In this document: positions 1 through 63,812 of the stretch, in pieces
How positions within the stretch are numbered: the first letter of the stretch is position 1
Layout: the number at the start of each line of letters is the position of its first letter
NCBI GenBank assembly: GCA_035533415.1
Contig: DATLTU010000014.1
Span: 1-63,812, forward strand
Source: Candidatus Limnocylindrales bacterium
GTDB lineage: Bacteria; Acidobacteriota; Terriglobia; Acidiferrales; UBA7541
Direction of reading: 5' to 3'
DNA length: 63,812 nt
Position numbers and translations under genes: made by a program
Notes under the pieces: generated by a model
The model's input: only the letters and a program-made list of their open reading frames with translations
What the model was told of the DNA's origin: nothing
The model's database searches: none

Positions 1-147
1 ATCTTTAGGCTTGGCACAATGACAGTAGGACTTACCGCAGCGATGAACGACGGCAGAAATGGAACCGGGGCGCAAATCACCCAAACTTAGGAACTGCTGC
101 AGAATCTTGGTTCGTTGGGCTTCCAGAGAATTCAAGAGATCCGACAT
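1..147 (-). CDS. 5' part of a small Cys-rich protein (resembles DUF6788-type proteins found next to integrases/transposases); runs off the left edge
   Basis: Not in the ORF track because it is truncated. Reverse translation from ATG (plus 'cat' 145-147) gives MSDLLNSLEAQRTKILQQFLSLGDLRPGSISAVVHRCGKSYCHCAKPKD. GGAGG (plus cctcc 154-158) lies 6 nt upstream. The family assignment is from memory of the 'GS(I/L)..RxCGKxxCHCA' pattern. Confidence 0.45.
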   Translation of the reverse strand, partial: MSDLLNSLEAQRTKILQQFLSLGDLRPGSISAVVHRCGKSYCHCAKPKD

Positions 148-157
148 GAGGTGCCTC

Positions 158-189
158 CAATACTGAGTTACTACAGATACTCAGTATTG
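158..189. repeat. Perfect 11-bp inverted repeat (CAATACTGAGT / ACTCAGTATTG) with a 10-nt spacer, immediately upstream of the RBS of the truncated edge gene; candidate operator or element end
   Basis: Read directly: arms at 158-168 and 179-189 are exact reverse complements. Confidence 0.6.
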
Positions 190-563
190 TGACAAAAACC
201 ACGCCCTCACGCAATCTTCCACCTCCAGGTCGCACACCCAGATGAAAACCGCCAAGAAAAACACGGGGCCGTTCGTGATAAAGTACCAGAACTAGCAACG
301 TCACGAATGATAATACAATAATGACCAATGCCAAAACCTGGGCGGAGCAATGGGATCTTGCCTTCGACAGTGGGTCGGGGGGTTATATCTCACCGGGCAA
401 CCGAGGGAGCTGTAGTAAAAACGTAGTATGAATCCTAGGAAGCCATGCTAAATGGCCGATAAAAAGCAAAAAATACAGGAGAAAACGGTTTGCTCGATTT
501 GTCACAACTTGCCATTTTTCAGCGGGTTGCGTAGGCTCCGGCAAGATTTAGTAAATTTGCTTC

Positions 564-607
564 CCCGCTTCGAAGGCAGATGCTCTATCCAGCTGAGCTA
601 CGGGCGC
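564..607 (-). pseudogene. Orphan 5' half of a tRNA-Arg (anticodon UCG); the 3' half is missing
   Basis: The minus strand reads GCGCCCG-TA-GCTC-AGCTGGATA-GAGC-A-TCTGC-CTTCGAA-GCGGG (acceptor, D-arm, anticodon arm with TCG). The following sequence (GAAGCAAATTTACTAAATCTTGCC...) has no T-arm and no CGGGCGC acceptor complement. Confidence 0.6.
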
Positions 608-766
608 GTTGCGAGCCTATTCTACCGCGCACGGGCGTGCCGCTCAATGCGAGGAAACCGTGCTCTTTGGATGGCATCGTCGCTGTCGCGTTAGACATTA
701 TTTTTCACTTGGTGCTGATTGGATTTTCGAGCAGCAGTGCCGAATCGGCAGCCGCTCAGCTTCCGA

Positions 767-1504
767 TCATCCGAACCGAGTCTTCAAAAAAACTTCGGGG
801 TCTTCCACAAGCAGCGGGCTGCGCGAACGGAATGCCTCGGCGTACTGCACCCCGACAAGGCTGCCCACGTAGCGATCCTCGGCATTGTACTTGTCGAGTA
901 GCGTGGCTTGGGCCCCGCTAAATACCGATTCGTAAGCGCGGACCGCCGCCATTTTCACGTCGTATGCGTCGCTGACATCCACCGCGAAGTCGAATCGGTC
1001 CCACGCTGGTTCCATGCGGCAGTGCCCGAAGAAAAGCCGGTCGATCTCGTGCGGCTTGCTGTCCTTCAAATCCTCGCCGGTAAGGACTTCATTCCATTTC
1101 GGAAGGCGGGAATAAAACACGCCATGGATGACGATGTCAGTAACAGCTTTGTGGTCCGGATGGACGCCCGAGCCGGCGGTTGTGTAGACGATTCGTGGCC
1201 GATATTTCCGCAGCAGCCCAGCGACTTGGAGGCGAGCTTCAATTGTGTCGGCGATCAAGCGATCCTGCAGCGTCAATGTTGTGCGCTCAACTCCGAGAAT
1301 CTTGGCGGCCTTCGCCGCCTGCGCGTGGCGCTCTCCGTGTGCGGCATGCCTCGCCGGTTCGCCCTCGCATAGATCGACGAAGAGAACCGAGAGACCCTTC
1401 CGCACAAGCTTGACGGCTGTGCCGCCCATAACGACCTCGAGATCGTCGGGATGCGCGCCAAACGCGATAACGTCGTACTGTCGATCCGATGGACCTTGCG
1501 TCAT
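767..1504 (-). CDS. PIG-L/LmbE family N-acetylglucosaminyl deacetylase (BshB-like)
   Basis: 245-aa ORF. It carries 'AFGAHPDDLEVVMGG' near the N-terminus and 'VHPDH', the zinc-ligand motifs of the LmbE fold. Confidence 0.8.
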   Translation of the reverse strand: MTQGPSDRQYDVIAFGAHPDDLEVVMGGTAVKLVRKGLSVLFVDLCEGEPARHAAHGERHAQAAKAAKILGVERTTLTLQDRLIADTIEARLQVAGLLRKYRPRIVYTTAGSGVHPDHKAVTDIVIHGVFYSRLPKWNEVLTGEDLKDSKPHEIDRLFFGHCRMEPAWDRFDFAVDVSDAYDVKMAAVRAYESVFSGAQATLLDKYNAEDRYVGSLVGVQYAEAFRSRSPLLVEDPEVFLKTRFG

Positions 1505-1541
1505 TCGATACTTGTGCCCTTAACGAGAGCCGCAAACACGC

Positions 1542-1961
1542 CTAACGAGCCGGCGGTGGAGCTACACGATCCAAAGCTCGGCGCAGTTTTTCGTTCACTT
1601 GGCGCGCCAGTTCTTCCAATTCAGGACGATCCGCTACTGCAAGCATTTTCATGGGATTCACTGCCCCGACACAAACCTTGCCGCCGTGTTCATATACTAC
1701 GGCGTTGCACGGCAGCAGTAATCCGAGGTTGATGTCTTTTTGGAGAGCTTCGTACGCGAGGGGCGGATTGCACGCTCCGAGGATGACGTACCCGGGGAAA
1801 TCAATCCCGAGTTTTTCCTTCAGTTTGGCCTGGATATCAATTCGGCAGAGGACGCCGAAGCCCTCATTTTTCAGCGCCTCGTCGACCTGCGCGACCGCTT
1901 CGTCGAAAGGCAAGTTCGTTGTGCGCACGTCACCGTATTCGTTTGCATCGGAAGATTGCAT
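1542..1961 (-). CDS. DUF302 domain protein
   Basis: 139 aa. 'GFGVLCRIDIQAKLKEKLGIDFPGYVILGACNPPLAYEAL' matches the DUF302 core pattern. Confidence 0.7.
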   Translation of the reverse strand: MQSSDANEYGDVRTTNLPFDEAVAQVDEALKNEGFGVLCRIDIQAKLKEKLGIDFPGYVILGACNPPLAYEALQKDINLGLLLPCNAVVYEHGGKVCVGAVNPMKMLAVADRPELEELARQVNEKLRRALDRVAPPPAR

Positions 1962-2581
1962 TGTCCTCTCCTACTTTCGCACAGCCGGTTTACTCAGCTG
2001 GTTTCCCTCCGGCTCACATTCCTGGTTTGTTGTAGGGCTCCGTCGCTCCGCGACGTTGCAGCGTCCGGACATTCAGGTTGGAACGCCCAGCCGCGGCAGC
2101 ACCCACCTCATGAGGACAACATAGGCCAGGACGAAAATACCCAGTTCCACCAAGTTAATCATGCGGCGGTCTCGCCTCCTCCCGGAAATATCGGCACGCC
2201 ATGACTTTCGATGCGAAGTGCGGCAGCCTGTCTGTGATCACGTTCGCCTCCCATATGAGGATATACCACGCCCGCCCTGAGTGCATGATCACACCCCCGA
2301 AATGAGCCAGTGAAAAAACATCCGCCATGTGCCAACATTGTTCCGGCGTCGCGCATGTTACTGTTGCCAGTTCGAGTCTGAATCTAGCCTCCTGTCCGAA
2401 GCCATTTGAATAAATGCAATCGCGACGGTCCTGTTACAGGAAAATTCGTGGTGGTAGCCTGCTTCAAACGCTCTACTGGGAGTCAGTTTTTCGATTCGGA
2501 ACTCAGTTGCAGCTTGCGGCAAACCGCGTATAAGAGCATGCGCTTGGATGGCTTTGTCGACTTATAATCCCTTGGCTTCTG

Positions 2582-4927
2582 GTGAACATGAACGATTCGA
2601 TTAGTACCCAAACGATTCCAGCCGGTCTCACGACAGACGAAGCACGCGAGCGGCTGCTGAAATTCGGTCCCAACCGCGTACCTGAAGAGCACCGCCGTCC
2701 CCTGCTTGCGCTTCTCAGCAAATTCTGGGCGCCCGTGCCCTGGATGCTCGAAGCCACAATCGTGCTGGAACTTCTGCTGCGTAAGTTGGATGAGGCCGTC
2801 ATTATCGGGGCACTGCTGGTCTTCAACTCTATCCTTAGTTTTCTTCAGGAGAGCCAGGCCAATCGCGCCCTGGCTCTTTTGCGCAGCCGGCTCTCGGTTC
2901 AGGCCCGAGCGCTGCGCGACGGCCGCTGGCAGCTCATCCCATCCGAGGAACTGGTTCCTGGAGACGTTGTCTATCTTCGTTTGGGGGACCTCGCGCCTGC
3001 GGACGTTCGCCTCTTTGACGGTGCTGTGCTATCCGACGAATCGGAGCTGACTGGCGAATCATTGCCAGTAGAAAAGGGCACGGGATCGACCGTATACGCA
3101 GGCTCCCGGCTGAAGCGCGGCGAAGGGAGCGGTGAAGTCACGGCCACGGCGGAACACACGTACTTCGGCAAGACGGCCGAGCTTGTGAAAACGGCAAAAA
3201 CAGTGAGCCATCTGCAGGAAATCATCTTTGCCATCGTCAAATACCTCGTTATTTTGGACAGCGTTCTTGTTGGAGCACTGCTGGTGTACGCAGCCATCGC
3301 GCACCTTGCCTGGTCGGAAATCCTTCCATTTGCGTTGATTCTTCTGGTCGCCTCGGTGCCCGTAGCTTTGCCAGCAACTTTCACCGTGGCAACGGCGGTG
3401 GGAGCGCTCGATATGTCGCGTCGAGGCGTGCTTGTGACGCGGCTTTCTGCCGTCGAGGAAGCAGCGGCAATGGATGTGCTGTGCACGGATAAGACCGGAA
3501 CGATCACGCAGAACCGGCTCGCGCTATCGCAACTCTGCCCTCTTGGAGGACGATCCGCTGAGGAACTGCTGCGTTTGGCCGCTCTGGCATCGGACGCAGC
3601 GACACAGGATCCAATCGACATGGCGATCCTCGAAGCGGCACACGCGAAGAACGTATTGGAAGAGGTTCCGCGCCGGACGCAATTCATTCCATTCGATCCG
3701 GCAACCAAGCGATCCGAAGCAGTCTACGTGCGATCGGCTGGCGTTTTGCGCGTTGTCAAGGGAGCACCGGATGCGGTAAGCCGTCTCGTCACGAACGCCA
3801 GCAGCATTGACGGCGAGGTAGAACGCTTAGGCGCGTACGGCGCGCGGGTGCTGGCCGTGGCCGCCGGTACGGATAGCTCACTACAACTGGCGGGATTGAT
3901 TGCCCTGGAAGACCAGCTCCGAGAAGACTCGAAGGCGCTCGTGCAGGACCTTCACAGCCTAGGCGTGCGCGTCATCATGGTGACGGGAGATGGTTTGACG
4001 ACGGCTCGCGCCGTTTCAGAACAAGTGGGTATCGGCAGTCGGGTCGGCTCCGCGGAAGCGCTGCGCAATGGGACCGCCGAAGCGGTGGAGAATTGCGATG
4101 TGTTCGCAGGAGTTTTTCCGGAAGACAAGTTCCGACTGGTGGAAGCGCTCCAGCGCGATGGGCACGTCGTGGGAATGACAGGTGACGGCGTGAACGATGC
4201 CCCGGCACTGAAGCAGGCCGAAGCTGGCATCGCGGTTTCCACGGCAACGGATGTGGCCAAAGCCGCGGCAAGCGTCGTGCTGACCACCAGCGGCCTGGCG
4301 GGCGTGGTTGACGCCATCGAGACCGGCCGGAAAATTTATCAGCGAATGCTGACATACACACTCAACAAGATTATTAAGACGCTCGAAATCGGCGTTTTTC
4401 TGAGTCTCGGGGTGATGCTCACGGGCACGTTCGTCATCACGCCGCTGCTGGTCGTTCTCCTCCTGTTCACCAACGATTTCGTCACCATGTCGATCGCCAC
4501 GGATCGCGTGTCATTTTCTCCGCAGCCTGACCGGTGGAACGTTCGTACTCTGATGATCACCGCGGGCGTGCTAGCCACGGTGATTTTGGTCCTTTCGTTT
4601 GCGGTCTTCTTTGCTGGACGGGACTTTCTTCATCTTCCGCTCGCCCAGCTTCAGACTCTGGTCTTCGTTATGCTCGTCTTCACCGGACAGGGAAATGTGT
4701 ATCTGGTGCGTGAGAGGAATCGCCTATGGCATTCCCGGCCGAGCCGGTGGCTGATGCTAAGTTCCGTTGCGGATGTGATTGTCGTCAGCGTGATGGCAAC
4801 GAAGGGAATCTTGATGATGGCCATCCCCTTCGATCTGATTGCTTATTTGCTTCTGGTCGTGCTCGTTTTCTTGCTTCTCGTTGATGGTCTGAAAGTCCGA
4901 ATCTTCCGGCACTTCGGCGTTCGATAA
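2582..4927 (+). CDS. P-type ATPase, plasma-membrane H+/Mg2+-type (P3A-like, HAD-IC)
   Basis: 781 aa. Motifs: 'LTGESLPV' (TGES), 'CTDKTGTITQNRL' (phosphorylation site), 'KGAPD', 'MVTGDG', 'GDGVNDAPALKQAEAGIAV'. There are 8-10 hydrophobic segments and no heavy-metal CPx motif. Confidence 0.85.
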   Translation: MNMNDSISTQTIPAGLTTDEARERLLKFGPNRVPEEHRRPLLALLSKFWAPVPWMLEATIVLELLLRKLDEAVIIGALLVFNSILSFLQESQANRALALLRSRLSVQARALRDGRWQLIPSEELVPGDVVYLRLGDLAPADVRLFDGAVLSDESELTGESLPVEKGTGSTVYAGSRLKRGEGSGEVTATAEHTYFGKTAELVKTAKTVSHLQEIIFAIVKYLVILDSVLVGALLVYAAIAHLAWSEILPFALILLVASVPVALPATFTVATAVGALDMSRRGVLVTRLSAVEEAAAMDVLCTDKTGTITQNRLALSQLCPLGGRSAEELLRLAALASDAATQDPIDMAILEAAHAKNVLEEVPRRTQFIPFDPATKRSEAVYVRSAGVLRVVKGAPDAVSRLVTNASSIDGEVERLGAYGARVLAVAAGTDSSLQLAGLIALEDQLREDSKALVQDLHSLGVRVIMVTGDGLTTARAVSEQVGIGSRVGSAEALRNGTAEAVENCDVFAGVFPEDKFRLVEALQRDGHVVGMTGDGVNDAPALKQAEAGIAVSTATDVAKAAASVVLTTSGLAGVVDAIETGRKIYQRMLTYTLNKIIKTLEIGVFLSLGVMLTGTFVITPLLVVLLLFTNDFVTMSIATDRVSFSPQPDRWNVRTLMITAGVLATVILVLSFAVFFAGRDFLHLPLAQLQTLVFVMLVFTGQGNVYLVRERNRLWHSRPSRWLMLSSVADVIVVSVMATKGILMMAIPFDLIAYLLLVVLVFLLLVDGLKVRIFRHFGVR

Positions 4928-5046
4928 AAAGAAACAGGGAGATTGGCGGTCAGCGCCGCGGGGAAGGGACGCTCCCGAGGCGAAAATCGGACGCCCGAGT
5001 CTTCGATCTTTGTTCCAGATCTACGGTGACGCTCATCACCCACGAG

Positions 5047-5062
5047 CGTGATTGTAATCACT
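5047..5062. promoter_or_regulatory. CRP/FNR-like palindrome CGTGA-TTGTAA-TCACT (GTGA-N6-TCAC core)
   Basis: Read directly. It is part of the 14-bp perfect palindrome GTGATTGTAATCAC, in the 430-bp gap between the two ATPase genes and about 300 bp upstream of 5358. Confidence 0.4.
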
Positions 5063-5357
5063 CGGCGGCGGACGTCACGGGGAGCATAGTTTCCGCAGGT
5101 TCTAGTCGATAGAACTCATTGCGCGCCTATCTTTATGAGAAAATCGGTGAGGTACAGCCTTGGAAGGGTAGCTCCTCAGCGGTTGGTGGCCGATGAACTG
5201 CACTGATGCAATCTCGGATCTGAACGGAACTATATCGCCGTGCTTCCAATTCTAGTTCTCAACCTCATTGACCTGTCGACGAGGATTGATCGGTGCGTGC
5301 TCTTCTTGGCGAGGGAAGTAGGCAATTGCCGCGCAAGCCTGTCTTGTCGGGAGCCTC

Positions 5358-7268
5358 ATGATGGCGGGCAATAAAATGCAGGGATTGTTCGCCCGAATTG
5401 CCGATTGGACAATGAGCTTCAAAGCGGTCAAGAAATTTTCTATTCTGGTGGCTCCGAACTCGATTGCCATCCTGGCGATGGCAGGCATTCTCCTGCATTT
5501 GGTTCTTCGATACATCGCGCATGTTCCAAGGATTGCCTGGCAGAGCCCCTTATTTGTGGTCCTCGTATTCGGAGGCGTACCGCTCATTGTGCCGCTGACG
5601 CGCAAGGCGCTGGCGGGCGAATTCGGCGCGGACCACCTTGCGGGAATCTCAATCGTCACATCTGTCCTTCTCGCGGAATACCTGGTAGGGACGATCGTGA
5701 TTCTGATGCTTTCCGGCGGAACGGCTCTGGAGCAATTCGCAAGCCGTCGAGCGTCTTCGGTTCTGGATGCGTTGGCGAAGCGCATGCCTCAAACGGCGCA
5801 CCGTAAGATCGGCGCCACCATATCCGACGTGAAGCTTGCAGAAATAGCCATCGGAGACACGCTCGCTGTTTTTCCCCATGAAGTATGCCCAGTCGATGGA
5901 ACAGTCATCGAGGGCCACGGGAAAATGAATGAAGCCTATCTCACCGGTGAACCGTTCGAGATTGCCAAAACCCCCGGTTCGGAAGTTATTTCCGGCGCGA
6001 TTAATGGCGATATGGCTTTGAACATTCGCGCCGAAAAGTTGCCGATCGATTCCCGCTACGCGAGGATCATGCGCGTGATGCAAGAAACGGAACGGCGGCG
6101 TCCGCACTTGCGCCGGCTCGGGGATAAGCTTGGCGCATGGTATACGCCTGTCGCGCTGGCGCTTGCCGCAGTCGCTTGGGCCGCAACGGGCGAATCGCAT
6201 CGGTTTCTGGCCGTTCTGGTTGTTGCGACGCCGTGTCCTCTTCTTATCGGCATTCCCGTCGCTGTGATTGGCGCTATTTCCCTTTCCGCGCGACGCGGCA
6301 TCATCATCAAGAACCCGGCTGTACTGGAACAGATCGGCCGGTGCCAAACGCTGATCTTCGATAAGACAGGAACGCTGACGTACGGAAAACCATCACTGTC
6401 CGAGATTGTTTGCGCACCGGGCTTCGAACGAAACGCGATCTTGCAGTTGGCCGCGAGTCTTGAGCGTTACTCGAAACACCCGCTCTCCAGCGCCATTTTG
6501 GAAGCAGCCGAAAACGCCAATCTCCCCACGCAGCCCGCCTCAGAGATCAGTGAACGCCCCGGCGAAGGACTGCGAGGAATTGTGGGAGATACGAGCGTGC
6601 GGATTACGGGTCGTGGAAAGGTTGCCGGCCTGAATGTTGTTCTGCCGCTCGCCGCGCCGGGGCTGGAATGCCTCGTGTTTCTAAACGACGCGTATGCCGC
6701 TCTGTTTCGATTTCACGATGCTCCGCGAAGCGACAGTCTGCAATTCATCCGGCATCTGAGACCGCATCATGACGTGAGTCGAATCTTGATTGTTTCTGGA
6801 GACCGCGACAGGGAAGTCCGTGATCTCGCAAAACAGGTCGGCATCAAGGAGATTTATGCGGCAAAGAGCCCCGAAGAAAAAGTCGAAATCGTGCGGGCCG
6901 AGACGAGCCAGCGTCCAACATTATTTCTGGGAGATGGCATCAACGACGCCCCGGCAATGCAGGCAGCCACAGTGGGTGTGGCATTCGGAGTAAAAAGTGA
7001 CATCACATCCGAGGCTGCCGATGCGGTGATCCTCGAAACTTCCCTCAGCCGAGTAGACGAACTGATGCATATCAGCCGCCGCATGCGCCGGATTGCGCTT
7101 CAAACCGCCGTCGGTGGCATGGCTCTCAGCATTATCGGGATGTTCGCTGCGGCGTTCGGGTACTTGCCGCCGATCGACGGCGCCATTGCGCAGGAGATTA
7201 TTGACCTTGCGGCGGTGCTGAACGCCGTGCGCGTTGCTTTACCCACCTCGGCCCTGACTGACTTCTGA
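5358..7268 (+). CDS. Heavy-metal P1B-type ATPase with a 'TPCP' transmembrane motif (P1B-5-like); no N-terminal HMA domain
   Basis: 636 aa. Motifs: 'TGEPFE', 'VVATPCPLLIG', 'FDKTGTLTYG', 'VSGD', 'GDGINDAPAM'. The N-terminus goes directly into TM helices with no CxxC metal-binding domain. Confidence 0.8.
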   Translation: MMAGNKMQGLFARIADWTMSFKAVKKFSILVAPNSIAILAMAGILLHLVLRYIAHVPRIAWQSPLFVVLVFGGVPLIVPLTRKALAGEFGADHLAGISIVTSVLLAEYLVGTIVILMLSGGTALEQFASRRASSVLDALAKRMPQTAHRKIGATISDVKLAEIAIGDTLAVFPHEVCPVDGTVIEGHGKMNEAYLTGEPFEIAKTPGSEVISGAINGDMALNIRAEKLPIDSRYARIMRVMQETERRRPHLRRLGDKLGAWYTPVALALAAVAWAATGESHRFLAVLVVATPCPLLIGIPVAVIGAISLSARRGIIIKNPAVLEQIGRCQTLIFDKTGTLTYGKPSLSEIVCAPGFERNAILQLAASLERYSKHPLSSAILEAAENANLPTQPASEISERPGEGLRGIVGDTSVRITGRGKVAGLNVVLPLAAPGLECLVFLNDAYAALFRFHDAPRSDSLQFIRHLRPHHDVSRILIVSGDRDREVRDLAKQVGIKEIYAAKSPEEKVEIVRAETSQRPTLFLGDGINDAPAMQAATVGVAFGVKSDITSEAADAVILETSLSRVDELMHISRRMRRIALQTAVGGMALSIIGMFAAAFGYLPPIDGAIAQEIIDLAAVLNAVRVALPTSALTDF

Positions 7269-7413
7269 GCGCCAGCGCTTTGAGCCGAGCATCCTTCCCC
7301 GAGAATTCGCGCGTGCGAACGCCCAAGGTCCGATTGCGGCCATCGCTTTTCCTGCCTCGATAGCAACCTACAAACGCGATGGTCCAGCGGTCTCGAATTT
7401 TCATCGTCCCTGG

Positions 7414-10400
7414 TTACGAAGATGTTGACAGAGGCATCTTATGTCTCCGCTCGATCATATAGTAGAGCAGCGGAACGGTCAGGAACGAGAGCATCGCGGA
7501 CACAAGTCCGCCCGCCATTAGGGAGATGGCCAGGCCCTGGAAAATCGGATCAAACAGAATGGGGCTCGCGCCCACAACCACGGCCAGCGCGGTCAGCATC
7601 ACGGGCCGGAACCGCACCGCACCCGCATCCACCACCGCTTCTTCCAGCGGTATTCCCTCTGCAAGGCGCAGCTGGATGAAGTCCACCAAAATAATCGAAT
7701 TGCGCACGATGATGCCTGCGCCGGCAATAAAACCGATCATGGAAGTGGCCGTGAAGAACGCGCCGGCCAGAGCGTGCGCGGGCAGAATGCCGATCAGCGT
7801 AAGCGGAATCGGAGCCATGATCACAAGAGGTGTGGTGTAAGACTCAAACCAGCCCACCACGAGGACGTAAATCAGCAACAACACCGCGGCGAACGCCAAT
7901 CCCAAATCGCGGAACACTTCATAGGTGATGTGCCATTCGCCGTCCCAGGTGACCGCCAGTTTGTTGGTTGAAGGAGGAGGTCCCGTGTAGTACTGCGTGA
8001 CTCCGTAGCCTTCCGGAAGTTTCAGCGCCGCAATTTTTTGCTTCAGCTTCAGAATGGCATAGACCGGGCTTTCTTCGCCGCCGGCCACATCCCCGGTCAC
8101 GTAGACCACGGAACGCAGATTCTTCCGGTAAATGTCTTTATCCACGAGCGAATGGTCCACGCGGACAACTGCTCCCAACGGGACCATCTGGCCATTGGGG
8201 GAGTTCAAGTAAACCCCGCGCAGGGCGTCCTCATTCGACCGGCTCGCTCGCGCCAGTTGGATGTGTATCGGCACATCCTCACGACTGTCGGGCAAGTGCA
8301 TCAGGCCCACATTGTCTCCGCCGAGCGCAATCGCTAGGGACTCGGAGGCGTCTGCGGCGGAAATACCCAGCAGTGCTGCTTTATCCTGCTCGACTTTGAA
8401 ATCGAGTTTTTTCTGATTGGCGTTGACGAGCCAGTCGACGTCGACGACGCCCGGAGTTTGCTGAAAGAGCTGGCGGATCTGGCGAGCCAGAGCAATTTGC
8501 TGCGGATATGAGGGGCCGTAGACTTCCGCGACAAGCGTCGCGAGAACGGGCGGGCCGGGAGGAACCTCGGCAATCTTCACGCGCGCGTTCCAGCGCTGCG
8601 CGATTTCGTCAATTGGGCCGCGCATCTCGAGGGCAATCGGGTGGCTTTGTTCGCTCCGCTTCGAAATGGGGAGAAGATTGACCTGAATATCCCCCTGGTA
8701 GGGCGCCCGGCGCAGATAGTAATGCCGCACCAGACCATTGAAATTGTACGGGCTAGAGGTACCGGCGTAAATTTGGTAATTCTCGACCAGCGGCTGCGTG
8801 TGGAGATAGCGGCCAATTTCTTGTTCGACGGCCAGTGTGCGTTCAAGGGGCGTGCCGGCCGGCATGTCCACCACCACTTGAAACTCGCTCTTGTTATCAA
8901 AGGGAAGCATCTTCACCAGCACGAGCTTGAGCGGCACCAGCAGGCACGCTGCCAGCAGCAGAGCGGCGACGCCGCCGAGAAAAATCCAACGGTGCCGCGT
9001 GCTAGCAACTAGCGGCGTGATGATTCGGCGGAAGAGCCGCCGGGTCCATCCCTGACTCTCATCCGCGGGTGCAGCGGCAGCCGCATGGCGTCCCAAGAGG
9101 TGCAGGGCCGCCCACGGCGAAACGATGAAAGCGATTGCCAGGGAAAACAGCATCGCTGCTGAAGCCCCCACCGGAATCGGCCGCATGTAGGGACCCATCA
9201 GGCCGCGGACGAAAGCCATCGGCAGAATCGCGGCGATCACCGCGAACGTCGCCAGAATGGTCGGGTTGCCCACCTCGTCCACGGCCTCGATCGCAACCTC
9301 GCTCAATGGCCGGCCTTGGTTCTCGGGCAGGCGGAAGTGGCGCACCACGTTCTCGACCACCACGATTGCGTCGTCCACCAAGATGCCGATGGAAAAGATC
9401 AGTGCGAACAACGTCACGCGGTTGAGCGTGTAACCGTGGAAGTAAAAGATGAACAGTGTCAGCGCCAGCGTCACGGGCACGGCCACCAGCACCACGCCGG
9501 ATTCGCGCCAGCCCAGCACCAGCGCCACCAGCAGTGTTACCGAGAGCGTTGCAAGAAGCAGGTGCTTGAGCAAGTCATTCGATTTCTGCTCGGCCGTCTT
9601 ACCGTAGTCCCGCGTAACCGTGATTCGCACATTATCCGGAATGACGATCCCGCGCAGCGAATCTACTTTGGCGATGACGTTCTGAGCGACGTCCGTGGCG
9701 TTCGTTCCCGGGCGCTTGGCCACGGCCAGCGTGACGGCGGGAGACTCATCGGAACTGGCATTCTTTGCGGCTGCGCCCAGACCAAAATAGACGTAATTCT
9801 GAGGCTCTTCCGCGCCGTCTTGCACATCTGCCACGTCTCCGAGATAAACGGGCTGTCCGCTGAACACTCCCACTACTAACTGCCGGACATCCTGGATGCT
9901 GCTGACGAAACTTCCAGCCTCAACAACAATCTCCTGGTTTTTCTCGGCAAACGAACCGGCGATTGTCCGCTGATTCGACACTTGAAACGCGCGGGCGATC
10001 GAGCCGGGGCTGAGGTGGTAGGCGGCCAGCCGTTGCGGGTTCAGCACCACACGCAGTTGGCGGCGATCACCGCCGATGATGGTCGTCTCGGAAACGTTGT
10101 TTACCTGCTTGACGGCGAGATTCACTTCTTCGACGATCTGGCGAAGCTGGTAAGCGTTGTCCCCGTGGCTCCAAAAGGTCAACGCAAGAATAGGCACGTG
10201 ATAGATGGACCGCACTTTGATGAGCGGCCGCGACGCGCCGGGTGGGATATGGTCGAAATTCGAATAGAGCTTGTTGTAGGTTCGAACGACGGCGTCGTTT
10301 TCGTTGACTCCCACATCGTACCGGACAGTCACCAGGGCGGAACCCGGCATGCTGGTCGAATAGACATATTTCGCATCCGGAATCTCCGCCAGCAGCTTTT

Positions 10401-10617
10401 CCATGGGAATGGATACGCGCTGTTCGACTTCTTGTGCCGATGCTCCGGGCATTGAGACGAAAATGTCCAGCATCGGAACCACGATCTGGGGATCCTCTTC
10501 GCGGGGTGTTTTCAGAATCGCGAACGCACCGAGCATAAGGGACGCGACGATCAAAAGCGGTGTCAGTCGCGAATTGATGAATGCCTGCGCAATTCTTCCC
10601 GCCAGGCCGCGCTTCAC
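7414..10617 (-). CDS. RND efflux permease, HAE1 (AcrB-like) type
   Basis: 1067 aa with the 12-TM/2 large loop layout. TM4 is '[14 protein letters not shown]' (the AcrB-type D-D pair, not the CzcA 'DFGIIVDGAVV'). The GTG start overlaps the upstream stop (GTGA at 10614-10617). Confidence 0.9.
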
Positions 10618-11792
10618 TGTCCCGCCTCCACTCGTTTGCCGTCCAATTCGTGCCCGGCGGGATCCGTCACGATTCGTTCTCCCACGCCCAGTCCGGAGAG
10701 GACTTCGCGGAGCTGGCCGGCCTGCGCGCCGAGCGTCACCAAGCGCAAATGTGCGATGCCCTTGGCGTCCACGGCGTAAACCTCGCGCAGTTGTCCCCGC
10801 TCGAGGAGCGCACTGTTCGGGACAACAATGGCTTCCCGTTTACCGTTCTGGAACAATGCCCTCCCGAACAATCCCGACCGCAACGCGGGATCTCGCGGCA
10901 AATCAATCTTCACCTGGACCGTATGCGACATCGGATTCGCTCCCGGCTCCAGATCCGCCACTTTTCCTGGAAATGTTTTCCCCGGTAAGGCGTCGAGTTC
11001 GACGGGCACCAGAGTGCCGCGATGCACGTTGGACGCAGCTTCCGCGTCCACGTCGGCCTGCAAACGATATTGCGAGGGATCTTCCACTACCAGCAGAGGA
11101 GCGCCTGGCGCGGCCATGGAACCGGGATCGACATAGCGGTGCAGCACAACGCCGTCGAATGGTGCCAGAATACGCGCGTAGCCGGCCACAGTGTCAGATG
11201 CCCGCAATTCTTGCTGAGCCTGCGCGTAAGCCGCCGAGGCCTGCTGCTGATTCGCGCGAGCCTCGGCGAGCGCTGCTTGCGCTCCACTCTGTTTCGCTTG
11301 GACTTCATCAAATTCCTGGGGGCTGACGGATTTTTGTTTGCGCAAGAACACGAAGCGGCCATAGGTTTTCTGGGCCACTTCCGCCTGCGATTGAGCGGCG
11401 GCAACAGCCTGGGCAGCCGCCTCCTGGGCTGCGCGGGCTTGTTCGAGGCCAGCCCGAGCGGCGTTGCGACGCGCCAAACTTTCCTGATCGTCGAGCTGTA
11501 CGAGCAACTGGCCCCGGCGGACGCGGTCTCCTTCGTGTACAGTCACCTCCAGCACCGTGCCCATTACACGCGCAGCCACTTGGGCGCTGCGAACCGCAAT
11601 CACGGTACCGGGCGCTTCCACGTTGTTTGGGATGCTCTGCTGTTGCAGAGTTTCAACGTGCAGACCACTCACTGTTTCAGGCGGTGAGGGCCGTGCAGGC
11701 GCGGACCCGCCGCAACCCGCCAACGCCGCCACAACTATCCAGAGTAACCCCGCACGAACAACGGCGCTTCCCATCCGCACCGTATCTCTCAT
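10614..11792 (-). CDS. RND periplasmic adaptor (membrane fusion protein, HlyD family) lipoprotein
   Basis: The start is trimmed to MRDTVRM (ATG at 11792), giving an ATGA overlap with the TolC-like stop. It has the lipobox 'ALAGCGGS', an Ala/Gln-rich coiled coil and a beta-barrel C-terminus. The track's 495-aa version overlaps the upstream gene by about 310 nt. Confidence 0.85.
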
Positions 11793-13186
11793 TGCGCTTC
11801 TCCTTCGCGGATGAGTTTCGATCGCGCCGTTAATTCCCCTGCGGCATGCTCCAGCTGCGCGCGCGCCACCTGCCAATCGTGCAAAGCAGCCAGATAGCTG
11901 GTCCGTGCTTCCAGTTGCGCGGTCTGCGCACGCAACAGCTCCGTGATCGTAACCAAACCGGCCTGGTAGCGATTCTGGATGATGCGCAAACTGTCTTGCG
12001 CTTCGCCAACCGCGTCCCGTGCTGCTGCGGCCCGCTGGGCTGCGGCCGCAGTTTCCAGATAGGATTGCCGTACTTGAAGCTCGACGCCGGAACGAAGCCA
12101 ACTGAGTTCATCCTTCGCCTGGCGCTCGCGCGCCACGGTTTCGGCCAGCCTGTAACGGGCAGCGCCGCCAGCGAATAGATTGATGTTTACCTGCGCACCC
12201 GCTGTCCAGTTTGTTCCGGAGGGACCACCCAGCGTTTCGGCGTCGCGTTCGAGATTCGCGAACAAACCTACCTGCGGGCCAAACGCCGCTTTTGCCAGTT
12301 TTCGGTTCGTCGCCGCGGCTTCTCCCCCAAGTTCCGCCGCGCGCAAGAGGGGGCGCTGGGCAAGCCCGGTGCGCTGCCATTCTTCGAGACTTCTCGAACC
12401 TGCAACCGGCTCGCCGAGCGTTGCCGTCGGCTCCGGCATGGCTCCCGGAGGCAGCCCGAGTTCACGGCCAAGAGTGAGTTGCGCCACTTCCAGAGTGTCT
12501 TCCGCGCGAATTTCCCGGTCACTCATTTGTGCGCGGAAGACCTGGGCGCTCAATAAATCGGAGGAGACTACCTGGCCTGCTTGCTGGAGCGAATGGACGC
12601 TTTGCTCGTTCGCTTCGGCCGCATGCAGCGCTTCCTGCGCGGCTTGCAGATCTTCGCGCGCCACGATCACTCCGTAATAGGATTGCGCAACCCGCAGGAT
12701 CAGATCCTGGCGCGCCTGCTCGGTCTGATAATCCGCGGCCGTAGCCAGCTTCCGTGCGCCTTTTTCCTGCAGATACGTCTTGCCGGAATCGAACAGCGTC
12801 ATTTGCGCGTCGAGGCGGGTCTGAAAATTGTCGAGTGGCGCTGGCGTGTTAAGCCCGGCCAGAGCGAAGTTGGCGGCAGTGAAATTCCTCTGAGTCAGCA
12901 AAGTCCCAAACACGTATACGGGGTTGTTGCCGCGCGTAAATCCCTGGCTCGCATCTAGCCGCGGGAACCACGCTGCGCGAGCCTGACCGACGCGCGCCTT
13001 TGCGGCATCCGCCTCGTCCTGCGATGCATGAAGCGCGGGATTGCTCTGCAGCGCCATGGTCACTGCTTGTTCCAGAGTGAGCGATTTCGTCTGGGCGGCC
13101 GCGGATGGCTTTTGACCGCACATCCTGGCGGAAACGGCCAACAGAAAAAACCCAGCAGCAAATCCCCGAAAGGCCATTCTTCTCAT
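11789..13186 (-). CDS. TolC-family outer membrane efflux protein
   Basis: 465 aa with a signal peptide (FFLLAVSARMCGQ) and two OEP-type helical repeats. It is the first gene of the tolC-mfp-rnd operon. Confidence 0.85.
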   Translation of the reverse strand: MRRMAFRGFAAGFFLLAVSARMCGQKPSAAAQTKSLTLEQAVTMALQSNPALHASQDEADAAKARVGQARAAWFPRLDASQGFTRGNNPVYVFGTLLTQRNFTAANFALAGLNTPAPLDNFQTRLDAQMTLFDSGKTYLQEKGARKLATAADYQTEQARQDLILRVAQSYYGVIVAREDLQAAQEALHAAEANEQSVHSLQQAGQVVSSDLLSAQVFRAQMSDREIRAEDTLEVAQLTLGRELGLPPGAMPEPTATLGEPVAGSRSLEEWQRTGLAQRPLLRAAELGGEAAATNRKLAKAAFGPQVGLFANLERDAETLGGPSGTNWTAGAQVNINLFAGGAARYRLAETVARERQAKDELSWLRSGVELQVRQSYLETAAAAQRAAAARDAVGEAQDSLRIIQNRYQAGLVTITELLRAQTAQLEARTSYLAALHDWQVARAQLEHAAGELTARSKLIREGEAQ

Positions 13187-13249
13187 GTGTGTGCTCGCTT
13201 TTCCTCGAAATATTCCCGGCGATAGATATGTGGCGTCGCCTCGGCGTGG

Positions 13250-14107
13250 CTACGATGCTTTCCAGGGCAGGACCAGCACGTTCGAGTCCGCATATCGGAC
13301 GACTCGCTCGGTGGTAGTGCCCAAGGTCGTAAATTCGAAAAATGGCCGGTGCTCGGCACCCAAAACGATCAGATCGACGTCCCGCTCCCGAGCGAGTAAA
13401 ACCACTTGCTCGGCCGCATTTCCCCGGCGGACAACTTCCACCAGATCGCAGTGAGCGCGCATCTCCTCAGGCACCCACTGGCAGAGTCGCTCATGAGTTC
13501 GTTGAAGATCATCGGTCTCCTGTTCCACAGCGTGCATGAGCAAGAGCTTCGCCTTGAAGGCGCTGGCTACGCTGGCCGACAATTCGAGGCCGCGAGAGGC
13601 CAATTTCGTGAAACTGACTGGGCAGAGCACGCTCGAGATTTTCGGCGTCTGCTGATTTGCGCCTGCCTTGACAACCAACGTCGGAATCGCCGTTTCCCTC
13701 ACAACGTTCTCGGCGACGGAGCCCAGCCGCAGCCGCGCCATGCCGCTGCGGCCGTGGCTCCCCATGACAATTAGTTCTGGAGCGTGCTCGGAAGCATGCT
13801 CGAGGATCGCCGCCACGGGATAACCTTCCACCACGGTCGTTGCATACGAAGCCTTCGCGCCAAGCGCTTCGCGAGCTATTCGGCCCAGTTCGTCACGCAG
13901 GGCTGCCAAATGCTCCCGATTCTCTGCGACAAGGGTCTGTATCTGTGCGGCCGTGAAATAGGGCGGCCATTCCTGCCAATCAGCGTGAAGGATTTCCAGT
14001 TTCGCGCCGTAGGTTTCAGCGAACAGTCCAGCCCAGCGGATTACGGCGGGCGTTGCCGGGCTGAGGTCCACTGCACATAGAATACGGCGCGGTGCAAAAA
14101 GTGACAT
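13250..14107 (-). CDS. Tandem universal stress protein (2x UspA domain)
   Basis: 285 aa. Motifs: 'ILCAVDLS', 'MGSHGRSGMARLRLGSVAENV' (G-x2-G-x9-GS ATP motif). The second domain has 'LLMHAV...LGAEHRPFFEFTTLGTTTERV'. Confidence 0.85.
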   Translation of the reverse strand: MSLFAPRRILCAVDLSPATPAVIRWAGLFAETYGAKLEILHADWQEWPPYFTAAQIQTLVAENREHLAALRDELGRIAREALGAKASYATTVVEGYPVAAILEHASEHAPELIVMGSHGRSGMARLRLGSVAENVVRETAIPTLVVKAGANQQTPKISSVLCPVSFTKLASRGLELSASVASAFKAKLLLMHAVEQETDDLQRTHERLCQWVPEEMRAHCDLVEVVRRGNAAEQVVLLARERDVDLIVLGAEHRPFFEFTTLGTTTERVVRYADSNVLVLPWKAS

Positions 14108-14150
14108 TCTGACCCTCCTCTCGGCCCGCCTCAGAACGCATGAGCACGGG

Positions 14151-14166
14151 CGTGACCGGCCTCGAT
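14151..14166. promoter_or_regulatory. Weak CRP/FNR-like site CGTGA-CCGGCC-TCGAT (one core mismatch)
   Basis: Read directly. It lies about 45-60 nt upstream of the USP start at 14107. Confidence 0.2.
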
Positions 14167-14228
14167 ACGATACATATACGCACCAATGATTTCCTGAACT
14201 TGGCCCACTCGCCCCCTAGCGGCGCAAA

Positions 14229-14453
14229 TTATGCCTGTTGTGTTCCGGGCCGTGAATCGTCCGGTTTTCTGCGCATGCCTAATTTCAGGAGAATGTCCTC
14301 CATTAAGCACCACTTCGTAATCCCGGATTGAAACAGGTTGGCCCCGACGAACGCAGTGAGCCAGTACCAATTCCGATCCACCCACGTCCCCAGCGCCAGC
14401 GATGTCAAAATCAGTGTTCCGGCGATAATTCGTATAGCTCGTTCCACGGTCAT
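14229..14453 (-). CDS. DUF2892 (YgaP-like) small membrane protein
   Basis: Start trimmed to MTVERAIRIIAGTLILTSLALG. There are two hydrophobic helices and 'LFQSGITKWC', typical of DUF2892. Confidence 0.6.
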   Translation of the reverse strand: MTVERAIRIIAGTLILTSLALGTWVDRNWYWLTAFVGANLFQSGITKWCLMEDILLKLGMRRKPDDSRPGTQQA

Positions 14454-14500
14454 GGCAGTTGCCCTCCTCTTGCACATCATTCGTTAACCAGCGCCCCTCT

Positions 14501-14812
14501 TCATTGCGCGTGAGCATTTCTGTTACATAATGAATGCGATTGGAGCGGATTCGTTACAGACCACTCCGCCGTGCGGCGTGGCTTACTCACCGCTTGGCTC
14601 GCAACTAGCGTGCGTTTCAAATGTACATCTGTCGTCCCCTGGGCAATTTTCGCGCGTAGAGCTGTATCTACGAGCTCCATTGCCGCATACGTCTTTGCCG
14701 CGAATTCGGCGAACGCCGCCTCGATATTTTGCCGCTGGGAATGCGTCTTCCACGCGGGGACTTGGAGCGCAGGATGCGCTTGTTTCGGTCGTAGGAAAGT
14801 CTCCGATTTCAT
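14501..14812 (-). CDS. Hypothetical protein (103 aa, helical, no recognised family)
   Basis: The ORF is co-directional with and 48 nt upstream of the DUF2892 gene, and a CRP-like site lies about 95 nt upstream. No motif was recognised. Confidence 0.3.
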   Translation of the reverse strand: MKSETFLRPKQAHPALQVPAWKTHSQRQNIEAAFAEFAAKTYAAMELVDTALRAKIAQGTTDVHLKRTLVASQAVSKPRRTAEWSVTNPLQSHSLCNRNAHAQ

Positions 14813-14899
14813 CGGCCATCTCCGTGACTGAACAGCCAGTCAACGAGATCAGTATGCGTGCAGAATGTTTCATGCGTTGTGCGGAGGAACACATTTGTT

Positions 14900-14915
14900 G
14901 GTGACCACGGTCACT
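14900..14915. promoter_or_regulatory. CRP/FNR-like palindrome GGTGA-CCACGG-TCACT
   Basis: Read directly. The core GTGACCACGGTCAC is identical to the site at 32008-32021. Confidence 0.4.
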
Positions 14916-15286
14916 AAAGGCGCCGTAAACTGTTTTCAATCCCAGTGCCGTTATTATTCTCTTGAGTGAACAGGACGCATCGCTCTACGCTGTTCGCCGG
15001 TAGGGACCTCGGCAGCCAAGGCGGTCCTTAACCCGCGTGATTCTCGTCACAGATTTCGCCGGCCAAAGCAGATGTTAATCAGGGTGCGTTTTGCTGCAGA
15101 TGCTAGCCGCCGAAAGAAACATGTAAATGCCCAACTCGGGCGGCACATAAGGCAAGCGACCCGTGCCAGGGTCGCATCTTCGATGGCGCCGACAAGACCG
15201 ATTTCGCCAAACGAACCAAACCATGAACAAATTCGCCAACACGTCCTGGATCAGATGGAACGCCAAGGAGAATTAGCAAAAATAAT

Positions 15287-16375
15287 ATGGCCAAGGCGCA
15301 AAGCACTCCCCGGCTTTCTTTCTTGGACCGATTTCTGACGCTATGGATTTTCGCGGCGATGGTCGGGGGCGTCGCGGCGGGCTACCTGGCGCCGGGAATC
15401 GTCCCCTTTCTGAACCGCTTCAACGTCGGGACCACCTCTATCCCGATTGCGATCGGACTCATCCTGATGATGTATCCGCCGCTCGCCAAGGTGAAGTACG
15501 AAGAACTGGGACGCGTGTTCAGTCACCGTAAGGTGCTGGCCTTATCGCTGATTCAGAATTGGGTCATCGGCCCGGTGCTCATGTTCGCGCTGGCAATTCT
15601 TTTTCTCCGAGACAAGCCGGAGTACATGACGGGACTGATATTGATAGGCCTCGCGCGGTGCATTGCCATGGTGATCGTCTGGAATGACCTGGCCCGGGGC
15701 GATCGTGAGTACGCCGCGGGCCTCGTGGCGCTAAACTCGATTTTTCAAGTTCTGTTTTTCTCCGTCTATGCGTACTTCTTCCTCGCCGTGTTGCCGCGAT
15801 GGTTAGGGATGACGGCAATCCGCGTGAACATCTCGATTCGCGACATCGCAGGGAGCGTTTTCATTTATCTTGGCATTCCGTTCCTCGCAGGTTTTCTAAC
15901 CCGGTTCGTGCTCTTTCGCGTGAAGGGCAAGCAGTGGTATCAGACCCGCTTCATCCCAAAAATCAGCCCGATTACCCTGATCGCACTGCTTTTTACCATC
16001 GTGGTGATGTTCTCGCTCAAGGGACAAATGATCGTTCGCTTGCCGCTCGACGTCATTCGAATCGCCATCCCGCTGACCATTTACTTCGTCGTGATGTTTT
16101 TTGTTTCTTTCTGGATCAGCGCGCGCGTGGGTGCAACCTACGCGGAATCCGCGACGCTTTCTTTTACTGCCGCGTCGAACAACTTTGAACTGGCGATCGC
16201 CGTGGCCATCGCGACCTTCGGAATTAATAGCGGGGCGGCCTTCGCTGCCGTGATTGGACCGCTCGTGGAGGTGCCCGTCCTGATCTCTCTGGTTAACGTC
16301 GCCCTGTGGATCAATAAGCACTACTTCGGCGGCCGATTTGAGACGGTGACCGTTTGTCCTAAGCCCGATGCTTGA
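15287..16375 (+). CDS. acr3: ACR3-family arsenite efflux transporter
   Basis: 362 aa. The N-terminus '[24 protein letters not shown]', '[19 protein letters not shown]' and 10 TM segments are characteristic of ACR3/ArsB (BART superfamily). Confidence 0.85.
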
Positions 16376-16557
16376 TGGGGACGGCACTCTGCCCACCCGA
16401 TTTTGGTGACACCGATGGAGCGATGAGCGAGGTCGCGGTACGAAATGTTTGGATTGTGCATGGAATGGCTCTGCCTCCCAAGATCGTCGCCGTTTCCGGT
16501 GCAACCGCAAATGGCCGGGGCCATTTGCGGTCAAAGACGCTTAGACCCCATGTAATT

Positions 16558-16573
16558 TGTGACCTGCGTCACA
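16558..16573. promoter_or_regulatory. Perfect CRP/FNR-type palindrome TGTGA-CCTGCG-TCACA
   Basis: Read directly. It is centred about 111 nt upstream of the ATG at 16677. Confidence 0.55.
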
Positions 16574-16676
16574 TGGTTTAGTGATCCGTTACCTTGCTGG
16601 CCGTACCTCATTCATTCAAAATGTCTAGCAGTATGACAAACATGATAAATTGTTATCGATAAGGGAGGTTATCATC

Positions 16677-17438
16677 ATGATGCAAAAGCGAAAGATACGA
16701 GGAGGACCAGCCGCCTTAGCTGCGGTGCTGGCCGCCTTTTCTGCGATTGTCTGGTTTGCGCCGCCCGTGGTGCATGCGGCGTCACCCCAAGCAGGATCCG
16801 TAGCGGGATATACGGTGCAGCAGGCTGCGGGCGGTACAATTTCCGGGAAAATTCTCTATAGCGGGAAGCCCGTGCGGCCGAAGAAAGTTACCGTGACGCA
16901 AGATAGAGGAACCTGCGGAAACATGAAGGAAATCTACCCTGTGCAAGTTGAGCAGGGCGGCGTAGCCAATGCAGTCGTCTGGCTTGACGACGCGACGCAC
17001 GGGAAAGCCTTCGCGTTCCCCGCGCCGGTCATTGATCAGAAGGGCTGCATGTTCATGCCGGACATCCTGCTGATGAAGCCCGGTGAGTTGAAGGTCTTGA
17101 ACAGCGACAAGGTCGCGCACAACATCCATGTCTATGCGAAGTCCAACCGCGGCTTCAATCAGGTCATGCCTCCGGGATCTGCTCCGCTGGAAATCCCGCT
17201 GTACCGCCCAGACACCGTGATCGTTCGCTGCGACGTTCATACCTGGATGCAGGGTAACGTCATCGTGGCGAAGAACCCGTACTACGTGCTGAGCGGGAGC
17301 GGCGGCAGCTTCACTCTCACCGACGTGCCTCCCGGCACGTACCATCTGAAGGTGTGGCAGAGCGCTATCGGCACACAGGAAAAGACCGTCACGGTACAAG
17401 CCGGTAAGACAGCAAGTGTAAATTTCACGCTCAAGTAA
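16677..17438 (+). CDS. Secreted cupredoxin (type-1 copper-like) domain nested in a CarboxypepD_reg-like fold, paralog 1
   Basis: RBS AAGGGAGG lies 8 nt upstream, and there is a signal peptide. 'MFMPDILLMKPGELKVLNSDKVAHNIHV' parallels the plastocyanin 'F.P....v..G..v.f.N.....HN' pattern. 'RCDVHTWMQG' is a C-x2-H-x2-M copper loop (amicyanin-like). The C-terminal 'GSFTLTDVPPGTYHLKVW...VTVQAGKTASVNFTL' is CarboxypepD_reg-like. Confidence 0.75.
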   Translation: MMQKRKIRGGPAALAAVLAAFSAIVWFAPPVVHAASPQAGSVAGYTVQQAAGGTISGKILYSGKPVRPKKVTVTQDRGTCGNMKEIYPVQVEQGGVANAVVWLDDATHGKAFAFPAPVIDQKGCMFMPDILLMKPGELKVLNSDKVAHNIHVYAKSNRGFNQVMPPGSAPLEIPLYRPDTVIVRCDVHTWMQGNVIVAKNPYYVLSGSGGSFTLTDVPPGTYHLKVWQSAIGTQEKTVTVQAGKTASVNFTLK

Positions 17439-17490
17439 CCCTTCCGGTGCAAGAACGGAAGAACCAATCGTTCGGATCGAGGCCGTCACA

Positions 17491-18861
17491 ATGAATCGGT
17501 GGAATAAAAAGGTTGACTGGGTCTACCTCGTGCTGTTCACGGGCACGGCTGCGTTTTTTGTGCTGATTTTTCCTGCTCACAAAGCGCAAGCCGTGCCCAG
17601 TTTTGCCCGCCAGACGGGCCTGGCTTGCAGCTCTTGCCACACGAATCCTCCGGAGCTCACGCCGCTCGGCCGGACGTTCAAACTGAATGGCTACTCGATG
17701 ACCGGAATTAAAGTCATCACCTCGCCACCGGAAAAAGAAAAAGCCGGCCTGACCCTTCTCTCGAATCTTCCGCTTGCGGTTTTGTTCGAGGTTTCGAACA
17801 CGGGAACGAATCGTCCGCAGCCGGGCACGCAAAACTGGAATTTTTCTCTTCCTCAGGATGTTTCCCTGTTTCTCGCGGGTGCCTATGCGACCCACTTGGG
17901 TGGCTTCGTGCAGGCCACCTATCATTCGCAAAACGATCATTTCAGCTGGGACAATACCGACATTCGCTACGCCAGGAACCGCTTGGTCAAAGGCAAAACT
18001 CTCGTCTACGGAATTGACTTGAATAACAATCCTACCGTCGAGGACCTGTGGAACGACACGCCCGCCTGGGGTTTCCCGTGGATCGCATCCGCATCCACGA
18101 CGACGCCCGCGGCTGTGCCCATCATCGACGGCCCACTCGGCCAGGATGTCGCTGGCATCGGCGGCTACGCCATGTGGAATGACCACCTCTACGGCGCGGC
18201 TACGATTTATCGCTCGTCCCATTTGGGACAGCCGCTGCCGAATCCCGGCACGAATTTCGATTTCAACATTCAGGGCGCGGCGCCGTACTGGCGCGCCGCC
18301 TGGCAGCAAACCATGGGCAACAGTTATTTGGAGTTCGGAACCTACGGCATGCACATGCGATCCACGCCGGGGGTCGTCATCGGGCCGGAAAATACGTATA
18401 CCGATTTTGCCCTGGATTCGCAATTCGAGCGTGTTCTTCCGAAAATCCACGACAACCTAATCAGTTTGCACGGGACCTACATCCGCGAAAACTCGAATTT
18501 GAATGCAGCCTTCGATTCGAACGGCGCGAGTTTCATTCCGCACCATTTGAATGCGTTTCAGGTGAACGCCGTGTACCATTTCGGGTATCGCTACGCTCCC
18601 GCGTTCGGATATTTCGTCACTACGGGAAACGCCGATCCGCTGTTATACGCGCCCGCGCCGCTGACGGGCAGCGCGAACGGCAGCCCGAATAGCAAGGGTT
18701 ACATCTTGAATTTCACCTACTGGCCGGTGCAGAACGTGCGTCTGGCGATGCAGTACACCGGCTATACGCAGTTCAATGGCGCGGGCACAAACTATGACGG
18801 CTCAGGGCGCAACGCCGGCGATAATAGCTCGCTGTATCTTTATTTGGGTTTGATCTTTTAG
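17491..18861 (+). CDS. Fused monoheme cytochrome c - outer-membrane beta-barrel (Cyc2-like architecture)
   Basis: 456 aa with a signal peptide ending 'AHKAQA'. A single CSSCH lies 13 residues into the mature chain ('VPSFARQTGLACSSCHT'). The remaining ~400 aa are Gly/Tyr/Asn/Thr-rich with alternating hydrophobicity. The C-terminus 'SLYLYLGLIF' has the terminal Phe typical of OMPs. Confidence 0.65.
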   Translation: MNRWNKKVDWVYLVLFTGTAAFFVLIFPAHKAQAVPSFARQTGLACSSCHTNPPELTPLGRTFKLNGYSMTGIKVITSPPEKEKAGLTLLSNLPLAVLFEVSNTGTNRPQPGTQNWNFSLPQDVSLFLAGAYATHLGGFVQATYHSQNDHFSWDNTDIRYARNRLVKGKTLVYGIDLNNNPTVEDLWNDTPAWGFPWIASASTTTPAAVPIIDGPLGQDVAGIGGYAMWNDHLYGAATIYRSSHLGQPLPNPGTNFDFNIQGAAPYWRAAWQQTMGNSYLEFGTYGMHMRSTPGVVIGPENTYTDFALDSQFERVLPKIHDNLISLHGTYIRENSNLNAAFDSNGASFIPHHLNAFQVNAVYHFGYRYAPAFGYFVTTGNADPLLYAPAPLTGSANGSPNSKGYILNFTYWPVQNVRLAMQYTGYTQFNGAGTNYDGSGRNAGDNSSLYLYLGLIF

Positions 18862-18968
18862 ATTCCCGTTTGAATTCATCGGGTGCCGTGATCTTCAAAA
18901 TCCAAACCCACGGCGAGCCCTCGGATCGAACGCTCGGGCCTGGGATTTGAGAAAGGCGGCTTGCGGAA

Positions 18969-19748
18969 ATGATGCCAAAACACGGAGAAATCAAAATGCG
19001 GGCGCGCGCGGTGGCTTTTGATCTGGCAATCTTGGGAGTTGCGGCGGCCCTGTCCGTAGGTACCGCAATGGCAGCTCATCGTCGAGCCTCGGCTGCCGAT
19101 TCACCTGCCACGGGCCAGATCACGGGCAAAATCTACTTCAAGGGAGTCAAGCCGAAGCTGGCGCGGATCAATATGGGCAAGGATCCCGTATGCGTGTCGG
19201 AGCATTCGGGAACCGTGTACGCGCAGGACGGCGCGGTGAACAGCGACGGAACCCTCCCCAACGCGTTCGTCTACATCAAGCAGGGCAGCGTAAATCTGGC
19301 GCGGCCCGCACCGCGCAACTCGGTGGATCTAACGCAAAAAGGTTGCATGTACGAGCCCCACGTTCTCGGCATCATGGTGGGCCAGCCGCTTCAGGTTCTT
19401 ACCCTGGATCCCACGACTCATAACATCCATGTAGTCGCAAAAATCAATCGTGAATGGAATGTCACGCAGCAGCCGGGTTCACCCTCCGCCATTCGCCGGT
19501 TCACGCATCCGGAGGTCATGATTCCGGTGCATTGCAACGAACATCCGTGGATGAAGGCGTACATCGGAGTGGTCGATAATCCCTTCTACGCAGTCACCGG
19601 CGGCGGCGGAAGTTTTGCCCTCAAGGATGTGCCGCCGGGCGACTACACCTTGGCGGTGTGGACCGCAACCTTCGGAACGCAGGAACAGAAGGTCGTCGTG
19701 CGGCCCGGCGAAATAGCAACCGTCAGCTTCACGTTTGTGAGCCGCTAA
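18969..19748 (+). CDS. Secreted cupredoxin / CarboxypepD_reg fusion, paralog 2
   Basis: 259 aa. Motifs: 'QKGCMYEPHVLGIMVGQPLQVLTLDPTTHNIHV', 'HCNEHPWMKAY' (C-x2-H-x2-M), 'GSFALKDVPPGDYTLAVW'. The start could instead be the ATG at 18996. Confidence 0.75.
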   Translation: MMPKHGEIKMRARAVAFDLAILGVAAALSVGTAMAAHRRASAADSPATGQITGKIYFKGVKPKLARINMGKDPVCVSEHSGTVYAQDGAVNSDGTLPNAFVYIKQGSVNLARPAPRNSVDLTQKGCMYEPHVLGIMVGQPLQVLTLDPTTHNIHVVAKINREWNVTQQPGSPSAIRRFTHPEVMIPVHCNEHPWMKAYIGVVDNPFYAVTGGGGSFALKDVPPGDYTLAVWTATFGTQEQKVVVRPGEIATVSFTFVSR

Positions 19749-19874
19749 CACGCATGAGTGCCAGCTTAATCGCGGGCACATCGCTTGCCCCGCCCATCTG
19801 GTCAATGCCGCGAAGGCGCTAGCCCGATGCTTGGCTCCGCCGTTTCCGGGGCAACCAGCGGCGGCGAGTCAAAT

Positions 19875-22430
19875 ATGAGCATTCGTCAGTACACGAATCG
19901 GCCTTCCGAAGCTGCGATTTCTGACGCGCTTGCTGAGTTGGCGTTAGACCTGCGCTGGTCATTCAATCATTCGGCGGATAAGTTCTGGGAGCAACTCGAC
20001 CCTGAACTCTGGGATCTCAGCCATAACCCTTGGATCGTCTTGCAGACCGTGTCGCAGGAAAAGCTTCAAAGTGCTGCCGCTGTCCCGGGTTTCCAAAAAC
20101 TATTGGAAGATCTTCGTCGGGAAAGACGGGCGGCGAAGGAGTCTCCTGCCTGGTTTCAAAAGATGCATCCTGATTCACCTCTCAAAACAGTTGCGTACTT
20201 CTCAATGGAGTTTATGTTGAGTGAGGCGCTGCCGATTTATTCCGGCGGCTTGGGGAACGTCGCTGGCGACCAGCTTAAGACCGCAAGCAATCTGGGCGTT
20301 CCGGTCATCGGTCTGGGTCTGCTCTACCAACAAGGCTACTTTCGGCAGGAAATCGACGCTCAAGGGCAGCAGCAGGCTCTTTATCCGTTCAACGATCCCG
20401 GACAACTGCCGATCACACCGCTGCGTGAACCGAATGGCGAATGGCTGCGTTTCCCGATCTCCTTTCTCGGTTCCCGGCTGTGGATTCGTGTCTGGCAGGT
20501 GCAAATTGGCCGTGCAACGCTATATCTTCTGGACACGAACGATCCCGCAAATACACCCGCGCACCGCGGCATTACCAGCGAACTTTATGGAGGCGGCCCG
20601 GAGTTGCGCCTCAAGCAGGAGCAAGTCCTCGGCATCGGAGGCTGGCGCTTGCTTCGGACCATCGGATTGCAACCTGAGGTCTGCCACCTGAATGAGGGCC
20701 ATGCTGCTTTCGCAGTGCTGGAGCGCGCACGTAGTTTCATGGCCGATAACAAGCAGCCGTTCGATCCAGCCCTCGCGATCACGCGCGCCGGGAACCTCTT
20801 TACCACACACACTCCTGTCGAGGCGGGATTTGATCGTTTTGCTCCTGAACTAATGGAAAAGTACTTTAAGAAGTATGCAGAAGAAGAATTGTTGATTCCG
20901 TTCCCGGACCTGCTTGCGCTCGGGCGGCGGGACCGTAATGATCCGTCGGAGCCGTTTAATATGGCGTATCTGGCGGTTCGTGGTAGCGGCGCCATCAACG
21001 GTGTCAGCCGGCTGCACGGTGAGGTCAGCCGCCGAATCTTTCAGGTGCTGTTTCCGCGATGGCCGGAATTTGAAGTCCCAGTGACGCATGTCACAAACGG
21101 CGTACACACGCCCACGTGGGATTCCGCCGCCGCCGATCGCCTCTGGGAGGCTGCCTGCGGAAAAGAGCGCTGGCGCGGAATTACTGCGGGACTGGAGCAG
21201 AGCCTTCGATGTGTCAGTGATTCCAACTTATGGCAACTGCGCACGAATGCCCGCAAGTCTCTCGTTGGATACGTTCGAAAACGTCACATCCGCCAGTTAG
21301 CAGACCGGGGCGCTTCCCCTGAGGATCTCGCGCTCGCCGCGCAGATACTCGATGCGAATGTCTTGACGCTTGGCTTTGCGCGCCGGTTCGCATCTTACAA
21401 GCGTCCCAATCTGCTTCTCCATGATTCGCAACGCCTCATTCAGATTTTAACGAATCGAGAACGTCCCGTCCAACTTGTTCTGGCTGGGAAGGCGCATCCG
21501 CAAGACGCGAACGGCCAAGACCTGATTCGCGAGTGGATCAATTTCGTCCGTCGCCAGGACGTGCGCCCGCGCGCGGTCTTCCTGAGTGACTATGATGTAT
21601 TGATGGCGGAACATCTCGTTCAAGGCATCGACCTCTGGATTAACACCCCGCGACGCCCTTGGGAAGCAAGTGGTACCAGCGGCATGAAAGTGCTCGTCAA
21701 CGGCGGGCTGAATCTTTCGGAGCTCGATGGCTGGTGGGCGGAAGCATATTCTCCCGACGTGGGTTGGGCCATTGGCGACGGACAGGAGCATGGTGATGAT
21801 CCGTCCTGGGATGCGGCCGAAGCGGATGCCCTCTATCAACTGCTCGAACAAGAGATCATTCCCGAATTTTATAATCGCAACGAAATGGGAATTCCATCCG
21901 GTTGGGTTGCGCGAATGCGGGAAAGCATGGCTCGGTTGACTCCTGCCTTCTCTTCAAATCGCGTCGTACGTCAATATACGGAAGAGCATTACTTGCCAGC
22001 CGCAAAAATTTATTGCGACCGGGCCGCAAACGGCGGCCGGCTCGGCGCCAGTCTGTTCGATTGGCACGCGGAACTCGCAAAGCACTGGCCAAGTTTACGT
22101 TTCGGTTCTGCTATTGCGGAGCAGCGCGGAGGGCGGCATACCTTTCACGTGCAGGTTTATTTTGATGAACTCGATCCAGAGGCTGTCCAAGTTGAACTCT
22201 ATGCGGAAGGCGAGAGCCACGGGCCGCCGGTTCGGGTGCCAATGAGTAAGGACGGGCGCCTCACCGGCTCCGCAAAGGGCTTCGTTTACACTGTGCAAAT
22301 TCCGGCGACTCGCCCCGTGGCGGACTACACTCCGCGAGCGATTCCCCGCCAAACTGGAGCGTCCGTGCCATTGGAGGCGTCGTTCATTCTCTGGCACGAT
22401 TCACCATCGTGGCGAGAATTCCCACGATAG
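19875..22430 (+). CDS. glgP: Alpha-glucan (glycogen/maltodextrin) phosphorylase, GT35
   Basis: Start trimmed to [10 protein letters not shown]. '[15 protein letters not shown]' is the PLP-lysine motif. The ~850-aa length and '[14 protein letters not shown]' are typical of the alpha-glucan phosphorylase subfamily. Confidence 0.9.
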
Positions 22431-22482
22431 CCGCCCATGTGAGAGCGAGCCGGTGCGATTTTTGAAAAAGGGGGAAATTACA

Positions 22483-24876
22483 ATGCCTTCTCATGATGCA
22501 GGGCAGGTTCACGCGTCCGTCGGCCCGATCCCCGAGGAAGAGCTCCGCAAAATGGACGCCTACTGGCGCGCCGCGAATTATCTTTCCGTCGGACAGATTT
22601 ATCTCCTCGATAACCCCCTGCTCCACGAGCGGCTGAAGATTGAGCACATTAAGCCGCGCCTGCTGGGTCACTGGGGCACGACGCCGGGACTGAACTTCAT
22701 TTATGTGCATTTCAATCGCCTCATCAAAAAACTTGATCTGAACGTCATTTACATCACTGGCCCGGGACACGGCGGTCCTGGTCTCGTCGCGAATGCGTAC
22801 CTCGAAGGCACCTACAGTGAGTTCTATCCGAACATTCCGCAGACTGCGGATGGCATGAAGCATCTATTCAAACAGTTTTCGTTCCCCGGAGGCATTCCGA
22901 GCCACGTCGCACCCGAAACGCCGGGTTCAATTCACGAAGGCGGCGAACTGGGCTATTCCATCGCGCATGCTTACGGCGCCGCATTCGATAATCCCGACCT
23001 GCTGGTTTGCTGCGTGGTCGGCGACGGTGAAGCGGAGACCGGGCCGCTGGCCGCCAGCTGGCACTCCAATAAATTCTTGAACCCGGCTCGCGACGGAGCT
23101 GTTCTTCCCGTTCTCCATTTGAATGGTTACAAAATCGCGAATCCAACCGTGCTCGGGCGCATGAACGATGATGAGTTGTCTCATCTCTTCCGGGGATACG
23201 GTTACAACCCCTACTTCGTCGAAGGGCATGTGCCTGAAGCCATGCATCAACTCATGGCGCGCACGCTCGATACCATTGTCGATGAAATCGGGGCCATTCA
23301 GCGCGGCGCCCGCGATGGGCGTGCGGCCGGCCTCCCTGTCTGGCCCATGATCATTTTGCGAACGCCAAAGGGGTGGACCGGACCGAAAATAGTCGACGGA
23401 AAACCCGTGGAAAACACTTGGCGCGCCCATCAGGTTCCCGTTACGGATCTCGCGTCGCGGCCGGACCATTTGAAAATCTTGGAAGATTGGATGAAGAGCT
23501 ACCGGGCAGAAGAGCTCTTTGACCGGCGGGGCAAATTAGTTCAGGAGCTGGCCGAGCTCGCCCCGAAGGGCGACCGCCGCATGGGGGCAAATCCGCATGC
23601 GAATGGCGGGTTGCTGCTCAAGGACCTCGTGATGCCCGACTTTCGCGAATATGCAGTGACCGTGCCGAAGCCCGGCGGCCAAGTTGCGGAAGCCACACGA
23701 ATTCTCGGCACCTTCCTCCGCGACCTCATGAAACTGAACTCGGATGAGAAGAATTTCCGGGTTTTTGGACCGGACGAAACGGCCTCAAACCGGCTCGAGG
23801 CTCTCTACGAGGCCACTTCCAAAGTCTTTATGGAGCGGATTCTGCCCACCGACGAGAACCTCTCTCTTGAGGGCCGCGTGATGGAAGTGCTCAGCGAGCA
23901 CATGTGCCAGGGATGGCTCGAAGGCTATCTGTTGACCGGCCGTCACGGTTTCTTCTCCTGCTACGAAGCCTTCATTCACATCGTGGACTCGATGTTCAAC
24001 CAGCACGCAAAATGGCTGAAGGTCACGCGCCGGATACCCTGGCGTCGCCCGATTGCCTCGCTAAACTATCTGCTGACCTCGCATGTTTGGCGCCAGGATC
24101 ACAATGGTTTTAGCCACCAGGACCCCGGCTTCATCGACCACGTCATGAACAAGAAAGCGGATGTCGTGCGCGTCTATCTGCCTCCTGATGCGAACACACT
24201 GCTCTCCGTGGCGGATCACTGCCTTCGTAGCCGTAACTACGTCAACGTTATTGTTGCTGGGAAGCAGCCGGCTCTGCAATGGCTCGACATGGAATCTGCG
24301 ATCGAACATTGCACGAACGGACTCGGGATTTGGGAGTGGGCCAGCACGGATGACGGAAGTGAGCCGGATGTCGTGATGGCCTGCGCTGGGGATATTCCCA
24401 CACTGGAAACCTTAGCAGCCGTGGATCTCTTGCGGACCCATTTCCCAGATATCAAGATCCGTCTCGTAAACGTAGTGGATCTGATGACCTTGCAACCTCA
24501 GAGCGAACATCCTCACGGGATTTCCGATCCAGAGTTCGATTCCATGTTCACAGCCGATAAGCCCATCATCTTCGCTTACCATGGCTATCCGTGGCTGATT
24601 CATCGCCTGACGTATCGACGGACGAATCACGATAATCTGCACGTGCGCGGCTATAAGGAAGAAGGCACGACGACAACTCCATTTGACATGGCTGTATTAA
24701 ATGATCTGGACCGCTTCCATCTGGCCGGAGATGTCGTCGACCGCGTGCCGCGTCTGCGGGAAGTCGGGGCGCATTTCAAACAGTTTCTGCGCAACAAGCT
24801 GGTCGAGCATCGGCAATACATTGTCCGATACGGCGACGACATGCCGGAGATCCGCGACTGGAAATGGCCCTACTGA
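22483..24876 (+). CDS. xfp: Phosphoketolase (xylulose-5-P/fructose-6-P)
   Basis: '[17 protein letters not shown]', '[13 protein letters not shown]' and '[10 protein letters not shown]' are phosphoketolase signatures. About 797 aa. Confidence 0.95.
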
Positions 24877-24879
24877 ACG

Positions 24880-26085
24880 ATGAAAATACTCATTCTCAAT
24901 TCCGGTTCCAGCAGCCAGAAGAGCAGTTTATACGACATCGAGGGCCCTCTTCCGGCGCGTCCGCCAAGTCCGGTATGGGAAGCCAGGATCGAATGGGATG
25001 GTCGCACGGCGGAGATTCAGGTGAAGGCCCAAAAAGGCGCCACGTTTCATAGCCGCGTAAAAATTGATTCCCGGCACCAGGCGCTAGAGCAGATGTTTCG
25101 CTCGCTCTGGGAAAGCGACGTTCGCGCGGTCGAGAAGCCCTCGGAAATCCACGTCGTAGGTCATCGGATTGTTCACGGCGGTCGCCGATTCGAAGAGCCG
25201 GTCATCATTACCGCCGAAGTGAAACGCGCCATAGCAAGCGCTTCTGCATTTGCGCCTCTTCACAATCGAGTTGAACTCGAAGGTATCGCGATCATCGAAG
25301 AACTTCTGGGGACGGTTCCTCAGGTCGCGGTCTTCGATACCGCCTTTCATCATAGTCTTCCCTTCGCGGCGGCTGTGTATCCCGGACCCTATGAATGGTT
25401 GGCGCAGGGGATTCGGCGGTACGGCTTTCATGGCATCAACCATCAATACTGTGCCGAGCGCGCGGCGCAACTGCTAGGAAAGCCCCTTACTTCTCTCAGG
25501 CTTGTTTCGTGTCATCTTGGAAATGGTTGTTCGCTTGCAGCCATTGACGGTGGCCGCAGTGTCGACACGACTATGGGGTTCACTCCTCTGGATGGATTGA
25601 TGATGGGCACGCGCTCGGGATCGGTCGATCCGAGCATTCTGACTTACCTGATGCGAGAAAAACGAATCGACGCAGGCCGAGTCGATGAGATTCTCAATAA
25701 CGAGTCCGGCCTCCTCGGCATTTCGGGAGTTTCGAGCGACATGCGCAAGATCTTGGAGGCCATGAACTCGGGGAATGACAGGGCAGAACTGGCCTTTGCT
25801 ATCTTCGTCCATCGTCTCCGGTCCGGCATCGGGTCCATGGTTGCCGCACTCGGCGGTCTGGATGCTCTGATTTTCACGGCGGGAATTGGCGAGAATGCAG
25901 CCGCTGTTCGAGAAGCCGCCTGCGCGCGCTTCAGCCATCTTGGCCTAACGCTGGATGCGGTCAAAAACAGTCAGTCGCCGGTTGATCAAGACATCGCCGA
26001 GCGCGATTCATCCGTGCGCGTGCTGGTCATCCATGCCGAGGAGGATTGGGCTATCGCTCGGGAATGTTGGACGATGACTCAGTAA
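24880..26085 (+). CDS. ackA: Acetate kinase
   Basis: 401 aa. Motifs: 'ILILNSGSSSQK', 'GHRIVHGG', 'RYGFHGINHQY', 'FTAGIGEN'. It begins 4 nt after the xfp stop. Confidence 0.95.
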   Translation: MKILILNSGSSSQKSSLYDIEGPLPARPPSPVWEARIEWDGRTAEIQVKAQKGATFHSRVKIDSRHQALEQMFRSLWESDVRAVEKPSEIHVVGHRIVHGGRRFEEPVIITAEVKRAIASASAFAPLHNRVELEGIAIIEELLGTVPQVAVFDTAFHHSLPFAAAVYPGPYEWLAQGIRRYGFHGINHQYCAERAAQLLGKPLTSLRLVSCHLGNGCSLAAIDGGRSVDTTMGFTPLDGLMMGTRSGSVDPSILTYLMREKRIDAGRVDEILNNESGLLGISGVSSDMRKILEAMNSGNDRAELAFAIFVHRLRSGIGSMVAALGGLDALIFTAGIGENAAAVREAACARFSHLGLTLDAVKNSQSPVDQDIAERDSSVRVLVIHAEEDWAIARECWTMTQ

Positions 26086-26271
26086 GGTTGTCCCTTGGGT
26101 GAGCGGCGAAAAATTCCATTGTTCTTCATCTACCGAAATCGAATCACCGCTCCAGCAAAAGCGTCGAAAATCTCGCTCTTGCGATAAATATTCTGAGCGC
26201 GGATTCCGCCCATAAAATCGCCGTTATGCGTACCGCCTACGCGATACAATCGACTGGCTAGAGGAGGCGAG

Positions 26272-27159
26272 ATGCGCGCGGAAGTCGAGCAGGCGATTCA
26301 AGCGCTCCAGGACAACCAGCCGGGCGCCACCGAGCAAGCTCTCGCTCTCCTGCAGCAGACTGTATTTTCTTTCAGCATGAAAGTCTGTGGCCAGCGCGAG
26401 GATGCGGAAGACACCGCGCAAGAGACATTGCTAAGAGCCATCTCGCAGCTAGCGAGTTTTAGCAGCTCGAAAGCACTGGCCGTCTGGCTCTACAAGGTGG
26501 CGAAGACTCAGTGCCTGATGAGCCGCCGCAAAAGCAAATTCGCTCCTCCGCAGCATCTCTCGCTCGAACTCTTGATGCCAAATCCCCAGGAATTGGAACG
26601 CCTGACGGCCCCCAGTTTTGCAATCCCCGATAAGACCTTGCTGCGTAAGGAACAGACGGAGCAACTGCACAAGGCTATCTTGAAACTTCCGCCCGACTTC
26701 CGGCTCATTCTTGTTTTGCACGATATGGAGGAGCTCTCGACCAAGGAGGTCGCCAGCGTCACAGGATTGCGTGAAGGTACCGTGCGCGTGCGCCTGCACC
26801 GCGCACGAGTGTTTCTACGGAACGTTCTGGCCGGAGCAGGACACTCGACCCACCGAACCACGAAATCGCGTTCCCACCAGCGCAGTCATTGCAAGCAGTT
26901 GTTTCGCGAGCTCTCGGATTATCTCGACGGCGCCCTCGATCCCTCGCGATGCGACGCGCTGGAGCGGCACCTCCCCGATTGCCAGCCCTGCAAGATATTC
27001 CTCAGCAGCCTTGAGCACACGGTCAAGGAATTGCGACGCCGGCAACTCCCTGGACTCAAGGACCGGCCATCTCGCAAGATGCGAACGGCCCTCTTTGCGG
27101 AGTACCGGCGCGCGATTCAAGCATCAGCCCACGCCCCACGGCCTGGAACACCTCGCTAG
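26272..27159 (+). CDS. ECF sigma-70 factor with a C-terminal fused ZAS (zinc anti-sigma) domain
   Basis: RBS GAGGAGG. Region 2 is 'AEDTAQETLLRAI' and region 4 is 'LSTKEVASVTGLREGTVRVRLHRARVFL'. The C-terminal extension 'CKQLFRELSDYLDGALDPSRCDALERHLPDCQPC' is C-x25-H-x3-C-x2-C. No TM segment follows. Confidence 0.8.
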   Translation: MRAEVEQAIQALQDNQPGATEQALALLQQTVFSFSMKVCGQREDAEDTAQETLLRAISQLASFSSSKALAVWLYKVAKTQCLMSRRKSKFAPPQHLSLELLMPNPQELERLTAPSFAIPDKTLLRKEQTEQLHKAILKLPPDFRLILVLHDMEELSTKEVASVTGLREGTVRVRLHRARVFLRNVLAGAGHSTHRTTKSRSHQRSHCKQLFRELSDYLDGALDPSRCDALERHLPDCQPCKIFLSSLEHTVKELRRRQLPGLKDRPSRKMRTALFAEYRRAIQASAHAPRPGTPR

Positions 27160-27406
27160 CCCGAGATTCCGGCTCGATTCTCTCGTCCGCACCTGCAAAC
27201 TCAGCCGCATCGATTGCGGGGAATCGCTGGGAACAGGAAGATACCTACGTCCCCCGGGGAATGCGAACCGTCGCACGGGCCATGGCAGGGTGCCTGCTCC
27301 CACGCGTCGCTGGGGCTTTTCGCGCACCTTAGATATCTCCACGCGTCCGAAGAGACATAAACGTCGCAGTATCAATTAAATAGAAGTTAGCCTTTTGGAA
27401 CGGCAG

Positions 27407-28300
27407 ATGCTTTATCTATTATGTTCGGGAGCAAACAACATGCCAACCGAAACAGTTGAAGCACCTCCCAGCAAAATCGTAGACCACAAACCCGCAGTTG
27501 CCGACACCACAACCCTGCTGCTTCGCCAGCCCGTAACAACGACCGTGCCCGCAAGGCCAGTCTTAGCAACGTCGCTGCTAGAAATGAATCGTATGGGGCG
27601 TCCGCGGCGCGGTGTGGATTACATAGTTTCTCTGATTTTCCATTCGGCCTTGCTCGCACTATTGCTCGTGGTCCCGCTCTACTTTGCGCAGGGACTCCAC
27701 ATGAATCAGTTTGCGACCACGTTCCTTGTTGCACCACCACCCCCACCACCACCTCCTCCGCCTGCCACAGCTGCGCAAGTCGCGGCACAACGGCCTCGGA
27801 CGTCAATCACCAAAGGCGCGATCATCAGCCCAACCGTGATTCCCAAGCAGATCTTGATGGTCAAAGAGGTGCCGTTGCCGGCCGACGTGAGCGCCGGGGT
27901 TGTCGGCGGAGTTCCCGGAGGAGTCCCCGGCGGACAAATTGGCGGAGTCCTCGGCGGAATTCTTGGTGGGCTTCCCAGAGCTGTTCGTCCGCCTGCTCCC
28001 AAGCCGTTGCGGCCAATCCGCATCGGCGGAGATGTAAAACCACCCCGCCTTATCTACGGCCCCAGTCCCGTCTATCCGGCCATTGCCAAGGTCGCGCACA
28101 TCCAGGGCGACGTAATCATCGATGCCATTATTGACACGCGCGGAAACGTTGTTCAGATGCACTTCCTATCCGGGCCACCTCTACTGATGAATGCGGCGAT
28201 GGATGCGGTGAGCCGCTGGAAATATCAGCCGACTCTGCTCAACGGTGAGCCCGTCGCCGTGGAATTTCAGGTGACAGTTCAATTTCAGCTGTCGCAGTAG
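27407..28300 (+). CDS. tonB: TonB-family energy transducer
   Basis: It has a single TM ('IVSLIFHSALLALLLVVPLYF'), a P11 tract, a Gly-rich linker and a C-terminal 'YPAIAKVAHIQGDVIIDAIIDTRGNV...KYQP' TonB_C fold. The start is uncertain (TTG 27395, ATG 27407 or ATG 27440). Confidence 0.85.
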   Translation: MLYLLCSGANNMPTETVEAPPSKIVDHKPAVADTTTLLLRQPVTTTVPARPVLATSLLEMNRMGRPRRGVDYIVSLIFHSALLALLLVVPLYFAQGLHMNQFATTFLVAPPPPPPPPPPATAAQVAAQRPRTSITKGAIISPTVIPKQILMVKEVPLPADVSAGVVGGVPGGVPGGQIGGVLGGILGGLPRAVRPPAPKPLRPIRIGGDVKPPRLIYGPSPVYPAIAKVAHIQGDVIIDAIIDTRGNVVQMHFLSGPPLLMNAAMDAVSRWKYQPTLLNGEPVAVEFQVTVQFQLSQ

Positions 28301-28605
28301 CGCCTCGCTCCTCGAACGCTCGAACCACTGGCAACGGCCCGATGGAAAGCCCTGAAATGCCTCTCAAACTAATCCTAGCGGCTATTCTCCCGCGCCGACA
28401 CCACCAGGGAAACTCGTCCGCCGCACCGGGGCGCGAATGTTGGCGCACGCCACTGCGGCATCTCGCGCACGTGCGACATGGCATCAGCCTCGGTCGCTGT
28501 ATAAATGCTCTCATATCAGACGCCTAGGAACGCCCGACTTGGCACGCAGGGTGCTTTCAGTGCTTCTAGCACATTGGCGCACAGCCAATGCTTTGAGAGG
28601 AGCCC

Positions 28606-29538
28606 ATGAGTACAGCGACCAACGCAGCAGCAGTCAAGGTCACGCCGGCCAGTCGCATAGATGCCGACCATCAAGTTTCGCTCTCCAACATTCTTGTCGC
28701 CACGGACTTCTCTCCCTCATCGGAAACAGCCCTCGGTTACGCGCTCGCGATTGCGCGGCGTTACGAATCGCACGTCTATGTCGCGCACGTCATCCTCCCT
28801 AGCGCCTATCAGTTCGGTGCTCCCGAAGCGATTGAGCCAACATACGATTTGGTGCGCCGGCACGCCGAAGAAGAGATGGCCACGCTGCTCGTCTCAGGCC
28901 GGCTGCGGAGCGTCGTCCATGAAGTTTTGCTGGAAGAGGGCCTGCTCTGGCCCACGCTCGCCAGTATGATTCAGGACCACTCGATTCAGCTCGTGGTCAT
29001 CGGCACCCATGGCCGCACTGGGGCTAGGAAGTTGCTCCTTGGCTCAGCCGCGGAAGAAATTTTCCGCCTGGCCGATGTCCCGGTGATGACCGTTGGCCCG
29101 CAAGTGAAAACCGAGCCGCCGCAAGAAGTCAAACTCAAACGCATCCTCTACGCGACCGACTTCACCGCGAAAGGCGAACGCGCCGCCGCCTATGCTCTCT
29201 CCCTCGCGCAGGAACACCAAGCGGAGTTGACGCTCCTGCACGTCATCGAAAACGGGGACGGCGTATCGTCCAAGAACATCTCGGCGCTGCGCGCGGTGTT
29301 CCTGAAGCGTCTCGATGCGATTGTGCCCCCGGAAGCAAGGTCGTGGTGCGATCCCGCGTGCGTCGTGACCGTGGGGAATTCTGCCGATGAGATTCTTGCC
29401 GTGGCCCGCGCACGCGCGTCGGACTTGATCGTTCTCGGCGTGCGCCATGCTACGGGGTTCGCGGGTCACATTCTCGCGAGCCGCGCCTACAAGGTTGTTT
29501 GCCAGTCGGAGTGCCCCGTGCTCACGGTCCGTGGCTAG
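28606..29538 (+). CDS. Tandem universal stress protein (2x UspA domain)
   Basis: 310 aa. Motifs: 'ILVATDFS', 'IGTHGRTGARKLLLGSAAEEI', second domain 'ILYATDFT...LGVRHATGFAGHILASRAYKV'. Confidence 0.85.
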   Translation: MSTATNAAAVKVTPASRIDADHQVSLSNILVATDFSPSSETALGYALAIARRYESHVYVAHVILPSAYQFGAPEAIEPTYDLVRRHAEEEMATLLVSGRLRSVVHEVLLEEGLLWPTLASMIQDHSIQLVVIGTHGRTGARKLLLGSAAEEIFRLADVPVMTVGPQVKTEPPQEVKLKRILYATDFTAKGERAAAYALSLAQEHQAELTLLHVIENGDGVSSKNISALRAVFLKRLDAIVPPEARSWCDPACVVTVGNSADEILAVARARASDLIVLGVRHATGFAGHILASRAYKVVCQSECPVLTVRG

Positions 29539-29634
29539 CGAAGCCAGCGGCGAAGGTTCGTTCCTGGGGCGCGGCAGGCAATACGCAACACGATTCTTCG
29601 GAGACGCTTTCTCTGTTGTTCGGGAGGAAAGCAA

Positions 29635-30150
29635 GTGAAAGAACAACACATAGTCCGCCAATCCGTCATGGGTCCCACGCCCGTGAAGCTGCTGAAATTT
29701 GAAGAACTCTCCGCCCAAATCGGGGAAATCCGCTGCGCGACAGAACGCCATGCCGTTGCATCCAGTGACCGCGCACGCCGATGGAATCTCGAGGATTGGA
29801 TTCAGGCCGAATTCAAATTCCTGCATCCCGCGCCTTGTGAAGTGACAGCATCGAACGGCGCGATCACCGTTCGCGCCGAGGTTTCCGACTTCAGCGCGGA
29901 AGACCTCAAGGTTAGTGTCGAGCCTTCGCGCGTGGCCATCGTCGGAAAGAAACAACCTGCGAAGGAGCGCGGAGACGAAGCAAAACGCTCAGCCGAATTC
30001 CGCCCCCGCCGCCTGCTCCGCGTTCTTGTCCTCCCGGCGGAAGTAGATCCGGCGAAAGCACAGGCAGTGGTCAAGAACGGCATTCTTGAGGTCATCATGC
30101 CAAAGGTTGCCGCGACCCCGAAAGTGGAGCGTAAATCCAGGGCTGCATAA
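29635..30150 (+). CDS. DUF2934-like N-terminus fused to an Hsp20/alpha-crystallin domain
   Basis: GTG start with RBS GGGAGGAAAG. 'ARRWNLEDWIQAE' matches the DUF2934 'DWL.AE' motif. 'ITVRAEVSDFSAEDLKVSVEPSRVAIVGKK...VVKNGILEVIMPK' is an ACD. Confidence 0.65.
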   Translation: MKEQHIVRQSVMGPTPVKLLKFEELSAQIGEIRCATERHAVASSDRARRWNLEDWIQAEFKFLHPAPCEVTASNGAITVRAEVSDFSAEDLKVSVEPSRVAIVGKKQPAKERGDEAKRSAEFRPRRLLRVLVLPAEVDPAKAQAVVKNGILEVIMPKVAATPKVERKSRAA

Positions 30151-30325
30151 GACTGCCGCATGAAACACCGAGCGAAAGCCCCGCAGCCACACGGGCAAAC
30201 TACCGAACTCTGAATAAGTTTCGGGTGCTATTGATCAAGCAAGCAAGAAGGACAGAGAGACAGTCGGCAGAATCAAGTTGGGTATTTCCGCGCGATCTGC
30301 CGGCATTCCTTCGCGGAGGGTGCCT

Positions 30326-31117
30326 ATGAAATCAAAAAAAGTAATCCCTATCACCAGACGCTGGTGGCCGAGGATGCTCGTGTTTGGATTTGGCATGTTC
30401 CTGGTTGCTGGTTTTCTCTTTTTCGGCGCTCATGCAGCCAGAGAGCAATCGGCGCGGGTATCTGCCGCCACCGGTTCCATCGTCGGAACAGTAAAGCTCC
30501 TCGGCCTACCTCCAGCGCCTCAAGTGATCAACATGAGCTTCGACCCCGTTTGCGCGTCGGCCCATAAGAAGCCCGTGTATACGCAGGAAGTGAAACTGGG
30601 GCCGAATGACGCGCTCGAAAATGTCGTTGTGTTCTTGAGTTCAGGACTTCGCAATACTGCATTCGTGCCGCCCTCGCGTCCTGCCGTGCTCGACCAAAGG
30701 GGATGCATGTTCGAACCGCACGTCTTGGCGGTCATGGTCGGCCAAAAACTGGAAATTCTCAATAGCGACAAAACGCCTCACGGCATCCACGTCCTGGCGC
30801 GCAATAACGAGCAATGGAATCAATTTCAACCCGTTGGCGGCCCGCCCATCGTGACAGCTTTTTCCCACCCCGAGGTGGCCGTTCCCGTGATCTGTTCGTG
30901 GCACCCGCTTCACTTTTGGATGAAAGCCTACGTCGCTGTTCTTAGCGACCCGCATTTTCAGGTCACGGGGCGCGACGGCAGTTTTGCCTTGGAGGGCTTG
31001 CGACGGGGGACGTACACGATCGAGGCGTGGCAGGAGAAGTACGGCATCCTAAAGAGGCAAGTTACGGTTCGCCCGGGACAAACTACCACCCTGGATTTTG
31101 TCTTTAAGGCCGACTAG
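30326..31117 (+). CDS. Cupredoxin / CarboxypepD_reg fusion, paralog 3 (variant copper loop)
   Basis: RBS GGAGGG. The N-terminus 'ITRRWWPRMLVFGFGMFLVAGFLFF' is a possible Tat-like signal or anchor. Motifs: 'QRGCMFEPHVLAVMVGQKLEILNSDKTPHGIHV', 'ICSWHPLHFWMKAY' (the loop is extended by PLH), 'GSFALEGLRRGTYTIEAW'. Confidence 0.75.
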   Translation: MKSKKVIPITRRWWPRMLVFGFGMFLVAGFLFFGAHAAREQSARVSAATGSIVGTVKLLGLPPAPQVINMSFDPVCASAHKKPVYTQEVKLGPNDALENVVVFLSSGLRNTAFVPPSRPAVLDQRGCMFEPHVLAVMVGQKLEILNSDKTPHGIHVLARNNEQWNQFQPVGGPPIVTAFSHPEVAVPVICSWHPLHFWMKAYVAVLSDPHFQVTGRDGSFALEGLRRGTYTIEAWQEKYGILKRQVTVRPGQTTTLDFVFKAD

Positions 31118-31267
31118 CTCCTTTGATTCGCCATTACAATGCCCTGCGTGAAATGGCGCGGCTTCCTGTCGCAACGGCTTGAGAGCGAAACGGCAAGCGA
31201 AACTCCCATCCTTCACCCGAACGGAATTGGCGTCCCTGCCGACGCCTTTTCAGAATATGATAGACAT

Positions 31268-31627
31268 TTGAAGAGAGCATCTATCTTTCTGGTGAGTCTT
31301 GTGCTGGCGGCCTTGCTGTCCGCTTGCGGCCGGGATCTCTCCAAGGAATCCGACGCTGAATTGGGTCTAAGTGCCCAGCAAAGCAACGGCCGGCGCATTT
31401 TTCAGCTCTATTGTGCTTCCTGCCACAACGCATATTCTTCCAGTGGTTCGAATGGGCCGGCCATGAAGGGAGTGTTCAAAAGTAAATATCTGCCGAGCGG
31501 CCTGCCCGCCAACGATCGGTTTGTGAAGCAGGCGATCGTGAATGGCCGCGGGATGATGCCCGCGTTTGGCGAGTCCCTCGGCCCGCAACAGGTTGATGAT
31601 CTGATCGCCTATCTGCACAGCCTGTAG
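31268..31627 (+). CDS. Monoheme class-I cytochrome c lipoprotein
   Basis: The TTG at 31268 gives (M)KRASIFLVSLVLAALLSACG (lipobox). It has 'CASCHN' and a distal Met in 'GRGMMPAF'. The track's longer N-terminus has no signal-like logic. Confidence 0.7.
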   Translation: MKRASIFLVSLVLAALLSACGRDLSKESDAELGLSAQQSNGRRIFQLYCASCHNAYSSSGSNGPAMKGVFKSKYLPSGLPANDRFVKQAIVNGRGMMPAFGESLGPQQVDDLIAYLHSL

Positions 31628-31865
31628 AACCGCCGGAAACTTCTCGCCGAAGAGAGAGAATGTCCGCATCGTGATGGAACCGGTTCGTACCAAGGCTTCG
31701 GTCCTGGAGCTACTCCGGCGCGTAGGGATTCATTCGACGGCTCGCCGAGCCTCTGAAAATTTTTTTCGCCGATGAAATGCCCTCATGAATTTCCACAATT
31801 TCTCAGAAATTCCCAATGCATCGCCTTGCAGTTGCGAAATATCCGCCTCGGCCCTTCCGTACTGG

Positions 31866-31881
31866 TGTGATAAGAGTCACG
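31866..31881. promoter_or_regulatory. CRP/FNR-like site TGTGA-TAAGAG-TCACG
   Basis: Read directly, in the 512-bp gap upstream of the decaheme gene. Confidence 0.4.
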
Positions 31882-32006
31882 CCCCTTCGTGACTGCAGTC
31901 ATTGCGGCCGCTGCGCCGATCGTGGAAATTTGTACTGCTTGGCCGAGGAGGGTGGCATTTGGAGGACATTCCGCAGGCGGCGAATTCTGTAAAGGGAATG
32001 CAGAAG

Positions 32007-32022
32007 AGTGACCACGGTCACA
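32007..32022. promoter_or_regulatory. CRP/FNR-like site AGTGA-CCACGG-TCACA
   Basis: Read directly. It is centred about 124 nt upstream of the ATG at 32139. Confidence 0.5.
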
Positions 32023-32138
32023 GTCAAAACATCAGATTTATGTATAAATTTTCGGTCGAAGGAAGTTTGATGTCGCCGACGTCGGGCCCTGATTGATGTT
32101 GAGTCCTTGAAGGCGCTGGAAGTTGCCTAGGAGGATAG

Positions 32139-33095
32139 ATGGCACGCGCTAAGACATTGGTGATTGCCGCTCTCGCCGTTTTTGCCTTCCTGCTCGTACA
32201 TCAAGCGTCCACGCGGGCGCAGGAAAAGCAACCTCCGGAGACCCGCGCATCGGTGGCGAATTCTTCTTCTCCACCAGCCTCGGCTTCGTCCCGGTATGCC
32301 GGTTCGGATGCCTGCAAGGTTTGCCACGCGGACGAATACGCGAGCTGGGAAAAATCGCCTCACTGGAACACCACGCTGAATACGCGGGGCGGCCCATCCA
32401 AGCAGGGCTGCGAAGCGTGTCATGGCGCGGCGGCCAGCCACGTCGCGGATCCCAGCGACACCTCCAAGCTTTTCCTTTTCGAGAAGGCTTCGGCCAAGCA
32501 AATCAACGCACGCTGCTTGGCGTGCCATGCGTCAGGCACGGAGCACATGCACGCGATCAATTCCTTGCATGCTCGGAATGGCGTGTCCTGCACATCGTGT
32601 CACTCGCCGCACCACGCCAAGGAAGCGCGGTTCCTGCTCGTTCAGCGCCAGCCAGAGCTTTGCTATTCCTGCCACTTGCAACAGAGGGCGCAGTTCGCGA
32701 TGCCGTTTCATCACCGCGTGAATGAGGGACTTATACAGTGCACCGATTGCCACAATCCGCACGGCACCGAGCGGCCTCACCAATTGCGCTCGTCGGCCGC
32801 TCAGGATGCGGTCTGTTTTACGTGCCACGCGGACAAACAGGGGCCGTTCGTCTTTGAGCATGAAGTTGTGAAAGTGGAAGGCTGCGAGGCATGTCACGAT
32901 CCGCACGGATCTCCCAACCCGCACCTGCTGAAAGTGAGCAACGTCAACCTCCTCTGCCTGCAGTGCCACACGACGTCGTTCGCGAACGCGCCCGGCGCGC
33001 CTTCTTTCCACAACCAGTCCACTCAATTTCAGGCGTGTACGCTTTGCCATACGCAAATTCACGGCTCGAACTTTGACAAGGATTTTTTCAAATAG
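32139..33095 (+). CDS. Periplasmic decaheme c-type cytochrome, MtrA/DmsE/MtoA/PioA family
   Basis: 318 aa, RBS TAGGAGG, signal peptide. There are exactly ten CxxCH motifs: CKVCH, CEACH, CLACH, CTSCH, CYSCH, CTDCH, CFTCH, CEACH, CLQCH, CTLCH. The C-terminal 'CTLCHTQIHGSNFD' is as in the DmsE family. Confidence 0.85.
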   Translation: MARAKTLVIAALAVFAFLLVHQASTRAQEKQPPETRASVANSSSPPASASSRYAGSDACKVCHADEYASWEKSPHWNTTLNTRGGPSKQGCEACHGAAASHVADPSDTSKLFLFEKASAKQINARCLACHASGTEHMHAINSLHARNGVSCTSCHSPHHAKEARFLLVQRQPELCYSCHLQQRAQFAMPFHHRVNEGLIQCTDCHNPHGTERPHQLRSSAAQDAVCFTCHADKQGPFVFEHEVVKVEGCEACHDPHGSPNPHLLKVSNVNLLCLQCHTTSFANAPGAPSFHNQSTQFQACTLCHTQIHGSNFDKDFFK

Positions 33096-35552
33096 GTGCT
33101 CGACATGAGAATTTCTTGCACTTTCTTGTTGCTGATCGCGTTGGCTCTGATCTCGGCGCCTCTGCTGGCGCAGCAGGACAATTCGGGAGAGACGAAGGGG
33201 GTCCAGTCCGGCGAGTACAATGTTCAACAAACCATCGAGTTCGGCTATCGCGACAGCATGGTCAACGGAAATATCGACAATTACGATACGTTCGAGAATC
33301 TCGGCTCGGGCATGCGCTTGTTTAATTACACCCTGGATATGCGCTCGCGCGACCACAAAGGTTTTCTCTTTGACAACCTAACCCTCAGCAACTTCGGGTA
33401 CGGCGGCGATCCGAACGATGTCACGCGCTTGCATATTTCGAAGAACAAATGGTACGAATTCAACGCCATGTTCCGGCGCGATAAGGATTTCTGGGATTAT
33501 AATCTGCTGGCGAACCCGTTGAATCCGGCGAGCTCGGTTCCGGCCCTTGCGATTGTCAATTCACCGCACGCGATGGATCTCGTCCGCAGAATGCAGGATT
33601 ACAGCCTGACGTTGTTCCCTGAATCACGCTTGCGCTTCCGCCTGGGATATTCGCACAACGTCAATGAAGGTCCGGGATTCACCACGCTCGACGGAGGAAC
33701 AGAACCGCTTCTGGCAGAGACCTATCACTATACGACGAATGCCTACCGCGCGGGTGTGGACTACAGATTCTTTCCCAAGACCACGCTATCCTTCGACGAA
33801 TTACTCACCTATTTCAAGCAGGACAACTCGGTGACCGACCAGAATTTCCCCTTTGTGCTGTCTAACGGTACTCCCGCGGACCTCGGCATCGTGTTCAATA
33901 CCGCAGGTGGCACGCCCTGTGCCGCGCCGATTGCCAATTCGCTCACCACGCCGCCCACCGCAAACGCGGCTTGCAACGGCTACCTTGCGTACAACCGCGT
34001 AGGCCGTCCGCGGGGATCGTTCCCAACCGAGCGGCTCGGTTTTGAGTCGAGCTATTTCAAGAATCTCGAAATGTCCGGCTCGCTGGGCTATAGCAGTGAT
34101 AAGAATTCGACTCTCGATTTCAGCGAAGTCGTGAACGCCTGGACCAGCCGGACCGTCAGCCGGGGAAGCACGCTTGGCGGGCCAGCTGACGCCAAGCGCG
34201 TGTCCGTCACTGCGGACTGGGAGGGTGATTATCGCGTCACTAGCAAGCTTCACATTGTCGATGAATTTCGATACGACAACTGGCGCATTCCCAGCACGTG
34301 GGCCACGGCCGGCACAAACCTGTTTGGGACGCCCCCGCCAGCACCCGGGGATGCCGGATTGTTGCTTCCCATTGCGCAGGTGAATCCGGCGACTTTCGCC
34401 ACGGTTTGCCCCGCGGCTCCGTACAATGGGCCGAACTGTCCGCAGCACTCTTCGGGTTCCGGCGCCGACATAGTGAATCAACTGGTTTCGCAGTTCCTGG
34501 GGCAGAATCTCAAGACGAATACGCTTGAGTTCGAGTACGAAGTCACGCGCCGCATCGACGCGCGCATCGGGTACCTGTACACGGCCCGCACGATTGCCGA
34601 TTTCAGCGCCACCTTTAATACCGGGGTGATCTATTTTCCAGGAGGATCTACTGGAGACGCGGCCAATGATTATCTGGCGGCGCGCGGCGATTGCGCCTTA
34701 GTTTCCGGCGCGCTTCCCTCCGTTTGCACCCTCAACTCAGACGGCTCGATCACGGAAGTCGGCCCCGTGGCGGGCAACGATACATCCCGAAACATCACCA
34801 ATATCCACGAAAATGCCCTCCTCTTGGGCATTTCCGCGCGCCCGGCCGATAAACTGAGGTTGAGCGCCGATTTTATGTTCGGCTACAACGACAATTCATT
34901 CACGCGCATCAGCCCGCGCCAACTGCAAAGTTATAGAATCCACGCGACGTACACTCCAACGCAATGGGCGAGCATTGGCGGCGCGATCGACATCCACGAG
35001 AACCGCGACAATGTGTTTACGGTCGATAATCTCGAACATGACCGGACGTTCAGCCTGGTGACCACGCTGGCTCCCAATCCCCGCTTCTGGGCGGATTTTG
35101 GCTACGATTACACAAACATCTCCACCCAGGCGGAAATTTGCTTTGCTGATCCCGGTTCGACTGTGTTCACCGCGCCGTGCCCCGTTGCCGGCGCCACGGG
35201 TCCGCTCGGCGCGCTTTCGTTTTACAAGAACACGGATCACTTTGTATACGGCGACATGATGTGGAAGCCGGTTAAGCGCGTTACGGCCGCGGTCGGATAC
35301 GCCGGAAGCATCGTGCGCGGCAGCACTCTTTTCATAAATCCGCGGCAGCCCACGGGGCCGCTCGATTTCAATTACCTCAAGCCCAACGTCAGCCTGGCAT
35401 TGGAGATTTACAAGAACACGATATACAAGACGGCATGGGGCTACTACGGGTACAATGATCGCGGCATCGCCAATCCCGTAGGGTTGGCGGCCCTTCCGTT
35501 GCAGGATTTTAACGGAAGCAATGTCACGTTTTCGCTACAGTATTCGTTTTGA
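33096..35552 (+). CDS. Large outer-membrane beta-barrel, MtrB/PioB/MtoB-like partner of the decaheme cytochrome
   Basis: It starts at the nucleotide after the decaheme stop (GTG 33096 or ATG 33105). It is 818 aa (PioB-sized) with signal peptide 'LLLIALALISAPLLAQQ', a Tyr/Gly/Asn/Thr/Asp-rich amphipathic pattern and a C-terminal 'VTFSLQYSF'. Family membership is inferred from context and composition. Confidence 0.65.
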   Translation: MLDMRISCTFLLLIALALISAPLLAQQDNSGETKGVQSGEYNVQQTIEFGYRDSMVNGNIDNYDTFENLGSGMRLFNYTLDMRSRDHKGFLFDNLTLSNFGYGGDPNDVTRLHISKNKWYEFNAMFRRDKDFWDYNLLANPLNPASSVPALAIVNSPHAMDLVRRMQDYSLTLFPESRLRFRLGYSHNVNEGPGFTTLDGGTEPLLAETYHYTTNAYRAGVDYRFFPKTTLSFDELLTYFKQDNSVTDQNFPFVLSNGTPADLGIVFNTAGGTPCAAPIANSLTTPPTANAACNGYLAYNRVGRPRGSFPTERLGFESSYFKNLEMSGSLGYSSDKNSTLDFSEVVNAWTSRTVSRGSTLGGPADAKRVSVTADWEGDYRVTSKLHIVDEFRYDNWRIPSTWATAGTNLFGTPPPAPGDAGLLLPIAQVNPATFATVCPAAPYNGPNCPQHSSGSGADIVNQLVSQFLGQNLKTNTLEFEYEVTRRIDARIGYLYTARTIADFSATFNTGVIYFPGGSTGDAANDYLAARGDCALVSGALPSVCTLNSDGSITEVGPVAGNDTSRNITNIHENALLLGISARPADKLRLSADFMFGYNDNSFTRISPRQLQSYRIHATYTPTQWASIGGAIDIHENRDNVFTVDNLEHDRTFSLVTTLAPNPRFWADFGYDYTNISTQAEICFADPGSTVFTAPCPVAGATGPLGALSFYKNTDHFVYGDMMWKPVKRVTAAVGYAGSIVRGSTLFINPRQPTGPLDFNYLKPNVSLALEIYKNTIYKTAWGYYGYNDRGIANPVGLAALPLQDFNGSNVTFSLQYSF

Positions 35553-35620
35553 AGCGAGGCCGAAATTCGATGGCGCGGTGTGGGATCATTCATAATCGGA
35601 AGCTCAGCAGAGAAAGGCGG

Positions 35621-35968
35621 ATGCAGATGAACTGTCAAATGGCTAAAATTATCCAGAAGGTACTTTTCGCGTGCGCGCTCGTTTTTTTCCTGAACGTATC
35701 CGCGCGAGCCGATGACTCGGCGAGTCTTTATAAAACAAAATGCGCCGTGTGTCATGCCGCCGACGGCAGCGGCAACTGCCTAATGGGGAAGAAATTGGGC
35801 GCGAAGGACCTGCGCTCCGACGAGGTGCAGAAGAAAACTGACGCGGAGTTGACCGCCGTCATAACCGACGGCATGGGCAAGACCATGCCGGCATACAAAG
35901 GTAAGCTGACGGACGCTCAGATCAAGGAGCTCGTCTCCTACATCCGCGAGATTGCCAAAAAGAAGTAA
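35621..35968 (+). CDS. Periplasmic monoheme class-I cytochrome c (MtoD-like position)
   Basis: Signal 'KVLFACALVFFLNVSARA', 'CAVCHAADGSG' and distal Met 'GKTMPAY'. The start is trimmed to ATG 35621. Confidence 0.75.
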   Translation: MQMNCQMAKIIQKVLFACALVFFLNVSARADDSASLYKTKCAVCHAADGSGNCLMGKKLGAKDLRSDEVQKKTDAELTAVITDGMGKTMPAYKGKLTDAQIKELVSYIREIAKKK

Positions 35969-36036
35969 ATCTCCAACGATTCCTTCGCGCCAGATCATTG
36001 CCGCATTCATTCCTGGCGGCGGCATGAGGAGGGTTC

Positions 36037-36654
36037 GTGACCGGATTAACGGGCGTACTGATCGCTCAGATTGTTGTTGCGATCGCATTGGCTTCCATTT
36101 TTTTCATTCGCCCATCCGTCACGGTGAGCCCCACCGGCAAGGTTCTGGCTTTCCTCGGGCTGTGCGTTCTTCCTGCTCTTTCTCTCATCGGCGGAATGAA
36201 CACTCACATCCAGCGCTCGGAGCAAACTCGCTTCTGCATCTCCTGCCACGCCATGGCTCCCTATGGGCGAAGTCTGTATGTCGACGATCCCAGTTACATT
36301 CCCGCCGCGCATTTTCAGAATCACCGAGTCCCGGCGAACAGTGCTTGTTACACCTGCCATGCCGATTACTCGATTTACGGACCCCTGAAGGATAAGCTGC
36401 AAGGTCTCAAACGAATCTACATGCAGTATGTGACGACTCCGCCCAATCCAATTCGGATCCCCGGCGGCTATAACAACAACCAATGCCTGCATTGCCACGA
36501 AGGCGCGCGTGATTTTGAAGAGAATCCCATCCACTCGGCGATCATGAGCACGCTGACATCGAATCAGATGTCCTGCATATCGAGCGGCTGCCACGACACC
36601 ATCCACAACGTCGCGGCGCTGAATCACGTGAAATTCTGGAGTCCTGGCCAATGA
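36037..36654 (+). CDS. Membrane-anchored NapC/NirT/CymA-like multiheme quinol dehydrogenase (3 CxxCH + 1 Cx4CH)
   Basis: GTG start with RBS GAGGAGG. There are two N-terminal hydrophobic segments. Heme motifs: CISCH, CYTCH, CLHCH and 'CISSGCH'. Confidence 0.7.
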   Translation: MTGLTGVLIAQIVVAIALASIFFIRPSVTVSPTGKVLAFLGLCVLPALSLIGGMNTHIQRSEQTRFCISCHAMAPYGRSLYVDDPSYIPAAHFQNHRVPANSACYTCHADYSIYGPLKDKLQGLKRIYMQYVTTPPNPIRIPGGYNNNQCLHCHEGARDFEENPIHSAIMSTLTSNQMSCISSGCHDTIHNVAALNHVKFWSPGQ

Positions 36655-36887
36655 CTTTCCGAAATCTTGGAATCAGGTGGTTTCTTCGAATCTCGAGTGC
36701 TCTGATCATTCTGGGCCTGCTCGTGGAAATCGTGAGTCTTTTGTGGTTCCATCCGCTGTCCTTTGTTCTCTTTGCCTTCGTTGGCGCTACCTTAATCGGC
36801 TCGGGGATTCTGGTCTATCTGGTTTCGCTGGTCCTTGTCGCGACGTCCCCAACCGGCAATGGCGGTCGAATCGGCCCTGTACGCTGA
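36651..36887 (+). CDS. Small 2-TM membrane protein, translationally coupled to the CymA-like gene
   Basis: ATGA overlap at 36651-36654. 78 aa with two clear hydrophobic helices. Confidence 0.5.
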   Translation: MTFRNLGIRWFLRISSALIILGLLVEIVSLLWFHPLSFVLFAFVGATLIGSGILVYLVSLVLVATSPTGNGGRIGPVR

Positions 36888-37071
36888 ATGGTAAGAGGTC
36901 ATCGCGCTCGAACACCATGGGAAAGCTTGGCGAGTTCATTGCTGCCCTCCCAAACCCAGCGCCAGCTGCGCCGGATCGGCTCGCGATAAGGGTGGCCGCT
37001 TTACGCCGGGTTTTCGCGCGGTGATGTGGTGAAGTCAGGCCAGGCGGTCTAATCATTCTTAGGAGGTTTCT

Positions 37072-37392
37072 ATGGGCGCTCCCTTGATCGGTATGCCTTT
37101 TCATGCTTTCGTCGTTCTGCTGATCGTCAGCGCGATTGCCGCTGCGATAGTCCATTGGGGTCTCCGTTATCGGCTGTTTCACGGAATGGATGGGTACTTC
37201 GGCCAGTGGATGGTCGCGTGGGTCGGCGCGTGGCTCGGGCCTGCGGTGCTGGGTCATTGGTTTGCGTCCGCCATGGTGGCTCACATCTACATCATTCCCG
37301 CGTTCATTGGCGCTCTTGCCGGCGCGTTTGGCGGAACATTAAACGCTAAGGTGCTGGCGGGCGTGACCTCGCAAAGGGGAATGTCTTTGTAA
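37072..37392 (+). CDS. Small membrane protein, possibly GlsB/YeaQ/YmgE (transglycosylase-associated) family
   Basis: RBS TAGGAGG. 106 aa with Gly/Ala/Trp-rich helices ('VAWVGAWLGPAVLG', 'FIGALAGAFGG'). Confidence 0.4.
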   Translation: MGAPLIGMPFHAFVVLLIVSAIAAAIVHWGLRYRLFHGMDGYFGQWMVAWVGAWLGPAVLGHWFASAMVAHIYIIPAFIGALAGAFGGTLNAKVLAGVTSQRGMSL

Positions 37393-37582
37393 GCATGAGC
37401 CACCTGGTTTTTGGACGTTCACGCTGTGAGCAATTGGCCACGCTCCAGGAGCCGGCCTCGGTGCTCGAACACTCCGCAGTGAAGAAGTGGGCGCTGGATC
37501 GAGCGGGCTACGTGTGGCGATTCTGATTGGCCGGGGCTGACTGGCGCAGTCTGCGCTGACGTTTCGACAAAGGAGGAGTCGC

Positions 37583-38269
37583 ATGATCACTGGCCGGAAC
37601 GCCGAGGCGCAGGTGGTGGAACCGCGGCCCACGGCAGCGCGGCTCGGAACGCATCGGGCAGCGTGGTATCGGCCGGTGAGTTGGCTGTTCGCGCGCCAAG
37701 CGGTACCTGAAGCGGTCGCGACGCGGATCCGCTTCGATGCCAGCCCGGAAGCGGTTTGGACTCGCATCATGTTCTACGAGGAAGTTCCCGGGAATCCGCC
37801 GTTCCTTCTTCGGACGGTGCTGCCCCGCCCCATCCGAACGGAAGGTGACAAGACTCGCATCGGAGCAACGGTGCGCTGCGTATACAAGAGCGGGGATTTA
37901 GTAAAGCGCATCACGGCAGTCGATCCGCCGCATTTCCTGCAATTCGAGGTCGTTGAGCAACGCCTGGGGGTCGAGGCTTGCGTCCTCACGCTTGGGGGTT
38001 CGTACCAAATCCGTAGCTGTGCCAATACAACCGACGTGCTGCTCATCACGAACTATAACGCCTACTTGCGTCCCCGTTTCCTCTGGCGTCCTTTCGAGGC
38101 GTTCCTCGTAAGCCAGCTCCACCGGCACATCCTCCGCGGCGTCAGCGCCGCAATGTCCCCTGGAAATCCAGCCACGCGTCCGGCTGTCGCGGAATCCCTT
38201 AAACCGCGGTGCGCCCCTCCGGGAGGCTTTACATGCACGGTTACGACGCAGTCGTCTTCCCGCCGTTAA
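37583..38269 (+). CDS. SRPBCC (START/polyketide-cyclase-like) superfamily protein
   Basis: RBS AAAGGAGGAG. 'FDASPEAVWTRIMFYEEVPG...VRCVYKSGDLVKRITAVDPPHFLQFEV' has the typical SRPBCC layout. Confidence 0.45.
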   Translation: MITGRNAEAQVVEPRPTAARLGTHRAAWYRPVSWLFARQAVPEAVATRIRFDASPEAVWTRIMFYEEVPGNPPFLLRTVLPRPIRTEGDKTRIGATVRCVYKSGDLVKRITAVDPPHFLQFEVVEQRLGVEACVLTLGGSYQIRSCANTTDVLLITNYNAYLRPRFLWRPFEAFLVSQLHRHILRGVSAAMSPGNPATRPAVAESLKPRCAPPGGFTCTVTTQSSSRR

Positions 38270-38631
38270 TCATCATACGCGCCAGTGTCGCGGCTGTTTG
38301 GCTATATGAGGGGCTATGGTGCAAGATCCTTGGCCGCGTGCAATCGCAAGTGGCCGTGGTAACGGCCGTCCCGCGGCTCGGCCTGCGGTTCGGATGGCCT
38401 TTCCTCAAGGCTCTCGGCATCATGGAAGTCGCCCTCGCCGTGTGGGTGATGGCTGGAATTGCTCCGGGCATTTGCGCGATTGTGCAGACAGCCTTGCTCG
38501 TCGCGCTGAATGCCAATGGACTCCTGTGGGCCCGGCGCATCATCCATGAGCCCGCCGGTATGGTCGTGAAGAACATCGCCTTCCTCGTGCTGGTCTGGGT
38601 GTGCGGCGCGATTCCGGGTGGCCGTCTGTGA
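38233..38631 (+). CDS. DoxX-like family membrane protein
   Basis: ATG 38233 has GGGAGG 6 nt upstream. There are four hydrophobic helices ('[18 protein letters not shown]', '[14 protein letters not shown]'). It overlaps the upstream gene by 37 nt. Confidence 0.45.
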
Positions 38632-39515
38632 TGTCGGAAACAGTCTGGCACGAGGGGCGCTTTGGTTCGTCAAACGGCCCGCACCGCCTGCTCTTTGGGT
38701 GCATGTACGAAGATGCGGAGATTGAGCACGCGGCCTTCCACGGCAAAACCCGCGTGTTTTGCATCGCGTCTGCTGGCGCCACGGCGCTGCGCCTCGCCGA
38801 TGAGCACGAAGTGGTCGCTTGTGACATCAATCCAGCCCAGCTTGCCTACGCCGAGCGCCGCGCCGCCGGCGCCCCGCTCGAGACGGGTGATGCGGAGCGG
38901 GCGATGAATTTCGCGCGGGCTTTCATGCCGCTTATCGGCTGGCGGGCAGAAGTTGTACGCATCTTCCTTGCCCTCTCTGACGTCTCCGAACAGATGGTTT
39001 TCTGGACGAAGCATCTCAACACACTCCGCTTCCGCATGGGCTTCGACGCTCTGATGTCTCCTATGATCCTGCGCGCGGCGTATGCGCCGCGGTTCCTTTC
39101 CTTCCTGCCGCCAAAATTCGGAATGGTGCTCCGCAAGCGCCTGGAACGCGGCTTTGCCACGCATCCAAACGCCGCGAACCCTTACGCGCGGGCGCTCCTT
39201 CTGGGTGAAACAAACCGCGAGCCTCAGCCGAAAATACCTCGCATTCGCTTTGTCCTTGCCGACGCGGCTTCCTACTTGGAGTCGTGTGCTGCCGGCTCCT
39301 TCGATGCGTTCTCTCTCTCCAACATACTTGACGGCGCCGCACCCTCGTATCGCAATCGACTCTCGTGGGCCGTCCGTCGCGCCGCAACGGATGATGCTGT
39401 CGTCGTGCTGCGAAGTTTTGGAGAGCCACCGGCCGAACTGGCCACGAACTGTGCCGGATCGGAGCGCGCCATGCTTTGGGGAACCGTCGATGTGCGTAGC
39501 GCGCAGTCGTTCTGA
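38631..39515 (+). CDS. DUF3419 / BtaA-like SAM-dependent protein (short form)
   Basis: TGATG overlap with the DoxX stop. '[11 protein letters not shown]...[15 protein letters not shown]...[16 protein letters not shown]' mirrors the BtaA N-terminal 'WEDp..D...ItSaGCNaL...avDlNpaQ' pattern. Confidence 0.55.
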
Positions 39516-39583
39516 GGGGGAAAAATTGCCCTGATTCTCCCACGGATTAGCATCTTGAACGTTCCTGTGGTTTCCGTCAGCCG

Positions 39584-40102
39584 TTAGGCCGCGCTTTTTG
39601 CGCCACGAACCTTCCGCATCGGTTGAGCTTTGGGCAAATCAATTTCCACGAAGCGCCCCTTGAATTTGGCTGTAACCCGCGCTGGTAGAATCTCGACAGG
39701 GAAGTCGAGAAAGCGAAAGATCATACCCTTGCGCGAACCTGAACCACCGCTTTCCGGCGACTGGAATGGCTTACCGACACGGGGTGTTCCGCAAATCGTG
39801 AGGCGCCGCGGCTCCACGCAGATTTCGATCTCTCCTTTTTCAAAGGACGCGACATCGGTGCTCAACCAGATCCTGTCGTCCAACACGAGATGCCCGCAGT
39901 TGAGTGGCCCTACGATTTCCGACTCGGCGCGCCGCCAGTCTTCCGCATCATGCCCGGCCCCGCAACCACGGCTTTCGCAAATCTGGAATGCTCGCACCGC
40001 GACGGCATCGCGAATCCTTTTGCTTTGCTCCGCCGGACTGACCGGCGCAATCTTCAGGTTTCGCCCGTTCCACGATCGCTCCGTTGAAGTTTCTTGTCGC
40101 AT
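39584..40102 (-). CDS. DUF2934-like N-terminus fused to an Hsp20/ACD-like domain (paralog of 29635..30150)
   Basis: 172 aa. Motifs: 'RAFQICESRGCGAGHDAEDWRRAESE' (DUF2934 pattern), then 'IWLSTDVASFEKGEIEICVEPRRLTICG...KFKGRFVEIDLPK'. Confidence 0.6.
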   Translation of the reverse strand: MRQETSTERSWNGRNLKIAPVSPAEQSKRIRDAVAVRAFQICESRGCGAGHDAEDWRRAESEIVGPLNCGHLVLDDRIWLSTDVASFEKGEIEICVEPRRLTICGTPRVGKPFQSPESGGSGSRKGMIFRFLDFPVEILPARVTAKFKGRFVEIDLPKAQPMRKVRGAKSAA

Positions 40103-40166
40103 GTGGTGCCTCCCACGGAATCAGAAGCCTTGCAATAAACTATATCGCTGATTCGTTCCTTTCCGA

Positions 40167-40182
40167 TGTGACGCCCATCACA
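40167..40182. promoter_or_regulatory. Perfect CRP/FNR-type palindrome TGTGA-CGCCCA-TCACA (arms extend to GATGTGA/TCACATC)
   Basis: Read directly. It is centred about 72 nt upstream of the minus-strand start at 40102. Confidence 0.55.
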
Positions 40183-40607
40183 TCCCTTTGAGGCTGCCTT
40201 GTAAAAACGACCTGCAATGTCTGTTAACTATTAATATACGTATAGCTTAGGCATGATACACAAACCACTGATCCTCGGTGCCTCGGCGAAAAAAGTCCAG
40301 GTAGAGCCACGGTGGAGTCCGCGCTCCGCGTAGCCCGCCTCCCACGCCGTTTCCCGGCATCTCACTCACAAATCCCTAATCAACAATATGGAAAATTAAA
40401 ATCTCTGCCAAATCACACAAAATAAAGTGTCCAACGTTCTTCTAATCGCCAATTTTTTGCTGTTTTTTTGTTTCTCACCGTTATGGTTTCCCCACCCGTA
40501 GCCCCGTCCATTCGCCCTTGACACACGCCCCTGCCAGAACTATAAGCAGCTCGGAGGTTTGCCACGCACGGAAGGGGATTTCCGGGCGCAAATCGAAAAG
40601 AGGAATC

Positions 40608-41579
40608 ATGGATGACGCAACCGAAGTTGTTGGAATCGGCAGTTGCACGGTGGATTTCTTCGCCATTGTGCCGCGGCTGCTTGGTCCGGAGGAAAAAATC
40701 AACGCCGACCGCCTCGAAATTCACGCGGGCGGCGTCACGGCCAATAACCTGACGCAGGTCGCGCGGCTCGGCGCAAAATCCGGATGGCTTGGCTTGATCG
40801 GCGACGACGGCAACGGCCAAATCATTCAGCAGGCCTTCGCGGAAGATGGCATGGATTTGTCGGGGATCGAAGTCGTCAAAGGCGAGCTTTCGTCGATGAC
40901 CTGGATTCCCGTCGACGCCCACGGCGAACGCTGTATCTACATGTTCCCGAACGTAACCGGGAAAATTTCCGTGCATCAGGTGATGACGCGTTTTGCTCCG
41001 CATATCAAGAAAGCGAAGCATTTCCACACCGAAGCCTCGCAGCTTCCGCTGACGCCGCTGCGCGAGGCGATGCAAGTGGCGCATGAGGCAAATGTCCGTG
41101 TAGTTTTTGATTTGGATGTCGCACCGACTTTTTTCTGCCAGGCTAACTTGGGCACGCAAGAAGAATTGACCCTGGCGCTGAAATTGGTGGACGTCTTGAA
41201 GCCTTGTAAAGCGGCCGCGCTCGAATTTACCGGCGAAGACGATCACGAGCGCGCGGCGCGCAAGCTCCTCGAGATGGGACCCAAACTCGTGGCGATCACC
41301 ATGGGAGCGGACGGCTGCATGATCGCCAGCCGGGACAAAGTTGTCCACGTGCCGGGGTTCAGCGTCAAGGTTGTGGACACCACCGGCGCCGGCGATGCGT
41401 TCATGGGCGGACTGTCCTACGGGCTGCTGCGCGGGTGGGACCTCGAGCGCGTGGGGGCATTCGCCAATGCGTGCGCTGCGCTGTGCTGCACGAAAGTAGG
41501 GGCGCGCGCCATGTCCAAGCGCGACGACGTGATCGCCCTTCTCCGCGCGCAGCGTCCTGCCGCCGCTGCCGGACTCTGA
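40608..41579 (+). CDS. PfkB-family carbohydrate kinase
   Basis: Start trimmed to MDDATEVVGIGSCTVDFF. It carries the 'DTTGAGDAFMGG' PfkB signature 2. Confidence 0.85.
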   Translation: MDDATEVVGIGSCTVDFFAIVPRLLGPEEKINADRLEIHAGGVTANNLTQVARLGAKSGWLGLIGDDGNGQIIQQAFAEDGMDLSGIEVVKGELSSMTWIPVDAHGERCIYMFPNVTGKISVHQVMTRFAPHIKKAKHFHTEASQLPLTPLREAMQVAHEANVRVVFDLDVAPTFFCQANLGTQEELTLALKLVDVLKPCKAAALEFTGEDDHERAARKLLEMGPKLVAITMGADGCMIASRDKVVHVPGFSVKVVDTTGAGDAFMGGLSYGLLRGWDLERVGAFANACAALCCTKVGARAMSKRDDVIALLRAQRPAAAAGL

Positions 41580-41649
41580 TATCCCGTGTGACGTTCTTCG
41601 GCCCGCATGGCTGGGATTCAAAAACGATTCGAGAAAGGCAACGCGCGCG

Positions 41650-42633
41650 ATGTTTACGCCTCATAGTTTTCCGGCCGCGCTTTTCATGATGTTCACCAGC
41701 GCGATCTGCTGGGGCTCGTGGGCCAACACGTACAAAGGCGTGAAGAATTACCGCTTCGAACTCTTCTACTGGGACTATGCCATTGGCATTTTCCTGCTCT
41801 CGCTGATTCTCGCGTTCACCATGGGCAGCCTGCATGGCGGCCCGTCGAGCTTTCTGGTGAATTTGGAAACGGCCAGCCGCGGCAATATCATTTACGCGCT
41901 CATTGGCGGCGCGATCTTCAACCTCGCCAACCTGCTGCTCGTCGCGGGAATTGATATGGCCGGACTGGCCGTCGCGTTTCCCGTGTCCATTGGAATTGCG
42001 CTCGTCGTTGGCGTGGTGCTCAGTTACGTGTTGCAGCCGAGGGGAAACGCGGAATTGCTGGCGCTCGGTGTGGTCTTCGCGGTCGTCGCGGTAATTCTCG
42101 ATGGCAAATCGTATGCGGCGCTCGGCAGCGGCGGGCGAGTTGTTTCGCGCAAGAGCATCGTCGTGTGCGTCGTCTCCGGGATTTTGATGGGGCTGTGGGC
42201 GCCGTTTATGGCGCACGCGCTGACGGCGGGTGCCCCGCTGGGGCCGTACACGGCATCGGTATTTTTGACGCTGGGCGCGCTGCTTTCCTGCTTCGTTTTC
42301 AATGTGTATCTGATGCGCAGGCCGCTCGTTGGCGAGCCGGTGAAGATCGGCGGATTTTTTCGAGCGCCCGTGAGCGCGCATCTTCTCGGGCTTGCAGGAG
42401 GGTGCATCTGGGGGGTCGGGATGGTTTTCAATTTGGTAGCCGCGAATTTCACCGGCGTCGCGATTTCTTACGCCATCGGCCAATCCGCCCCGATGGTCGC
42501 GGCGCTTTGGGGAGTGTTAGCGTGGCACGAATTTCGCGGCGCAGGCAGCAAAGCGAAAACGTATCTGTCGCTGATGTTCCTGTTTTACATCTTTGCAATC
42601 GTAAGCATTGCCCTGGCCAATACGGCAGGCTGA
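41650..42633 (+). CDS. 10-TM sugar carrier of the DMT superfamily (GRP/RhaT-like)
   Basis: 327 aa. 'FTSAICWGSWANTYK' and the duplicated 5-TM layout support the call, as does its position downstream of a sugar kinase. Confidence 0.5.
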   Translation: MFTPHSFPAALFMMFTSAICWGSWANTYKGVKNYRFELFYWDYAIGIFLLSLILAFTMGSLHGGPSSFLVNLETASRGNIIYALIGGAIFNLANLLLVAGIDMAGLAVAFPVSIGIALVVGVVLSYVLQPRGNAELLALGVVFAVVAVILDGKSYAALGSGGRVVSRKSIVVCVVSGILMGLWAPFMAHALTAGAPLGPYTASVFLTLGALLSCFVFNVYLMRRPLVGEPVKIGGFFRAPVSAHLLGLAGGCIWGVGMVFNLVAANFTGVAISYAIGQSAPMVAALWGVLAWHEFRGAGSKAKTYLSLMFLFYIFAIVSIALANTAG

Positions 42634-42753
42634 GAAATCGCCGAGGCTGCGCGTATCCGATGGCAAATGCAGGTCTTAGCGGACAACTCCTTGATTCCTG
42701 ACCGCGACAATGGTACTTTCAATCTTCCCTGAAGTATCGTATCTCTCTGCAAA

Positions 42754-45162
42754 ATGGATTCCCTGAGAACATTTCAACCTGAACCGGACCGCCGCGATGA
42801 CGGCGGGTTGGCGCAGCGCGCCGCGCGCCCGAAGGTGCGCCAGGATGTCACGTACTGGCGCGTCGAAGGGAGTCTGCTGAACCTCACCGCCGTGCGTCCC
42901 GTCGCGTTTTTCGCGTGGAACGCGCAAAGCTTCCTCGAACGCTGGACGCGCCGCGGCGCGATGTTCACGCTGGCGCTGGCACGGCCAGCGCTCTACCTGA
43001 GCAACCGCGCTTTCGCAACGCGCGTGCTGCACACCGTATTGCGCGGAGTGAGCTGCGACCGCCTGGACCTGCTGGGCGAGGAATATTTTCAGTATCTGCT
43101 AAAGCCCGCGCTCAAGCCGCGCGGCGTGGACGAATTGCAGAAAGCGCAGGCGCGAGGCGAGCACATTGCCCTGGTGAGCCAGGGACTCGACCACGTGATG
43201 CGCCCGCTGGCGCAGCATTTGGGCGTCGAATTCCTAATTTCCAATCGGCTGGAATTTCGCGACGGTCTGGCCACGGGCCGATTGCTCGATCCCGTGATTC
43301 GCCCGCGCGGCCCGCTGGCGCGGCTCATCGGCGGCAATCCGGACGGTAGCGTTCCGCGCGAACGGCTGGCGAAAAATCTGGGCGTCGCGGCGCATCCGGA
43401 AATTCTGCGCGACGCAATTCTCCCGGCCGCGCGGCCTTCGCCGCAGAATTATCTCCGCGTGGTGCATTTCCGCGCAGATGGCCGGCCGGGCGCAAAAATC
43501 GCCAGGCTTTCTGTTCGAGACTCCCTGCGCGGGAAGCAGATTCTGCTTGTGGGCGCGACGGGATTCATCGGCAAAGTCTGGCTGGCGAATCTGCTTTCCG
43601 ATGTGCCTGCGATCGGCAAAGTCTATGTTGTAGTGCGGAGCAGGCGCTCGATCAGCGCGGCGGAGCGTTTTCGCAAAGCCGTCGAATCACCCGTCTTCGA
43701 TCCACTGGCGCAGCGACACGGCTCTCAATTCGGCAAATTTCTCGCCGAGCGAATCGAAGTCCTCGATGGCGATTTGAGCAAACCGGGGCTCGGGTTGGAC
43801 GAAGCAACCCAGGCGCGACTCGCCCGAACGGTGGATCTGGTGATCAACAGCTCCGGCTTGACAGATTTCAACCCCGACCTGCGAGACGCGCTTGCCGCCA
43901 ACGTGGATTCCGCCGCTTATTTGCTCGATTTCATCCGGCAGTCGGATCATGCTGCGCTTTTACATCTCTCTACCTGCTACGTGGCCGGCGCGCGCGATGG
44001 GCGCATGACGGAAACGCTTACGCCGGATTACACGCCGGCTGGTATTTCCGATTTTGACGCGCAAAAAGAATGGGAGTCGCTGCGAACTTTAATTCGCGAT
44101 ACCGAAGCGCAAGCGGAAAGCGCCAAAGTGACGGACGAATTTCGCCGCGTCGCAATCGCAAAGCCTACCGCGGCGAAAACTTTAACTGGCACCGCGCTCG
44201 ACAATCAGATCCGCAAAAACCGCACGCGGTGGCTCCGGCAGGCGCTCACGGATGCGGGTACGCGCCGGGCGCGCGAGCTTGGCTGGCCGAACACGTACAC
44301 GCTAACGAAAAGCATCGCGGAGTCGCTGATCGTGAAGCATGGCGCCGGATTGCCGATCGCGATCGTGCGACCGTCGATCGTCGAATCGTCGCTCGAGAAA
44401 CCGTTTCGCGGCTGGAACGAAGGCATCAACACATCCGCTTCGCTTTCGTACTTGCTGGGAACATATTTTCGCCAGCTTCCCACGAACGAGCGCAAATGCC
44501 TGGACATCATTCCCGTGGACGTGGTGACACGAGGCATGACGCTGATCGCCGCGGCGCTCATCGAACGCAAACACGAATCGCTCTACCAGCTCGCCACATC
44601 GGTGACGAATCCGTGCAACATGCGGCGTTCGATCGAACTGACCAGCCTGGCGCACCGCAAGTTCTACCGCACGCAAAATGGCTTCGGGCACTGGCTGCGC
44701 TCGAGATTCGATGCGATTCCCGTTTCCAAGGCGCGTTACGACACGCTCTCGGCGCCGGCGCAGAAGGCCGTGGTGCAGGCGATCAATCGCGGCGTTTCCA
44801 GCGTGGGCTTCAATCGCTCGCTATTTGCCCGGCGCGAGCGGGAGCTCGAGCGCGTCATCAAACTCGTCCATCTTTTCGAACCGTTCATTTTGCATCACGA
44901 GCATACATTCGAAGCCATGAACATTGAACGGCTCATGGAAGCGCTTCCGCCCGAGGAGAAATCGGATTTCGGCTTTGATTGCCGGTCCATCGATTGGTGG
45001 GATTACTGGATCAATGTCCACATCCCGGCGCTGCGGAAGTGGTGCTATCCTCTCATCGAAGGCCGCCCGGTGGTGACGCGGAATCGCGAAGAAACGCCGC
45101 ACGCGGACGAGCCTGCCGTGGATGCCGCGGCCGGAAGAACGGCTACCGCGGCAACACCCTGA
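42754..45162 (+). CDS. Fusion protein: degenerate HAD-IB-like domain + fatty acyl-CoA/ACP reductase (NAD_binding_4 + sterile C-terminal domain)
   Basis: 802 aa. The N-terminal '[39 protein letters not shown]' is HAD-IB-like. The reductase part has '[19 protein letters not shown]...VYVVVRS', '[10 protein letters not shown]' and 'YTLTKSIAE' (YxxxK). Confidence 0.75.
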
Positions 45163-45174
45163 GACCGCGAACCC

Positions 45175-46323
45175 GTGGCCATTTTCGTTACCGGAGCAAC
45201 CGGCTATATCGGCGCGCACGTCGCCGCAAACCTGCTCGATGGGAGCGGCGAGCCGCTGAATTTGCTGGTGCGCGCAAAGAATGAGCAAGAGGCGCGCGAG
45301 CGGCTATGGCGCGCGCTGCAACTGCACATGGATTTCCCCCGTTTCCAGTCTTTCCTCGCATCGCACATTCAGATTTTCCGCGGCGACTTGACGGGCGCGA
45401 AATTCGGACTGGCCGAGGACGAGTACAGAAGCCTCGCGCGCACCACGGACTCTGTGATTCATTGCGCCGCGTCGCTCAATCGAAAGTCCGAAAAAGTCTG
45501 CATGAACGTGAACCTGCGCGGCACGTTGCAGGTGATCGAGCTGGCGATGCGCGCGCGCGACGATCATGGTTTGCGGCGATTCAGCCATGTCAGCACGGTC
45601 GCCGTCGCCGGGCATCGGCAAAACGAAATTGTTCAGGAGGATTCGGCGATTGAATGGGAACGCTCCGACTACGATCCATACGCGCGCACGAAGAAATTCA
45701 GCGAGCACATGGTCCACGAGCTTCTTCCCGACGTGTCGCGGACGATTTTCCGGCCCAGCATCGTGCTGGGCGATAGCCGCCGGCCGGAGACGAATCAGTT
45801 CGAGATGGTGAAGGCATTCGCGTTTTTGGCTGGACTGCCGGCACTGCCTTTTCGTCCCGCGGACCGCGTGGACATAGTGCCCGCCGACTATGTGGCCAGC
45901 GCGATTGCGACATTGCACCTGAAAGAGAATCCCGCGCATGAAATTTATCATTTATCTTCCGGAGGCGATTCCGAAACGTATTTGCAATTGACGCGTCCGC
46001 TAGCGGAAGCGCAGGGCAAGAGCGCGCCTGTTTTTCTGCCGTCGCTCGAGCGCTCCACGCAGGGGATGGTAAATGTTTTCTCGGGACGTTTCGGGAACGC
46101 GGGAAAACTGGCCACCCTGCTCAAAGTGTTTCTTCCTTATTTGACATGGAACACGGTATTCGACAATTCGCGCATCGTCGCGGAAATGGGACGCAAGCCA
46201 GCGCCATTCTCGCAGTATTGCTTTCCACTGCTGAAGTTCAGCCGTGACAATCACTTCGCCTATCCGTACGCAGACTGGCCGCGCGAAACCGCGCCGCCCG
46301 CTCCGCAGGAAATTCCGCGATGA
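45175..46323 (+). CDS. Stand-alone thioester-reductase-type SDR (terminal R domain)
   Basis: GTG start. Motifs: '[14 protein letters not shown]', 'VIHCAASLN', 'HVSTVAVAG', 'YARTKKFSE' (YxxxK), as in NRPS/PKS R domains. Confidence 0.7.
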
Positions 46324-47735
46324 TGGATCTATTTCTCGAAGCGTGGGTGGCGGGTTCCATCGAGCTTGCGAAACTTTCCTGGATGCTTGGCCGCGGCAAG
46401 AGCTGGCGGCCGGGAGAGAAACTGGGGTTGCTGTTCGCGTGCTATTGCGGCGCGCGCAACACCGGCTCGGATTTGCGCGTCGAGGAAATTGTGCGCCAGG
46501 TGCGGCGCGTGCTGGGCGATGAAAATATCGACCTCGCCGTGATGACGCAGAATTTCGATCTGACTCGCGGCTATTTCGCTGGAGCGCGCCAAGTGCGGCT
46601 GCCCGACGTGTTTCCTCCGTTTCTGAATCGTGAAGTGCCGCGGTATCACGGCGTAGTAGCGTGCGAAGGATCGATGTTCAAGAGCAAATTCGCGAATGCG
46701 CTCGCAACGATGATGATCGGATCGCTTGGATTGGCCTCGGCGCAGAACCGGCTTTCGATCGGGTATGGCGCGGAAGCGGGTTACATGGACCCGATCGTCG
46801 AAAAAATGTGCCGGCGCTACTGCAAGGATTCGGTCGTCATCACGCGAAGCGAAGAATCGCAAGCGCTGCTGGGCAAGCTGGGTATTTCGACGGAACTGGG
46901 CACGGACACGGCGTGGACGTTTGAGCCGCGCGGTCCGGAATACGGCGAAAAAGTATTGCGCGACGCGGGATGGGACGGCCGAACGCCTGTGCTGGTGGCG
47001 TGCCCGATCAATCCGTTCTGGTGGCCGGTGAAGGCGTCGATTGCAAAAGCCACCGTGCGAACGCTGACCGGCGCATACAAAGAAAGCCATTACCGCTCGA
47101 TTTATTTTCACAAGTCCGGGCGCCAAGTCGAGGCAGCGTATTCGCGATATATTTCCGCGTTTGCCGGGGCAATTGGCCGGTTTCGCAAGGAGCATCCCGT
47201 ATTTCTGGTCTGCGTGGGCATGGAGATGCTCGATCGAAATGCGTGCGAGCGGTTCGCGGCGCAACTCGGCGGCCGCGTGCCGGTGTTTTGCTCCGACGAA
47301 TATGACATGTACCAGATCGTGAGTATTTTGCGCGTGTGCCATTTGATGGCGTCGTCGCGCTATCACGCGATCGTCACGTCAATGCCCGCTGGCGTGCCGT
47401 CGCTGGGCGTCACAATGGACGAGCGCATCCGCAATTTGATGCGCCAGCGCGGACATAATCATTTGCTGCTGACTGTCGACGATCCGGAATTGGAAGCGAA
47501 GCTCTTCGATGCACTGGAGATGCTTTGCCGCGAGAAAGAAACCGTGCGCGAAGGAATCGGTCGCACGGTGGCGCAGAATCTACGGCTGATGTCGCGGATG
47601 GGCATGTACTTCGAGAAGTTTGTGGCGCAGCGCTATCCGGAGTTTCCGCTGCGGAGTGGCTGGCTCACCTGGGAGGAGTATTTGCCGCCGCTGAGACCGA
47701 ATCTCCAAAAGCTGATCGAGACCTACGGCGCATGA
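46320..47735 (+). CDS. Polysaccharide pyruvyl transferase family protein
   Basis: 471 aa, with a 4-nt overlap with the upstream stop. '[15 protein letters not shown]', '[13 protein letters not shown]' and '[20 protein letters not shown]' resemble the CsaB/WcaK-type PS_pyruv_trans fold. Confidence 0.55.
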
Positions 47736-49387
47736 ACTTCCTCGAGCGGATTTTCGTGCGCCTTGAGAAAGCGGGCGACGCGGCGGTACTGCAAGAAATC
47801 CGAGTGCCAGAAATCACCGGCGTCACGGCGAGCGAATTACTGGCGCTGATCGCGAAAGCGCGCGGGTTCGTTGCGGCGGCGGAGCTCAAGAAGGGAGCGC
47901 GGTGCGCGCTGCTCGCTCCGAACAGCATTCGCTGGGCCGCGCTCGATCTAGCGCTGATGGCTGAGGGCGTCATCGTTGTGCCGTTATACGCGCGCCAGGC
48001 CGCCGCGGAACTTGCCGTGATGGTGCGCGACAGCGGCGCGGCGCGAGTCTGCTGCGAAAGCGGGGAGCTGCGGGATGCGCTGCTTCATGCGCTCTCCGAA
48101 GCACCCGCGACTTCGCTCTTCGATGACGTGTTCGCCGCGCCGGCCGTGCCGGCTTCGCCGCCAAAAACGCTGCTCGATTCCGATCCCGTGACGATCATTT
48201 ACACTTCGGGAACTTCCGGCGAGCCGAAAGGCGTTGTGCTGACCGCCGCCAACATCAATCACATGCTCTTGTGTACCACGGCGCGCCTCGACGAATTAAT
48301 GGGGACGCGAAACACGCCGGAACAGGTATTCCACTGGACGCCGTTCAATTTTGCCGCATCGTGGATTTCGCTCTTGAGCTCTCTTTCACGAAATAGCGTG
48401 CTTTCGCTCTCGACGGACCTGACGAAACTTGCCGATGAAATGCGTACAGCGGCGCCGAATTATTTCTTGAATGTGCCGGCGCTGCTCGAACGCGTCCGAA
48501 CGAAGATCGAAGAGCAAATTCGCGGCCGCGGCGGATGGATCGCGGCGATGTTCCAGCGGGCGAGATCCGCTCACCTGCGGCGCGGAACCAACGAAGCAAA
48601 TCTCAGCGACGACATCTGGTTGGCGTTCGCGAATGCGCTGATCTTTCCGGCGATGCGCAAGGGAATCGGGCCGCGGTTGAATGCGCTGATTTGCGGGTCA
48701 GCACCGCTTTCCGTTGAGACACAGAAATTTTTCATGATGCTGGGCATTCCCGTTCTGCAAGCCTACGGCTTGACTGAAACGACGGCAATTTGCACGATGG
48801 ACGATCCGGCGTTCGTTGAGCCGGGTTACGTCGGTCCGGCAATCCCGGGAATCGAAATGAAGATTGGCGAAAACGAGGAAATCCTTGTGCGCGGGCCGAA
48901 TATCTTTTCGGGTTACTGGAACCGGCCGCAAGAAACAGCGGCGGCGCTTCGCGATGGCTGGTTTCATACCGGCGACCGTGGCGAAGTGAACGCGCGCGGC
49001 CACTGGAAAATCACGGGCCGAATTAAGAATTTGATTATTCTGAACTCCGGGCACAATATCGCGCCTGAGCCCATGGAAGATGAGCTGGCCAGCCTGCTGC
49101 CGCAAGCGCAGCAAGTGGCGCTGGTGGGCAACACGCGCAGCTATTTGGCGGCGATCGTGACCACCACGGCAAATTCCGGCCTAAGTGAGGCAGATGTTTC
49201 AGCGGCCATCGACAAAATGAATTCACATTTGCCGCATTACAAGCAAATTCGCGTCTTCCATCTTGAACGCCAGCCCTTCACAATCGAGAACGGATTGCTG
49301 ACGGCGATGGGCAAATTGAAGCGCGAAGCAATCACTGCGCACATGAAGAGCCAGATCGAAGAGCTCTATCGGAAACGGAACGCATGA
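47732..49387 (+). CDS. AMP-dependent long-chain acyl-CoA synthetase/ligase
   Basis: ATGA overlap at 47732-47735. Motifs: 'IIYTSGTSGEPKGVVLT', 'YGLTETT', 'GWFHTGDRG', 'GKLKR'. Confidence 0.85.
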   Translation: MNFLERIFVRLEKAGDAAVLQEIRVPEITGVTASELLALIAKARGFVAAAELKKGARCALLAPNSIRWAALDLALMAEGVIVVPLYARQAAAELAVMVRDSGAARVCCESGELRDALLHALSEAPATSLFDDVFAAPAVPASPPKTLLDSDPVTIIYTSGTSGEPKGVVLTAANINHMLLCTTARLDELMGTRNTPEQVFHWTPFNFAASWISLLSSLSRNSVLSLSTDLTKLADEMRTAAPNYFLNVPALLERVRTKIEEQIRGRGGWIAAMFQRARSAHLRRGTNEANLSDDIWLAFANALIFPAMRKGIGPRLNALICGSAPLSVETQKFFMMLGIPVLQAYGLTETTAICTMDDPAFVEPGYVGPAIPGIEMKIGENEEILVRGPNIFSGYWNRPQETAAALRDGWFHTGDRGEVNARGHWKITGRIKNLIILNSGHNIAPEPMEDELASLLPQAQQVALVGNTRSYLAAIVTTTANSGLSEADVSAAIDKMNSHLPHYKQIRVFHLERQPFTIENGLLTAMGKLKREAITAHMKSQIEELYRKRNA

Positions 49388-50187
49388 AGAGTGTCAAGGG
49401 CCAAACACTTTCCTGGGAATGCACGAACGCGGTGATTGAGCTGAAGCTGCATCGCGAGCCGTGCAACGAAATTGGGCTGGCGACGCTCGAGGAGCTCGAG
49501 AGCTTTGCGAGAGCTTTCGAATCCGAAGGCAAAGCCGCGGCCGCGTTGATTATTTACAGCAGCCTGCCCGCCGGATTCAGCGCGGGCGCTGATCTTCGCG
49601 AACTCCATCGCCGTTCGCAGCCGCTGCCCGCCGACGAAAGAATCGCCGGCGTCCGCGATTTTTTGCAGCGCATTCACGGGGTGCTCAATACAATTGACGC
49701 CGCGCCAGTGACGACGGTTGCGGCAGTGCATGGCGTCACGTTTGGCGGGGGCTTCGAGCTGGCGCTGGCGTGCGATTTGATCATCGCCGACAAAATGGCG
49801 CGCTTCTGCTTCCCGGAGCTGCGCCTCGGATTGATTCCCGGATTCGGCGGAATTCCGCGGCTGAAGCGCGACCTCGGCAATGGAGTGGTGCGCGACCTGT
49901 TGCTGACTGGCCGGAGCTTCGGCGCGGCGAAGGCGCAAACGATTGGACTTGTCAGCCAGGTGACTGCTGAAGGCGAGGCGTTGCGCGCGGCTCGGGCGAC
50001 CGCCGCGCAAATTCACAAATTCGACCGCGACACGGCGGTTGCCGCGAAACGTTTCATCAAGCCGGTTCCGTATGAAGACCTCCGACGTGAAATTGAGCTT
50101 TTCTGCGAGCTTTTCAACCGTCCCGCCGTGGAAGAGAGCTTGCGGAAATTCGTGGAAAGCAAGGATACAATGCCGTACTTGCCGTGA
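49384..50187 (+). CDS. Enoyl-CoA hydratase/isomerase (crotonase) family
   Basis: ATGA overlap. Motifs: 'FSAGADLRE', 'VHGVTFGGGFELALACDLIIA', 'PELRLGLIPGFGG'. Confidence 0.85.
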   Translation: MKSVKGQTLSWECTNAVIELKLHREPCNEIGLATLEELESFARAFESEGKAAAALIIYSSLPAGFSAGADLRELHRRSQPLPADERIAGVRDFLQRIHGVLNTIDAAPVTTVAAVHGVTFGGGFELALACDLIIADKMARFCFPELRLGLIPGFGGIPRLKRDLGNGVVRDLLLTGRSFGAAKAQTIGLVSQVTAEGEALRAARATAAQIHKFDRDTAVAAKRFIKPVPYEDLRREIELFCELFNRPAVEESLRKFVESKDTMPYLP

Positions 50188-50353
50188 TCGTTGGTTTCGG
50201 ATTCCCAACTTAGCGGCGGCGCGCGCAAATCGACGCGCTCACGCGCTGGGACGGCTGGCTTCATCAATGCCTGAAGTAAAAAGAAGCCGCGCGATATAAT
50301 GCGGAGGAGCGGCGCCCATTGCGCCGCACTGCATTGCGTTACAAAAGGGGCCT

Positions 50354-50596
50354 ATGCCATCGCTTGACGAAGTCACGGAGGAAGTTCTGCGGCTGGCGGC
50401 GAGCCATTCGAAGGTTCCGCGCGCGCAGCTTTCTCCCGACGATGATTTTTTTAAAATGCTGGGCATCGACAGCTTGCAGGCGCTCGATTTGCTGACACGA
50501 ATCGAGAATCATTTCAAGATTGAGCTGCCGGACTATGAACTCCAGGGCGTGAGCGATTTCCGCACGCTGGCCGCGCGCATCCAAGCGCGTTTGTGA
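50354..50596 (+). CDS. Acyl carrier protein
   Basis: 80 aa. '[16 protein letters not shown]' is the phosphopantetheine Ser motif. Confidence 0.8.
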
Positions 50597-52305
50597 TGCT
50601 GGATCTCCGCAAATATCCCTCGCTGGGCGCAGCCTTGCGCGCCGCGCTCGACCGCTGGCCCGATGACGTGTGCCTGATTGAGGCGGACCGCGAACGCGAG
50701 AATTGCCGCCTTACCTACCGGCAGTTCAAGGAGGCGGCGCTGCCGCTGGCGCGCGCACTGCAAGATTCGGGCTTCACCGCCGGGTCTCGCGCCGCGATCA
50801 TCATGACGAATCAGTGGAAGTGGTTGATTTCCGCCTACGCAATTCTTTATTGCGGCGGCGTGCTTGTGCCGCTCGATTACAAGCTGACCGCGCCTGAGCA
50901 TTTGCAGCTCCTCGCGCATTCCAAGGCCGATATTCTCATTGCCGAATATCATTTGTGGCGGCCCATCACACAAAGTGAAGGTTTTGCGAAGTCAGGGTTG
51001 AAAACAGCCATTGTCACCGAAGTGCCCGCCAACGCGGAGTTGCACGGCGCGAAGCGCTGGGAAGAGTTCCGCAAGACCGGCGATCCGGTATTTGTCGAGC
51101 GCGCACGAAACGACTGGGCGTCCATCGTTTATTCCTCGGGTACCGGCGGACGGCCCAAAGGTTGCGTGATGACGCACGGGAATTATCTGGAGCAGTGCGG
51201 TGCGCTCACATCGCTTTTCCCCTTCTGGCCCGGCGTGCGTTACCTGAGCATTCTTCCGACAAATCACGCGATCGATTTCATGATCGGCTTCATTGGGCCA
51301 TTTGTTTGCGGCGCCACCGTTGTGCATTTGCGGACGCTGCGTCCCGAATTCATCCGCGACGCGTTCACGCGCTACCACATCACGTATGTAACGCTTGTGC
51401 CCATGATTTTGAAAAGCCTCGAACGAGCCATGCGCCTGCGATTCGACGCACTGCCGGCGCCGCGCCGCCGCATGCTTGGCCGGCTCATCGCTTTGAATCG
51501 TGCATGCACCCGCCGCAGGCCGCATCTTCGGCTGAGTCGGTTGCTATTGGCGAATGTCCATCAAGCGTTCGGCGGACAATTAAGAGCTATTTTTGTTGGC
51601 GGCGCGTTTACCGAGCCCGCGACGCTCCAGTTTTTTTACGACCTCGGCATTCCAGTGGGGAACGGCTACGGACTGACGGAAGCCGGCACGGTGATCACGC
51701 TAAATGATTTCAAGCCGTTTCGCTCGGACACGGTCGGGAAGCCGCTGCCGGGGACGGAAGTGCGCATTATGAATCCTGATGCGGAAGGCGTGGGAGAAGT
51801 GGCCGCACGCAGCAAGACCATAATGTCGCACTACCTCGACGATTCGGAGATGACCGCCGCGACGATTGTGGATGGCTGGCTGATGACCGGTGATCTGGGC
51901 CGGATCGACGCGATGGGACATCTGCAGCTTTTCGGTCGCAGAAAAAACATGATCGTCACCGCGGGCGGAAAAAATATTTATCCCGAAGATATCGAGCGTG
52001 CGTTCGAGGGAATTTCCGTGAAGGAATTCTGCATCTTCGCGGCAAATTACGTCTGGCCGCAGCGCACGATGACTGGCGAGCAACTGGTTCTGGTGATGCG
52101 TTTCGACGACGCCGCGCAATTCGCCGATGTGCTGCGCTCACAAGTCGCCGAGCGGAATCGCCTCTTGCCGGATTTCAAGCGCGTCAGCGGTATGTTGGTT
52201 TGGAGGCGCGATTTTCCGCGCACGGCTTCGCTGAAAATCAAGCGCGACGTTTTGGCGGAAGAGATTCGTGGCTCCATGGATCGTTCCGCGATGGTTTCCG
52301 TGTAA
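50593..52305 (+). CDS. AMP-dependent acyl ligase (candidate acyl-ACP loading enzyme / FAAL-like)
   Basis: Its start overlaps the ACP stop (GTGATG). Motifs: '[18 protein letters not shown]', 'YGLTEAG', 'GWLMTGDLG', 'LKIKR'. Confidence 0.8.
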
Positions 52306-52315
52306 GGGAGTTTGC

Positions 52316-53236
52316 GTGAAGACCGGTTTTCTCGCGATTGTGAATCCTGCGGCGGGCGGCGGGCGCTGCGAAAAGCTCGCACCCGCGGCGCTCGATCGCG
52401 TACGGTCCGCGGGCGTTGCAATCGATGTTGCGGAGACTCACGCCGCAGGCCATGCGGTGGAGCTGGTGCGCGAGGCGCAAAAGCTGGGCTATCGAAATTT
52501 TCTCGCCGTTGGCGGCGACGGCACATCGTACGAAATCGTGAACGGCATTTTCCCTTTGCCCAGCGACGGCGCGGGCGACCGCCGCACGCTTGCCTTTTTA
52601 CCTTTGGGAACCGGGAATTCCTTTCTGCGCGATTTTCGCGATCATCGCCAGGCGGAGGATGTCGGCACTGTGGCAAACGCTATCGTGAACGGCAAGCGCA
52701 GCCCGTGCGATGTCATTCGCCTGAAACATGCCGAGGGCGAACTGCATTACATCAATTTACTGACGCTGGGTTTTGCCGCGGATGTAGCGGACATCACGAA
52801 TCGCCACTTCAAGCGCTGGGGCGAGCTCGGCTACATTCTAGGCGTACTGACGTGCCTCGCGCGCCTGGACCGCCGCGCGTTTCCATTGCGCGCTGATGGC
52901 GCCGCGGAATTCGACCGGCGTCGCTGCTTGTTTCTTGCCTTCAACAACAGCAAATTCACGGGCGGCAAAATGATGATCGCTCCCAACGCCGATTCGAGCG
53001 ACGGTTTGATTGAATATGTTCGCTGGGGGCCGATTGGACGCATCGGATTGCTTTGCAATCTTCACACGCTTTTTGACGGAACGCACATCGAGCATCCGCT
53101 TGCTTCGCGGGCGGCGGTACGCGAAATTGAATTTTCACTTGATGCGCCAGTGACGGTGATGATCGACGGCGAAAGTCTGCACCTGCAATGCGAGCATCTG
53201 GACGTGCTTCCGGGCGCACTGGACATTCTGGCATGA
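52316..53236 (+). CDS. Diacylglycerol-kinase-like lipid kinase (DAGK_cat / YegS family)
   Basis: GTG 52316 has AAGGGAG 6 nt upstream. Motifs: 'FLAIVNPAAGGGR', 'LAVGGDGTSYEIVNG'. Confidence 0.8.
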   Translation: MKTGFLAIVNPAAGGGRCEKLAPAALDRVRSAGVAIDVAETHAAGHAVELVREAQKLGYRNFLAVGGDGTSYEIVNGIFPLPSDGAGDRRTLAFLPLGTGNSFLRDFRDHRQAEDVGTVANAIVNGKRSPCDVIRLKHAEGELHYINLLTLGFAADVADITNRHFKRWGELGYILGVLTCLARLDRRAFPLRADGAAEFDRRRCLFLAFNNSKFTGGKMMIAPNADSSDGLIEYVRWGPIGRIGLLCNLHTLFDGTHIEHPLASRAAVREIEFSLDAPVTVMIDGESLHLQCEHLDVLPGALDILA

Positions 53237-53991
53237 AATCCGTTTACCTGAAAGTGCGCGCTGCCTTACTGTGGGCCGTGAGCGGCCTGCATTTTTTCGT
53301 GCTGTGCTCGCTGCTCGTCGCGCTGGGAATGGTGATCGATCCGCGGAAGAACGACCGCCCGCAGCGCATTTTCTTTCGCAACATTCTGCGGCTTGCCGGA
53401 GTGAAATTCGAAGTGCGCCGCTCGCCGGGTTTTGATCCCGCGCGCACCAGCCTGTTTGTGTGCAACCACGTAAACCTTTTTGACCCGTTCGTCATCTACT
53501 CCGCGATTCCGCAATTCGTGCGCGGCTTTGAGCTGGCGTCGCATTTCAAAATTCCTGCCTACGGATGGATGATGGGGCGCTTTGGAAACGTGCCTGTGCC
53601 CGGCGAAGACGATCGCAGCCGCGCCAGCCTGGAGGAAATGGTGCGCCGGGCGAAGCAGTCGTTCGATTCAGGAACGAGTCTGATCGCGTTCGCGGAAGGC
53701 TCGCGGACGCGCGACGGGCGCATGAAACCTTTTCAGAAAGGGGTCTTCCGGCTGGCGATCAAGTTCGGCGTGCCGATCGTGCCGATGAGCATCGTCGGCT
53801 CTTATGATTTTCATCGCACGGGCGACTGGATGCTCTATCCCGGGAAAATTACCGTCTATTTACACGACACGATTGAGACGATGGGGATGCCGAAGGAACA
53901 GGTGGAAGAGTTGAGGGATCGCGTCCACGCCATTGTTTCGGCGCCACTCGACGAGCACGTCGCGCGTCCGGCCGGAACAAAAAACGGCTAG
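53233..53991 (+). CDS. plsC: 1-acyl-sn-glycerol-3-phosphate acyltransferase family (PlsC/AGPAT)
   Basis: ATGA overlap. Motifs: 'CNHVNLFD' (HxxxxD), 'FAEGSRT', 'VPIVPMS'. Confidence 0.85.
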   Translation: MKSVYLKVRAALLWAVSGLHFFVLCSLLVALGMVIDPRKNDRPQRIFFRNILRLAGVKFEVRRSPGFDPARTSLFVCNHVNLFDPFVIYSAIPQFVRGFELASHFKIPAYGWMMGRFGNVPVPGEDDRSRASLEEMVRRAKQSFDSGTSLIAFAEGSRTRDGRMKPFQKGVFRLAIKFGVPIVPMSIVGSYDFHRTGDWMLYPGKITVYLHDTIETMGMPKEQVEELRDRVHAIVSAPLDEHVARPAGTKNG

Positions 53992-54629
53992 AACGATTCG
54001 CGGCTGCCGGGGATCAATCGCCCGGCGCGAATTTCCTGCCAAGTGTAAACCACGCGATGGATTACCGTCAGCGTCGACAGCGTGGCAATCACCCACAGCA
54101 CGGGTGCCATGCGCCGAAACGCGCCGCCCAGAATCAGCAAGACCAGCCGCTCGGGCCGTTCCAAAAAACCGACTTTGCACAAAGGGATCAGCGACTCGGC
54201 GCGCGCGCGCGCGTAGCTGACCATAAACGAACTGGCCATGGCGACCGCCGCAAGCCCCATGTAAAAAGGCCGGCCGATCAGCGTGTAATAAACAACCAGC
54301 CCCATATACAGGCCAAGATCGGAATAGCGGTCAAGCGTGGAATCGAGGAACGCGCCAAACGCGGTCACGCGGCCTGCGCGCCGCGCCACCTGGCCATCGG
54401 CCATATCGAGAAAACCGGCCAGGAAAAGCACCGCAGCCGCGCCGCGAAATTCGCCATACGCAAATAGCACCGCAGCCCAGACGTTCACCACCATGCCAAT
54501 CACGGTCAGCACGTTGGGCGTGATGCGTGTTGCGGCCAGGGCGCTGACGACATGGCGAAGCAGCCAGCCACCCCCGGAGCCAATCCAATGCGTGGCCGGC
54601 TTCCAAATAGGTTCTTTAGCGTTTGCCAT
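53988..54629 (-). CDS. CDP-alcohol phosphatidyltransferase family protein
   Basis: 'FLDMADGQVARRAGRVTAFGAFLDSTLDRYSD' is D-x2-DG-x2-AR-x8-G-x3-D-x3-D. It is convergent with plsC, with a 4-nt overlap. Start trimmed to MANAKEP. Confidence 0.85.
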   Translation of the reverse strand: MANAKEPIWKPATHWIGSGGGWLLRHVVSALAATRITPNVLTVIGMVVNVWAAVLFAYGEFRGAAAVLFLAGFLDMADGQVARRAGRVTAFGAFLDSTLDRYSDLGLYMGLVVYYTLIGRPFYMGLAAVAMASSFMVSYARARAESLIPLCKVGFLERPERLVLLILGGAFRRMAPVLWVIATLSTLTVIHRVVYTWQEIRAGRLIPGSRESF

Positions 54630-54759
54630 CTGGTTCGAAATGATACGACAGGCGCGGCGCTGCCTCAAGGAGTGGAGGAAAATTGTCCGAAGAAAAAGAG
54701 CCGCGCAACGAAGAAGAGATTTGCGCGGCCCTTGGCTGCCGAATCAAATGCTGCGTGAA

Positions 54760-57700
54760 CTATTTTGAAGCACTTTCGCCAGCGTCTCCGCTTGGTGAAG
54801 ATACGGAGATCGCCGGAACATCCTCGCTGCGAACCTTTTTATTGAAATCGGCGAGGTCTTTGTCTTTGAGCTGCCGATACGTTGCCAGTTGCGTGTCGAG
54901 CTGCTTGCTTAACAGATCAAATACGACACGTGACGACTGCGTTGGCGCCGTGTCTGCGCTTTCCACCGTTCCATCGAGAGCCATCAACTGATCCGCGATC
55001 ATGATCGGGAAATTGAGCGGGTCCTCGCCGCTCTTCGACTTGACCTGAATCAGCGCGTCCTCGACGGCCGTAAATTTCTTGTCAAGATCCTTCGCCTCAT
55101 CGGCCGTGGCCTTCGATTTCGGATTTCCGGCAAGCCGCTTTTCGAGCGCGGTGAGTTGTCCATGAATCTCGCGAATCTGATTCACCGTGTCATGGGCCTG
55201 CGTGATGCGGTCGCGAATTTGCAGGCTGAAATCAAGCTGCTTCTGTAAATCCGCAGCGGAGACTTGAATGCGCGGATCTTCGTCGAGTTTCAACGGCTCC
55301 GTGTAGCTTGTTCCCGCCACGGTCAACTTCACCTGATAGTTTCCCGGGACAGCGAGCGGGCCAACGGGCCTTCCTCCCCAAGAAACAGCTCCCGGCACGA
55401 TGCTGGGCGGCGCATACCGCAAATCCCATGCGAACCGGTTCAGTCCCGCCTTCGCGGGCAGCTTTGCCGGTTCGCCGCCGAAGAATGAAAACCCGCCCGG
55501 CCGTGCAGCGGCCTTCTTCTTGCTGGAATATTTCCGGATTACTTTCCCCTTGGCATCCAAAATCTCGAGGGTGATGGGATCTTTCGGCGCAGTGCTCAGC
55601 GAATAATCGATCACGGCTCCCGAAGGCGGATTTTCACCGGCCGCGAAGCCGGGAGGAATCCGGAAATGTCCGCCGCCGAAACGATATGCTGTTTCGGGCT
55701 TGAACAAATACGCGGCGGCGCTGGTATCGGTTGAATTCATCTGACGCAGCGGCGTGATGTCGTCGAGGCTCCAGAACGCGCGGCCATGCGTGGCGACGAT
55801 CAAATCGTTTCCGTGAATGGTCATGTCGTGAACGGGCACGGTCGGCAAATTCAACTGGAGCGATTGCCATTGCGCGCCGTCGTCGAATGAAACATAAATT
55901 CCGGTTTCCGTGCCGGCGAAGAGCAAGCCTTTGCGCTTAATATCCTCGCGAATCACATGGGTGAAGACGTTATCCGGAAGCCCGTTGGTGATTTTCGTCC
56001 ACGTCTTGCCATAGTCGTTTGTCTTGTAAAGATAAGGATGGTAATCATCCCAGCGGCTGCGATCGGCCGCGAGATATGCCGTGCCCGCAGCGTGCGGTGA
56101 AGGCTCGATGGTGTCGATGCGGCTCCAGCCGGGCAGATTCTTTGGAGTCACGTCGGACCACGACTTCCCGCCGTTGCGTGTCAGGTGAACCAGCCCATCG
56201 TCGCTTCCGACCCAGATCAATCCGCGCGCGAGCGGAGATTCCGCGACGGCGAAAATCGTGTCGTAATATTCGACGCTGGTGTTGTCCTGCGTGATCGGGC
56301 CGCCCGAGGAAACTTGTTTGCTTTTGTCGTTGCGCGTCAGGTCCGGACTGATGACCGTCCAATTCTGGCCCTGGTCGGTACTTTTGAAGAGCACCTGCGC
56401 GCCATGATAAATCGTGTTCGAATCGAATGGCGACATCATGATCGGAGCGGTCCACTGGAAGCGGTATTTCAGGGTCGCCGGGGCCCATCCCATGGGATTA
56501 AGCGGCCACGCGCTGATGTCCTGCTCCTGGCCGTCGGCCTTGTCGTAACGCGTGATCAGGCCATCGTACGAACCGGCGTAAACGATATTTGGATTTTTGG
56601 GATTGGGCACCACGAAGCCGCTTTCGCCGCCGCCCACGTCATACCAATCCTTGTCGATGATGGCGCCAGAGTCGCTGCGGCTGGCAATGGCGACGGTGGA
56701 ATTGTCCTGTTGTGCGCCATAGATGTAGTAATTGAATCGGTCATCCGTCGCGACATGATAAAACTCGGCAGTCGGCTGATTATTCTCCGTACTCCAGGTT
56801 CGTCCGTTATCTTCCGAAATCGTCGCGCCGCCGTCATCGGCTTCGATCATACGAGACGTATCCGTGGGATCGATCCACAGGTCGTGACGATCGCCATGCG
56901 GCGCGGGGATGGTTTGGAATGTCTTGCCGCCATCGGTCGAGCGGTACATTCCCGTATTCAAAATATAGAGCGTGTCGGTGTTCTTGGGATCCGTGTAAAT
57001 GTTCGTGAAGTACCAGGCGCGCTGGCGGAAGCGATGATCGCCCGTGACGAAATGCCACGAGGCGCCCGCATCGTCTGAGCGGTAGAGCCCGCCCTTTTTG
57101 GCTTCGATCAACGCGTACACGCGCTCCTGGTCCGCGCCCACGGCGATTCCGATGCGTCCAAGCACTCCGTCCGGCAGCCCGTGGCCTTTGAGTTGTTTCC
57201 ACGTCGTGCCGCCGTCCACGGATTTATAAATGCCGCTGCCGGGTCCGCCGCTCGTGAAACCCCACGGCGTGCGCAGCTCCTGATACATGGCGGCGTAGAG
57301 CACATGCGAATTTTGCACTGCGAATGTCAGGTCGACCGCGCCTGTCTTGTCGTCCTTGTAAAGAACTTTCTGCCACGTCTTACCGGCATCCGTCGAACGG
57401 AACACGCCACGCTCGGCATTGGGTCCGCAAGCGTGGCCGATCGCCGCCACGAAAATAATATTGGGATCGTGCGGGTCGATCAGAATTTTGGCGATGTGGC
57501 GCGTATCATCCAGGCCGATATGCGTCCACGTCGCTCCGCCATCGACGGACTTGTACATGCCGTCGCCGTAGGAGATATCGCCTCGGAGCGCTTCTTCGCC
57601 GGTGCCGACGTAAATTACGTTCGGGTCTTGCGGGTCCACGGCAATCGCGCCGATGGAGGAAACCGCCTGGTGCTGGAAGAGCGGCTTCCACGTCAAGCCG

Positions 57701-57942
57701 GCGTCAGTTGTCTTCCACACTCCGCCAGCTACGGCTCCGAAGTAAAAGACACTGGGATTGCCGGCAACGCCCGCGACCGCTTCCGCGCGGCCCCCGCGGA
57801 ACGGACCCACCAGCCGCCACTTCATTCCCGCCAGCGAATCCTTGCCAAGCGTTTGCGCCGCGGCCGGCACGTCCGCCGCGAGTGCGCAAATCAGAAGAGC
57901 CGCCAATGAAATGAACAGACGAACACGAGACGCTACACGCAT
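54760..57942 (-). CDS. Secreted BNR/Asp-box repeat, sortilin/VPS10-like double beta-propeller protein
   Basis: Start trimmed to MRVASRV (AGGAGG 8 nt upstream), with a signal peptide. There are at least 11 Asp-boxes (TTDAGLTW, SVDGGATW, STDAGKTW, SVDGGTTW, SDDAGASW, STDGGKTF, SEDNGRTW, STDQGQNW, TRNGGKSW, TNDYGKTW, SFDDGAQW) and a helical C-terminal ~250 aa. Confidence 0.75.
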   Translation of the reverse strand: MRVASRVRLFISLAALLICALAADVPAAAQTLGKDSLAGMKWRLVGPFRGGRAEAVAGVAGNPSVFYFGAVAGGVWKTTDAGLTWKPLFQHQAVSSIGAIAVDPQDPNVIYVGTGEEALRGDISYGDGMYKSVDGGATWTHIGLDDTRHIAKILIDPHDPNIIFVAAIGHACGPNAERGVFRSTDAGKTWQKVLYKDDKTGAVDLTFAVQNSHVLYAAMYQELRTPWGFTSGGPGSGIYKSVDGGTTWKQLKGHGLPDGVLGRIGIAVGADQERVYALIEAKKGGLYRSDDAGASWHFVTGDHRFRQRAWYFTNIYTDPKNTDTLYILNTGMYRSTDGGKTFQTIPAPHGDRHDLWIDPTDTSRMIEADDGGATISEDNGRTWSTENNQPTAEFYHVATDDRFNYYIYGAQQDNSTVAIASRSDSGAIIDKDWYDVGGGESGFVVPNPKNPNIVYAGSYDGLITRYDKADGQEQDISAWPLNPMGWAPATLKYRFQWTAPIMMSPFDSNTIYHGAQVLFKSTDQGQNWTVISPDLTRNDKSKQVSSGGPITQDNTSVEYYDTIFAVAESPLARGLIWVGSDDGLVHLTRNGGKSWSDVTPKNLPGWSRIDTIEPSPHAAGTAYLAADRSRWDDYHPYLYKTNDYGKTWTKITNGLPDNVFTHVIREDIKRKGLLFAGTETGIYVSFDDGAQWQSLQLNLPTVPVHDMTIHGNDLIVATHGRAFWSLDDITPLRQMNSTDTSAAAYLFKPETAYRFGGGHFRIPPGFAAGENPPSGAVIDYSLSTAPKDPITLEILDAKGKVIRKYSSKKKAAARPGGFSFFGGEPAKLPAKAGLNRFAWDLRYAPPSIVPGAVSWGGRPVGPLAVPGNYQVKLTVAGTSYTEPLKLDEDPRIQVSAADLQKQLDFSLQIRDRITQAHDTVNQIREIHGQLTALEKRLAGNPKSKATADEAKDLDKKFTAVEDALIQVKSKSGEDPLNFPIMIADQLMALDGTVESADTAPTQSSRVVFDLLSKQLDTQLATYRQLKDKDLADFNKKVRSEDVPAISVSSPSGDAGESASK

Positions 57943-58035
57943 TTGATTCCTCCTGTGCGAAAGAAGCGGAGCCGCACGAAAAAGCTCCGGCGAAAAAATA
58001 AATTCATGGCTGGCTCGCACGTAAGCGCGACAATC

Positions 58036-61000
58036 TCATTTCTCGGGCCAGTTGGGAATTGTTCCCGGCGTCCACGGCGCGCCGGCGTCTTGCATCGCCT
58101 TTTGCAGCTTCACGAGATCAACCTGAACCAGATTGCGCAGTTTTGCGAGCACCGGGGCAAATTCCTGCGACGCGATCTGGTAATCCTGGCGGTCGGTGCC
58201 GCTTGGAGGCGATGTGGACATGCGCTCGCTATCCATGATGGTCCCCACGCGTTCCTCGATGGACTCCGGAACCGCTTCGCCCCGCGCGCGCATGACGTTG
58301 TCGCCGCGCAGCGTGCGAAGAATGCCGTTATTCATCTGCCGCAGACTGTCGGCTTGCGCGATCAGTTTGGGATACGCGGCGGGAGCTTGTTCGAGTGCGC
58401 GCGTGATTACGTCGAGGCGGGAGTTAACGCTATTCGCCGTCTCGAGCGCCCCATAGAGCGCGCTGTAGAGATGCGCGACCTGCTGCTGGAACTCCGCAAG
58501 CGACGCTTGATCCCCGGGCTTCATGGCTCCCGCGCCCAGCGCGTATACGTCAAACGATTGCGGCCCGGCAAGCTGCGTCACCACGCCATCCACCTGCTTC
58601 GATAATGTCACCGTGTACGTGCCGGGCATCACGAGCGGCCCGCGATATGCGCCCGGCGAAAAAATCCTTTGCTCTGGAGTGGGCGGCTTTGAAGGAACAG
58701 CCGTCGCCGGATAGCGCAAATCCCACGTGGCGCGATGAAAGCCAGGCGCATTGGTCGCCGGGATCTGGCGCACGGGGTTGCCGGACGAGTCGGAAACGGT
58801 GAAGAACAAAGAAGGCGGCGGTTCTTCAGCCTCGGCGCGAAATTCGGCAGCCGTCGGATAGGGCCAGGTCTTCCCTTCTTTTGCCGCGTTTTTTTCGGCC
58901 TTCTCGCGCTGCTCTTTTTTGGTCAGCAGCTTGCTTTTGCGATAGTACGTGAGCGTCGCGCCATACGGCGGATTCGGAGCGGTAAAAAATGCGGAGCCTT
59001 GAAAGCCCTTTCCACGGAGTCCCACGCGTTCGGATTGGATATACATCGGCGCCTTGCGCACGGGAAACAGAATGCTCTTCTGCTCGAGCTCGTCCGGTTT
59101 CAAATTGCGGAGCGCGCTCATGTCGTCGAGGATGTAAAAGCCGCGGCCAAACGTCGCGACCACCAAGTCGTTTTCACGTTTCTGAATTTCCAAGTCGTGG
59201 ACGGAAATCACAGGGAAGTTGCCGGTGAGCTGAATCCACCTCTCGCCGCCATTCACGCTGAAATAGAGGCCGAACTCCGTGCCGGCAAACAGAAGATTCC
59301 CGTCCACGGGATCTTCCGCGAAAGCCAGCACCGCGCCATTCTTGGGAAGATTCGAGGAAATCGATGTCCACGTATCACCGTTGTTCGTGCTCTTTAGCAG
59401 ATACGGATGAAAATCGCCGTTCTTGTGATTGTCGAACGCGACATACACCGTGTTCACGTTGTGGCTCGAAGCAACCACGCGCGTGACAAATGCGCGGTCG
59501 GGCACACCGGGAAACGTTCCATGTTTCTGCCATGTCTTGCCTCCATCCGGCGTGAACTGAATCAGGCCGTCGTTGGTTCCCACGAAGATTGCGCCTTCCT
59601 TCAGCGGCGATTCCGAGATCGTGACGATTTCGCCGTAGGCCGACGTGGACGCATTTTTCTCCACTGCATCCGGACCCCACACTTTGCCCATTATAGGCAG
59701 GGTGTTGCGATCGATTTGGCGGCTCAAATCCGGGCTGATCGCCGTCCAGTTGTCACCGCGATCGTCGCTACGAAACAAAATGTTGCTGCCGAAATAAAGC
59801 CGGGTGTGCGAGAAAGGGCTGATGATGAGCGGTGAATCCCACCACCAGCGCAGCGGCGGCGCGCCCGCGGCCTCTTGCGGCTGGATTCCTTTTTGCTGGC
59901 CTGTGGCGCGGTCATAACGCACCAAGCCGCCATATTGCGATTCGGCGTAAACCGTATTGGGATCTTGCGGGTCGGCTTGCGAATGAAACCCGTCGCCGCC
60001 CGACGTCACGAACCAATCTCCGTTGGTGATTCCGGCGGCGCTTGTGGTGCGCGAAGGTCCGCCGACGGAGAAATTATCCTGCGTGCCGCCGTAGACGAAG
60101 TAAAACGGCTTCGCGTTGTCCACGGAGACATCGTAAAACTGCGCGAGCGGCAAATTCGCCTTCCATGTCCAATTTTTCGCGCGGTCGTAGCTCTCGTAGA
60201 GGCCGCCGTCGCAACCCACGAGCATGTAATTCGGATCGTTCGGATCGATCCACATCACGTGATTATCGACGTGCTTCCATTTTTCGCCGAGCGGATGGAC
60301 GGTCTTCGCGCCGTCGTCGGAGACCATCAAAATCACGTTCATGATGTACAGCCGGTCCACATTCTTCGGGTCCGCCGTGAGCTGCCCGTAGTACATGCCC
60401 TGCGCGCTGAACGGCGTCCGGCGCTGCCACGTCGCTCCTCGATCGGTCGAACGGAAAATGCCGCCCTTGTGATCCGCGGCTTCGATCTCCGCGTAGACCA
60501 CATTGTGATCCGCGGGAGAAATCGCGAATCCGATGCGGCCCATGTCAACCTTAGGCAGGCCTCGCGTTAGTTTTGTCCAGGTCTTGCCCGCGTCGGTCGA
60601 CTTGTAGATCGCGCTTTCCGGTCCGCCGTCGATCATTGCGTATGCTTTTCGCTCGCGCTGCCACGTAGCTGCATAGAGAACATCGGGATCGGTCGGATCC
60701 ATCGCGACGTCTCCCACTCCGGTGTACTTACCGGCGGAAAGAATCTTCGCCCACGTTTTCCCGCCGTCCGTGGTTTTGTAAAGTCCGCGGTCACCGCCGC
60801 CGTTCCACAGCGGCCCCGCGGCCGCGACATAAACCGTGTTCGTATCCTTCGGGTCGATGACAATCCGGCCGATGTGCTGCGAATCCTTGAGCCCCATGTT
60901 TTTCCAACTCGCTCCGCCGTCATCCGAACGGTAAATTCCATCGCCATAGGCAACACTGCGCTGGCTGTTGGCTTCTCCCGTGCCGGCCCACACAACGGAG

Positions 61001-61380
61001 GGATTTCGCGGATCGATCGCCAGCGCCCCAATTGAATATGCGCCTTCGTGATCGAACACTGGCTTCCATGTCCCGCCATCGTTCTTCGTTTCCCACACAC
61101 CGCCGGACGCCGCGCCGACGTAATAGTGCGCGCGGTTCGTCGGATCCACGGCGAGCGCCACGATGCGCCCGGAAATCATCGCGGGTCCAATGGAACGCAG
61201 CGCGAGTCCGGAGAACGTGGCCGCGGCCATCCGATCCGTCGGCTTCCGTTCTTCGTGTTTCGCGGATTGCCGCGCCGGTTCTTTCTGCGCCTTCTTTTTT
61301 GATTTTTGAGATGGAGACGCGCCCAACGGGCAACAGAGACACAGGAAAACTGAAAAAACGAAAACTCGCCGTGCGTTCAC
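58036..61380 (-). CDS. Secreted BNR/Asp-box repeat, sortilin/VPS10-like protein (tandem paralog)
   Basis: GTG start, 1114 aa, signal peptide. Its architecture and many blocks are shared with 54760..57942 ('GGVW.T.D.G.TWKP.F...SIGA.A.DP..P...W.GTGE'). Confidence 0.75.
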   Translation of the reverse strand: MNARRVFVFSVFLCLCCPLGASPSQKSKKKAQKEPARQSAKHEERKPTDRMAAATFSGLALRSIGPAMISGRIVALAVDPTNRAHYYVGAASGGVWETKNDGGTWKPVFDHEGAYSIGALAIDPRNPSVVWAGTGEANSQRSVAYGDGIYRSDDGGASWKNMGLKDSQHIGRIVIDPKDTNTVYVAAAGPLWNGGGDRGLYKTTDGGKTWAKILSAGKYTGVGDVAMDPTDPDVLYAATWQRERKAYAMIDGGPESAIYKSTDAGKTWTKLTRGLPKVDMGRIGFAISPADHNVVYAEIEAADHKGGIFRSTDRGATWQRRTPFSAQGMYYGQLTADPKNVDRLYIMNVILMVSDDGAKTVHPLGEKWKHVDNHVMWIDPNDPNYMLVGCDGGLYESYDRAKNWTWKANLPLAQFYDVSVDNAKPFYFVYGGTQDNFSVGGPSRTTSAAGITNGDWFVTSGGDGFHSQADPQDPNTVYAESQYGGLVRYDRATGQQKGIQPQEAAGAPPLRWWWDSPLIISPFSHTRLYFGSNILFRSDDRGDNWTAISPDLSRQIDRNTLPIMGKVWGPDAVEKNASTSAYGEIVTISESPLKEGAIFVGTNDGLIQFTPDGGKTWQKHGTFPGVPDRAFVTRVVASSHNVNTVYVAFDNHKNGDFHPYLLKSTNNGDTWTSISSNLPKNGAVLAFAEDPVDGNLLFAGTEFGLYFSVNGGERWIQLTGNFPVISVHDLEIQKRENDLVVATFGRGFYILDDMSALRNLKPDELEQKSILFPVRKAPMYIQSERVGLRGKGFQGSAFFTAPNPPYGATLTYYRKSKLLTKKEQREKAEKNAAKEGKTWPYPTAAEFRAEAEEPPPSLFFTVSDSSGNPVRQIPATNAPGFHRATWDLRYPATAVPSKPPTPEQRIFSPGAYRGPLVMPGTYTVTLSKQVDGVVTQLAGPQSFDVYALGAGAMKPGDQASLAEFQQQVAHLYSALYGALETANSVNSRLDVITRALEQAPAAYPKLIAQADSLRQMNNGILRTLRGDNVMRARGEAVPESIEERVGTIMDSERMSTSPPSGTDRQDYQIASQEFAPVLAKLRNLVQVDLVKLQKAMQDAGAPWTPGTIPNWPEK

Positions 61381-61902
61381 AATGTCACCTCTTGCTCAAA
61401 TGATTGTAGAAGACGCGTATGTATACTCCATTCGCGCCGAAAAATGAATACCGCAGTGATTTTGGTTCGCATCAACCGGTGTACACAAACACCCGCATCG
61501 GGCGCAGCAGGCCCTAGTATTTAAGGACGCAATGCAACAGACGATCCGCGGCCCTTTCGCGTTACAACGAACGAATCCACCCATGGAAATGCGTGCAGCG
61601 CCTAACGAATACCCAAGCGCCGGAGGCTGCGCTCACCACATACCACCGCTCGGGCGCGCGCGTGCCAAAACGGCGTACTGACTTTCCTCAGCCAATATGG
61701 GGACTTATCCCTATATCTTTTCGCCGTTCGCTGGGCGACGATGGGACGATAAATGGGCTGGCAGGAAATGGGCTGCCAGGCCACGGAAAGCTCACCCGTT
61801 CGAATTGACGTTCCGGCGAGATAGTTCATCGCCGCACGCCCTCGAAGTTTCCAAGCCGTACTCGTCACCAGCCGCCGAGAACTTAACTTATAGGAGAGAT
61901 CG

Positions 61903-62328
61903 ATGAGCGTTACCCGAGATTACGTTTCCACAAAAATCAAGAGGGCGGCTCTCGCAATTTCAACGCTGGGCTTGCTTGTGCTGTTTACCGGCGTTGCGAT
62001 TCCTCAAATTGCGCATGGGCAGGACGATCAGAACCGCCAAGGCCAGGAACGAGACCGCAAAGGCATGGAAAAGTGCCAGCAACGCACGCAAAAAGCCGAA
62101 GGCAGGCTCACGGAAGAAATGCGCGAGCATGGCAACCACAGCCGCCAGGCGAATCACGCGTGGATGGAACTTCGCGCGCAGCGCGAGCGCTGCTACACCG
62201 CGTACCACCAGTGGTGGAATGGGCGCGATCAGCAATGGCGTCAGGACAATGGCTGGGATCGCGACCCTCGCGGCGACGACCGTGACAATCGTGACGGAGG
62301 CCATAACCACGGCGGTCATTTGCAGTAA
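61903..62328 (+). CDS. Secreted low-complexity Gln/Arg/Asp/His-rich protein, hypothetical
   Basis: [11 protein letters not shown]. It has a signal/anchor 'LAISTLGLLVLFTGVAIPQIAHG' and a charged tail ending 'RDGGHNHGGHLQ'. Confidence 0.45.
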   Translation: MSVTRDYVSTKIKRAALAISTLGLLVLFTGVAIPQIAHGQDDQNRQGQERDRKGMEKCQQRTQKAEGRLTEEMREHGNHSRQANHAWMELRAQRERCYTAYHQWWNGRDQQWRQDNGWDRDPRGDDRDNRDGGHNHGGHLQ

Positions 62329-62354
62329 AACTCAACCTCTATCGCTCTCCCGCG

Positions 62355-62383
62355 CCTGAGTTTCGCCTAATTCGAAACTCAGG
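62355..62383 (+). terminator. Hairpin (11-bp perfect stem, 7-nt loop) 27 nt downstream of the 61903..62328 stop; no U-tract
   Basis: CCTGAGTTTCG-cctaatt-CGAAACTCAGG, read directly. Confidence 0.45.
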
Positions 62384-62455
62384 CCGGCCTGAGCATCTGC
62401 AGCTGGCCTCTATCCGCGCAATCATTAACGGAAACAATTCCATTGGAAGGATTTT

Positions 62456-62478
62456 TGGTACCCGGGGTGGGAGTCGAA
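62456..62478 (-). pseudogene. tRNA 3'-end fragment (T-loop, T-stem 3' strand, acceptor 3' strand, CCA); possible att-site remnant
   Basis: The minus strand reads TTCGACT-CCCAC-CCCGGGT-A-CCA. The expected 5' T-stem (GTGGG) is AGGGG, and no D-arm, anticodon arm or matching 5' acceptor lies upstream. Confidence 0.4.
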
Positions 62479-62799
62479 CCCCTCGGGAGGATTGATGCTG
62501 CGTAACTTACTGATCCTACGAAACGACAAAATGGAGAAAACCTGCAAAAACCCCGAACTGAGGTACACGGTGGGTACACGGATCAAATCGGAAAAATGTG
62601 TTCGCCCTCTGAAGTGAAAACTTGCCGTCTTTCGACATCCCGAGAGCTGATATACGAGCGCAGAGGGTCTCAGCTTTCGGCACGGTACTTGTGGGGGCGT
62701 CCCGCTTGGTCCTCATGAAAAGAAGCGCTGGGTCCGCGCGATTTGCACGGACAGTTCATAATTACGATTCGCAGGTCAAGTTCTTACGGGAGATGCATA

Positions 62800-63567
62800 T
62801 CACTTGCTGGGCGGGATTTCATCGCCCCAGCGGAGTGAGTCCCAGACGGGTTGCTCGTTATACGCGATGGTTTTTATCCAGAGCGTTCGGGTTCGCCGGA
62901 ATCCGGTTGGCGTTAGAGGTTCGTCCGTGAATGTGACTACCCATATCTTGCGGTCAGAAGCGAGCGCGATCTTATCCAACGCCTCTTGTACCGTTACATT
63001 CTGCAGCCGAAGGCTAATGTTTTGCTCTCCTACGTCGGCTCCTTGGCTGTAGCCTGTCCCTCCGGCTACGCCTGGTTTGGGAAGAGGAGAGGGCGAAACA
63101 TTCAGTTTGACAAGGTCGCGAAGCTGGTGAGTTGCCGTCTCCGGCATCTGGTTGCGAACGACAAAATTCGGGAGGTTCAAGTTCACGAAATCCTGCCGGT
63201 TCGATTTTGTCCATTCAGGAAAGACGTGAAGCACGCCATCCGTCACATCAAATTCATAGCCAGGATGGGCACCGATCAGTTGTTGGATTACCTGCTGGAC
63301 ATCGACGTTCGCCCAAGACGCAGACACTTTTCGCTTGGTGTCGCTGTTTTCTGACCATTGGACTCCGATGGGAACATGAAATTTCGTTGCCACCTTTGTG
63401 AGGGCATCGAGAAAATTGTCTGCGTTCAACGTGTAGTTCTTCACCCGCATGTGGAGATTCGCCTGAGGGCCGACAGGATTTCGCACAGCCGTCGGTCGCG
63501 GCGTGGGCGACAGAAGTTGTACCAGGACCAGGAAAAAAACAAAACTTGTCGGCATAGGTGTCCTCAC
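62800..63567 (-). CDS. Secreted hypothetical protein with two STN-like (secretin/TonB N-terminal-like) segments
   Basis: 255 aa with a signal peptide. 'LNADNFLDALTKVATKFHVPIGVQW' and 'LQNVTVQEALDKIALASDRKIWVV' resemble STN modules. Confidence 0.45.
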   Translation of the reverse strand: MRTPMPTSFVFFLVLVQLLSPTPRPTAVRNPVGPQANLHMRVKNYTLNADNFLDALTKVATKFHVPIGVQWSENSDTKRKVSASWANVDVQQVIQQLIGAHPGYEFDVTDGVLHVFPEWTKSNRQDFVNLNLPNFVVRNQMPETATHQLRDLVKLNVSPSPLPKPGVAGGTGYSQGADVGEQNISLRLQNVTVQEALDKIALASDRKIWVVTFTDEPLTPTGFRRTRTLWIKTIAYNEQPVWDSLRWGDEIPPSK

Positions 63568-63689
63568 TGGCCGTTGGCTAGGAGAAAGCGGAGGCGCTCA
63601 CTCGGCAAAAGTGATGCTATAGCCGTTATTCGCCGAGCAGTGCCATTCGCGGTACATCCAGACGCCGCGACCCTTGCAGGAGATGCTTA

Positions 63690-63812
63690 TCACTTGCTGG
63701 GCGGGATTGCGTCTCCCCAACGAAGGGAGTCCCAGACCGGCTGCTCGTTGGCCGCGATGATTTTTATCCACAACGAAGGAAGGAAATCAAAACACGGGCG
63801 GCGGTGTCGTTT
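63690..63812 (-). CDS. 3' end of a tandem paralog of 62800..63567 (runs off the right edge)
   Basis: The reverse translation ends ...WIKIIAANEQPVWDSLRWGDAIPPSK*, compared with ...WIKTIAYNEQPVWDSLRWGDEIPPSK* in the neighbour. Nucleotide similarity continues about 10 nt past the stop. Confidence 0.6.
   Translation of the reverse strand, partial: KRHRRPCFDFLPSLWIKIIAANEQPVWDSLRWGDAIPPSK

Follow-up and report, generated by a model that had tools for sequence, protein, structure and literature searches.

Recurrent GTGA-N6-TCAC palindromes as candidate operators of a CRP/FNR-family factor at electron-conduit and stress genes of Acidobacteriota

A stretch of 63,812 nucleotides (the window) from an uncultured Acidobacteriota population (Terriglobia, 'Ca. 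Acidoferrales/Acidiferrales') carries GTGA-N6-TCAC palindromes upstream of redox and stress genes. We propose, with a probability of about 75%, that these palindromes are operators of a CRP/FNR-family factor of this lineage and that the factor drives six units in the window. We favor this reading because of the motif excess, its intergenic bias and conservation, a 22-bp phasing, a fixed distance to -10-like hexamers, and the co-localisation of a CRP/FNR-family gene. The sites probably link iron-related electron-transfer genes to stress-survival genes in a low-oxygen or redox response.

Palindromic sites and neighboring genes in the window

An exact scan of the whole window for GTGA-N6-TCAC found 9 sites, whereas 0.69 were expected from shuffled sequence, in line with the figure of less than one in the first-pass annotation; none of 100 shuffles reached 9. 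The six sites listed in that annotation, at 16558 (TGTGACCTGCGTCACA), 40167 (TGTGACGCCCATCACA), 32007, 31866, 14900 and 5047, are all present, yet its count was too low, the sites at 5026, 15037 and 21081 having been overlooked. Intergenic DNA makes up 11.2% of the window but holds 8 of the 9 exact sites (binomial P = 2e-7). All nine also match the tighter pattern GTGAY-N4-RTCAC, and they account for the top nine scores of a weight-matrix scan, below which the scores fall steeply to background. Over the sites as a whole, position 5 is occupied by C or T in 88% and by A in 5%; the composition of the 4-bp centre and of the flanks is at background level.

The sites at 5026-5039 (GTGACGCTCATCAC, distal) and 5048-5061 (GTGATTGTAATCAC, proximal) form a tandem pair 22 bp apart, followed by the -10-like hexamer CATAGT at 5085-5090. 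Downstream, behind a leader of ~260 nt that gave no match to Rfam, lies a gene for a heavy-metal (P1B) P-type ATPase (5361-7268, plus strand; Pfam, NCBIfam TIGR01525, gene call in the related locus L082). It is a candidate but uncertain target of the pair. Its start is ~300 bp away from the sites, a distance that counts against the assignment. In two sister populations, L003 and L090, a site is kept ~280-310 bp upstream of the ATPase-2 orthologue, and the 14-mer at the orthologous position 6049 of L003 is the same as that at 5026.

The site at 14901-14914 (GTGACCACGGTCAC; exact scan and weight matrix) most likely drives a probable minus-strand operon (13250-14812) that consists of a 103-aa ORF (14501-14812), a 128-aa ORF (14131-14517) and a tandem-domain USP (13250-14107); the USP was assigned by Pfam (Usp), and we infer the operon structure. 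A weak partner at 14879-14892 (GTGCGGAGGAACAC; 2 mismatches), 22 bp away and proximal to the minus-strand promoter, is followed on that strand by CATACT at 14851-14856. This partner was recognised solely from the 22-bp phasing, its weight-matrix score being that of background. A weaker seventh site proposed at 14151 (GTGACCGGCCTCGA) is not supported: it lies inside the ORF 14131-14517, lacks a suitably spaced -10-like element and, with 2 core mismatches, scores at background. On the plus strand, the site at 15037-15050 (GTGATTCTCGTCAC; exact scan), with TGTTAA at 15073-15078, lies upstream of a gene for an ACR3 arsenite efflux transporter (15287-16375; NCBIfam TIGR00832, 465 bits), a candidate target.

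The exact site at 16559-16572 (GTGACCTGCGTCAC) is, with its flanks, a perfect 16-bp palindrome; a weak phased partner with 3 mismatches lies at 16581-16594, and the -10-like CAAAAT follows at 16617-16622. The hexamers and partner sites behind the -10 calls for 15037, 16559/16581 and 14879/14901 are weak. Downstream of 16559 runs a plus-strand series of genes (16677-26085) encoding, by Pfam, a CarboxypepD_reg-domain protein, a Cyc2-like protein (456 aa, single CXXCH at residue 46), a second CarboxypepD_reg protein, alpha-glucan phosphorylase, phosphoketolase and acetate kinase, and the short gaps between them suggest a single operon. Cyc2-like homologues adjoin tandem operators in 4 metagenome loci, and in L005 a tandem operator pair lies directly upstream of xfp. 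The exact site at 21081-21094 falls within the phosphorylase gene, where it is read in frame as VTHVT; neither flank offers a -10-like element at the spacing seen elsewhere, and the site is probably due to coding constraint or chance.

Upstream of the decaheme operon the sites at 31867-31880 (GTGATAAGAGTCAC; exact, distal) and 31889-31902 (GTGACTGCAGTCAT; 1 mismatch) form another 22-bp pair, with no recognisable -10 downstream, and the conserved mtoA promoter site at 32008-32021 (GTGACCACGGTCAC) is followed by the -10 hexamer TATAAA at 32043-32048. The operon (32139-36654, plus strand) encodes a DmsE/MtrA-family decaheme cytochrome, a porin-like protein, a monohaem cytochrome c and a NapC/NirT (CymA-like) cytochrome (Pfam and NCBIfam TIGR03508). 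The 818-aa porin-like protein gave no family match, and its orthologues in relatives come after the decaheme gene.

The highest weight-matrix score in the window belongs to the site at 40168-40181 (GTGACGCCCATCAC), whose arms are, as had been noted, longer than the core (7 bp, GATGTGA/TCACATC). On the minus strand, the -10 hexamer TATAGT at 40139-40144 faces the predicted target, a DUF2934-Hsp20 small heat-shock protein gene (39584-40102, minus strand; Pfam). The L005 orthologue of this gene has a site 63 bp upstream, and the L003 orthologue sits behind a USP that has an upstream site of its own. The divergent PfkB kinase gene (about 40608-41579, plus strand) is a possible second target. The earlier assignment of Hsp20 and, possibly, USP genes to the regulon is supported for DUF2934-Hsp20 and the USP gene at 13250-14107, but not for the USP at 28606 and the Hsp20 at 29635, which have no site of their own in the window scan.

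Conservation and promoter geometry

Loci of relatives totalling 1.42 Mb contained 260 sites. In 79 related genome loci and the window, the motif occurs at 0.29 sites per 10 kb in deep coding sequence and at 3.85 elsewhere, that is, ~13 times more densely. When 7 orthologous regions upstream of mtoA were aligned, the half-sites of the 32008-type site were the only invariant block, and in most loci sites again lie 100-300 bp upstream of mtoA. Clustering of the genes downstream of sites gave mtoA (43 loci), a small Cys-rich protein (31 genes in 30 loci), a CRP/FNR regulator (29 genes in 27 loci) and a tandem USP (29 genes in 26 loci). Across genomes the predicted control is conserved at the decaheme/porin operon and at the genes for USP, DUF2934-Hsp20 and P-type ATPase, in support of the shared regulon of conduits, Hsp20, USP and metal ATPase first suggested from the window.

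The spacing of the sites is strongly phased. Fifty-six consecutive pairs are exactly 22 bp apart, and around the 264 exact sites a partner with at most 2 mismatches occurs at -22 in 84 cases and at +22 in 86, with no enrichment at other offsets. In the genome loci, TANNNT hexamers peak 22-23 nt past the site nearest the gene (20 of 151, against a background of ~1), and they do so again in separately gathered metagenome loci (26 of 137). The position of this -10-like peak puts the site centre at about -41.5, so the geometry is, as read from the DNA, that of a class II activator. We infer activation, not repression, by the factor.

In the proposed mechanism, the factor would read t-GTGA-Y-N4-R-TCAC-a via a CRP-type recognition helix (SRETVTR), and a dimer centred near -41.5 would take the place of a -35 element in activating RNA polymerase. 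Many promoters would bind a second dimer near -63.5, exactly 22 bp farther upstream; where promoters diverge, the two sites could each serve a different one. The units under its control would be the mtoA-like decaheme/porin/cytochrome c/CymA-like operon, the Cyc2-like cluster, probably with read-through to phosphorylase, phosphoketolase and acetate kinase, the DUF2934-Hsp20 gene, the minus-strand small-ORF/USP operon, the ACR3 arsenite pump and, probably, the heavy-metal P-type ATPase. The regulator gene itself would lie elsewhere in the same genome.

The candidate regulator and competing explanations

In related loci, a CRP/FNR-family gene (Pfam cNMP_binding and HTH_Crp_2) with its own upstream sites adjoins these operators. 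Sites occur in all 29 loci with this regulator, twice as densely as in loci that lack it. A metagenome search with the tandem-operator DNA pattern alone recovered 9 further regulators, all with the same features; the 71 proteins flanking its hits also included 8 USPs, 8 radical-SAM enzymes and 4 Cyc2-like proteins. The recognition helix is SRETV(T/S)R in the 31 regulators and in the further 9, and aligns with RETVGR of E. coli CRP; we take it to match the R-E-x3-R arrangement of that protein. Of the proteins with solved structures, M. tuberculosis CRP and a second CRP/FNR-family regulator came out as the best relatives, and GASRETV is the common stretch. Four cysteines are conserved along with the helix in the 31 homologues, three of them near the N-terminus (C-x2-C-x8-C) and one in the beta-roll.

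No homologue of the regulator was found in the window by tblastn or within about 10 kb beyond either edge, as expected from the earlier proposal of a factor encoded outside the window. The nearest examples are in L003 and L090, where the gene lies just upstream of the ATPase-1 orthologue, and synteny with the window breaks exactly at that position. The linked gene in relatives and the fit of its helix to a CRP-type box agree with the CRP/FNR family originally proposed. The singular in 'one factor', on the other hand, is not established, because in related genomes several paralogues have an identical helix. Two types, of ~267 aa (L018-like) and 238 aa (L003-like, 46% identical), share the SRETVTR helix and the cysteines, three regulator copies occur within 20 kb in L063, and with 4695 proteins at E <= 1e-30 the family is a very large one. 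It is accordingly a reasonable, though lesser, possibility that such paralogues share the boxes while responding to different signals (e.g. O2, NO, or metal/redox stress), with tandem sites perhaps holding different paralogues, so that the sites would belong to a network instead of to a single regulator. We established no systematic difference in sequence between proximal and distal sites, and such a network would not contradict the main reading but only refine it.

Other explanations would replace the main reading. The half-site and spacing are identical to those of the CRP box, public annotations name the regulators 'cyclic AMP receptor protein', and M. tuberculosis CRP is a near solved relative, all of which could point to a classical cAMP-CRP catabolite regulon reporting carbon status. 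We consider this unlikely. The cAMP contacts of E. coli CRP are E72, R82 and S83; in all acidobacterial homologues these positions are L/P, Y/E and E/V, with four conserved cysteines instead, the NCBIfam CRP model gives 54 bits against a cut-off of 266, and the predicted targets serve stress, redox and metal functions rather than catabolism. The regulator does not fit CRP proper, and its helix (RETVTR), its box (GTGAY-N4-RTCAC) and its score with the NCBIfam Fnr model (57 bits against 228) are not those of FNR proper. The box of Rex, an NADH/NAD+-sensing repressor, is TTGTGAA-N4-TTCACAA, with the same GTGA-N6-TCAC core and spacing, and the gene set is redox-related. Rex boxes have the A that so few sites show at position 5, however, and the sites lie upstream of the -10, in an activator position. 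The gene travelling with the operator is of the CRP/FNR family, and no Rex-type domain was present among 25 listed of the 51 Pfam families matched by at least 2 operator-flanking proteins; we rejected Rex operators as very improbable. Finally, the 14-mer shared by 14901 and 32008, which bears out the identity of cores noted between 14900 and 32007, might suggest chance or the end of a dispersed repeat or mobile element. An Rfam search found nothing, only the half-sites are conserved in orthologous upstream regions, and sites are kept at orthologous promoters across genomes with MtoA 41-84% identical; together with the shuffles and the background composition of flanks and centre, this conservation effectively refutes such an origin, the probability of which we regard as negligible.

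The preferred reading, operators of a CRP/FNR-family factor, leaves the signal to be considered. Oxygen limitation or cellular redox state is our choice by a small margin over even odds, from gene content and regulator cysteines, because the cAMP-contact residues are absent, four cysteines are conserved and the targets resemble hypoxia-survival regulons. Low-oxygen survival cargo is present (USPs, Hsp20, PfkB kinase, cation ATPase and fermentative ATP-yielding enzymes; Pfam/NCBIfam, compared with PMC3721108). An Fe-S cluster in the regulator is conjecture, since the cysteine pattern is unlike that of E. coli FNR. More tentatively, at somewhat less than an even chance, the regulators could form an undescribed CRP/FNR sensor subfamily, widespread in soil and peat Acidobacteriota. 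Such a subfamily would combine a new Fe-S or thiol switch (C-x2-C-x8-C and beta-roll Cys) with CRP-type DNA reading, typically by two dimers phased 22 bp (-41.5, -63.5), and turn on MtoAB/CymA-like and Cyc2-like outer-membrane conduits with dormancy-type stress genes at oxygen depletion; oxygen or redox state would then control iron-linked extracellular electron transfer in a lineage that ranks among the most abundant in soil.

Implications and comparison with known systems

A dominant part in the iron cycling of acidic soils has been proposed for 'Ca. Acidoferrales' Acidobacteriota from gene content alone (PMC7980381). A conserved operator with a co-travelling candidate regulator gene offers a concrete, testable handle on the expression of MtrA/MtoA-type conduits. 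It predicts joint expression of the conduits with USP, Hsp20 and phosphoketolase/acetate-kinase genes in an anoxia or redox programme, which, if true, would favor an anaerobic electron-disposal role. With the motif, members of the regulon in uncultured soil bacteria can also be recognised directly in MAGs and metatranscriptomes. The system is of an expected kind, unusual only in its 22-bp phased tandem operator and cysteine pattern.

The half-site, 6-bp spacing, R-E-x3-R helix and fold family are shared with E. coli CRP, M. tuberculosis CRP (Rv3676) and Corynebacterium GlxR, the box of which is TGTGA-N6-TCACA. Unlike in CRP/GlxR, the cAMP contacts are not conserved here, an N-terminal C-x2-C-x8-C extension and a beta-roll cysteine are present, the targets are stress, redox and metal genes, and 22-bp phased tandem sites are common.

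B. subtilis Fnr sites occupy a class II promoter position. Fnr of Bacillus/Paenibacillus, an Fe-S oxygen sensor that binds TGTGA-N6-TCACA, holds its [4Fe-4S] cluster in Bacillus by three C-terminal cysteines and Asp141 (bioRxiv 10.1101/2020.01.03.894683). It resembles our candidate as a cysteine-bearing CRP/FNR-family regulator with a CRP-type box, there controlling an anaerobic regulon; here the cysteines are N-terminal with one in the beta-roll, the phylum is another, and outer-membrane electron conduits are among the targets.

The cluster cysteines of E. coli FNR are C20, C23, C29 and C122. Aligned with its sequence, the regulator has its three N-terminal cysteines at C-x2-C-x8-C, an Ala at the C122 position and the fourth cysteine elsewhere. 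E. coli FNR and Pseudomonas Anr belong to the same superfamily and share an N-terminal cysteine-rich extension, the -41.5 centre and control of USP and fermentation genes, but differ in helix (E-x2-SR), box (TTGAT-N4-ATCAA) and cysteines (C-x2-C-x5-C and C122). Control of USPs by Anr is cited in PMC3721108.

The low-oxygen-activated lxa locus of Burkholderia cenocepacia contains USPs, alpha-crystallin/Hsp20, a PfkB-type kinase, a cation P-type ATPase and CRP/Anr-like regulators (PMC3721108). It shares with the window the clustered cargo and a 4-bp inverted repeat with a 6-bp spacer at many intergenic points, but its motif is FNR/Anr-like (core TGA-N6-TCA), its host is a betaproteobacterium, and it is without porin-cytochrome conduits. 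Low-oxygen induction was measured for lxa and is a prediction for the regulon of the window. The DosR dormancy regulon of M. tuberculosis, according to PMC3721108, has like cargo (USPs, Hsp20/alpha-crystallin, PfkB-type kinase and cation ATPase) under a two-component regulator with an unrelated DNA motif, so that the likeness is a functional one only.

Operator sites in the window and in related loci

A scan of the whole window found nine exact GTGA-N6-TCAC palindromes (5026, 5048, 14901, 15037, 16559, 21081, 31867, 32008, and 40168), all of which also match the tighter form GTGAY-N4-RTCAC. The expected number is 0.69, and none of 100 dinucleotide-preserving shuffles reached nine. The six sites listed in the first-pass annotation were recovered as written by the exact scan, but the list was incomplete, 5026, 15037, and 21081 having been overlooked; a weaker site that it placed at 14151 has two core mismatches, lies inside an ORF (14131-14517), and lacks a -10-like element at the expected distance, and we do not retain it. 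When intergenic and coding densities were compared on a gene map built from ORFs, Pfam/NCBIfam matches, and public gene calls, as the annotation had suggested, the sites showed an intergenic excess: eight of the nine lie in the intergenic DNA that makes up 11.2% of the window (binomial P = 2e-7). The remaining site, 21081, is in frame within the alpha-glucan phosphorylase gene, where it encodes VTHVT directly followed by the residues NGVH; no phosphorylase orthologue from which to judge conservation of this coding site was present among the fetched loci.

For comparison we used 79 genome loci around homologues of mtoA, the gene for a DmsE/MtrA-family decaheme cytochrome (window 32139 onward, plus strand), and two metagenome contigs carrying the window's own mtoA, 1.42 Mb in all, which hold 260 exact sites. 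Site density in the 79 genome loci and the window is 0.29 per 10 kb at positions more than 150 bp inside long ORFs and 3.85 per 10 kb elsewhere; a cruder partition of the related loci gave an intergenic density of 8.3 per 10 kb. In most related loci sites recur 100-300 bp upstream of mtoA, and when the upstream regions of seven mtoA orthologues were aligned, GTGA...GTCAC was the sole invariant block besides the start codon. The central 4 bp and the flanks of the sites have background composition, which marks the motif as the footprint of a DNA-binding protein rather than a repeated element. A dispersed repeat is ruled out by this background composition together with the mtoA alignment, and chance by the shuffle test and the conservation upstream of mtoA orthologues.

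Promoter geometry and tandem architecture

With every site oriented toward its downstream gene, TANNNT hexamers in the genome loci peak 22-23 nt past the site nearest the gene (20 of 151 cases; other offsets have about one each). The identical peak appeared in 26 of 137 flanks from metagenome contigs that had been gathered separately, using nothing but the tandem DNA pattern. A -10 element starting 22-23 nt past a 14-bp site would place the site centre at approximately -41.5/-42.5, and CRP/FNR activators occupy a position of about -41.5 at class II promoters. Sites also occur in phase with one another. In the related loci 56 consecutive site pairs have an exact 22-bp spacing, and partners with at most two mismatches accompany 84 of 264 exact sites at -22 and 86 of 264 at +22, with enrichment of partners at none of the remaining offsets from -60 to +60 around these 264 sites. 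Given a proximal centre near -41.5, the 22-bp phasing would put the partner at about -63.5. We found no description of tandem CRP sites at -41.5/-63.5 or of a 22-bp phased pair, which is weak evidence given incomplete coverage of the literature.

The tandem pairs in the window are 5026/5048 (perfect), 31867/31889 (one mismatch), 14879/14901 (two mismatches), and 16559/16581 (three mismatches), and 15037, 32008, and 40168 are single sites without a phased partner. The -10-like hexamer TATAGT follows 40168 on the minus strand toward the DUF2934-Hsp20 gene, TATAAA follows 32008 toward mtoA, and CATAGT (5085-5090) follows 5048. Weaker candidates are CATACT after 14879 (minus strand, toward the run of a 103-aa ORF, a 128-aa ORF, and a USP gene), CAAAAT after 16581 toward the Cyc2-like cluster, and TGTTAA after 15037 toward ACR3; no recognisable -10 lies downstream of the 31867/31889 pair. 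The predicted promoter after 5048 is separated by some 260-300 nt (5062-5360) from the start of ATPase-2, the heavy-metal P1B-type ATPase gene (5361-7268, plus strand), a spacing kept in the closest genome (L003) and in a contig of the same metagenome sample (L090). No Rfam match at gathering thresholds was found in this long leader or elsewhere.

A weight matrix trained on the phased partner sites of the related loci ranked the nine exact sites as the top nine in the window, followed by a steep drop to background; phased partners excepted, it revealed no further weaker sites above background, and none at the USP gene at 28606, the Hsp20 gene at 29635, or the sigma factor gene. Two almost identical near-palindromes 890 bp apart, GAGATGCATATCAC (62790-62803) and GAGATGCTTATCAC (63680-63693), are each one mismatch off the motif and score at background.

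JGI metagenome contigs were also searched with the tandem pattern GTGAYN4RTCAC-N8-GTGAYN4RTCAC alone, which returned at least 120 stretches in at least 80 loci, most of them 54-62% GC. Among the matches listed, the 71 operator-flanking proteins of at least 100 aa included nine CRP/FNR regulators, eight USPs, eight radical-SAM proteins (mostly SPASM), six small Cys-rich proteins, four OsmC proteins, and four homologues of the window's Cyc2-like protein. As CRP/FNR genes amount, by a rough and uncomputed estimate, to well under 1% of all genes, chance alone should put far less than one regulator beside these operators. The radical-SAM/SPASM and OsmC genes, seen approximately at L096, L098, L128, L132, L156, L158, L160, L163, and other metagenome loci, are likely extra regulon members missing from the window. 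Four low-GC (0.42-0.54) contigs carry arrays of 5-8 head-to-tail CGTGAC-N4-GTCACG copies with a strict 22-bp period (L091:957-1058, L099:2649-2800, L141:3661-3760, L154:840-940). These differ from the two-site acidobacterial operators and look like an unrelated iteron-like feature; the four contigs were excluded from the scan for downstream protein families and from the second -10 analysis.

The associated regulator and its place in the genome

When the genes downstream of sites in the related loci were clustered, the large families were mtoA (43 loci), tandem USPs (29 genes in 26 loci), a small Cys-rich protein (31 genes in about 30 loci, for example L022:8278-8763, minus strand), and a protein of about 240-267 aa with the Pfam domains cNMP_binding, HTH_Crp_2, and Crp (29 genes in 27 loci). 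The Cys-rich protein (about 120-160 aa, four conserved Cys) matches nothing in Pfam or NCBIfam and is not encoded in the window. In about 25 loci the regulator gene immediately precedes mtoA and is transcribed away from the Cys-rich gene, the two divergent genes sharing the tandem operator that separates them. A site stands upstream of the regulator gene too, so the regulator may control itself. Among the genome loci, all 29 that bear the regulator have sites, at 2.7 per 10 kb, compared with 1.3 per 10 kb in loci without the regulator.

Among proteins of solved structure, the best matches to this protein were M. tuberculosis CRP and another regulator of the CRP/FNR family (E = 2.5e-24), with GASRETV in the recognition helix as a shared stretch. 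All 31 aligned homologues keep SRETV(T/S)R, the R-E-x3-R arrangement that in CRP reads GTGA, as well as an N-terminal C-x2-C-x8-C and a fourth cysteine in an F-I-L-C-x-G strand; the nine regulators listed from the metagenomes all have the same C-x2-C-x8-C, SRETV(T/S)R, and beta-roll cysteine. The assignment of the operators to the CRP/FNR family in the first-pass annotation is thus borne out by a gene of that family that accompanies them in relatives and has a helix matching the GTGA half-site. Scores against every NCBIfam equivalog fell far short of the cut-off (FtrB 83 bits against 211, Fnr 57 against 228, CRP 54 against 266), and the family comprises 4695 proteins at E <= 1e-30 with generic annotations only. 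We found no description of an acidobacterial CRP/FNR regulon or of this cysteine pattern, which with incomplete literature coverage is weak evidence.

The best-supported reading is that a CRP/FNR-family activator would act at class II promoters, in many cases together with another dimer bound in phase. Rex operators have the same core spacing, but Rex boxes carry A at position 5 and act as repressor sites. Here 88% of the sites have C or T at position 5 and just 5% have A, the sites stand upstream of -10-like hexamers, and no rex gene accompanies the operators among the matches listed; we therefore reject Rex. A cAMP-CRP regulon is unlikely, because in an alignment that includes the E. coli CRP and FNR sequences the positions of the CRP cAMP contacts (E72, R82, and S83) are unconserved in the 31 homologues. 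The single factor proposed initially holds as to family, less so as to number, since several paralogues carry the same recognition helix and the one factor may really be a small network.

That factor was also said to be encoded elsewhere, and indeed tblastn with two regulator types gave no match to a CRP/FNR-family protein in the window, nor was a regulator found in the 10 kb past either edge. The gene order in L003 (MtoA 83% identical) is regulator, ATPase-1 (the P-type ATPase gene further left), USP, ATPase-2, USP, cytochrome c, and mtoA, and L090 has nearly the same order. The closest regulator homologue within the sample, P0002, is on L090; as this contig is only about 80-86% identical to the window in DNA, P0002 belongs to a sister population and was rejected as the organism's own regulator. 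Similarity between L003 and the window starts only about 50 bp ahead of the ATPase-1 start (1962-2581 region), leaving no regulator remnant upstream. Past the left edge (L082:11358-20738) lie a UPF0236 transposase-like gene and an AbiEii gene, which together with the lost synteny suggests a rearrangement at this end. The USP between the two ATPases of L003 and L090 is missing from the window, so that the 5026/5048 pair is left some 300 bp ahead of ATPase-2, a distance that the relatives show as well. At the right end (61903-63812), contigs with the 141-aa protein diverge straight after it; past 10426, one of L086 and L087 runs into housekeeping genes and the other into a phage-capsid region, pointing to an insertion point that varies among strains.

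Gene content, signal, and known systems

Genes in the window's first 41 kb specify two P-type ATPases (of which the second is a heavy-metal P1B enzyme), an RND efflux system, two tandem-domain USPs, an ACR3 arsenite pump, a 456-aa Cyc2-like protein with one CXXCH flanked on both sides by CarboxypepD_reg-domain proteins, alpha-glucan phosphorylase, phosphoketolase, acetate kinase, an ECF sigma factor, two Hsp20 proteins (one a DUF2934 fusion), and a PfkB kinase. The DmsE/MtrA-family decaheme cytochrome is encoded there too; after it come a porin-like protein of 818 aa that matches no family, a monohaem cytochrome c, and a NapC/NirT cytochrome. The CarboxypepD_reg paralogues (about 260-280 aa, domain C-terminal) are at 16677-17438, 18969-19748, and 30278-31117; the last two have a C-x2-H-x2-3-M motif (HCNEHPWM in 18969-19748), reminiscent of a copper site. 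The sigma factor is a single 295-aa ORF (26272-27159) in which a zf-HC2 anti-sigma motif accompanies ECF sigma regions 2 and 4. It may be a sigma/anti-sigma fusion or an ORF-call artefact; a TonB_C protein comes after it. Window proteins recur on soil and peat metagenome contigs. Decaheme homologues in one-genome-per-species collections are nearly all from Acidobacteriota/Terriglobia MAGs (41% to 84% identity), including 'Ca. Acidiferrales', 'Ca. Acidoferrum', and Terracidiphilus, and the same lineage has been put forward as a dominant iron cycler of acidic tropical soils (PMC7980381).

At slightly better than even odds, the signal would be oxygen or redox. This rests on the loss of the CRP cAMP contacts, the gain of four conserved cysteines in an FNR-like N-terminal position, a cargo that closely parallels the low-oxygen-induced lxa locus, and the precedent of an oxygen sensor with an Fe-S cluster that recognises a box of the CRP type. 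That sensor, the Fnr of Bacillus/Paenibacillus, has C-terminal cysteines (bioRxiv 10.1101/2020.01.03.894683), whereas the acidobacterial regulator has its C-x2-C-x8-C at the N terminus and a further cysteine in the beta-roll. In Burkholderia cenocepacia the lxa locus was shown by experiment to be induced at low oxygen; it includes CRP/Anr-like regulators, and 17 of its intergenic points carry an inverted repeat of 4 bp arms spaced by 6 bp (PMC3721108). The cargo compared with it consists of USPs, Hsp20, PfkB kinase, a cation ATPase, and phosphoketolase/acetate kinase, and, in relatives of the window, radical-SAM enzymes. Regulons in which a CRP/FNR protein uses a CRP-type box at -41.5 are a well-known kind of system, and an acidobacterial one is not very surprising to a specialist; it offers a solid, useful handle on how uncultured iron-cycling bacteria of soils live.

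Follow-up and report, generated by a model that had tools for sequence, protein, structure and literature searches.

A Cyc2-family gene flanked by cupredoxin genes probably lets common soil acidobacteria exchange electrons with extracellular iron

The window, the whole 63 812-nucleotide stretch of DNA analysed here, comes from a soil acidobacterium of the order Acidoferrales. For a group of three co-directional plus-strand open reading frames, designated A, B and C and separated by 52 nt (A–B) and 107 nt (B–C), we computed gene order, motifs and folds, the conservation of ligands and operator, and the gene neighbourhoods. An initial reading made from the sequence alone (hereafter the sequence-only reading) had described these genes and spacings, and both were found again. 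Its start coordinate, 16558, is however non-coding and marks the first base of a palindrome. The ORF of gene A spans 16650..17438 from a TTG; the ATG at 16677, 8 nt downstream of GGGAGG, is the more likely start, and a protein identical to the 253-aa product is deposited in NCBI. The features of the locus are:

16558..16573, no strand assigned: perfect CRP/FNR-family operator TGTGACCTGCGTCACA, 119 nt 5′ of the gene A start codon
16677..17438, + strand: gene A, a predicted secreted 253-aa protein with an amicyanin-like type-1 copper cupredoxin domain and a CarboxypepD_reg-like sandwich
17491..18861, + strand: gene B, a predicted Cyc2-family fused monohaem cytochrome–porin of 456 aa
18969..19748, + strand: gene C, a 259-aa paralogue of A with predicted ligands H151, C189, H192 and M195
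19875..26085, + strand: glgP-like glucan phosphorylase, phosphoketolase (xfp) and acetate kinase (ack), assigned by Pfam
30278..31117, + strand: third cupredoxin-fusion paralogue, heading a module of DmsE/MtrA-type decahaem, putative porin and NapC/CymA-like genes

Cyc2 proteins are defined by an N-terminal signal peptide, exactly one CXXCH near the N-terminus, the motif AXPXFAR[Q/K][T/Y] and a PXL motif, in a chain of 365 aa or more whose porin domain is a β-barrel of 16 strands (McAllister 2020; Keffer 2021), and the AXPXFAR[Q/K][T/Y]/CXXCH/PXL signature is described as unique to the family (Keffer 2021). On inspection of its translation, B begins with a Sec-type signal peptide (basic n-region, hydrophobic core and AQA ahead of V35), has its only CXXCH (C46-S-S-C-H50) at around the 12th residue of the mature chain and ends in LYLYLGLIF, much as the sequence-only reading had it. 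Just upstream of the haem site, A34-V-P-S-F-A-R-Q-T42 (17590–17616) fits the family motif exactly; CSSCH (17626–17640) is followed in H50-T-N-P-P54-E-L56 by PEL (17650–17658), which begins at the fourth residue past the histidine, as the Cyc2 definition requires. A single CXXCH is present in all 81 acidobacterial homologues of B. Within an alignment of B with its relatives (A1), A34, S37, R40, Q41 and T42 are invariant and A39 is nearly so, while V35, P36 and F38 vary (F or Y at position 38). In most acidobacterial relatives the motif carries Y in place of F, or S in place of A, and a strict PXFAR filter passes 14 of the 81 homologues and drops the rest.

The AlphaFold2 (AF2) model of B contains 16 long strands at moderate confidence (pTM 0.60, pLDDT 56.7), and its best Foldseek matches are the 16-strand porins PorB, OmpF and OprO (E ~1e-8, target-normalised TM 0.44–0.58). 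The cytochrome domain was poorly modelled. No Pfam or NCBIfam model recognises B. It shares 30–39% identity over its full length with homologues from Ralstonia, Caballeronia and Acidiphilium, and Burkholderia and Ralstonia are among the genera listed with Cyc2 homologues (Keffer 2021). The exact family motif, single haem site, adequate length and predicted porin fold support the earlier Cyc2-like assignment and the prediction that B is a fused monohaem cytochrome–porin of this family.

Genes A and C, which the sequence-only reading had rightly taken for paralogous secreted proteins with a plastocyanin/amicyanin-type ligand set, encode products with 38% identity over 212 residues (E 5e-42). The ligand strings are H148-N-I-H151 … C185-D-V-H188-T-W-M191 in A and H151-N-I-H154 … C189-N-E-H192-P-W-M195 in C. 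In gene A, an N-terminal β segment is followed by the amicyanin-like domain and the C-terminal CarboxypepD_reg-like sandwich, the latter being the source of the sole Pfam hit (PF13620, residues 209–262 of the TTG-start ORF); the Pfam cupredoxin models Copper-bind and Cupredoxin_1 gave no match to the protein at E up to 1. The AF2 model of A (pLDDT 90.3) matched amicyanin, plastocyanin, Cupredoxin_1 and a NirK domain in Foldseek (E 2e-5 to 1e-3, target-normalised TM 0.64–0.73). A profile of the cupredoxin-fusion family searched against PDB sequences found amicyanin at E 2e-5, and the four copper ligands all fell in register: amicyanin His53, Cys92, His95 and Met98 correspond to H148, C185, H188 and M191, which are invariant across 39 sequences. 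The string C-x2-H-x(2 or 6)-M is present in 58 of 58 cupredoxin-family ORFs from related loci. These comparisons support the prediction that A and C are amicyanin-like type-1 copper cupredoxins. We also considered rusticyanin as an identity for the cupredoxin and rejected it: neither the 43 PDB sequence matches (E up to 10) nor the 50 Foldseek matches listed include it, and the closest solved relatives are amicyanins, in agreement with the earlier suggestion that these cupredoxins are unrelated to rusticyanin.

To place the operon in context, we used the best 80 of at least 590 species-level genomes with a Cyc2 homologue in the scanned collection; these 80 are nearly all Acidobacteriota. The gene directly 3′ of the Cyc2-like gene encodes an A/C-family cupredoxin in 47 of the 80, and in approximately 10 more this slot holds a monohaem class I cytochrome c. 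Beside proteobacterial B homologues, the slot is occupied by a c-type cytochrome in five of six loci inspected. Cupredoxin genes on both sides of the Cyc2-like gene are confined to the closest relatives (8–9 of 80), so the three-gene synteny holds only in the nearest clade. The conserved core is the B–C pair, kept in approximately 60% of loci, and gene C is the conserved downstream partner. Neighbours of the 80 window-type loci include respiratory genes (cytochrome b in 25, Rieske in 20, COX1 in eight and COX2 in seven).

The same cupredoxin family recurs in operons of the order cyc2 (FARKY type)–dihaem c–cupredoxin–COX2–COX1, of which nine loci are complete and approximately 16 are partial, being cut by contig ends. 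Named homologues of the FARKY-type cyc2 belong to Ca. Acidoferrum, and one such locus (L139) exemplifies the dihaem c and oxidase content of a rus-type operon. FARKY-type and window-type Cyc2 have the cytochrome domain in common (hhalign probability 98.8%, E 7e-17), and the third cupredoxin paralogue of the window (30278..31117), which has the variant loop C-S-W-H-PLHF-W-M, is 45% identical to the cox-linked cupredoxin. Since the carrier slot is filled by either the cupredoxin family or c-type cytochromes, and since the pairing recurs with a second Cyc2 subfamily, comparative genomics supports functional coupling of the Cyc2-like gene with the cupredoxin. Other cupredoxin-family members adjoin genes for MauG-like dihaem proteins with β-propellers, or for octahaem cytochromes, so the carrier is not specific to iron.

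Perfect matches to the operator consensus TGTGA-N6-TCACA occur twice in the window against an expectation of zero, and matches with up to one mismatch six times against 1.25 expected. In 38 of 78 related loci, the 400 nt preceding the operon contain the consensus, where 0.023 occurrences would be expected per stretch of that length; the sites are often paired, 22 bp apart, and none of the 15 cox-linked operons has one. In 11 loci, a regulator gene sits beside the Cyc2-like locus; its product combines a recognition helix of the CRP-like RETV(T/S)R type with four conserved cysteines positioned like the cluster ligands of FNR. It is from these cysteine positions only that we infer an oxygen-sensing role. 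Oxygen supply probably switches the module if an FNR-like member of the CRP family acts through the site at 16558.

The wider neighbourhood includes several genes of hypoxia or fermentation, namely glgP, xfp and ack, with USP and Hsp20 genes also near the operon. The glgP–xfp–ack genes may be co-transcribed with A–B–C, and the plus-strand intergenic stretches from A to ack showed no terminator-like site. The xfp and ack linkage is not conserved, the two being nearby in only one of 80 genomes in addition to L003. Some 12 kb downstream of A–B–C lies the DmsE/MtrA-family decahaem gene, followed by the gene for an 818-aa putative porin; TGTGA-N6-TCACA-type sites with one mismatch each stand upstream of the decahaem gene of this DmsE/MtrA and CymA-like module.

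The closest precedent is the rus operon of Acidithiobacillus ferrooxidans (cyc2–cyc1–orf–coxBACD–rus), which likewise links a Cyc2-family monohaem cytochrome–porin to a periplasmic type-1 copper protein. As there, cyc2 and a cupredoxin gene share an operon (same strand, with the B–C pair in those 47 of 80 genomes). The window operon differs in that its predicted cupredoxin resembles amicyanin (C-x2-H-x2-M), is not a rusticyanin homologue and continues into a CarboxypepD_reg-like sandwich, that it has two cupredoxin paralogues and an FNR/CRP-type operator, and that it lacks a dihaem cytochrome and oxidase genes: dihaem c, COX1 and COX2 gave no match anywhere in the window, so the Cyc1 and coxBACD part of the rus arrangement was not found. 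It is the acidobacterial sister operons (cyc2–dihaem c–cupredoxin–coxB–coxA) that reproduce the rus logic. The hosts also differ, an extreme acidophilic autotroph for rus and a heterotrophic soil acidobacterium here. The Cyc2 proteins of Mariprofundus PV-1 and the Gallionellaceae (Cluster 1) and Leptospirillum Cyt572 (Cluster 3) resemble B in signature, single haem, size and 16-strand porin prediction, but the periplasmic partners put forward for them are cytochromes of the c type (Cyc1, Cyt579), where the window has predicted copper proteins. In a published network analysis, Leptospirillum Cyc572 lies beside a dense cluster of Acidobacteria and Nitrospira homologues. Amicyanin, from the mau cluster of Paracoccus, is the closest solved relative of the A copper domain in both structure and sequence, with the strings HN(V/I)H and C-x2-H-x2-M-x-G-x-V in common, and the MauG-like dihaem proteins and β-propellers of some cupredoxin-family loci recall the mau cluster. 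Identity to the acidobacterial cupredoxins is nevertheless only approximately 20%, the latter have extra N- and C-terminal β domains and a conserved Cys80/Cys124 pair, and the methylamine dehydrogenase context is absent from the window. Electron transfer across the outer membrane, predicted for B, is also carried out by MtrAB, PioAB and MtoAB, but each of these is a complex of two proteins, with ten haems running through a barrel of 26 strands, whereas B would be one fused monohaem porin. In the literature we found no description of a Cyc2-family haem–porin flanked by two blue-copper carriers.

Taken together, A–B–C most likely links extracellular iron to the high-potential respiratory chain as an oxygen-regulated conduit. 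From the computed features we infer where the proteins reside, that they are loaded with copper and haem, how they dock, what substrate they use, which way electrons flow and how the module responds to oxygen, as follows. The three proteins would form a one-electron conduit across the cell envelope, with B as a 16-strand outer-membrane porin whose N-terminal Cyc2 domain bears one c-type haem, and with A and C as type-1 copper proteins of the periplasm that dock to B. A and C would shuttle electrons between the B haem and the high-potential chain (Rieske/cytochrome b complex and cytochrome c oxidase), a role akin to that of Cyc1 and rusticyanin in Acidithiobacillus, or of the small c-type cytochromes beside proteobacterial cyc2. 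Transcription would be governed by the FNR-like regulator at the TGTGA-N6-TCACA site. Iron is the most likely substrate. The chain would be intrinsically reversible, the direction we favour being Fe(II) oxidation at low oxygen, from Fe2+ through haem and copper to a terminal oxidase. We consider this reading highly probable at the level of the module. Against it count the moderate confidence of the B model with its poor cytochrome domain, the failure of Pfam and NCBIfam to recognise B and of Pfam to recognise the cupredoxin domain, and the approximately 29 of 80 relatives that have no recognisable carrier gene to either side. As a whole, with the inward preference included, it is the best explanation available, and we regard the case for it as evenly balanced. 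The inward direction of flow, taken by itself, is quite possible but tentative; it is favoured because all three Cyc2-family proteins tested biochemically oxidise Fe(II) (Keffer 2021).

The same hardware might instead run outward under oxygen limitation, a plausible but less probable alternative. Electrons would then pass from quinol through a Rieske/cytochrome b or ACIII-like complex to the cupredoxins, the Cyc2 haem and an extracellular acceptor of high potential, for example the Fe(III) of acid soils or Mn(III/IV), keeping respiration going while the cell ferments stored glycogen. Several observations point this way: the FNR-like operator precedes the window operon and not the aa3-linked sister operons; glgP, xfp and ack lie directly 3′, with USP and Hsp20 genes close by; one-mismatch sites precede the decahaem gene of the decahaem, putative porin and NapC/CymA-like module; cytochrome b and Rieske are the commonest neighbours, with ACIII-like genes in one locus (L005); and the window has no terminal oxidase. 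Full-length B homologues are also found on plasmids of Acidiphilium cryptum and A. multivorum, which are known Fe(III) reducers. Ca. Acidoferrales, an order named for its gene potential for Fe(III) reduction, has been put forward as a group that reduces Fe(III) in acid soils, and the calculated Fe(OH)3/Fe2+ potential of approximately +0.4 to +0.55 V at pH 4–5 lies above typical type-1 copper potentials. Against this, no Cyc2-family protein is known to act as a reductase, the three characterized members all work as Fe(II) oxidases, the sister operons couple the cupredoxin family with genes for cytochrome c oxidase, the xfp/ack linkage is unconserved and the regulator's oxygen sensing is read from cysteine positions.

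Two further explanations set aside respiration or the pairing itself. It is improbable, in our estimation, that the module is redox-active without being an energy-conserving iron pathway, whether as a sensor of iron or redox state in the envelope, as a ferroxidase for detoxification, or as a conduit serving another substrate (Mn(II), humic quinones or Cu(I), for instance). The host lineage is heterotrophic, and the cupredoxin relatives beside MauG-like dihaem/β-propeller or octahaem cytochrome genes would suit such roles. The functions of Cluster 3 and other divergent Cyc2 homologues are uncertain and their hosts include organisms not known to oxidise iron (Keffer 2021), and a sensing role for Cyc2 has been suggested in Sideroxydans. 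The consistent linkage to cytochrome b, Rieske and COX1/2 genes and the rus-like operons within the same order argue for respiration rather than sensing. That the cupredoxin genes are mere neighbours of the Cyc2-like gene, functionally unlinked to it, seems very improbable indeed, even though approximately 29 of 80 relatives lack the cupredoxin next to B and 28 of 48 metagenome cupredoxin-family loci with room upstream have no Cyc2-like gene. Two different Cyc2 subfamilies are paired with the cupredoxin, the genes being co-directional and closely spaced, and elsewhere other periplasmic one-electron carriers occupy the slot.

A bolder reading, which we think rather unlikely, is that the Terriglobia carry two differently wired Cyc2–cupredoxin conduits, an aa3-linked type for aerobic Fe(II) oxidation and the window type, under the FNR-like oxygen sensor, which would reverse under hypoxia and discharge respiratory electrons onto Fe(III) or Mn(IV). 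If true, it would supply a long-missing mechanism of Fe(III) reduction for acidophilic heterotrophs such as Acidobacterium and Acidiphilium, and the first physiological Cyc2 reductase, with a copper protein as donor.

Cyc2 is the most widely used genetic marker of microbial Fe(II) oxidation, and the divergent homologues in non-classical hosts, whose function the literature flags as unknown, become testable in Acidobacteriota. There they appear to have a dedicated, previously undescribed copper carrier, a rus-like operon containing an oxidase and a second copy under an FNR-like switch. The Terriglobia are among the most abundant soil bacteria. If the preferred conduit reading is correct, abundant heterotrophs of soil and peat would count as iron cyclers, with a bearing on carbon and phosphorus retention in acid soils, and the cupredoxin fusion would be a useful second marker gene beside cyc2. 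Many members of this fusion family carry the JGI name ‘plastocyanin’.

An earlier, sequence-only reading placed a Cyc2-like gene (B) between two genes for secreted cupredoxin fusions (A and C). The three ORFs are as follows:

16650..17438, + strand, gene A, cupredoxin fusion, ORF as translated from TTG
17491..18861, + strand, gene B, Cyc2-like protein, 456 aa
18969..19748, + strand, gene C, cupredoxin fusion, 259 aa

The ORF coordinates reproduce the gaps given in that reading (52 nt for A–B, 107 nt for B–C). A and C are indeed paralogues (38% identity, E 5e-42), both carrying HNIH ... C-x2-H-x2-M, and B has the single CSSCH (residues 46–50), Sec-type leader and C-terminal ...GLIF ascribed to it. 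The left boundary, set at 16558, must be reinterpreted: a perfect TGTGACCTGCGTCACA palindrome begins at this position, which is noncoding. Gene A most likely starts at the ATG at 16677, which lies behind a GGGAGG box, a start that is backed by a 253-aa database protein of identical sequence (P0121).

Searches of Pfam, NCBIfam and PDB sequences gave no match for B. Keffer et al. (2021, PMC8406198) define the Cyc2 family by a signal peptide, a single CXXCH, the motif AXPXFAR[Q/K][T/Y] just before it, described as unique to Cyc2, and PXL four residues after it; proteins shorter than 365 aa or lacking a 16-strand porin domain are screened out. B reads A34-VPSFARQT-GLA-CSSCH-TNP-PEL56, in exact agreement with each published sequence feature. 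Alignment of 36 homologues revealed an invariant signature core (A34, S37, R40-Q41-T42, C46, C49-H50 and E55-L56), with A39 and P54 nearly invariant. Each of the 81 acidobacterial homologues in the retrieved genomes has a single CXXCH together with [PTA]S[FY][AS]RQT-x3-CXXCH-x3-P[EQ]L; the strict published motif is satisfied by only 14 of them, because the remainder carry F-to-Y or A-to-S changes. B was modelled by AlphaFold2 with moderate confidence (pLDDT 56.7, pTM 0.60), with a poorly modelled N-terminal domain preceding 16 long strands, and the top PDB matches were the 16-strand porins PorB, OmpF and OprO, plus AlgE (E approx. 1e-8). Published modelling of Cyc2 and Cyc572 names the same templates (Keffer et al. 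2021, PMC8406198; published similarity network). From signature and model, we assign B to the Cyc2 family as a predicted cytochrome-porin. A porin of the MtrB/PioB kind was also considered for B and ruled out by the fused monohaem protein and the 16-strand model. Six histidines in the barrel part are invariant (H150, H232, H288, H327, H351 and H363) and may bind metal or form an electron path.

The family is large, with more than 5377 clusters at 90% identity and 4582 at 50% identity (E up to 1e-3), and relatives of B occur in at least 590 species-level genomes, the best 80 being nearly all Acidobacteriota. Full-length homologues with 30–39% identity were found by tblastn in Ralstonia, Caballeronia, Paraburkholderia, Acidiphilium, Methylocystis, Ideonella and other replicons; Burkholderia and Ralstonia are among the genera with Cyc2 homologues in Keffer et al. 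(2021, PMC8406198). In the published similarity network, Leptospirillum Cyc572 adjoins a dense cluster of Acidobacteria and Nitrospira homologues. One Terriglobales genome has a tandem pair of Cyc2-like genes (L030:652-4236; 58% and 54% identity to B). Homologues with 56–67% identity to B also turn up in bins assigned to Dormibacterota, Verrucomicrobiia and ‘Patescibacteria group’ (L053, L055; P0066), probably through mis-binning, or else recent transfer. Full-length copies with 35% identity to B are borne on conjugative or mobilisable plasmids of acidophiles, pACRY03 of Acidiphilium cryptum JF-5 (L088) and an A. ferrooxidans plasmid (CP084173.1), each followed by a c-type cytochrome gene; their identical match scores suggest that the two are the same mobile gene.

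In the cupredoxin fusion, Pfam recognises only a C-terminal CarboxypepD_reg domain, while many homologues carry the JGI label ‘plastocyanin’. Four residues, H148, C185, H188 and M191, never vary across 39 aligned family members, N149 and H151 rarely do, and a further invariant cysteine pair, C80/C124 (codons 16914-16916 and 17046-17048 in gene A), may form a disulfide. The AF2 model is confident (pLDDT 90.3), and its central domain matches amicyanin, plastocyanin, a Bacillus Cupredoxin_1 protein and a NirK domain (target-normalised TM 0.64–0.73). The family profile reached amicyanin from sequence alone (E 2e-5 to 1e-4), aligning its copper ligands His53, Cys92, His95 and Met98 with the four invariant residues of the fusion. 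A and C are thus assigned as amicyanin-like type-1 copper proteins in fusion, as predicted from profile and model. Rusticyanin is missing from the PDB matches of the profile, which argues, as had been proposed, that A and C are unrelated to the Acidithiobacillus carrier. The copper domain may be inserted into the CarboxypepD_reg sandwich, since the N-terminal string GGTISGKI looks like that sandwich's first strand and the Pfam match spans only profile positions 28–82.

Synteny was analysed in the best 80 species-level genomes with a Cyc2-like gene. The proposed three-gene arrangement was borne out on its downstream side, where a member of the cupredoxin family directly follows the Cyc2-like gene in 47 of the 80 (35 full length, 12 without the N-terminal segment), but cupredoxins on both sides are confined to 8–9 genomes, all from the nearest relatives (B homologues at least 66% identical). 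Approximately 29 of the 80 have no cupredoxin on either side. About 10 of the cupredoxin-less loci have a class I monohaem cytochrome c of 106–125 aa in the downstream slot, usually with a Rieske protein after it, and two loci have multihaem cytochromes there. Five of six proteobacterial loci inspected have an annotated c-type cytochrome directly downstream, and the Caballeronia locus also has a HiPIP gene upstream. The occurrence of these carriers in the same place points to a slot beside cyc2 for a small periplasmic one-electron carrier, usually occupied in Acidobacteriota by a putative copper protein. At locus L005 a cytochrome b/c complex lies upstream and ACIII-like genes lie downstream.

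Neighbours of the Cyc2-like gene, by clustering across the 80 loci with an operon of the window type
Cytochrome b, 25/80 loci
Rieske protein, 20/80 loci
GltD-like flavoprotein, 16/80 loci
CRP/FNR-family regulator, 11/80 loci
Monohaem cytochrome c, 10/80 loci
Eight-haem cytochrome, 9/80 loci
COX1, 8/80 loci
COX2, 7/80 loci

A metagenome scan with the cupredoxin profile yielded 80 loci, three of the window type. In 16 of the 80, a second Cyc2 subfamily (450–550 aa; A[IL]PAFARKY-x3-CXXCH-x3-PxL; C-terminus FDF or FAF) precedes a dihaem cytochrome c and a cupredoxin fusion, in that order, and COX2 and COX1 continue the operon in nine of those 16; approximately nine further loci hold parts of the cyc2–dihaem c–cupredoxin operon, ended by contig edges. 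The exemplar is:

L139:2506-8335, cyc2(FARKY; 2506-4008)–dihaem cytochrome c–cupredoxin fusion–COX2–COX1

This order (cyc2–dihaem c–cupredoxin–coxB–coxA) parallels the rus operon of A. ferrooxidans, but the cupredoxin is a different one. In all, the rus-like order was seen, whole or in part, at L139 and some 25 other metagenome loci (L110, L120, L143, L149, L155, L157, L158, L163, L166, L168, L169 and others). Named homologues of the FARKY-type Cyc2 come from Ca. Acidoferrum or Acidiferrum, in the order to which the window's closest relatives also belong. Profile–profile comparison joined the two Cyc2 types solely via the cytochrome domain (probability 98.8%, E 7e-17), in agreement with the published remark that the porin part of Cyc2 is poorly conserved. 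The cupredoxin fusion was also observed directly behind an approximately 900-aa octahaem cytochrome c, or between a MauG/CCP-type dihaem protein and a β-propeller protein (L097, L099, L101-L103, L133, L162; L113, L134), the latter a layout similar to that of the mau cluster. From these contexts, the fusion is predicted to be a general respiratory shuttle.

The palindrome upstream of gene A belongs to a motif, TGTGA-N6-TCACA, that is enriched in the window, with two perfect sites (0 expected) and six with up to one mismatch (1.25 expected):

15036, motif site upstream of an SBF/ACR3-like gene
16558, motif site upstream of gene A
21080, motif site inside glgP
31866 and 32007, motif sites with one mismatch each, upstream of a decahaem cytochrome gene
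40167, motif site beside a pfkB kinase gene

Of 78 related loci (L007-L086), 38 have at least one operator-like site in the 400 nt ahead of the Cyc2-like operon (0.023 expected per such stretch), commonly 95–120 nt from the start codon; 10 loci have two or more, and the pairs listed are spaced 22 bp apart. No CRP/FNR-family regulator gene was found within the window. Where one adjoins the operon (11 loci), it has a CRP-like recognition helix, RETV(T/S)R, with four conserved cysteines, three of them N-terminal (C-x2-C-x8-C) and the fourth in the β-roll, a placement that resembles, by cysteine positions, the [4Fe-4S] ligand layout of FNR. A TGTGA-N6-TCACA regulon thus appears to exist in the window and its relatives. 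None of 15 cox-linked operons has such a site, so the two Cyc2 systems seem to be differently regulated.

Genes around the operon include:

13250-14107 (−), 28606-29538 (+) and 29635-30150 (+), two tandem-domain universal stress proteins (USP) and Hsp20
19875-26085, + strand, glucan phosphorylase (glgP), phosphoketolase (xfp) and acetate kinase (ack), directly downstream of C
30278-36654, + strand, second envelope electron-transfer module
40518-41579, + strand, pfkB sugar kinase

No terminator-like site was found on the + strand from C to glgP/xfp/ack; across 16300-26400, sigma-70 promoter and terminator sites were no more numerous than in shuffled sequence, and the RNA between B and C shows no notable folding (z-score 0.66). 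Together, the USP, Hsp20, glgP, xfp, ack and pfkB genes look like an island for dormancy or low oxygen. As neighbours of the operon, xfp, ack, glgP and USP are not conserved (xfp and ack nearby in one of 80 genomes, USP in three), so the fermentation link is local context only. The second module encodes a third cupredoxin paralogue, a monohaem cytochrome c lipoprotein, a DmsE/MtrA-family decahaem cytochrome (TIGR03508, 264 bits against a cut-off of 192), an 818-aa protein, a monohaem cytochrome c and a NapC/CymA-like membrane cytochrome. The 818-aa protein, whose sequence no model recognises, ends in ...LQYSF and is likely an MtrB/PioB-type porin. Ca. Acidoferrales were named for MtrA/B/C-type genes of just this kind, with Fe(III) reduction proposed; Cyc2 and cupredoxins are unmentioned there (Epihov et al. 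2021).

The predicted outer-membrane haem-porin B and the putative periplasmic copper carriers A and C would form an electron conduit joining extracellular iron to the high-potential respiratory chain, with an FNR-like regulator as its switch, an arrangement that we consider quite probable. As to the direction of flow, we tentatively favour Fe(II) oxidation with electrons passing inward, because all three characterized Cyc2 proteins oxidize Fe(II) (Keffer et al. 2021, PMC8406198) and because the sister operons are cox-linked. That electrons instead leave the cell under hypoxia, to Fe(III) or Mn(IV), we regard as possible but somewhat less likely; it would fit the FNR-type operator, present at the window operon and missing from the cox-linked ones, as well as a window without an oxidase and with fermentation and stress genes as neighbours. 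The one-mismatch sites preceding the DmsE/MtrA and CymA-like module, the B homologues of Acidiphilium and our own estimate of the thermodynamics at pH 4–5 point the same way.

Homologues of Cyc2 in Acidobacteria have been noted in passing in a published similarity network. Our literature search returned no account of an amicyanin-like cupredoxin fusion as Cyc2 partner in Acidobacteria, of a rus-like acidobacterial operon, or of FNR-type control of a Cyc2-like operon; as far as this search shows, these three predicted features have not been described previously. The reported cupredoxins UetF of Tenderia and Slit_1816-1818 of Sideroxydans sit in different contexts from the pairing of Cyc2 with the fusion.

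Further along the window, a + strand cluster at 42754-53991 encodes two fatty acyl-CoA reductase-like proteins (NAD_binding_4/Sterile), two AMP-binding enzymes, an enoyl-CoA hydratase, a diacylglycerol kinase-like protein and an acyltransferase, and may serve the synthesis of wax esters, fatty alcohols or storage lipids.

Follow-up and report, generated by a model that had tools for sequence, protein, structure and literature searches.

Cupredoxins nested in a CarboxypepD_reg-like sandwich beside Cyc2-like and Mto-like genes: three paralogues as probable type-1 copper electron carriers

Described copper proteins and iron-oxidation clusters

The closest match in sequence and structure to the three proteins considered here (paralogues A, B and C, encoded within a 63.8-kb stretch of DNA, hereafter the window) and to their family is amicyanin of Paracoccus denitrificans (PDB 1AAC and mutants). 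Amicyanin and the family have in common the Greek-key fold, the four ligands (putative in the family), a minimal loop C-x2-H-P-[F/W]-M and the motif H-N-[IV]-H at the first ligand. However, amicyanin is a free-standing protein of 105 aa that transfers electrons from methylamine dehydrogenase to cytochrome c551i, and it is only ~20% identical to the family, whose members lack its N-terminal strand, are nested in another domain and have, where amicyanin has Met28, an additional invariant Cys. Unlike amicyanin, A, B and C have no mau genes nearby.

In Acidithiobacillus ferrooxidans, the rus operon (cyc2-cyc1-acoP-coxBACD-rus) resembles the locus in that it encodes the porin-cytochrome Cyc2 together with two cupredoxins, rusticyanin and AcoP, relaying electrons to an aa3 oxidase (PMC10654088). 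AcoP is likewise oxidase-associated. Neither of these cupredoxins has specific sequence kinship to the family (the Foldseek probability of AcoP is only 0.35), and neither has the sandwich scaffold. Rusticyanin has the loop C-x4-H-x4-M, which differs in length from the C-x2-H-x2-M of the family. The cyc2 cluster of the window, unlike the rus operon, is devoid of cox genes and none were found within the whole window, so that the case for an oxidase as acceptor comes from other genomes. Besides, the host is probably an acidobacterium of neutral to mildly acidic soil and not an extreme acidophile; its related genomes are MAGs of Acidobacteriota from peat and soil.

Auracyanin, sulfocyanin, halocyanin and plastocyanin are type-1 copper proteins that often have a membrane anchor and are encoded with, or work between, a quinol-oxidising complex and a terminal oxidase or reaction centre. 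They belong to other cupredoxin subfamilies than A, B and C, and we know of none that occurs as an insertion in a CarboxypepD_reg sandwich. The same position between complex III (or ACIII/b6f) and its acceptor is implied for the family by its gene clusters, in which Rieske, cytochrome b and multihaem cytochrome c genes stand on one side of the family gene and cox/cta genes on the other, and by the N-terminal anchor with a Pro-rich linker that many members possess. In caa3-type oxidases a cytochrome c is fused to subunit II, and this donor-to-subunit-II logic is repeated by one fusion of the family (P0160), found on a single contig, in which the donor would be a copper protein and not a haem protein. 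Finally, the Mto pathway of Sideroxydans and Gallionella (mtoA-mtoB-mtoD-cymA) has the same parts in the same order as the window: a decahaem cytochrome, a large barrel, a small monohaem cytochrome c and a NapC/NirT-type cytochrome. The known cluster contains no cupredoxin, whereas that of the window is preceded by a cupredoxin and a lipoprotein cytochrome c.

Sequence, fold and putative copper site

Paralogue A (positions 16677-17438, + strand, 253 aa), whose CarboxypepD_reg-like sandwich encloses a cupredoxin, is encoded immediately 5' of a Cyc2-like gene. Its putative ligands are His148 and, in the loop CDVHTWM, Cys185, His188 and Met191, and it has a Cys pair at 80/124. Paralogue B (18969-19748, + strand, 259 aa) has the loop CNEHPWM, with His151 (19419), Cys189 (19533), His192 (19542) and Met195 (19551) as putative ligands. 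In paralogue C (30326-31117, + strand, 263 aa) the loop is extended to CSWHPLHFWM (Cys190 to Met199) and offers two candidate His, besides the putative N-terminal ligand His152 and a Cys pair at 76/127. Three paralogous ORFs with differing copper loops had been proposed in an earlier sequence-only reading; all lie on the + strand with the loops as given above, and the sequence blocks that it quoted are seen in the alignment. The proteins are mutually 33-42% identical (pairwise tblastn E-values of 1.8e-37 for A-B, 2e-36 for A-C and 4e-61 for B-C), and tblastn found no fourth paralogue in the window. Each contains exactly three Cys, namely the loop Cys and the D..C / QKGC pair, which had been singled out as two extra conserved Cys and is present in 129/129 full-length representatives. 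By inspection, the three N-termini resemble ordinary signal peptides or signal anchors; a lipobox Cys is absent from all of them, against the suggestion that the proteins are tethered to the outer membrane.

Pfam cupredoxin models gave no match to A, B or C, the best being Copper-bind with an E-value of 0.13 for C only. That the inserted domain is a cupredoxin, as had been proposed, was borne out by two other approaches. In Foldseek searches with the AF2 model of B (mean pLDDT 86.5, with 208/259 residues at least 90; pTM 0.79), the best PDB matches were all cupredoxins, with probability 1.0 and target-length normalised TM-scores of 0.66-0.72; they include amicyanin, a NirK cupredoxin domain, a Nitrosopumilus cupredoxin, plastocyanin and pseudoazurin. 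Profile-profile alignment to amicyanin by hhalign (84.8% probability, E 6.6e-6) pairs His151/Cys189/His192/Met195 of B with His53/Cys92/His95/Met98 of amicyanin. Among 135 representatives of 50%-identity clusters, these putative His/Cys/His/Met ligands are conserved in 135, 135, 134 and 133, respectively. We think that A, B and C are probable type-1 ('blue') copper electron carriers, which would bind the metal through these residues. The second His of the 'H.IH' block varies across the family, being N/R/K/Q/Y in ~18% of representatives, and is therefore not a ligand.

The CarboxypepD_reg profile has 82 positions, and native A, B and C match only ~28-82 of it. When the intervening residues are removed in silico, the match widens to 1-82 (A), 13-80 (B) and 10-80 (C) and the score rises by 7-10 bits; in a TonB-dependent receptor of solved structure (9gbc_A), the N-domain is CarboxypepD_reg-like and is matched end to end by the spliced profile. 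The nested topology anticipated from the sequence is supported by both the spliced profiles and the model of B, although not in its details, which had comprised a single strand before the insert and one ~130-aa cupredoxin. In the model, two sandwich strands precede the cupredoxin, at residues 49-58 (19113-19142), followed by the Cys75 loop, and 100-106 (19266-19286). The inserted residues form two separate pieces: strands 1 and 2 are parted by a ~40-aa loop that contains a Cys, strands 2 and 3 by a ~90-aa cupredoxin (~115-203; 19311-19577), after which comes the C-terminal part of the sandwich (204-259; 19578-19745). An amicyanin-like cupredoxin within a CarboxypepD_reg-like sandwich would be an unusual domain-inside-domain build. 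The invariant Cys of the ~40-aa piece probably staples it, by a putative disulfide, to another invariant Cys, which lies where the cupredoxin has its copper-proximal end.

Gene context in the window and across the family

The Cyc2-like gene (17491-18861, + strand) is bracketed by A on its 5' side and B on its 3' side, as the sequence-only reading had noticed, and encodes a fused monohaem cytochrome-porin of 456 aa with a single CXXCH. Pfam and NCBIfam profile searches gave no match to this protein. Its AVPSFARQT and PEL fit the motifs AXPXFAR[Q/K][T/Y] and PXL defined for Cyc2 (PMC8406198), and its AF2 model (pLDDT 67.5) has a short helical haem region followed by 16 long beta strands. A Cyc2-like gene is found directly upstream in 38/73 assessable B-related loci: 15/15 at an identity to B of at least 60%, 17/24 at 55-60%, 6/19 at 50-55% and 0/15 below 50%. 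In the A subclade (11 members) it is always downstream, and the A-cyc2-B triple is present in 10 other loci. The presumed co-occurrence with Cyc2-like genes is far from random in the A and B subclades, and does not extend to the most distant loci. Intergenic gaps are 52 and 107 bp for A/Cyc2-like gene/B and 21 bp between C and the cytochrome c gene that follows it, on the same strand throughout.

Paralogue C opens the Mto-like region, also as proposed. The next gene encodes a class I monohaem cytochrome c (31139-31627, + strand; lipobox LLSAC; Pfam Cytochrome_CBB3 and Cytochrom_C; start codon uncertain), which adjoins C orthologues too. Then come a decahaem c-type cytochrome of the DmsE/MtrA/MtoA family (32139-33095, + strand; 10 CXXCH; TIGR03508 at 263.8 bits, cut-off 192.2) and, abutting it, a predicted outer-membrane barrel of 818 aa (33096-35552, + strand) that is MtoB/MtrB-like by position and size only: it has no Pfam match, not even to the MtrB/PioB model, and only a weak match to GSU2204. 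A barrel beside mtoA is also present in another locus (L084). The cluster is completed by a soluble monohaem cytochrome c (35549-35968, + strand; Pfam Cytochrome_CBB3 and Cytochrom_C) in the MtoD position of known mto clusters and a NapC/NirT-family (CymA-like) membrane multihaem quinol dehydrogenase (36037-36654, + strand; Cytochrom_NNT E 1.8e-12; 3 canonical CXXCH). Four C orthologues were found, with 77-100% identity and the loop kept as CSWHP[LF]HFWM, and they adjoin cytochrome c and/or mtoA, on the downstream side, wherever the contig extends that far. The Mto-linked form was found in only these 4 close relatives, on contigs from sibling metagenomes.

The family as a whole is very large, with 2,471 clusters at 50% identity (E<=1e-30; the count takes in some giant CarboxypepD_reg repeat proteins), mostly from Acidobacteriota. 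As far as databases and literature were searched, the family has no characterised member and no solved structure, and neither a curated model nor a paper deals with it; the existing automated labels are 'plastocyanin' (JGI) and 'carboxypeptidase regulatory-like domain-containing protein' (NCBI). Many members have an N-terminal anchor and a Pro-rich linker. The dominant gene order is CoxA-CoxC-CoxD-Rieske-cytochrome b-~1,000-aa multihaem cytochrome c-[family protein]-CtaA-CtaB, and it is complete in loci L162-L166, as COX1-COX3-COX3-COX4-Rieske-cytb-cytbC-multihaem c-[family]-CtaA-CtaB. Most loci of the genome scan that lack a Cyc2-like gene read cytb-N/cytb-C/8-haem ~1,060-aa cytochrome c/[family]/CoxB-CoxA-CoxC or CtaA-CtaB. 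In the metagenome scan, a multihaem cytochrome was directly 5' of the family gene in 41/56 loci and ctaA or coxB was 3' in 46/60; because loci were picked by similarity to B or C, the fractions of both scans are not an unbiased family-wide census. Two fusions were each met once: family domain + COX2_TM + COX2 (CoxB) in P0160, verified on its contig, and COX4_pro (oxidase subunit IV) + family domain in P0261, on a single contig. The proposal of shuttles dedicated to outer-membrane conduits has to be abandoned, as most sampled members lie between Rieske/cytochrome b/multihaem-c genes and aa3-oxidase or haem A genes.

Gene context follows the clades of an NJ tree without support values. A conserved variant of the copper loop is peculiar to each of the context-specific clades. 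A, B and C each stand for a lineage-restricted subclade; those of A and B are linked to Cyc2 and that of C to Mto.

Proposed role and alternatives

We think it fairly probable that A, B and C act in the periplasm as type-1 copper carriers of a kind that feeds aa3 oxidase, co-opted here as rusticyanin/AcoP-like links from outer-membrane Fe(II) oxidases. It is unlikely that the family is instead an oxidase copper chaperone or assembly factor bringing Cu to CuA or CuB, like PCuAC or Sco, with the Cyc2- and Mto-side copies metallating or protecting something else. The dominant site immediately 5' of the haem A genes ctaA/ctaB and beside cox genes would equally suit an assembly factor, as would the CoxB or subunit IV fusions, and the invariant extra Cys pair lies near the metal site; thiol pairs are typical of Sco-type chaperones. 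However, the classical type-1 His/Cys/His/Met set, with an amicyanin-type C-x2-H-x2-M loop that aligns residue for residue with amicyanin, and best structural matches to electron-transfer cupredoxins point to a carrier. Moreover, cytochromes and porin-cytochromes, but no copper enzymes, are encoded near members of the A, B and C clades, and the cluster oxidases need an external electron donor because their CoxB (272-aa representative) has no fused cytochrome c. Electrons could also flow outward, in which case the carriers would help to supply both conduits, Cyc2-like and MtrAB-like, with respiratory electrons for reducing Fe(III) or humics outside the cell and not for Fe(II) oxidation. A porin, a DmsE/MtrA decahaem cytochrome and a quinol dehydrogenase of the NapC/NirT family together make up the standard outward pathway of Shewanella, DmsE-family conduits are able to work in either direction, and the peat and soil origin of the related MAGs would fit, but type-1 copper proteins typically have high potentials, which suit transfer from Fe(II) to an oxidase better than reduction of Fe(III) minerals. 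We regard outward flow as quite unlikely, since the core context of the family is the oxidase end of the chain and Fe(II) oxidation is the only activity for which Cyc2 has been validated to date (PMC8406198).

The adjacency to cyc2 and mtoAB might be synteny inherited in one lineage, in which case A, B and C would be spare respiratory cupredoxin paralogues not directly coupled in function to these genes. The restriction of the association to related Acidobacteriota MAGs, and of C orthologues to four contigs of sibling metagenomes, would agree with this, but we give it little credence: the cyc2-B adjacency survives to 51-55% protein identity and turnover of all other flanking genes, the same-strand gaps are short, and the conserved copper loops are clade-specific, which suggests adaptation to the partner. 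A catalytic or sensory copper site (periplasmic Fe(II)/Cu(I) oxidase, nitrosocyanin-like site or redox sensor), with the sandwich as substrate- or envelope-binding module, is in our opinion very improbable. Red and green cupredoxins with open coordination exist (AcoP, nitrosocyanin), and in the C clade the loop is longer and includes an additional His; according to Pfam descriptions, CarboxypepD_reg-like domains are often carbohydrate-binding, plugs or spacers. Nevertheless, hardly any member departs from the axial Met and the compact loop of amicyanin type, as is typical of closed electron-transfer sites, and no further conserved acidic or His residues pointing to an open site were identified.

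According to the carrier role that we favour, A, B and C would be exported proteins, each with an amicyanin-like cupredoxin holding His-Cys-His-Met on a very short C-x2-H-x2-M loop. Within the periplasm, the core task of the family would be one-electron transfer to CuA in an aa3-type oxidase, the donor being the large multihaem cytochrome c subunit of a Rieske/cytochrome b complex. In an Acidiferrales-like lineage, three paralogous subfamilies would have been taken over by outer-membrane redox modules, A and B flanking Cyc2 and C heading, together with the lipoprotein cytochrome c, the MtoA/MtoB/MtoD/CymA-like cluster. There they may be reduced, on the periplasmic side, by the conduit that oxidises Fe(II) and hand the electrons inward, towards the oxidase, a role that would be, by analogy, that of rusticyanin and AcoP in the Acidithiobacillus rus operon. 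From a family whose genes normally lie between those of respiratory complexes III and IV, A, B and C have apparently been drawn into modules for iron oxidation at the outer membrane.

Fold and nested topology of the three paralogues

The three paralogues A (16677-17438), B (18969-19748) and C (30326-31117) are encoded by open reading frames on the + strand and can be aligned across their entire mature length with 33-42% identity (pairwise tblastn E values of 2e-36 to 4e-61). No fourth paralogue was found within the window by tblastn. All the sequence blocks that the sequence-only reading had quoted for these proteins are present in them. Each one has exactly three cysteines, one of them in the copper loop (CDVHTWM, CNEHPWM and CSWHPLHFWM, respectively), with the D..C and Q(K/R)GC blocks accounting for the other two. 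Each protein begins with a basic, hydrophobic stretch that is free of Cys and finishes on small residues (VHA, AMA and AHA), and for this reason we read these N-termini, by eye, as Sec signal peptides or signal anchors and not as those of lipoproteins. Tethering to the outer membrane by a lipid anchor is rejected, as the lipobox is absent from all three; elsewhere, a lipobox is present in a member of another family subclade (L096) and in the cytochrome c that adjoins C. When 16300-20000 and 30000-36900 were scanned for promoters and terminators, no signal in the intergenic gaps exceeded shuffle expectation, and operon structure is thus deduced solely from same-strand genes and short gaps.

The inserted domain of these proteins escapes the curated models. 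The Pfam models Copper-bind (PF00127) and Cupredoxin_1 (PF13473) had no match at E<=0.1 on full-length A, B or C, the sole Pfam match of the excised cupredoxin segments was that of C with PF00127 (E 0.13), and no significant cupredoxin or family-specific model of NCBIfam or Pfam was obtained on either the whole proteins or the excised segments. A profile of the three paralogues yielded only marginal amicyanin matches among PDB sequences (E about 0.005). Therefore, the assignment to the cupredoxins depends on fold and profile-profile searches. An AlphaFold2 model of B, built from a 50-sequence alignment, has a pLDDT of at least 90 at 208 of 259 residues and a pTM of 0.79, with disorder confined to the signal region. 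When it was compared with the PDB by Foldseek, the top 42 matches were all cupredoxins with probability 1.0 and a target-normalised TM-score of up to 0.72, among them amicyanin, the cupredoxin domain of Thermus NirK, a Nitrosopumilus cupredoxin, a Bacillus Cupredoxin_1 protein, plastocyanin, pseudoazurin and CuA domains. The hhalign comparison of the B profile with Paracoccus amicyanin gave 84.8% probability (E 6.6e-6), the amicyanin sequence being that of 1AAC, and the independent PDB sequence and Foldseek matches agree with this result.

That alignment pairs His151, Cys189, His192 and Met195 of B with His53, Cys92, His95 and Met98, the four ligands of amicyanin. These positions were inspected in 135 single-domain proteins that represent clusters at 50% identity, of which 135, 135, 134 and 133, respectively, have the expected H, C, H and M. 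The second His of the 'HNIH' motif was considered as a fifth ligand and discarded, because its position varies across the family (N, R, K, Q, Y). By its fold and ligand pattern, the inserted domain is an amicyanin-like type-1 cupredoxin with predicted copper binding, as the first inspection of the sequence had proposed. The Cys pair (D..C / QKGC) is also found in all full-length sequences among the cluster representatives. The invariant Cys126 of B is aligned with amicyanin Met28, which we take to be part of the hydrophobic patch surrounding the exposed His ligand; by this alignment, the partner of the loop-borne Cys would be located at the copper-proximal surface.

Only the last ~50 residues of full-length A, B and C are recognized by Pfam/NCBIfam, as CarboxypepD_reg (PF13620; 43.0, 34.5 and 36.7 bits against a cut-off of 32.3), and they cover approximately profile positions 28-82 of 82. 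In the model of B, the sandwich starts with a first strand at residues 49-58 (GQITGKIYFK), followed by an excursion of ~40 residues with a short helix that bears Cys75 and by a second strand at residues 100-106 (NAFVYIK); then comes the cupredoxin, at about residues 115-203, and the remaining sandwich strands at residues 204-259. As a check that does not depend on how the model packs in 3D, both inserts were removed in silico, with splice points taken from the strands of the model, and the Pfam scan was repeated. The match of spliced A extended to positions 1-82 (53.6 bits), that of B to positions 13-80 (43.4 bits) and that of C to positions 10-80 (43.2 bits). Moreover, a profile of 20 spliced family members was aligned end to end (E 0.0024) with residues 27-104 of 9gbc_A, the CarboxypepD_reg-like N-terminal domain of a solved TonB-dependent receptor. 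These extended matches and the end-to-end alignment support a CarboxypepD_reg domain that would be complete but split by the insert. The domain-insertion architecture proposed earlier is thus retained with two amendments: two strands, and not one, precede the insert, and what interrupts the sandwich is a Cys-bearing loop plus a cupredoxin of ~90 residues instead of a single one of 130 residues. A docking or gating function is possible for this loop and for the sandwich scaffold.

The Cyc2-like and Mto-like modules and their surroundings

The gene between A and B (17491-18861) encodes a 456-aa protein with no Pfam or NCBIfam match, and its homologues are named only 'hypothetical protein' or 'cytochrome C'. 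Since these names are uninformative, Cyc2 membership was tested against the published definition of Keffer et al. 2021 (PMC8406198), which comprises a signal peptide, a single CXXCH, a length of at least 365 aa, a 16-stranded porin, and the motifs AXPXFAR[Q/K][T/Y] upstream of CXXCH and PXL downstream of it. The protein has one CXXCH and a hydrophobic N-terminus ending in AQA, judged by eye to be a signal peptide, and it reads AVPSFARQT-GLA-CSSCH-TNP-PEL, so that both Cyc2 motifs are present. Its AlphaFold2 model, of moderate confidence (mean pLDDT 67.5), contains 16 long strands in residues 95-455 plus one strand of four residues. By motifs and predicted barrel, the protein fits the published description of Cyc2 and is a candidate Fe(II) oxidase. 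In related genomes, A or cyc2 is often closely preceded by a gene for a ~265-aa protein that looks Crp/Fnr-like by eye (L001:6770-7567 and six other Cyc2-linked loci); such a gene is absent from that position in the window.

Downstream of C there is a class I cytochrome c (31139-31627, +; Pfam and sequence) that is probably membrane-tethered in view of its lipobox (LAALLSAC); its annotated ATG precedes the signal peptide by ~45 residues, and the start may be wrong. It is followed by a decahaem cytochrome of the DmsE/MtrA/MtoA family (32139-33095; 10 CXXCH; TIGR03508, 263.8 bits against a cut-off of 192.2) and by an abutting gene for an 818-aa protein (33096-35552), called MtoB-like from its size and position. 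Against curated MtrB/PioB models, the latter gave no Pfam match at E<=0.1 and a sub-threshold match to GSU2204. A soluble monohaem cytochrome c (35549-35968) comes next, and a CymA-like cytochrome of the NapC/NirT family with three canonical CXXCH (36037-36654, +) completes an mtoA-mtoB-mtoD-cymA-like set; this last gene was absent from the first account of the region. The parts and their order are, as we understand it, those of the Sideroxydans mtoA-mtoB-mtoD-cymA cluster. The operon name mto is used as in PMC10654088.

Just upstream of C, the stretch 26272-30150 (+) encodes a sigma factor of the ECF type, extended by a Cys-rich C-terminal part, as well as a TonB-like protein, a tandem universal stress protein and Hsp20. 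Genes for alpha-glucan phosphorylase, phosphoketolase and acetate kinase are located between the Cyc2 and Mto modules (19785-26085, +). In L001, phosphoketolase and acetate kinase are again encoded near the Cyc2 module; in L083, they accompany the sigma factor, usp and hsp20 genes that precede C; in L084, it is the phosphorylase that has remained with these regulatory and stress genes. This recurrence beside iron-redox modules points to an organotrophic host with accessory iron-redox modules. Upstream of A (2582-13186 and 15287-16375) there are two P-type ATPases, an SBF/ACR3-like transporter and an RND efflux triad (AcrB-like, HlyD/CusB-like and OEP), which together may be a metal-handling neighbourhood. 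Further away, fatty acyl-reductase-like (NAD_binding_4/Sterile) and AMP-binding enzymes with a pyruvyl-transferase-like gene (42754-52305, +) may form a lipid or wax biosynthesis locus unrelated to A, B and C, and two adjacent giant (~1,100-aa) Sortilin/Vps10-BNR repeat proteins are encoded at 54760-61380 (-).

Gene contexts across the family

The family is large. B has 989 homologues at E<=1e-5 in a 90%-clustered database, which, where named, are 'carboxypeptidase regulatory-like domain-containing protein' at NCBI and 'plastocyanin' at JGI, and mostly come from Acidobacteriota, Terriglobia, 'Candidatus Acidoferrales'. At E<=1e-30 there are 2,471 clusters (50% identity), a number that counts some giant CarboxypepD_reg repeat proteins, and a family member from the vicinity of bc complex and oxidase genes gave at least 7,459 matches as query. 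At least one family cluster comes from Phycisphaerales. Some members have an N-terminal membrane anchor and a Pro-rich linker, and others are tandem duplications in which the ligands are gone from one copy. Tandem two-module proteins are P0123, P0127, P0135, P0150, P0164, P0196, P0204, P0217 and P0234; in several of them one module is devoid of the copper ligands and/or of the Cys pair, and looks as though it had been retained as a scaffold only.

Gene neighbourhoods were surveyed in two sets of loci, one chosen for similarity to B and the other for similarity to C; the fractions that follow are therefore not a family-wide census. Among the 80 loci closest to B, all in Acidobacteriota MAGs, a Cyc2-like gene was found directly upstream in 15/15 at 60% identity or more, 17/24 at 55-60%, 6/19 at 50-55% and 0/15 below 50%, and the A-cyc2-B triple was reproduced in 10 loci. 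Most of the other loci of this set have, confirmed by Pfam, a PetB-like cytochrome b, a PetD-like C-terminal part, a multihaem cytochrome c (~1,060 aa, 8 CXXCH) and then the family member, followed by CoxB-CoxA-CoxC-CoxC-CoxD or CtaA-CtaB. The metagenome scan seeded with C contained only four close orthologues (77-100% identity), all with the extended loop CSWHP[LF]HFWM. The order usp-hsp20-C is kept in all four contigs and, where the contig reaches, continues as C-cytochrome c-(...)-mtoA-mtoB. In the other 76 loci (at most 51% identity), a multihaem cytochrome is directly upstream in 41 of the 56 assessable cases, and ctaA or coxB is downstream in 46 of 60. Long contigs give the full order COX1-COX3-COX3-COX4-Rieske-cytb-cytbC-multihaem c-[family]-CtaA-CtaB. 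No cytochrome c is fused to the CoxB of these clusters (272-aa representative). Two fusions were seen once each: P0160, a single ORF on its contig that joins the family domain to COX2_TM and COX2 and lies beside a stand-alone copy, and P0261, which joins COX4_pro to the family domain.

In a neighbour-joining tree of 175 family sequences from all loci, built without support values, gene context follows clade. The C clade is Mto-linked, the A clade has cyc2 downstream and the loop CD[VI]HxWM, the B clade has cyc2 upstream, the large bc/cox clade carries CNVHPWM or CNQHPWM, and a further clade with CNLHPWM is found in neither context. The loci of this last subclade (L096, L108, L110, L121, L122, L141, L158 and L159) lack Cyc2 and bc/cox neighbours alike; several have one or two predicted membrane proteins of ~160-205 aa beside the family gene, sometimes with a Ser/Thr kinase. 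As bc/cox contexts predominate among the members sampled, the proposal that these proteins are dedicated to cytochrome-porin conduits gives way to a broader respiratory role with lineage-specific recruitment.

A proposed respiratory copper carrier and its alternatives

Most economically, the family can be read as a type-1 copper carrier of respiration. Its members would take electrons from the multihaem c subunit of the Rieske/cytochrome b complex to the aa3 oxidase and, in the Acidiferrales-like lineage, paralogues would have been recruited to both outer-membrane modules. A copper chaperone or assembly factor of the oxidase would also be consistent with the position beside ctaAB and with the Cys pair, but it is opposed by the ligand set, which is the classical one of type-1 sites, and by the surroundings of A, B and C, where the neighbours are cytochromes only. 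The site could otherwise be catalytic or sensory, or the synteny could be inherited without functional coupling. Concerning the direction of transfer by such a carrier, outward electron flow to Fe(III) is the alternative; type-1 copper proteins usually have a high potential and the context is on the oxidase side, and we infer from both that electrons flow inward, in the Fe(II)-oxidising direction.

Amicyanin resembles the family in fold and ligand loop, and the system role proposed here resembles those of auracyanin, sulfocyanin and plastocyanin. In the Acidithiobacillus rus operon, the gene for Cyc2 is accompanied by those for the cupredoxins AcoP and rusticyanin and for an aa3 oxidase (PMC10654088), an arrangement that is mirrored by the proposed recruitment of paralogues to outer-membrane modules. 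Homology of A, B and C with rusticyanin or AcoP in particular was considered and discarded: rusticyanin is not among the top 50 Foldseek matches of the B model, AcoP (7z3i) has a probability of 0.35 with a query-normalised TM-score of 0.13, and there is no specific similarity past the generic cupredoxin fold. The likeness is one of function and context only.

We regard these proteins as an abundant, uncharacterised cupredoxin family with a distinctive architecture. Neither a cupredoxin nested in a CarboxypepD_reg sandwich nor the gene contexts of this family were found in curated models, solved structures or the searchable literature, where we also found no description of cupredoxins beside cyc2 in Acidobacteria; PMC12442345 mentions neither Acidobacteria nor copper. 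The invariant Cys pair near the copper site, which may pin the insert, is part of this architecture. Acidobacteriota are among the most abundant soil bacteria, yet, to our knowledge, hardly anything on the periplasmic side of their respiratory chains has been characterised. With its thousands of 50%-identity clusters (E<=1e-30) and its location inside a combined complex III/IV cluster, the family is a concrete candidate for their III-to-IV electron carrier. We also know of few periplasmic electron acceptors of Cyc2 and MtoA outside Acidithiobacillus, and the two cupredoxins flanking cyc2 and the one heading the mto-like cluster are directly expressible acceptor candidates, whose three natural loop variants offer material for studying the tuning of potentials. 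A wider proposal, to which we would give rather less than an even chance, is that the nested blue-copper family is the general mobile carrier from a Rieske/cytochrome b/multihaem-c complex to the aa3 oxidase across Acidobacteriota, in the place that soluble cytochrome c usually has, and that A, B and C, with their loops tuned differently, are the periplasmic acceptors long sought for Cyc2 and MtoA in iron oxidisers of soil and peat. In that case, the B clade could serve as a genomic marker of Cyc2-dependent iron oxidation in Acidobacteria.
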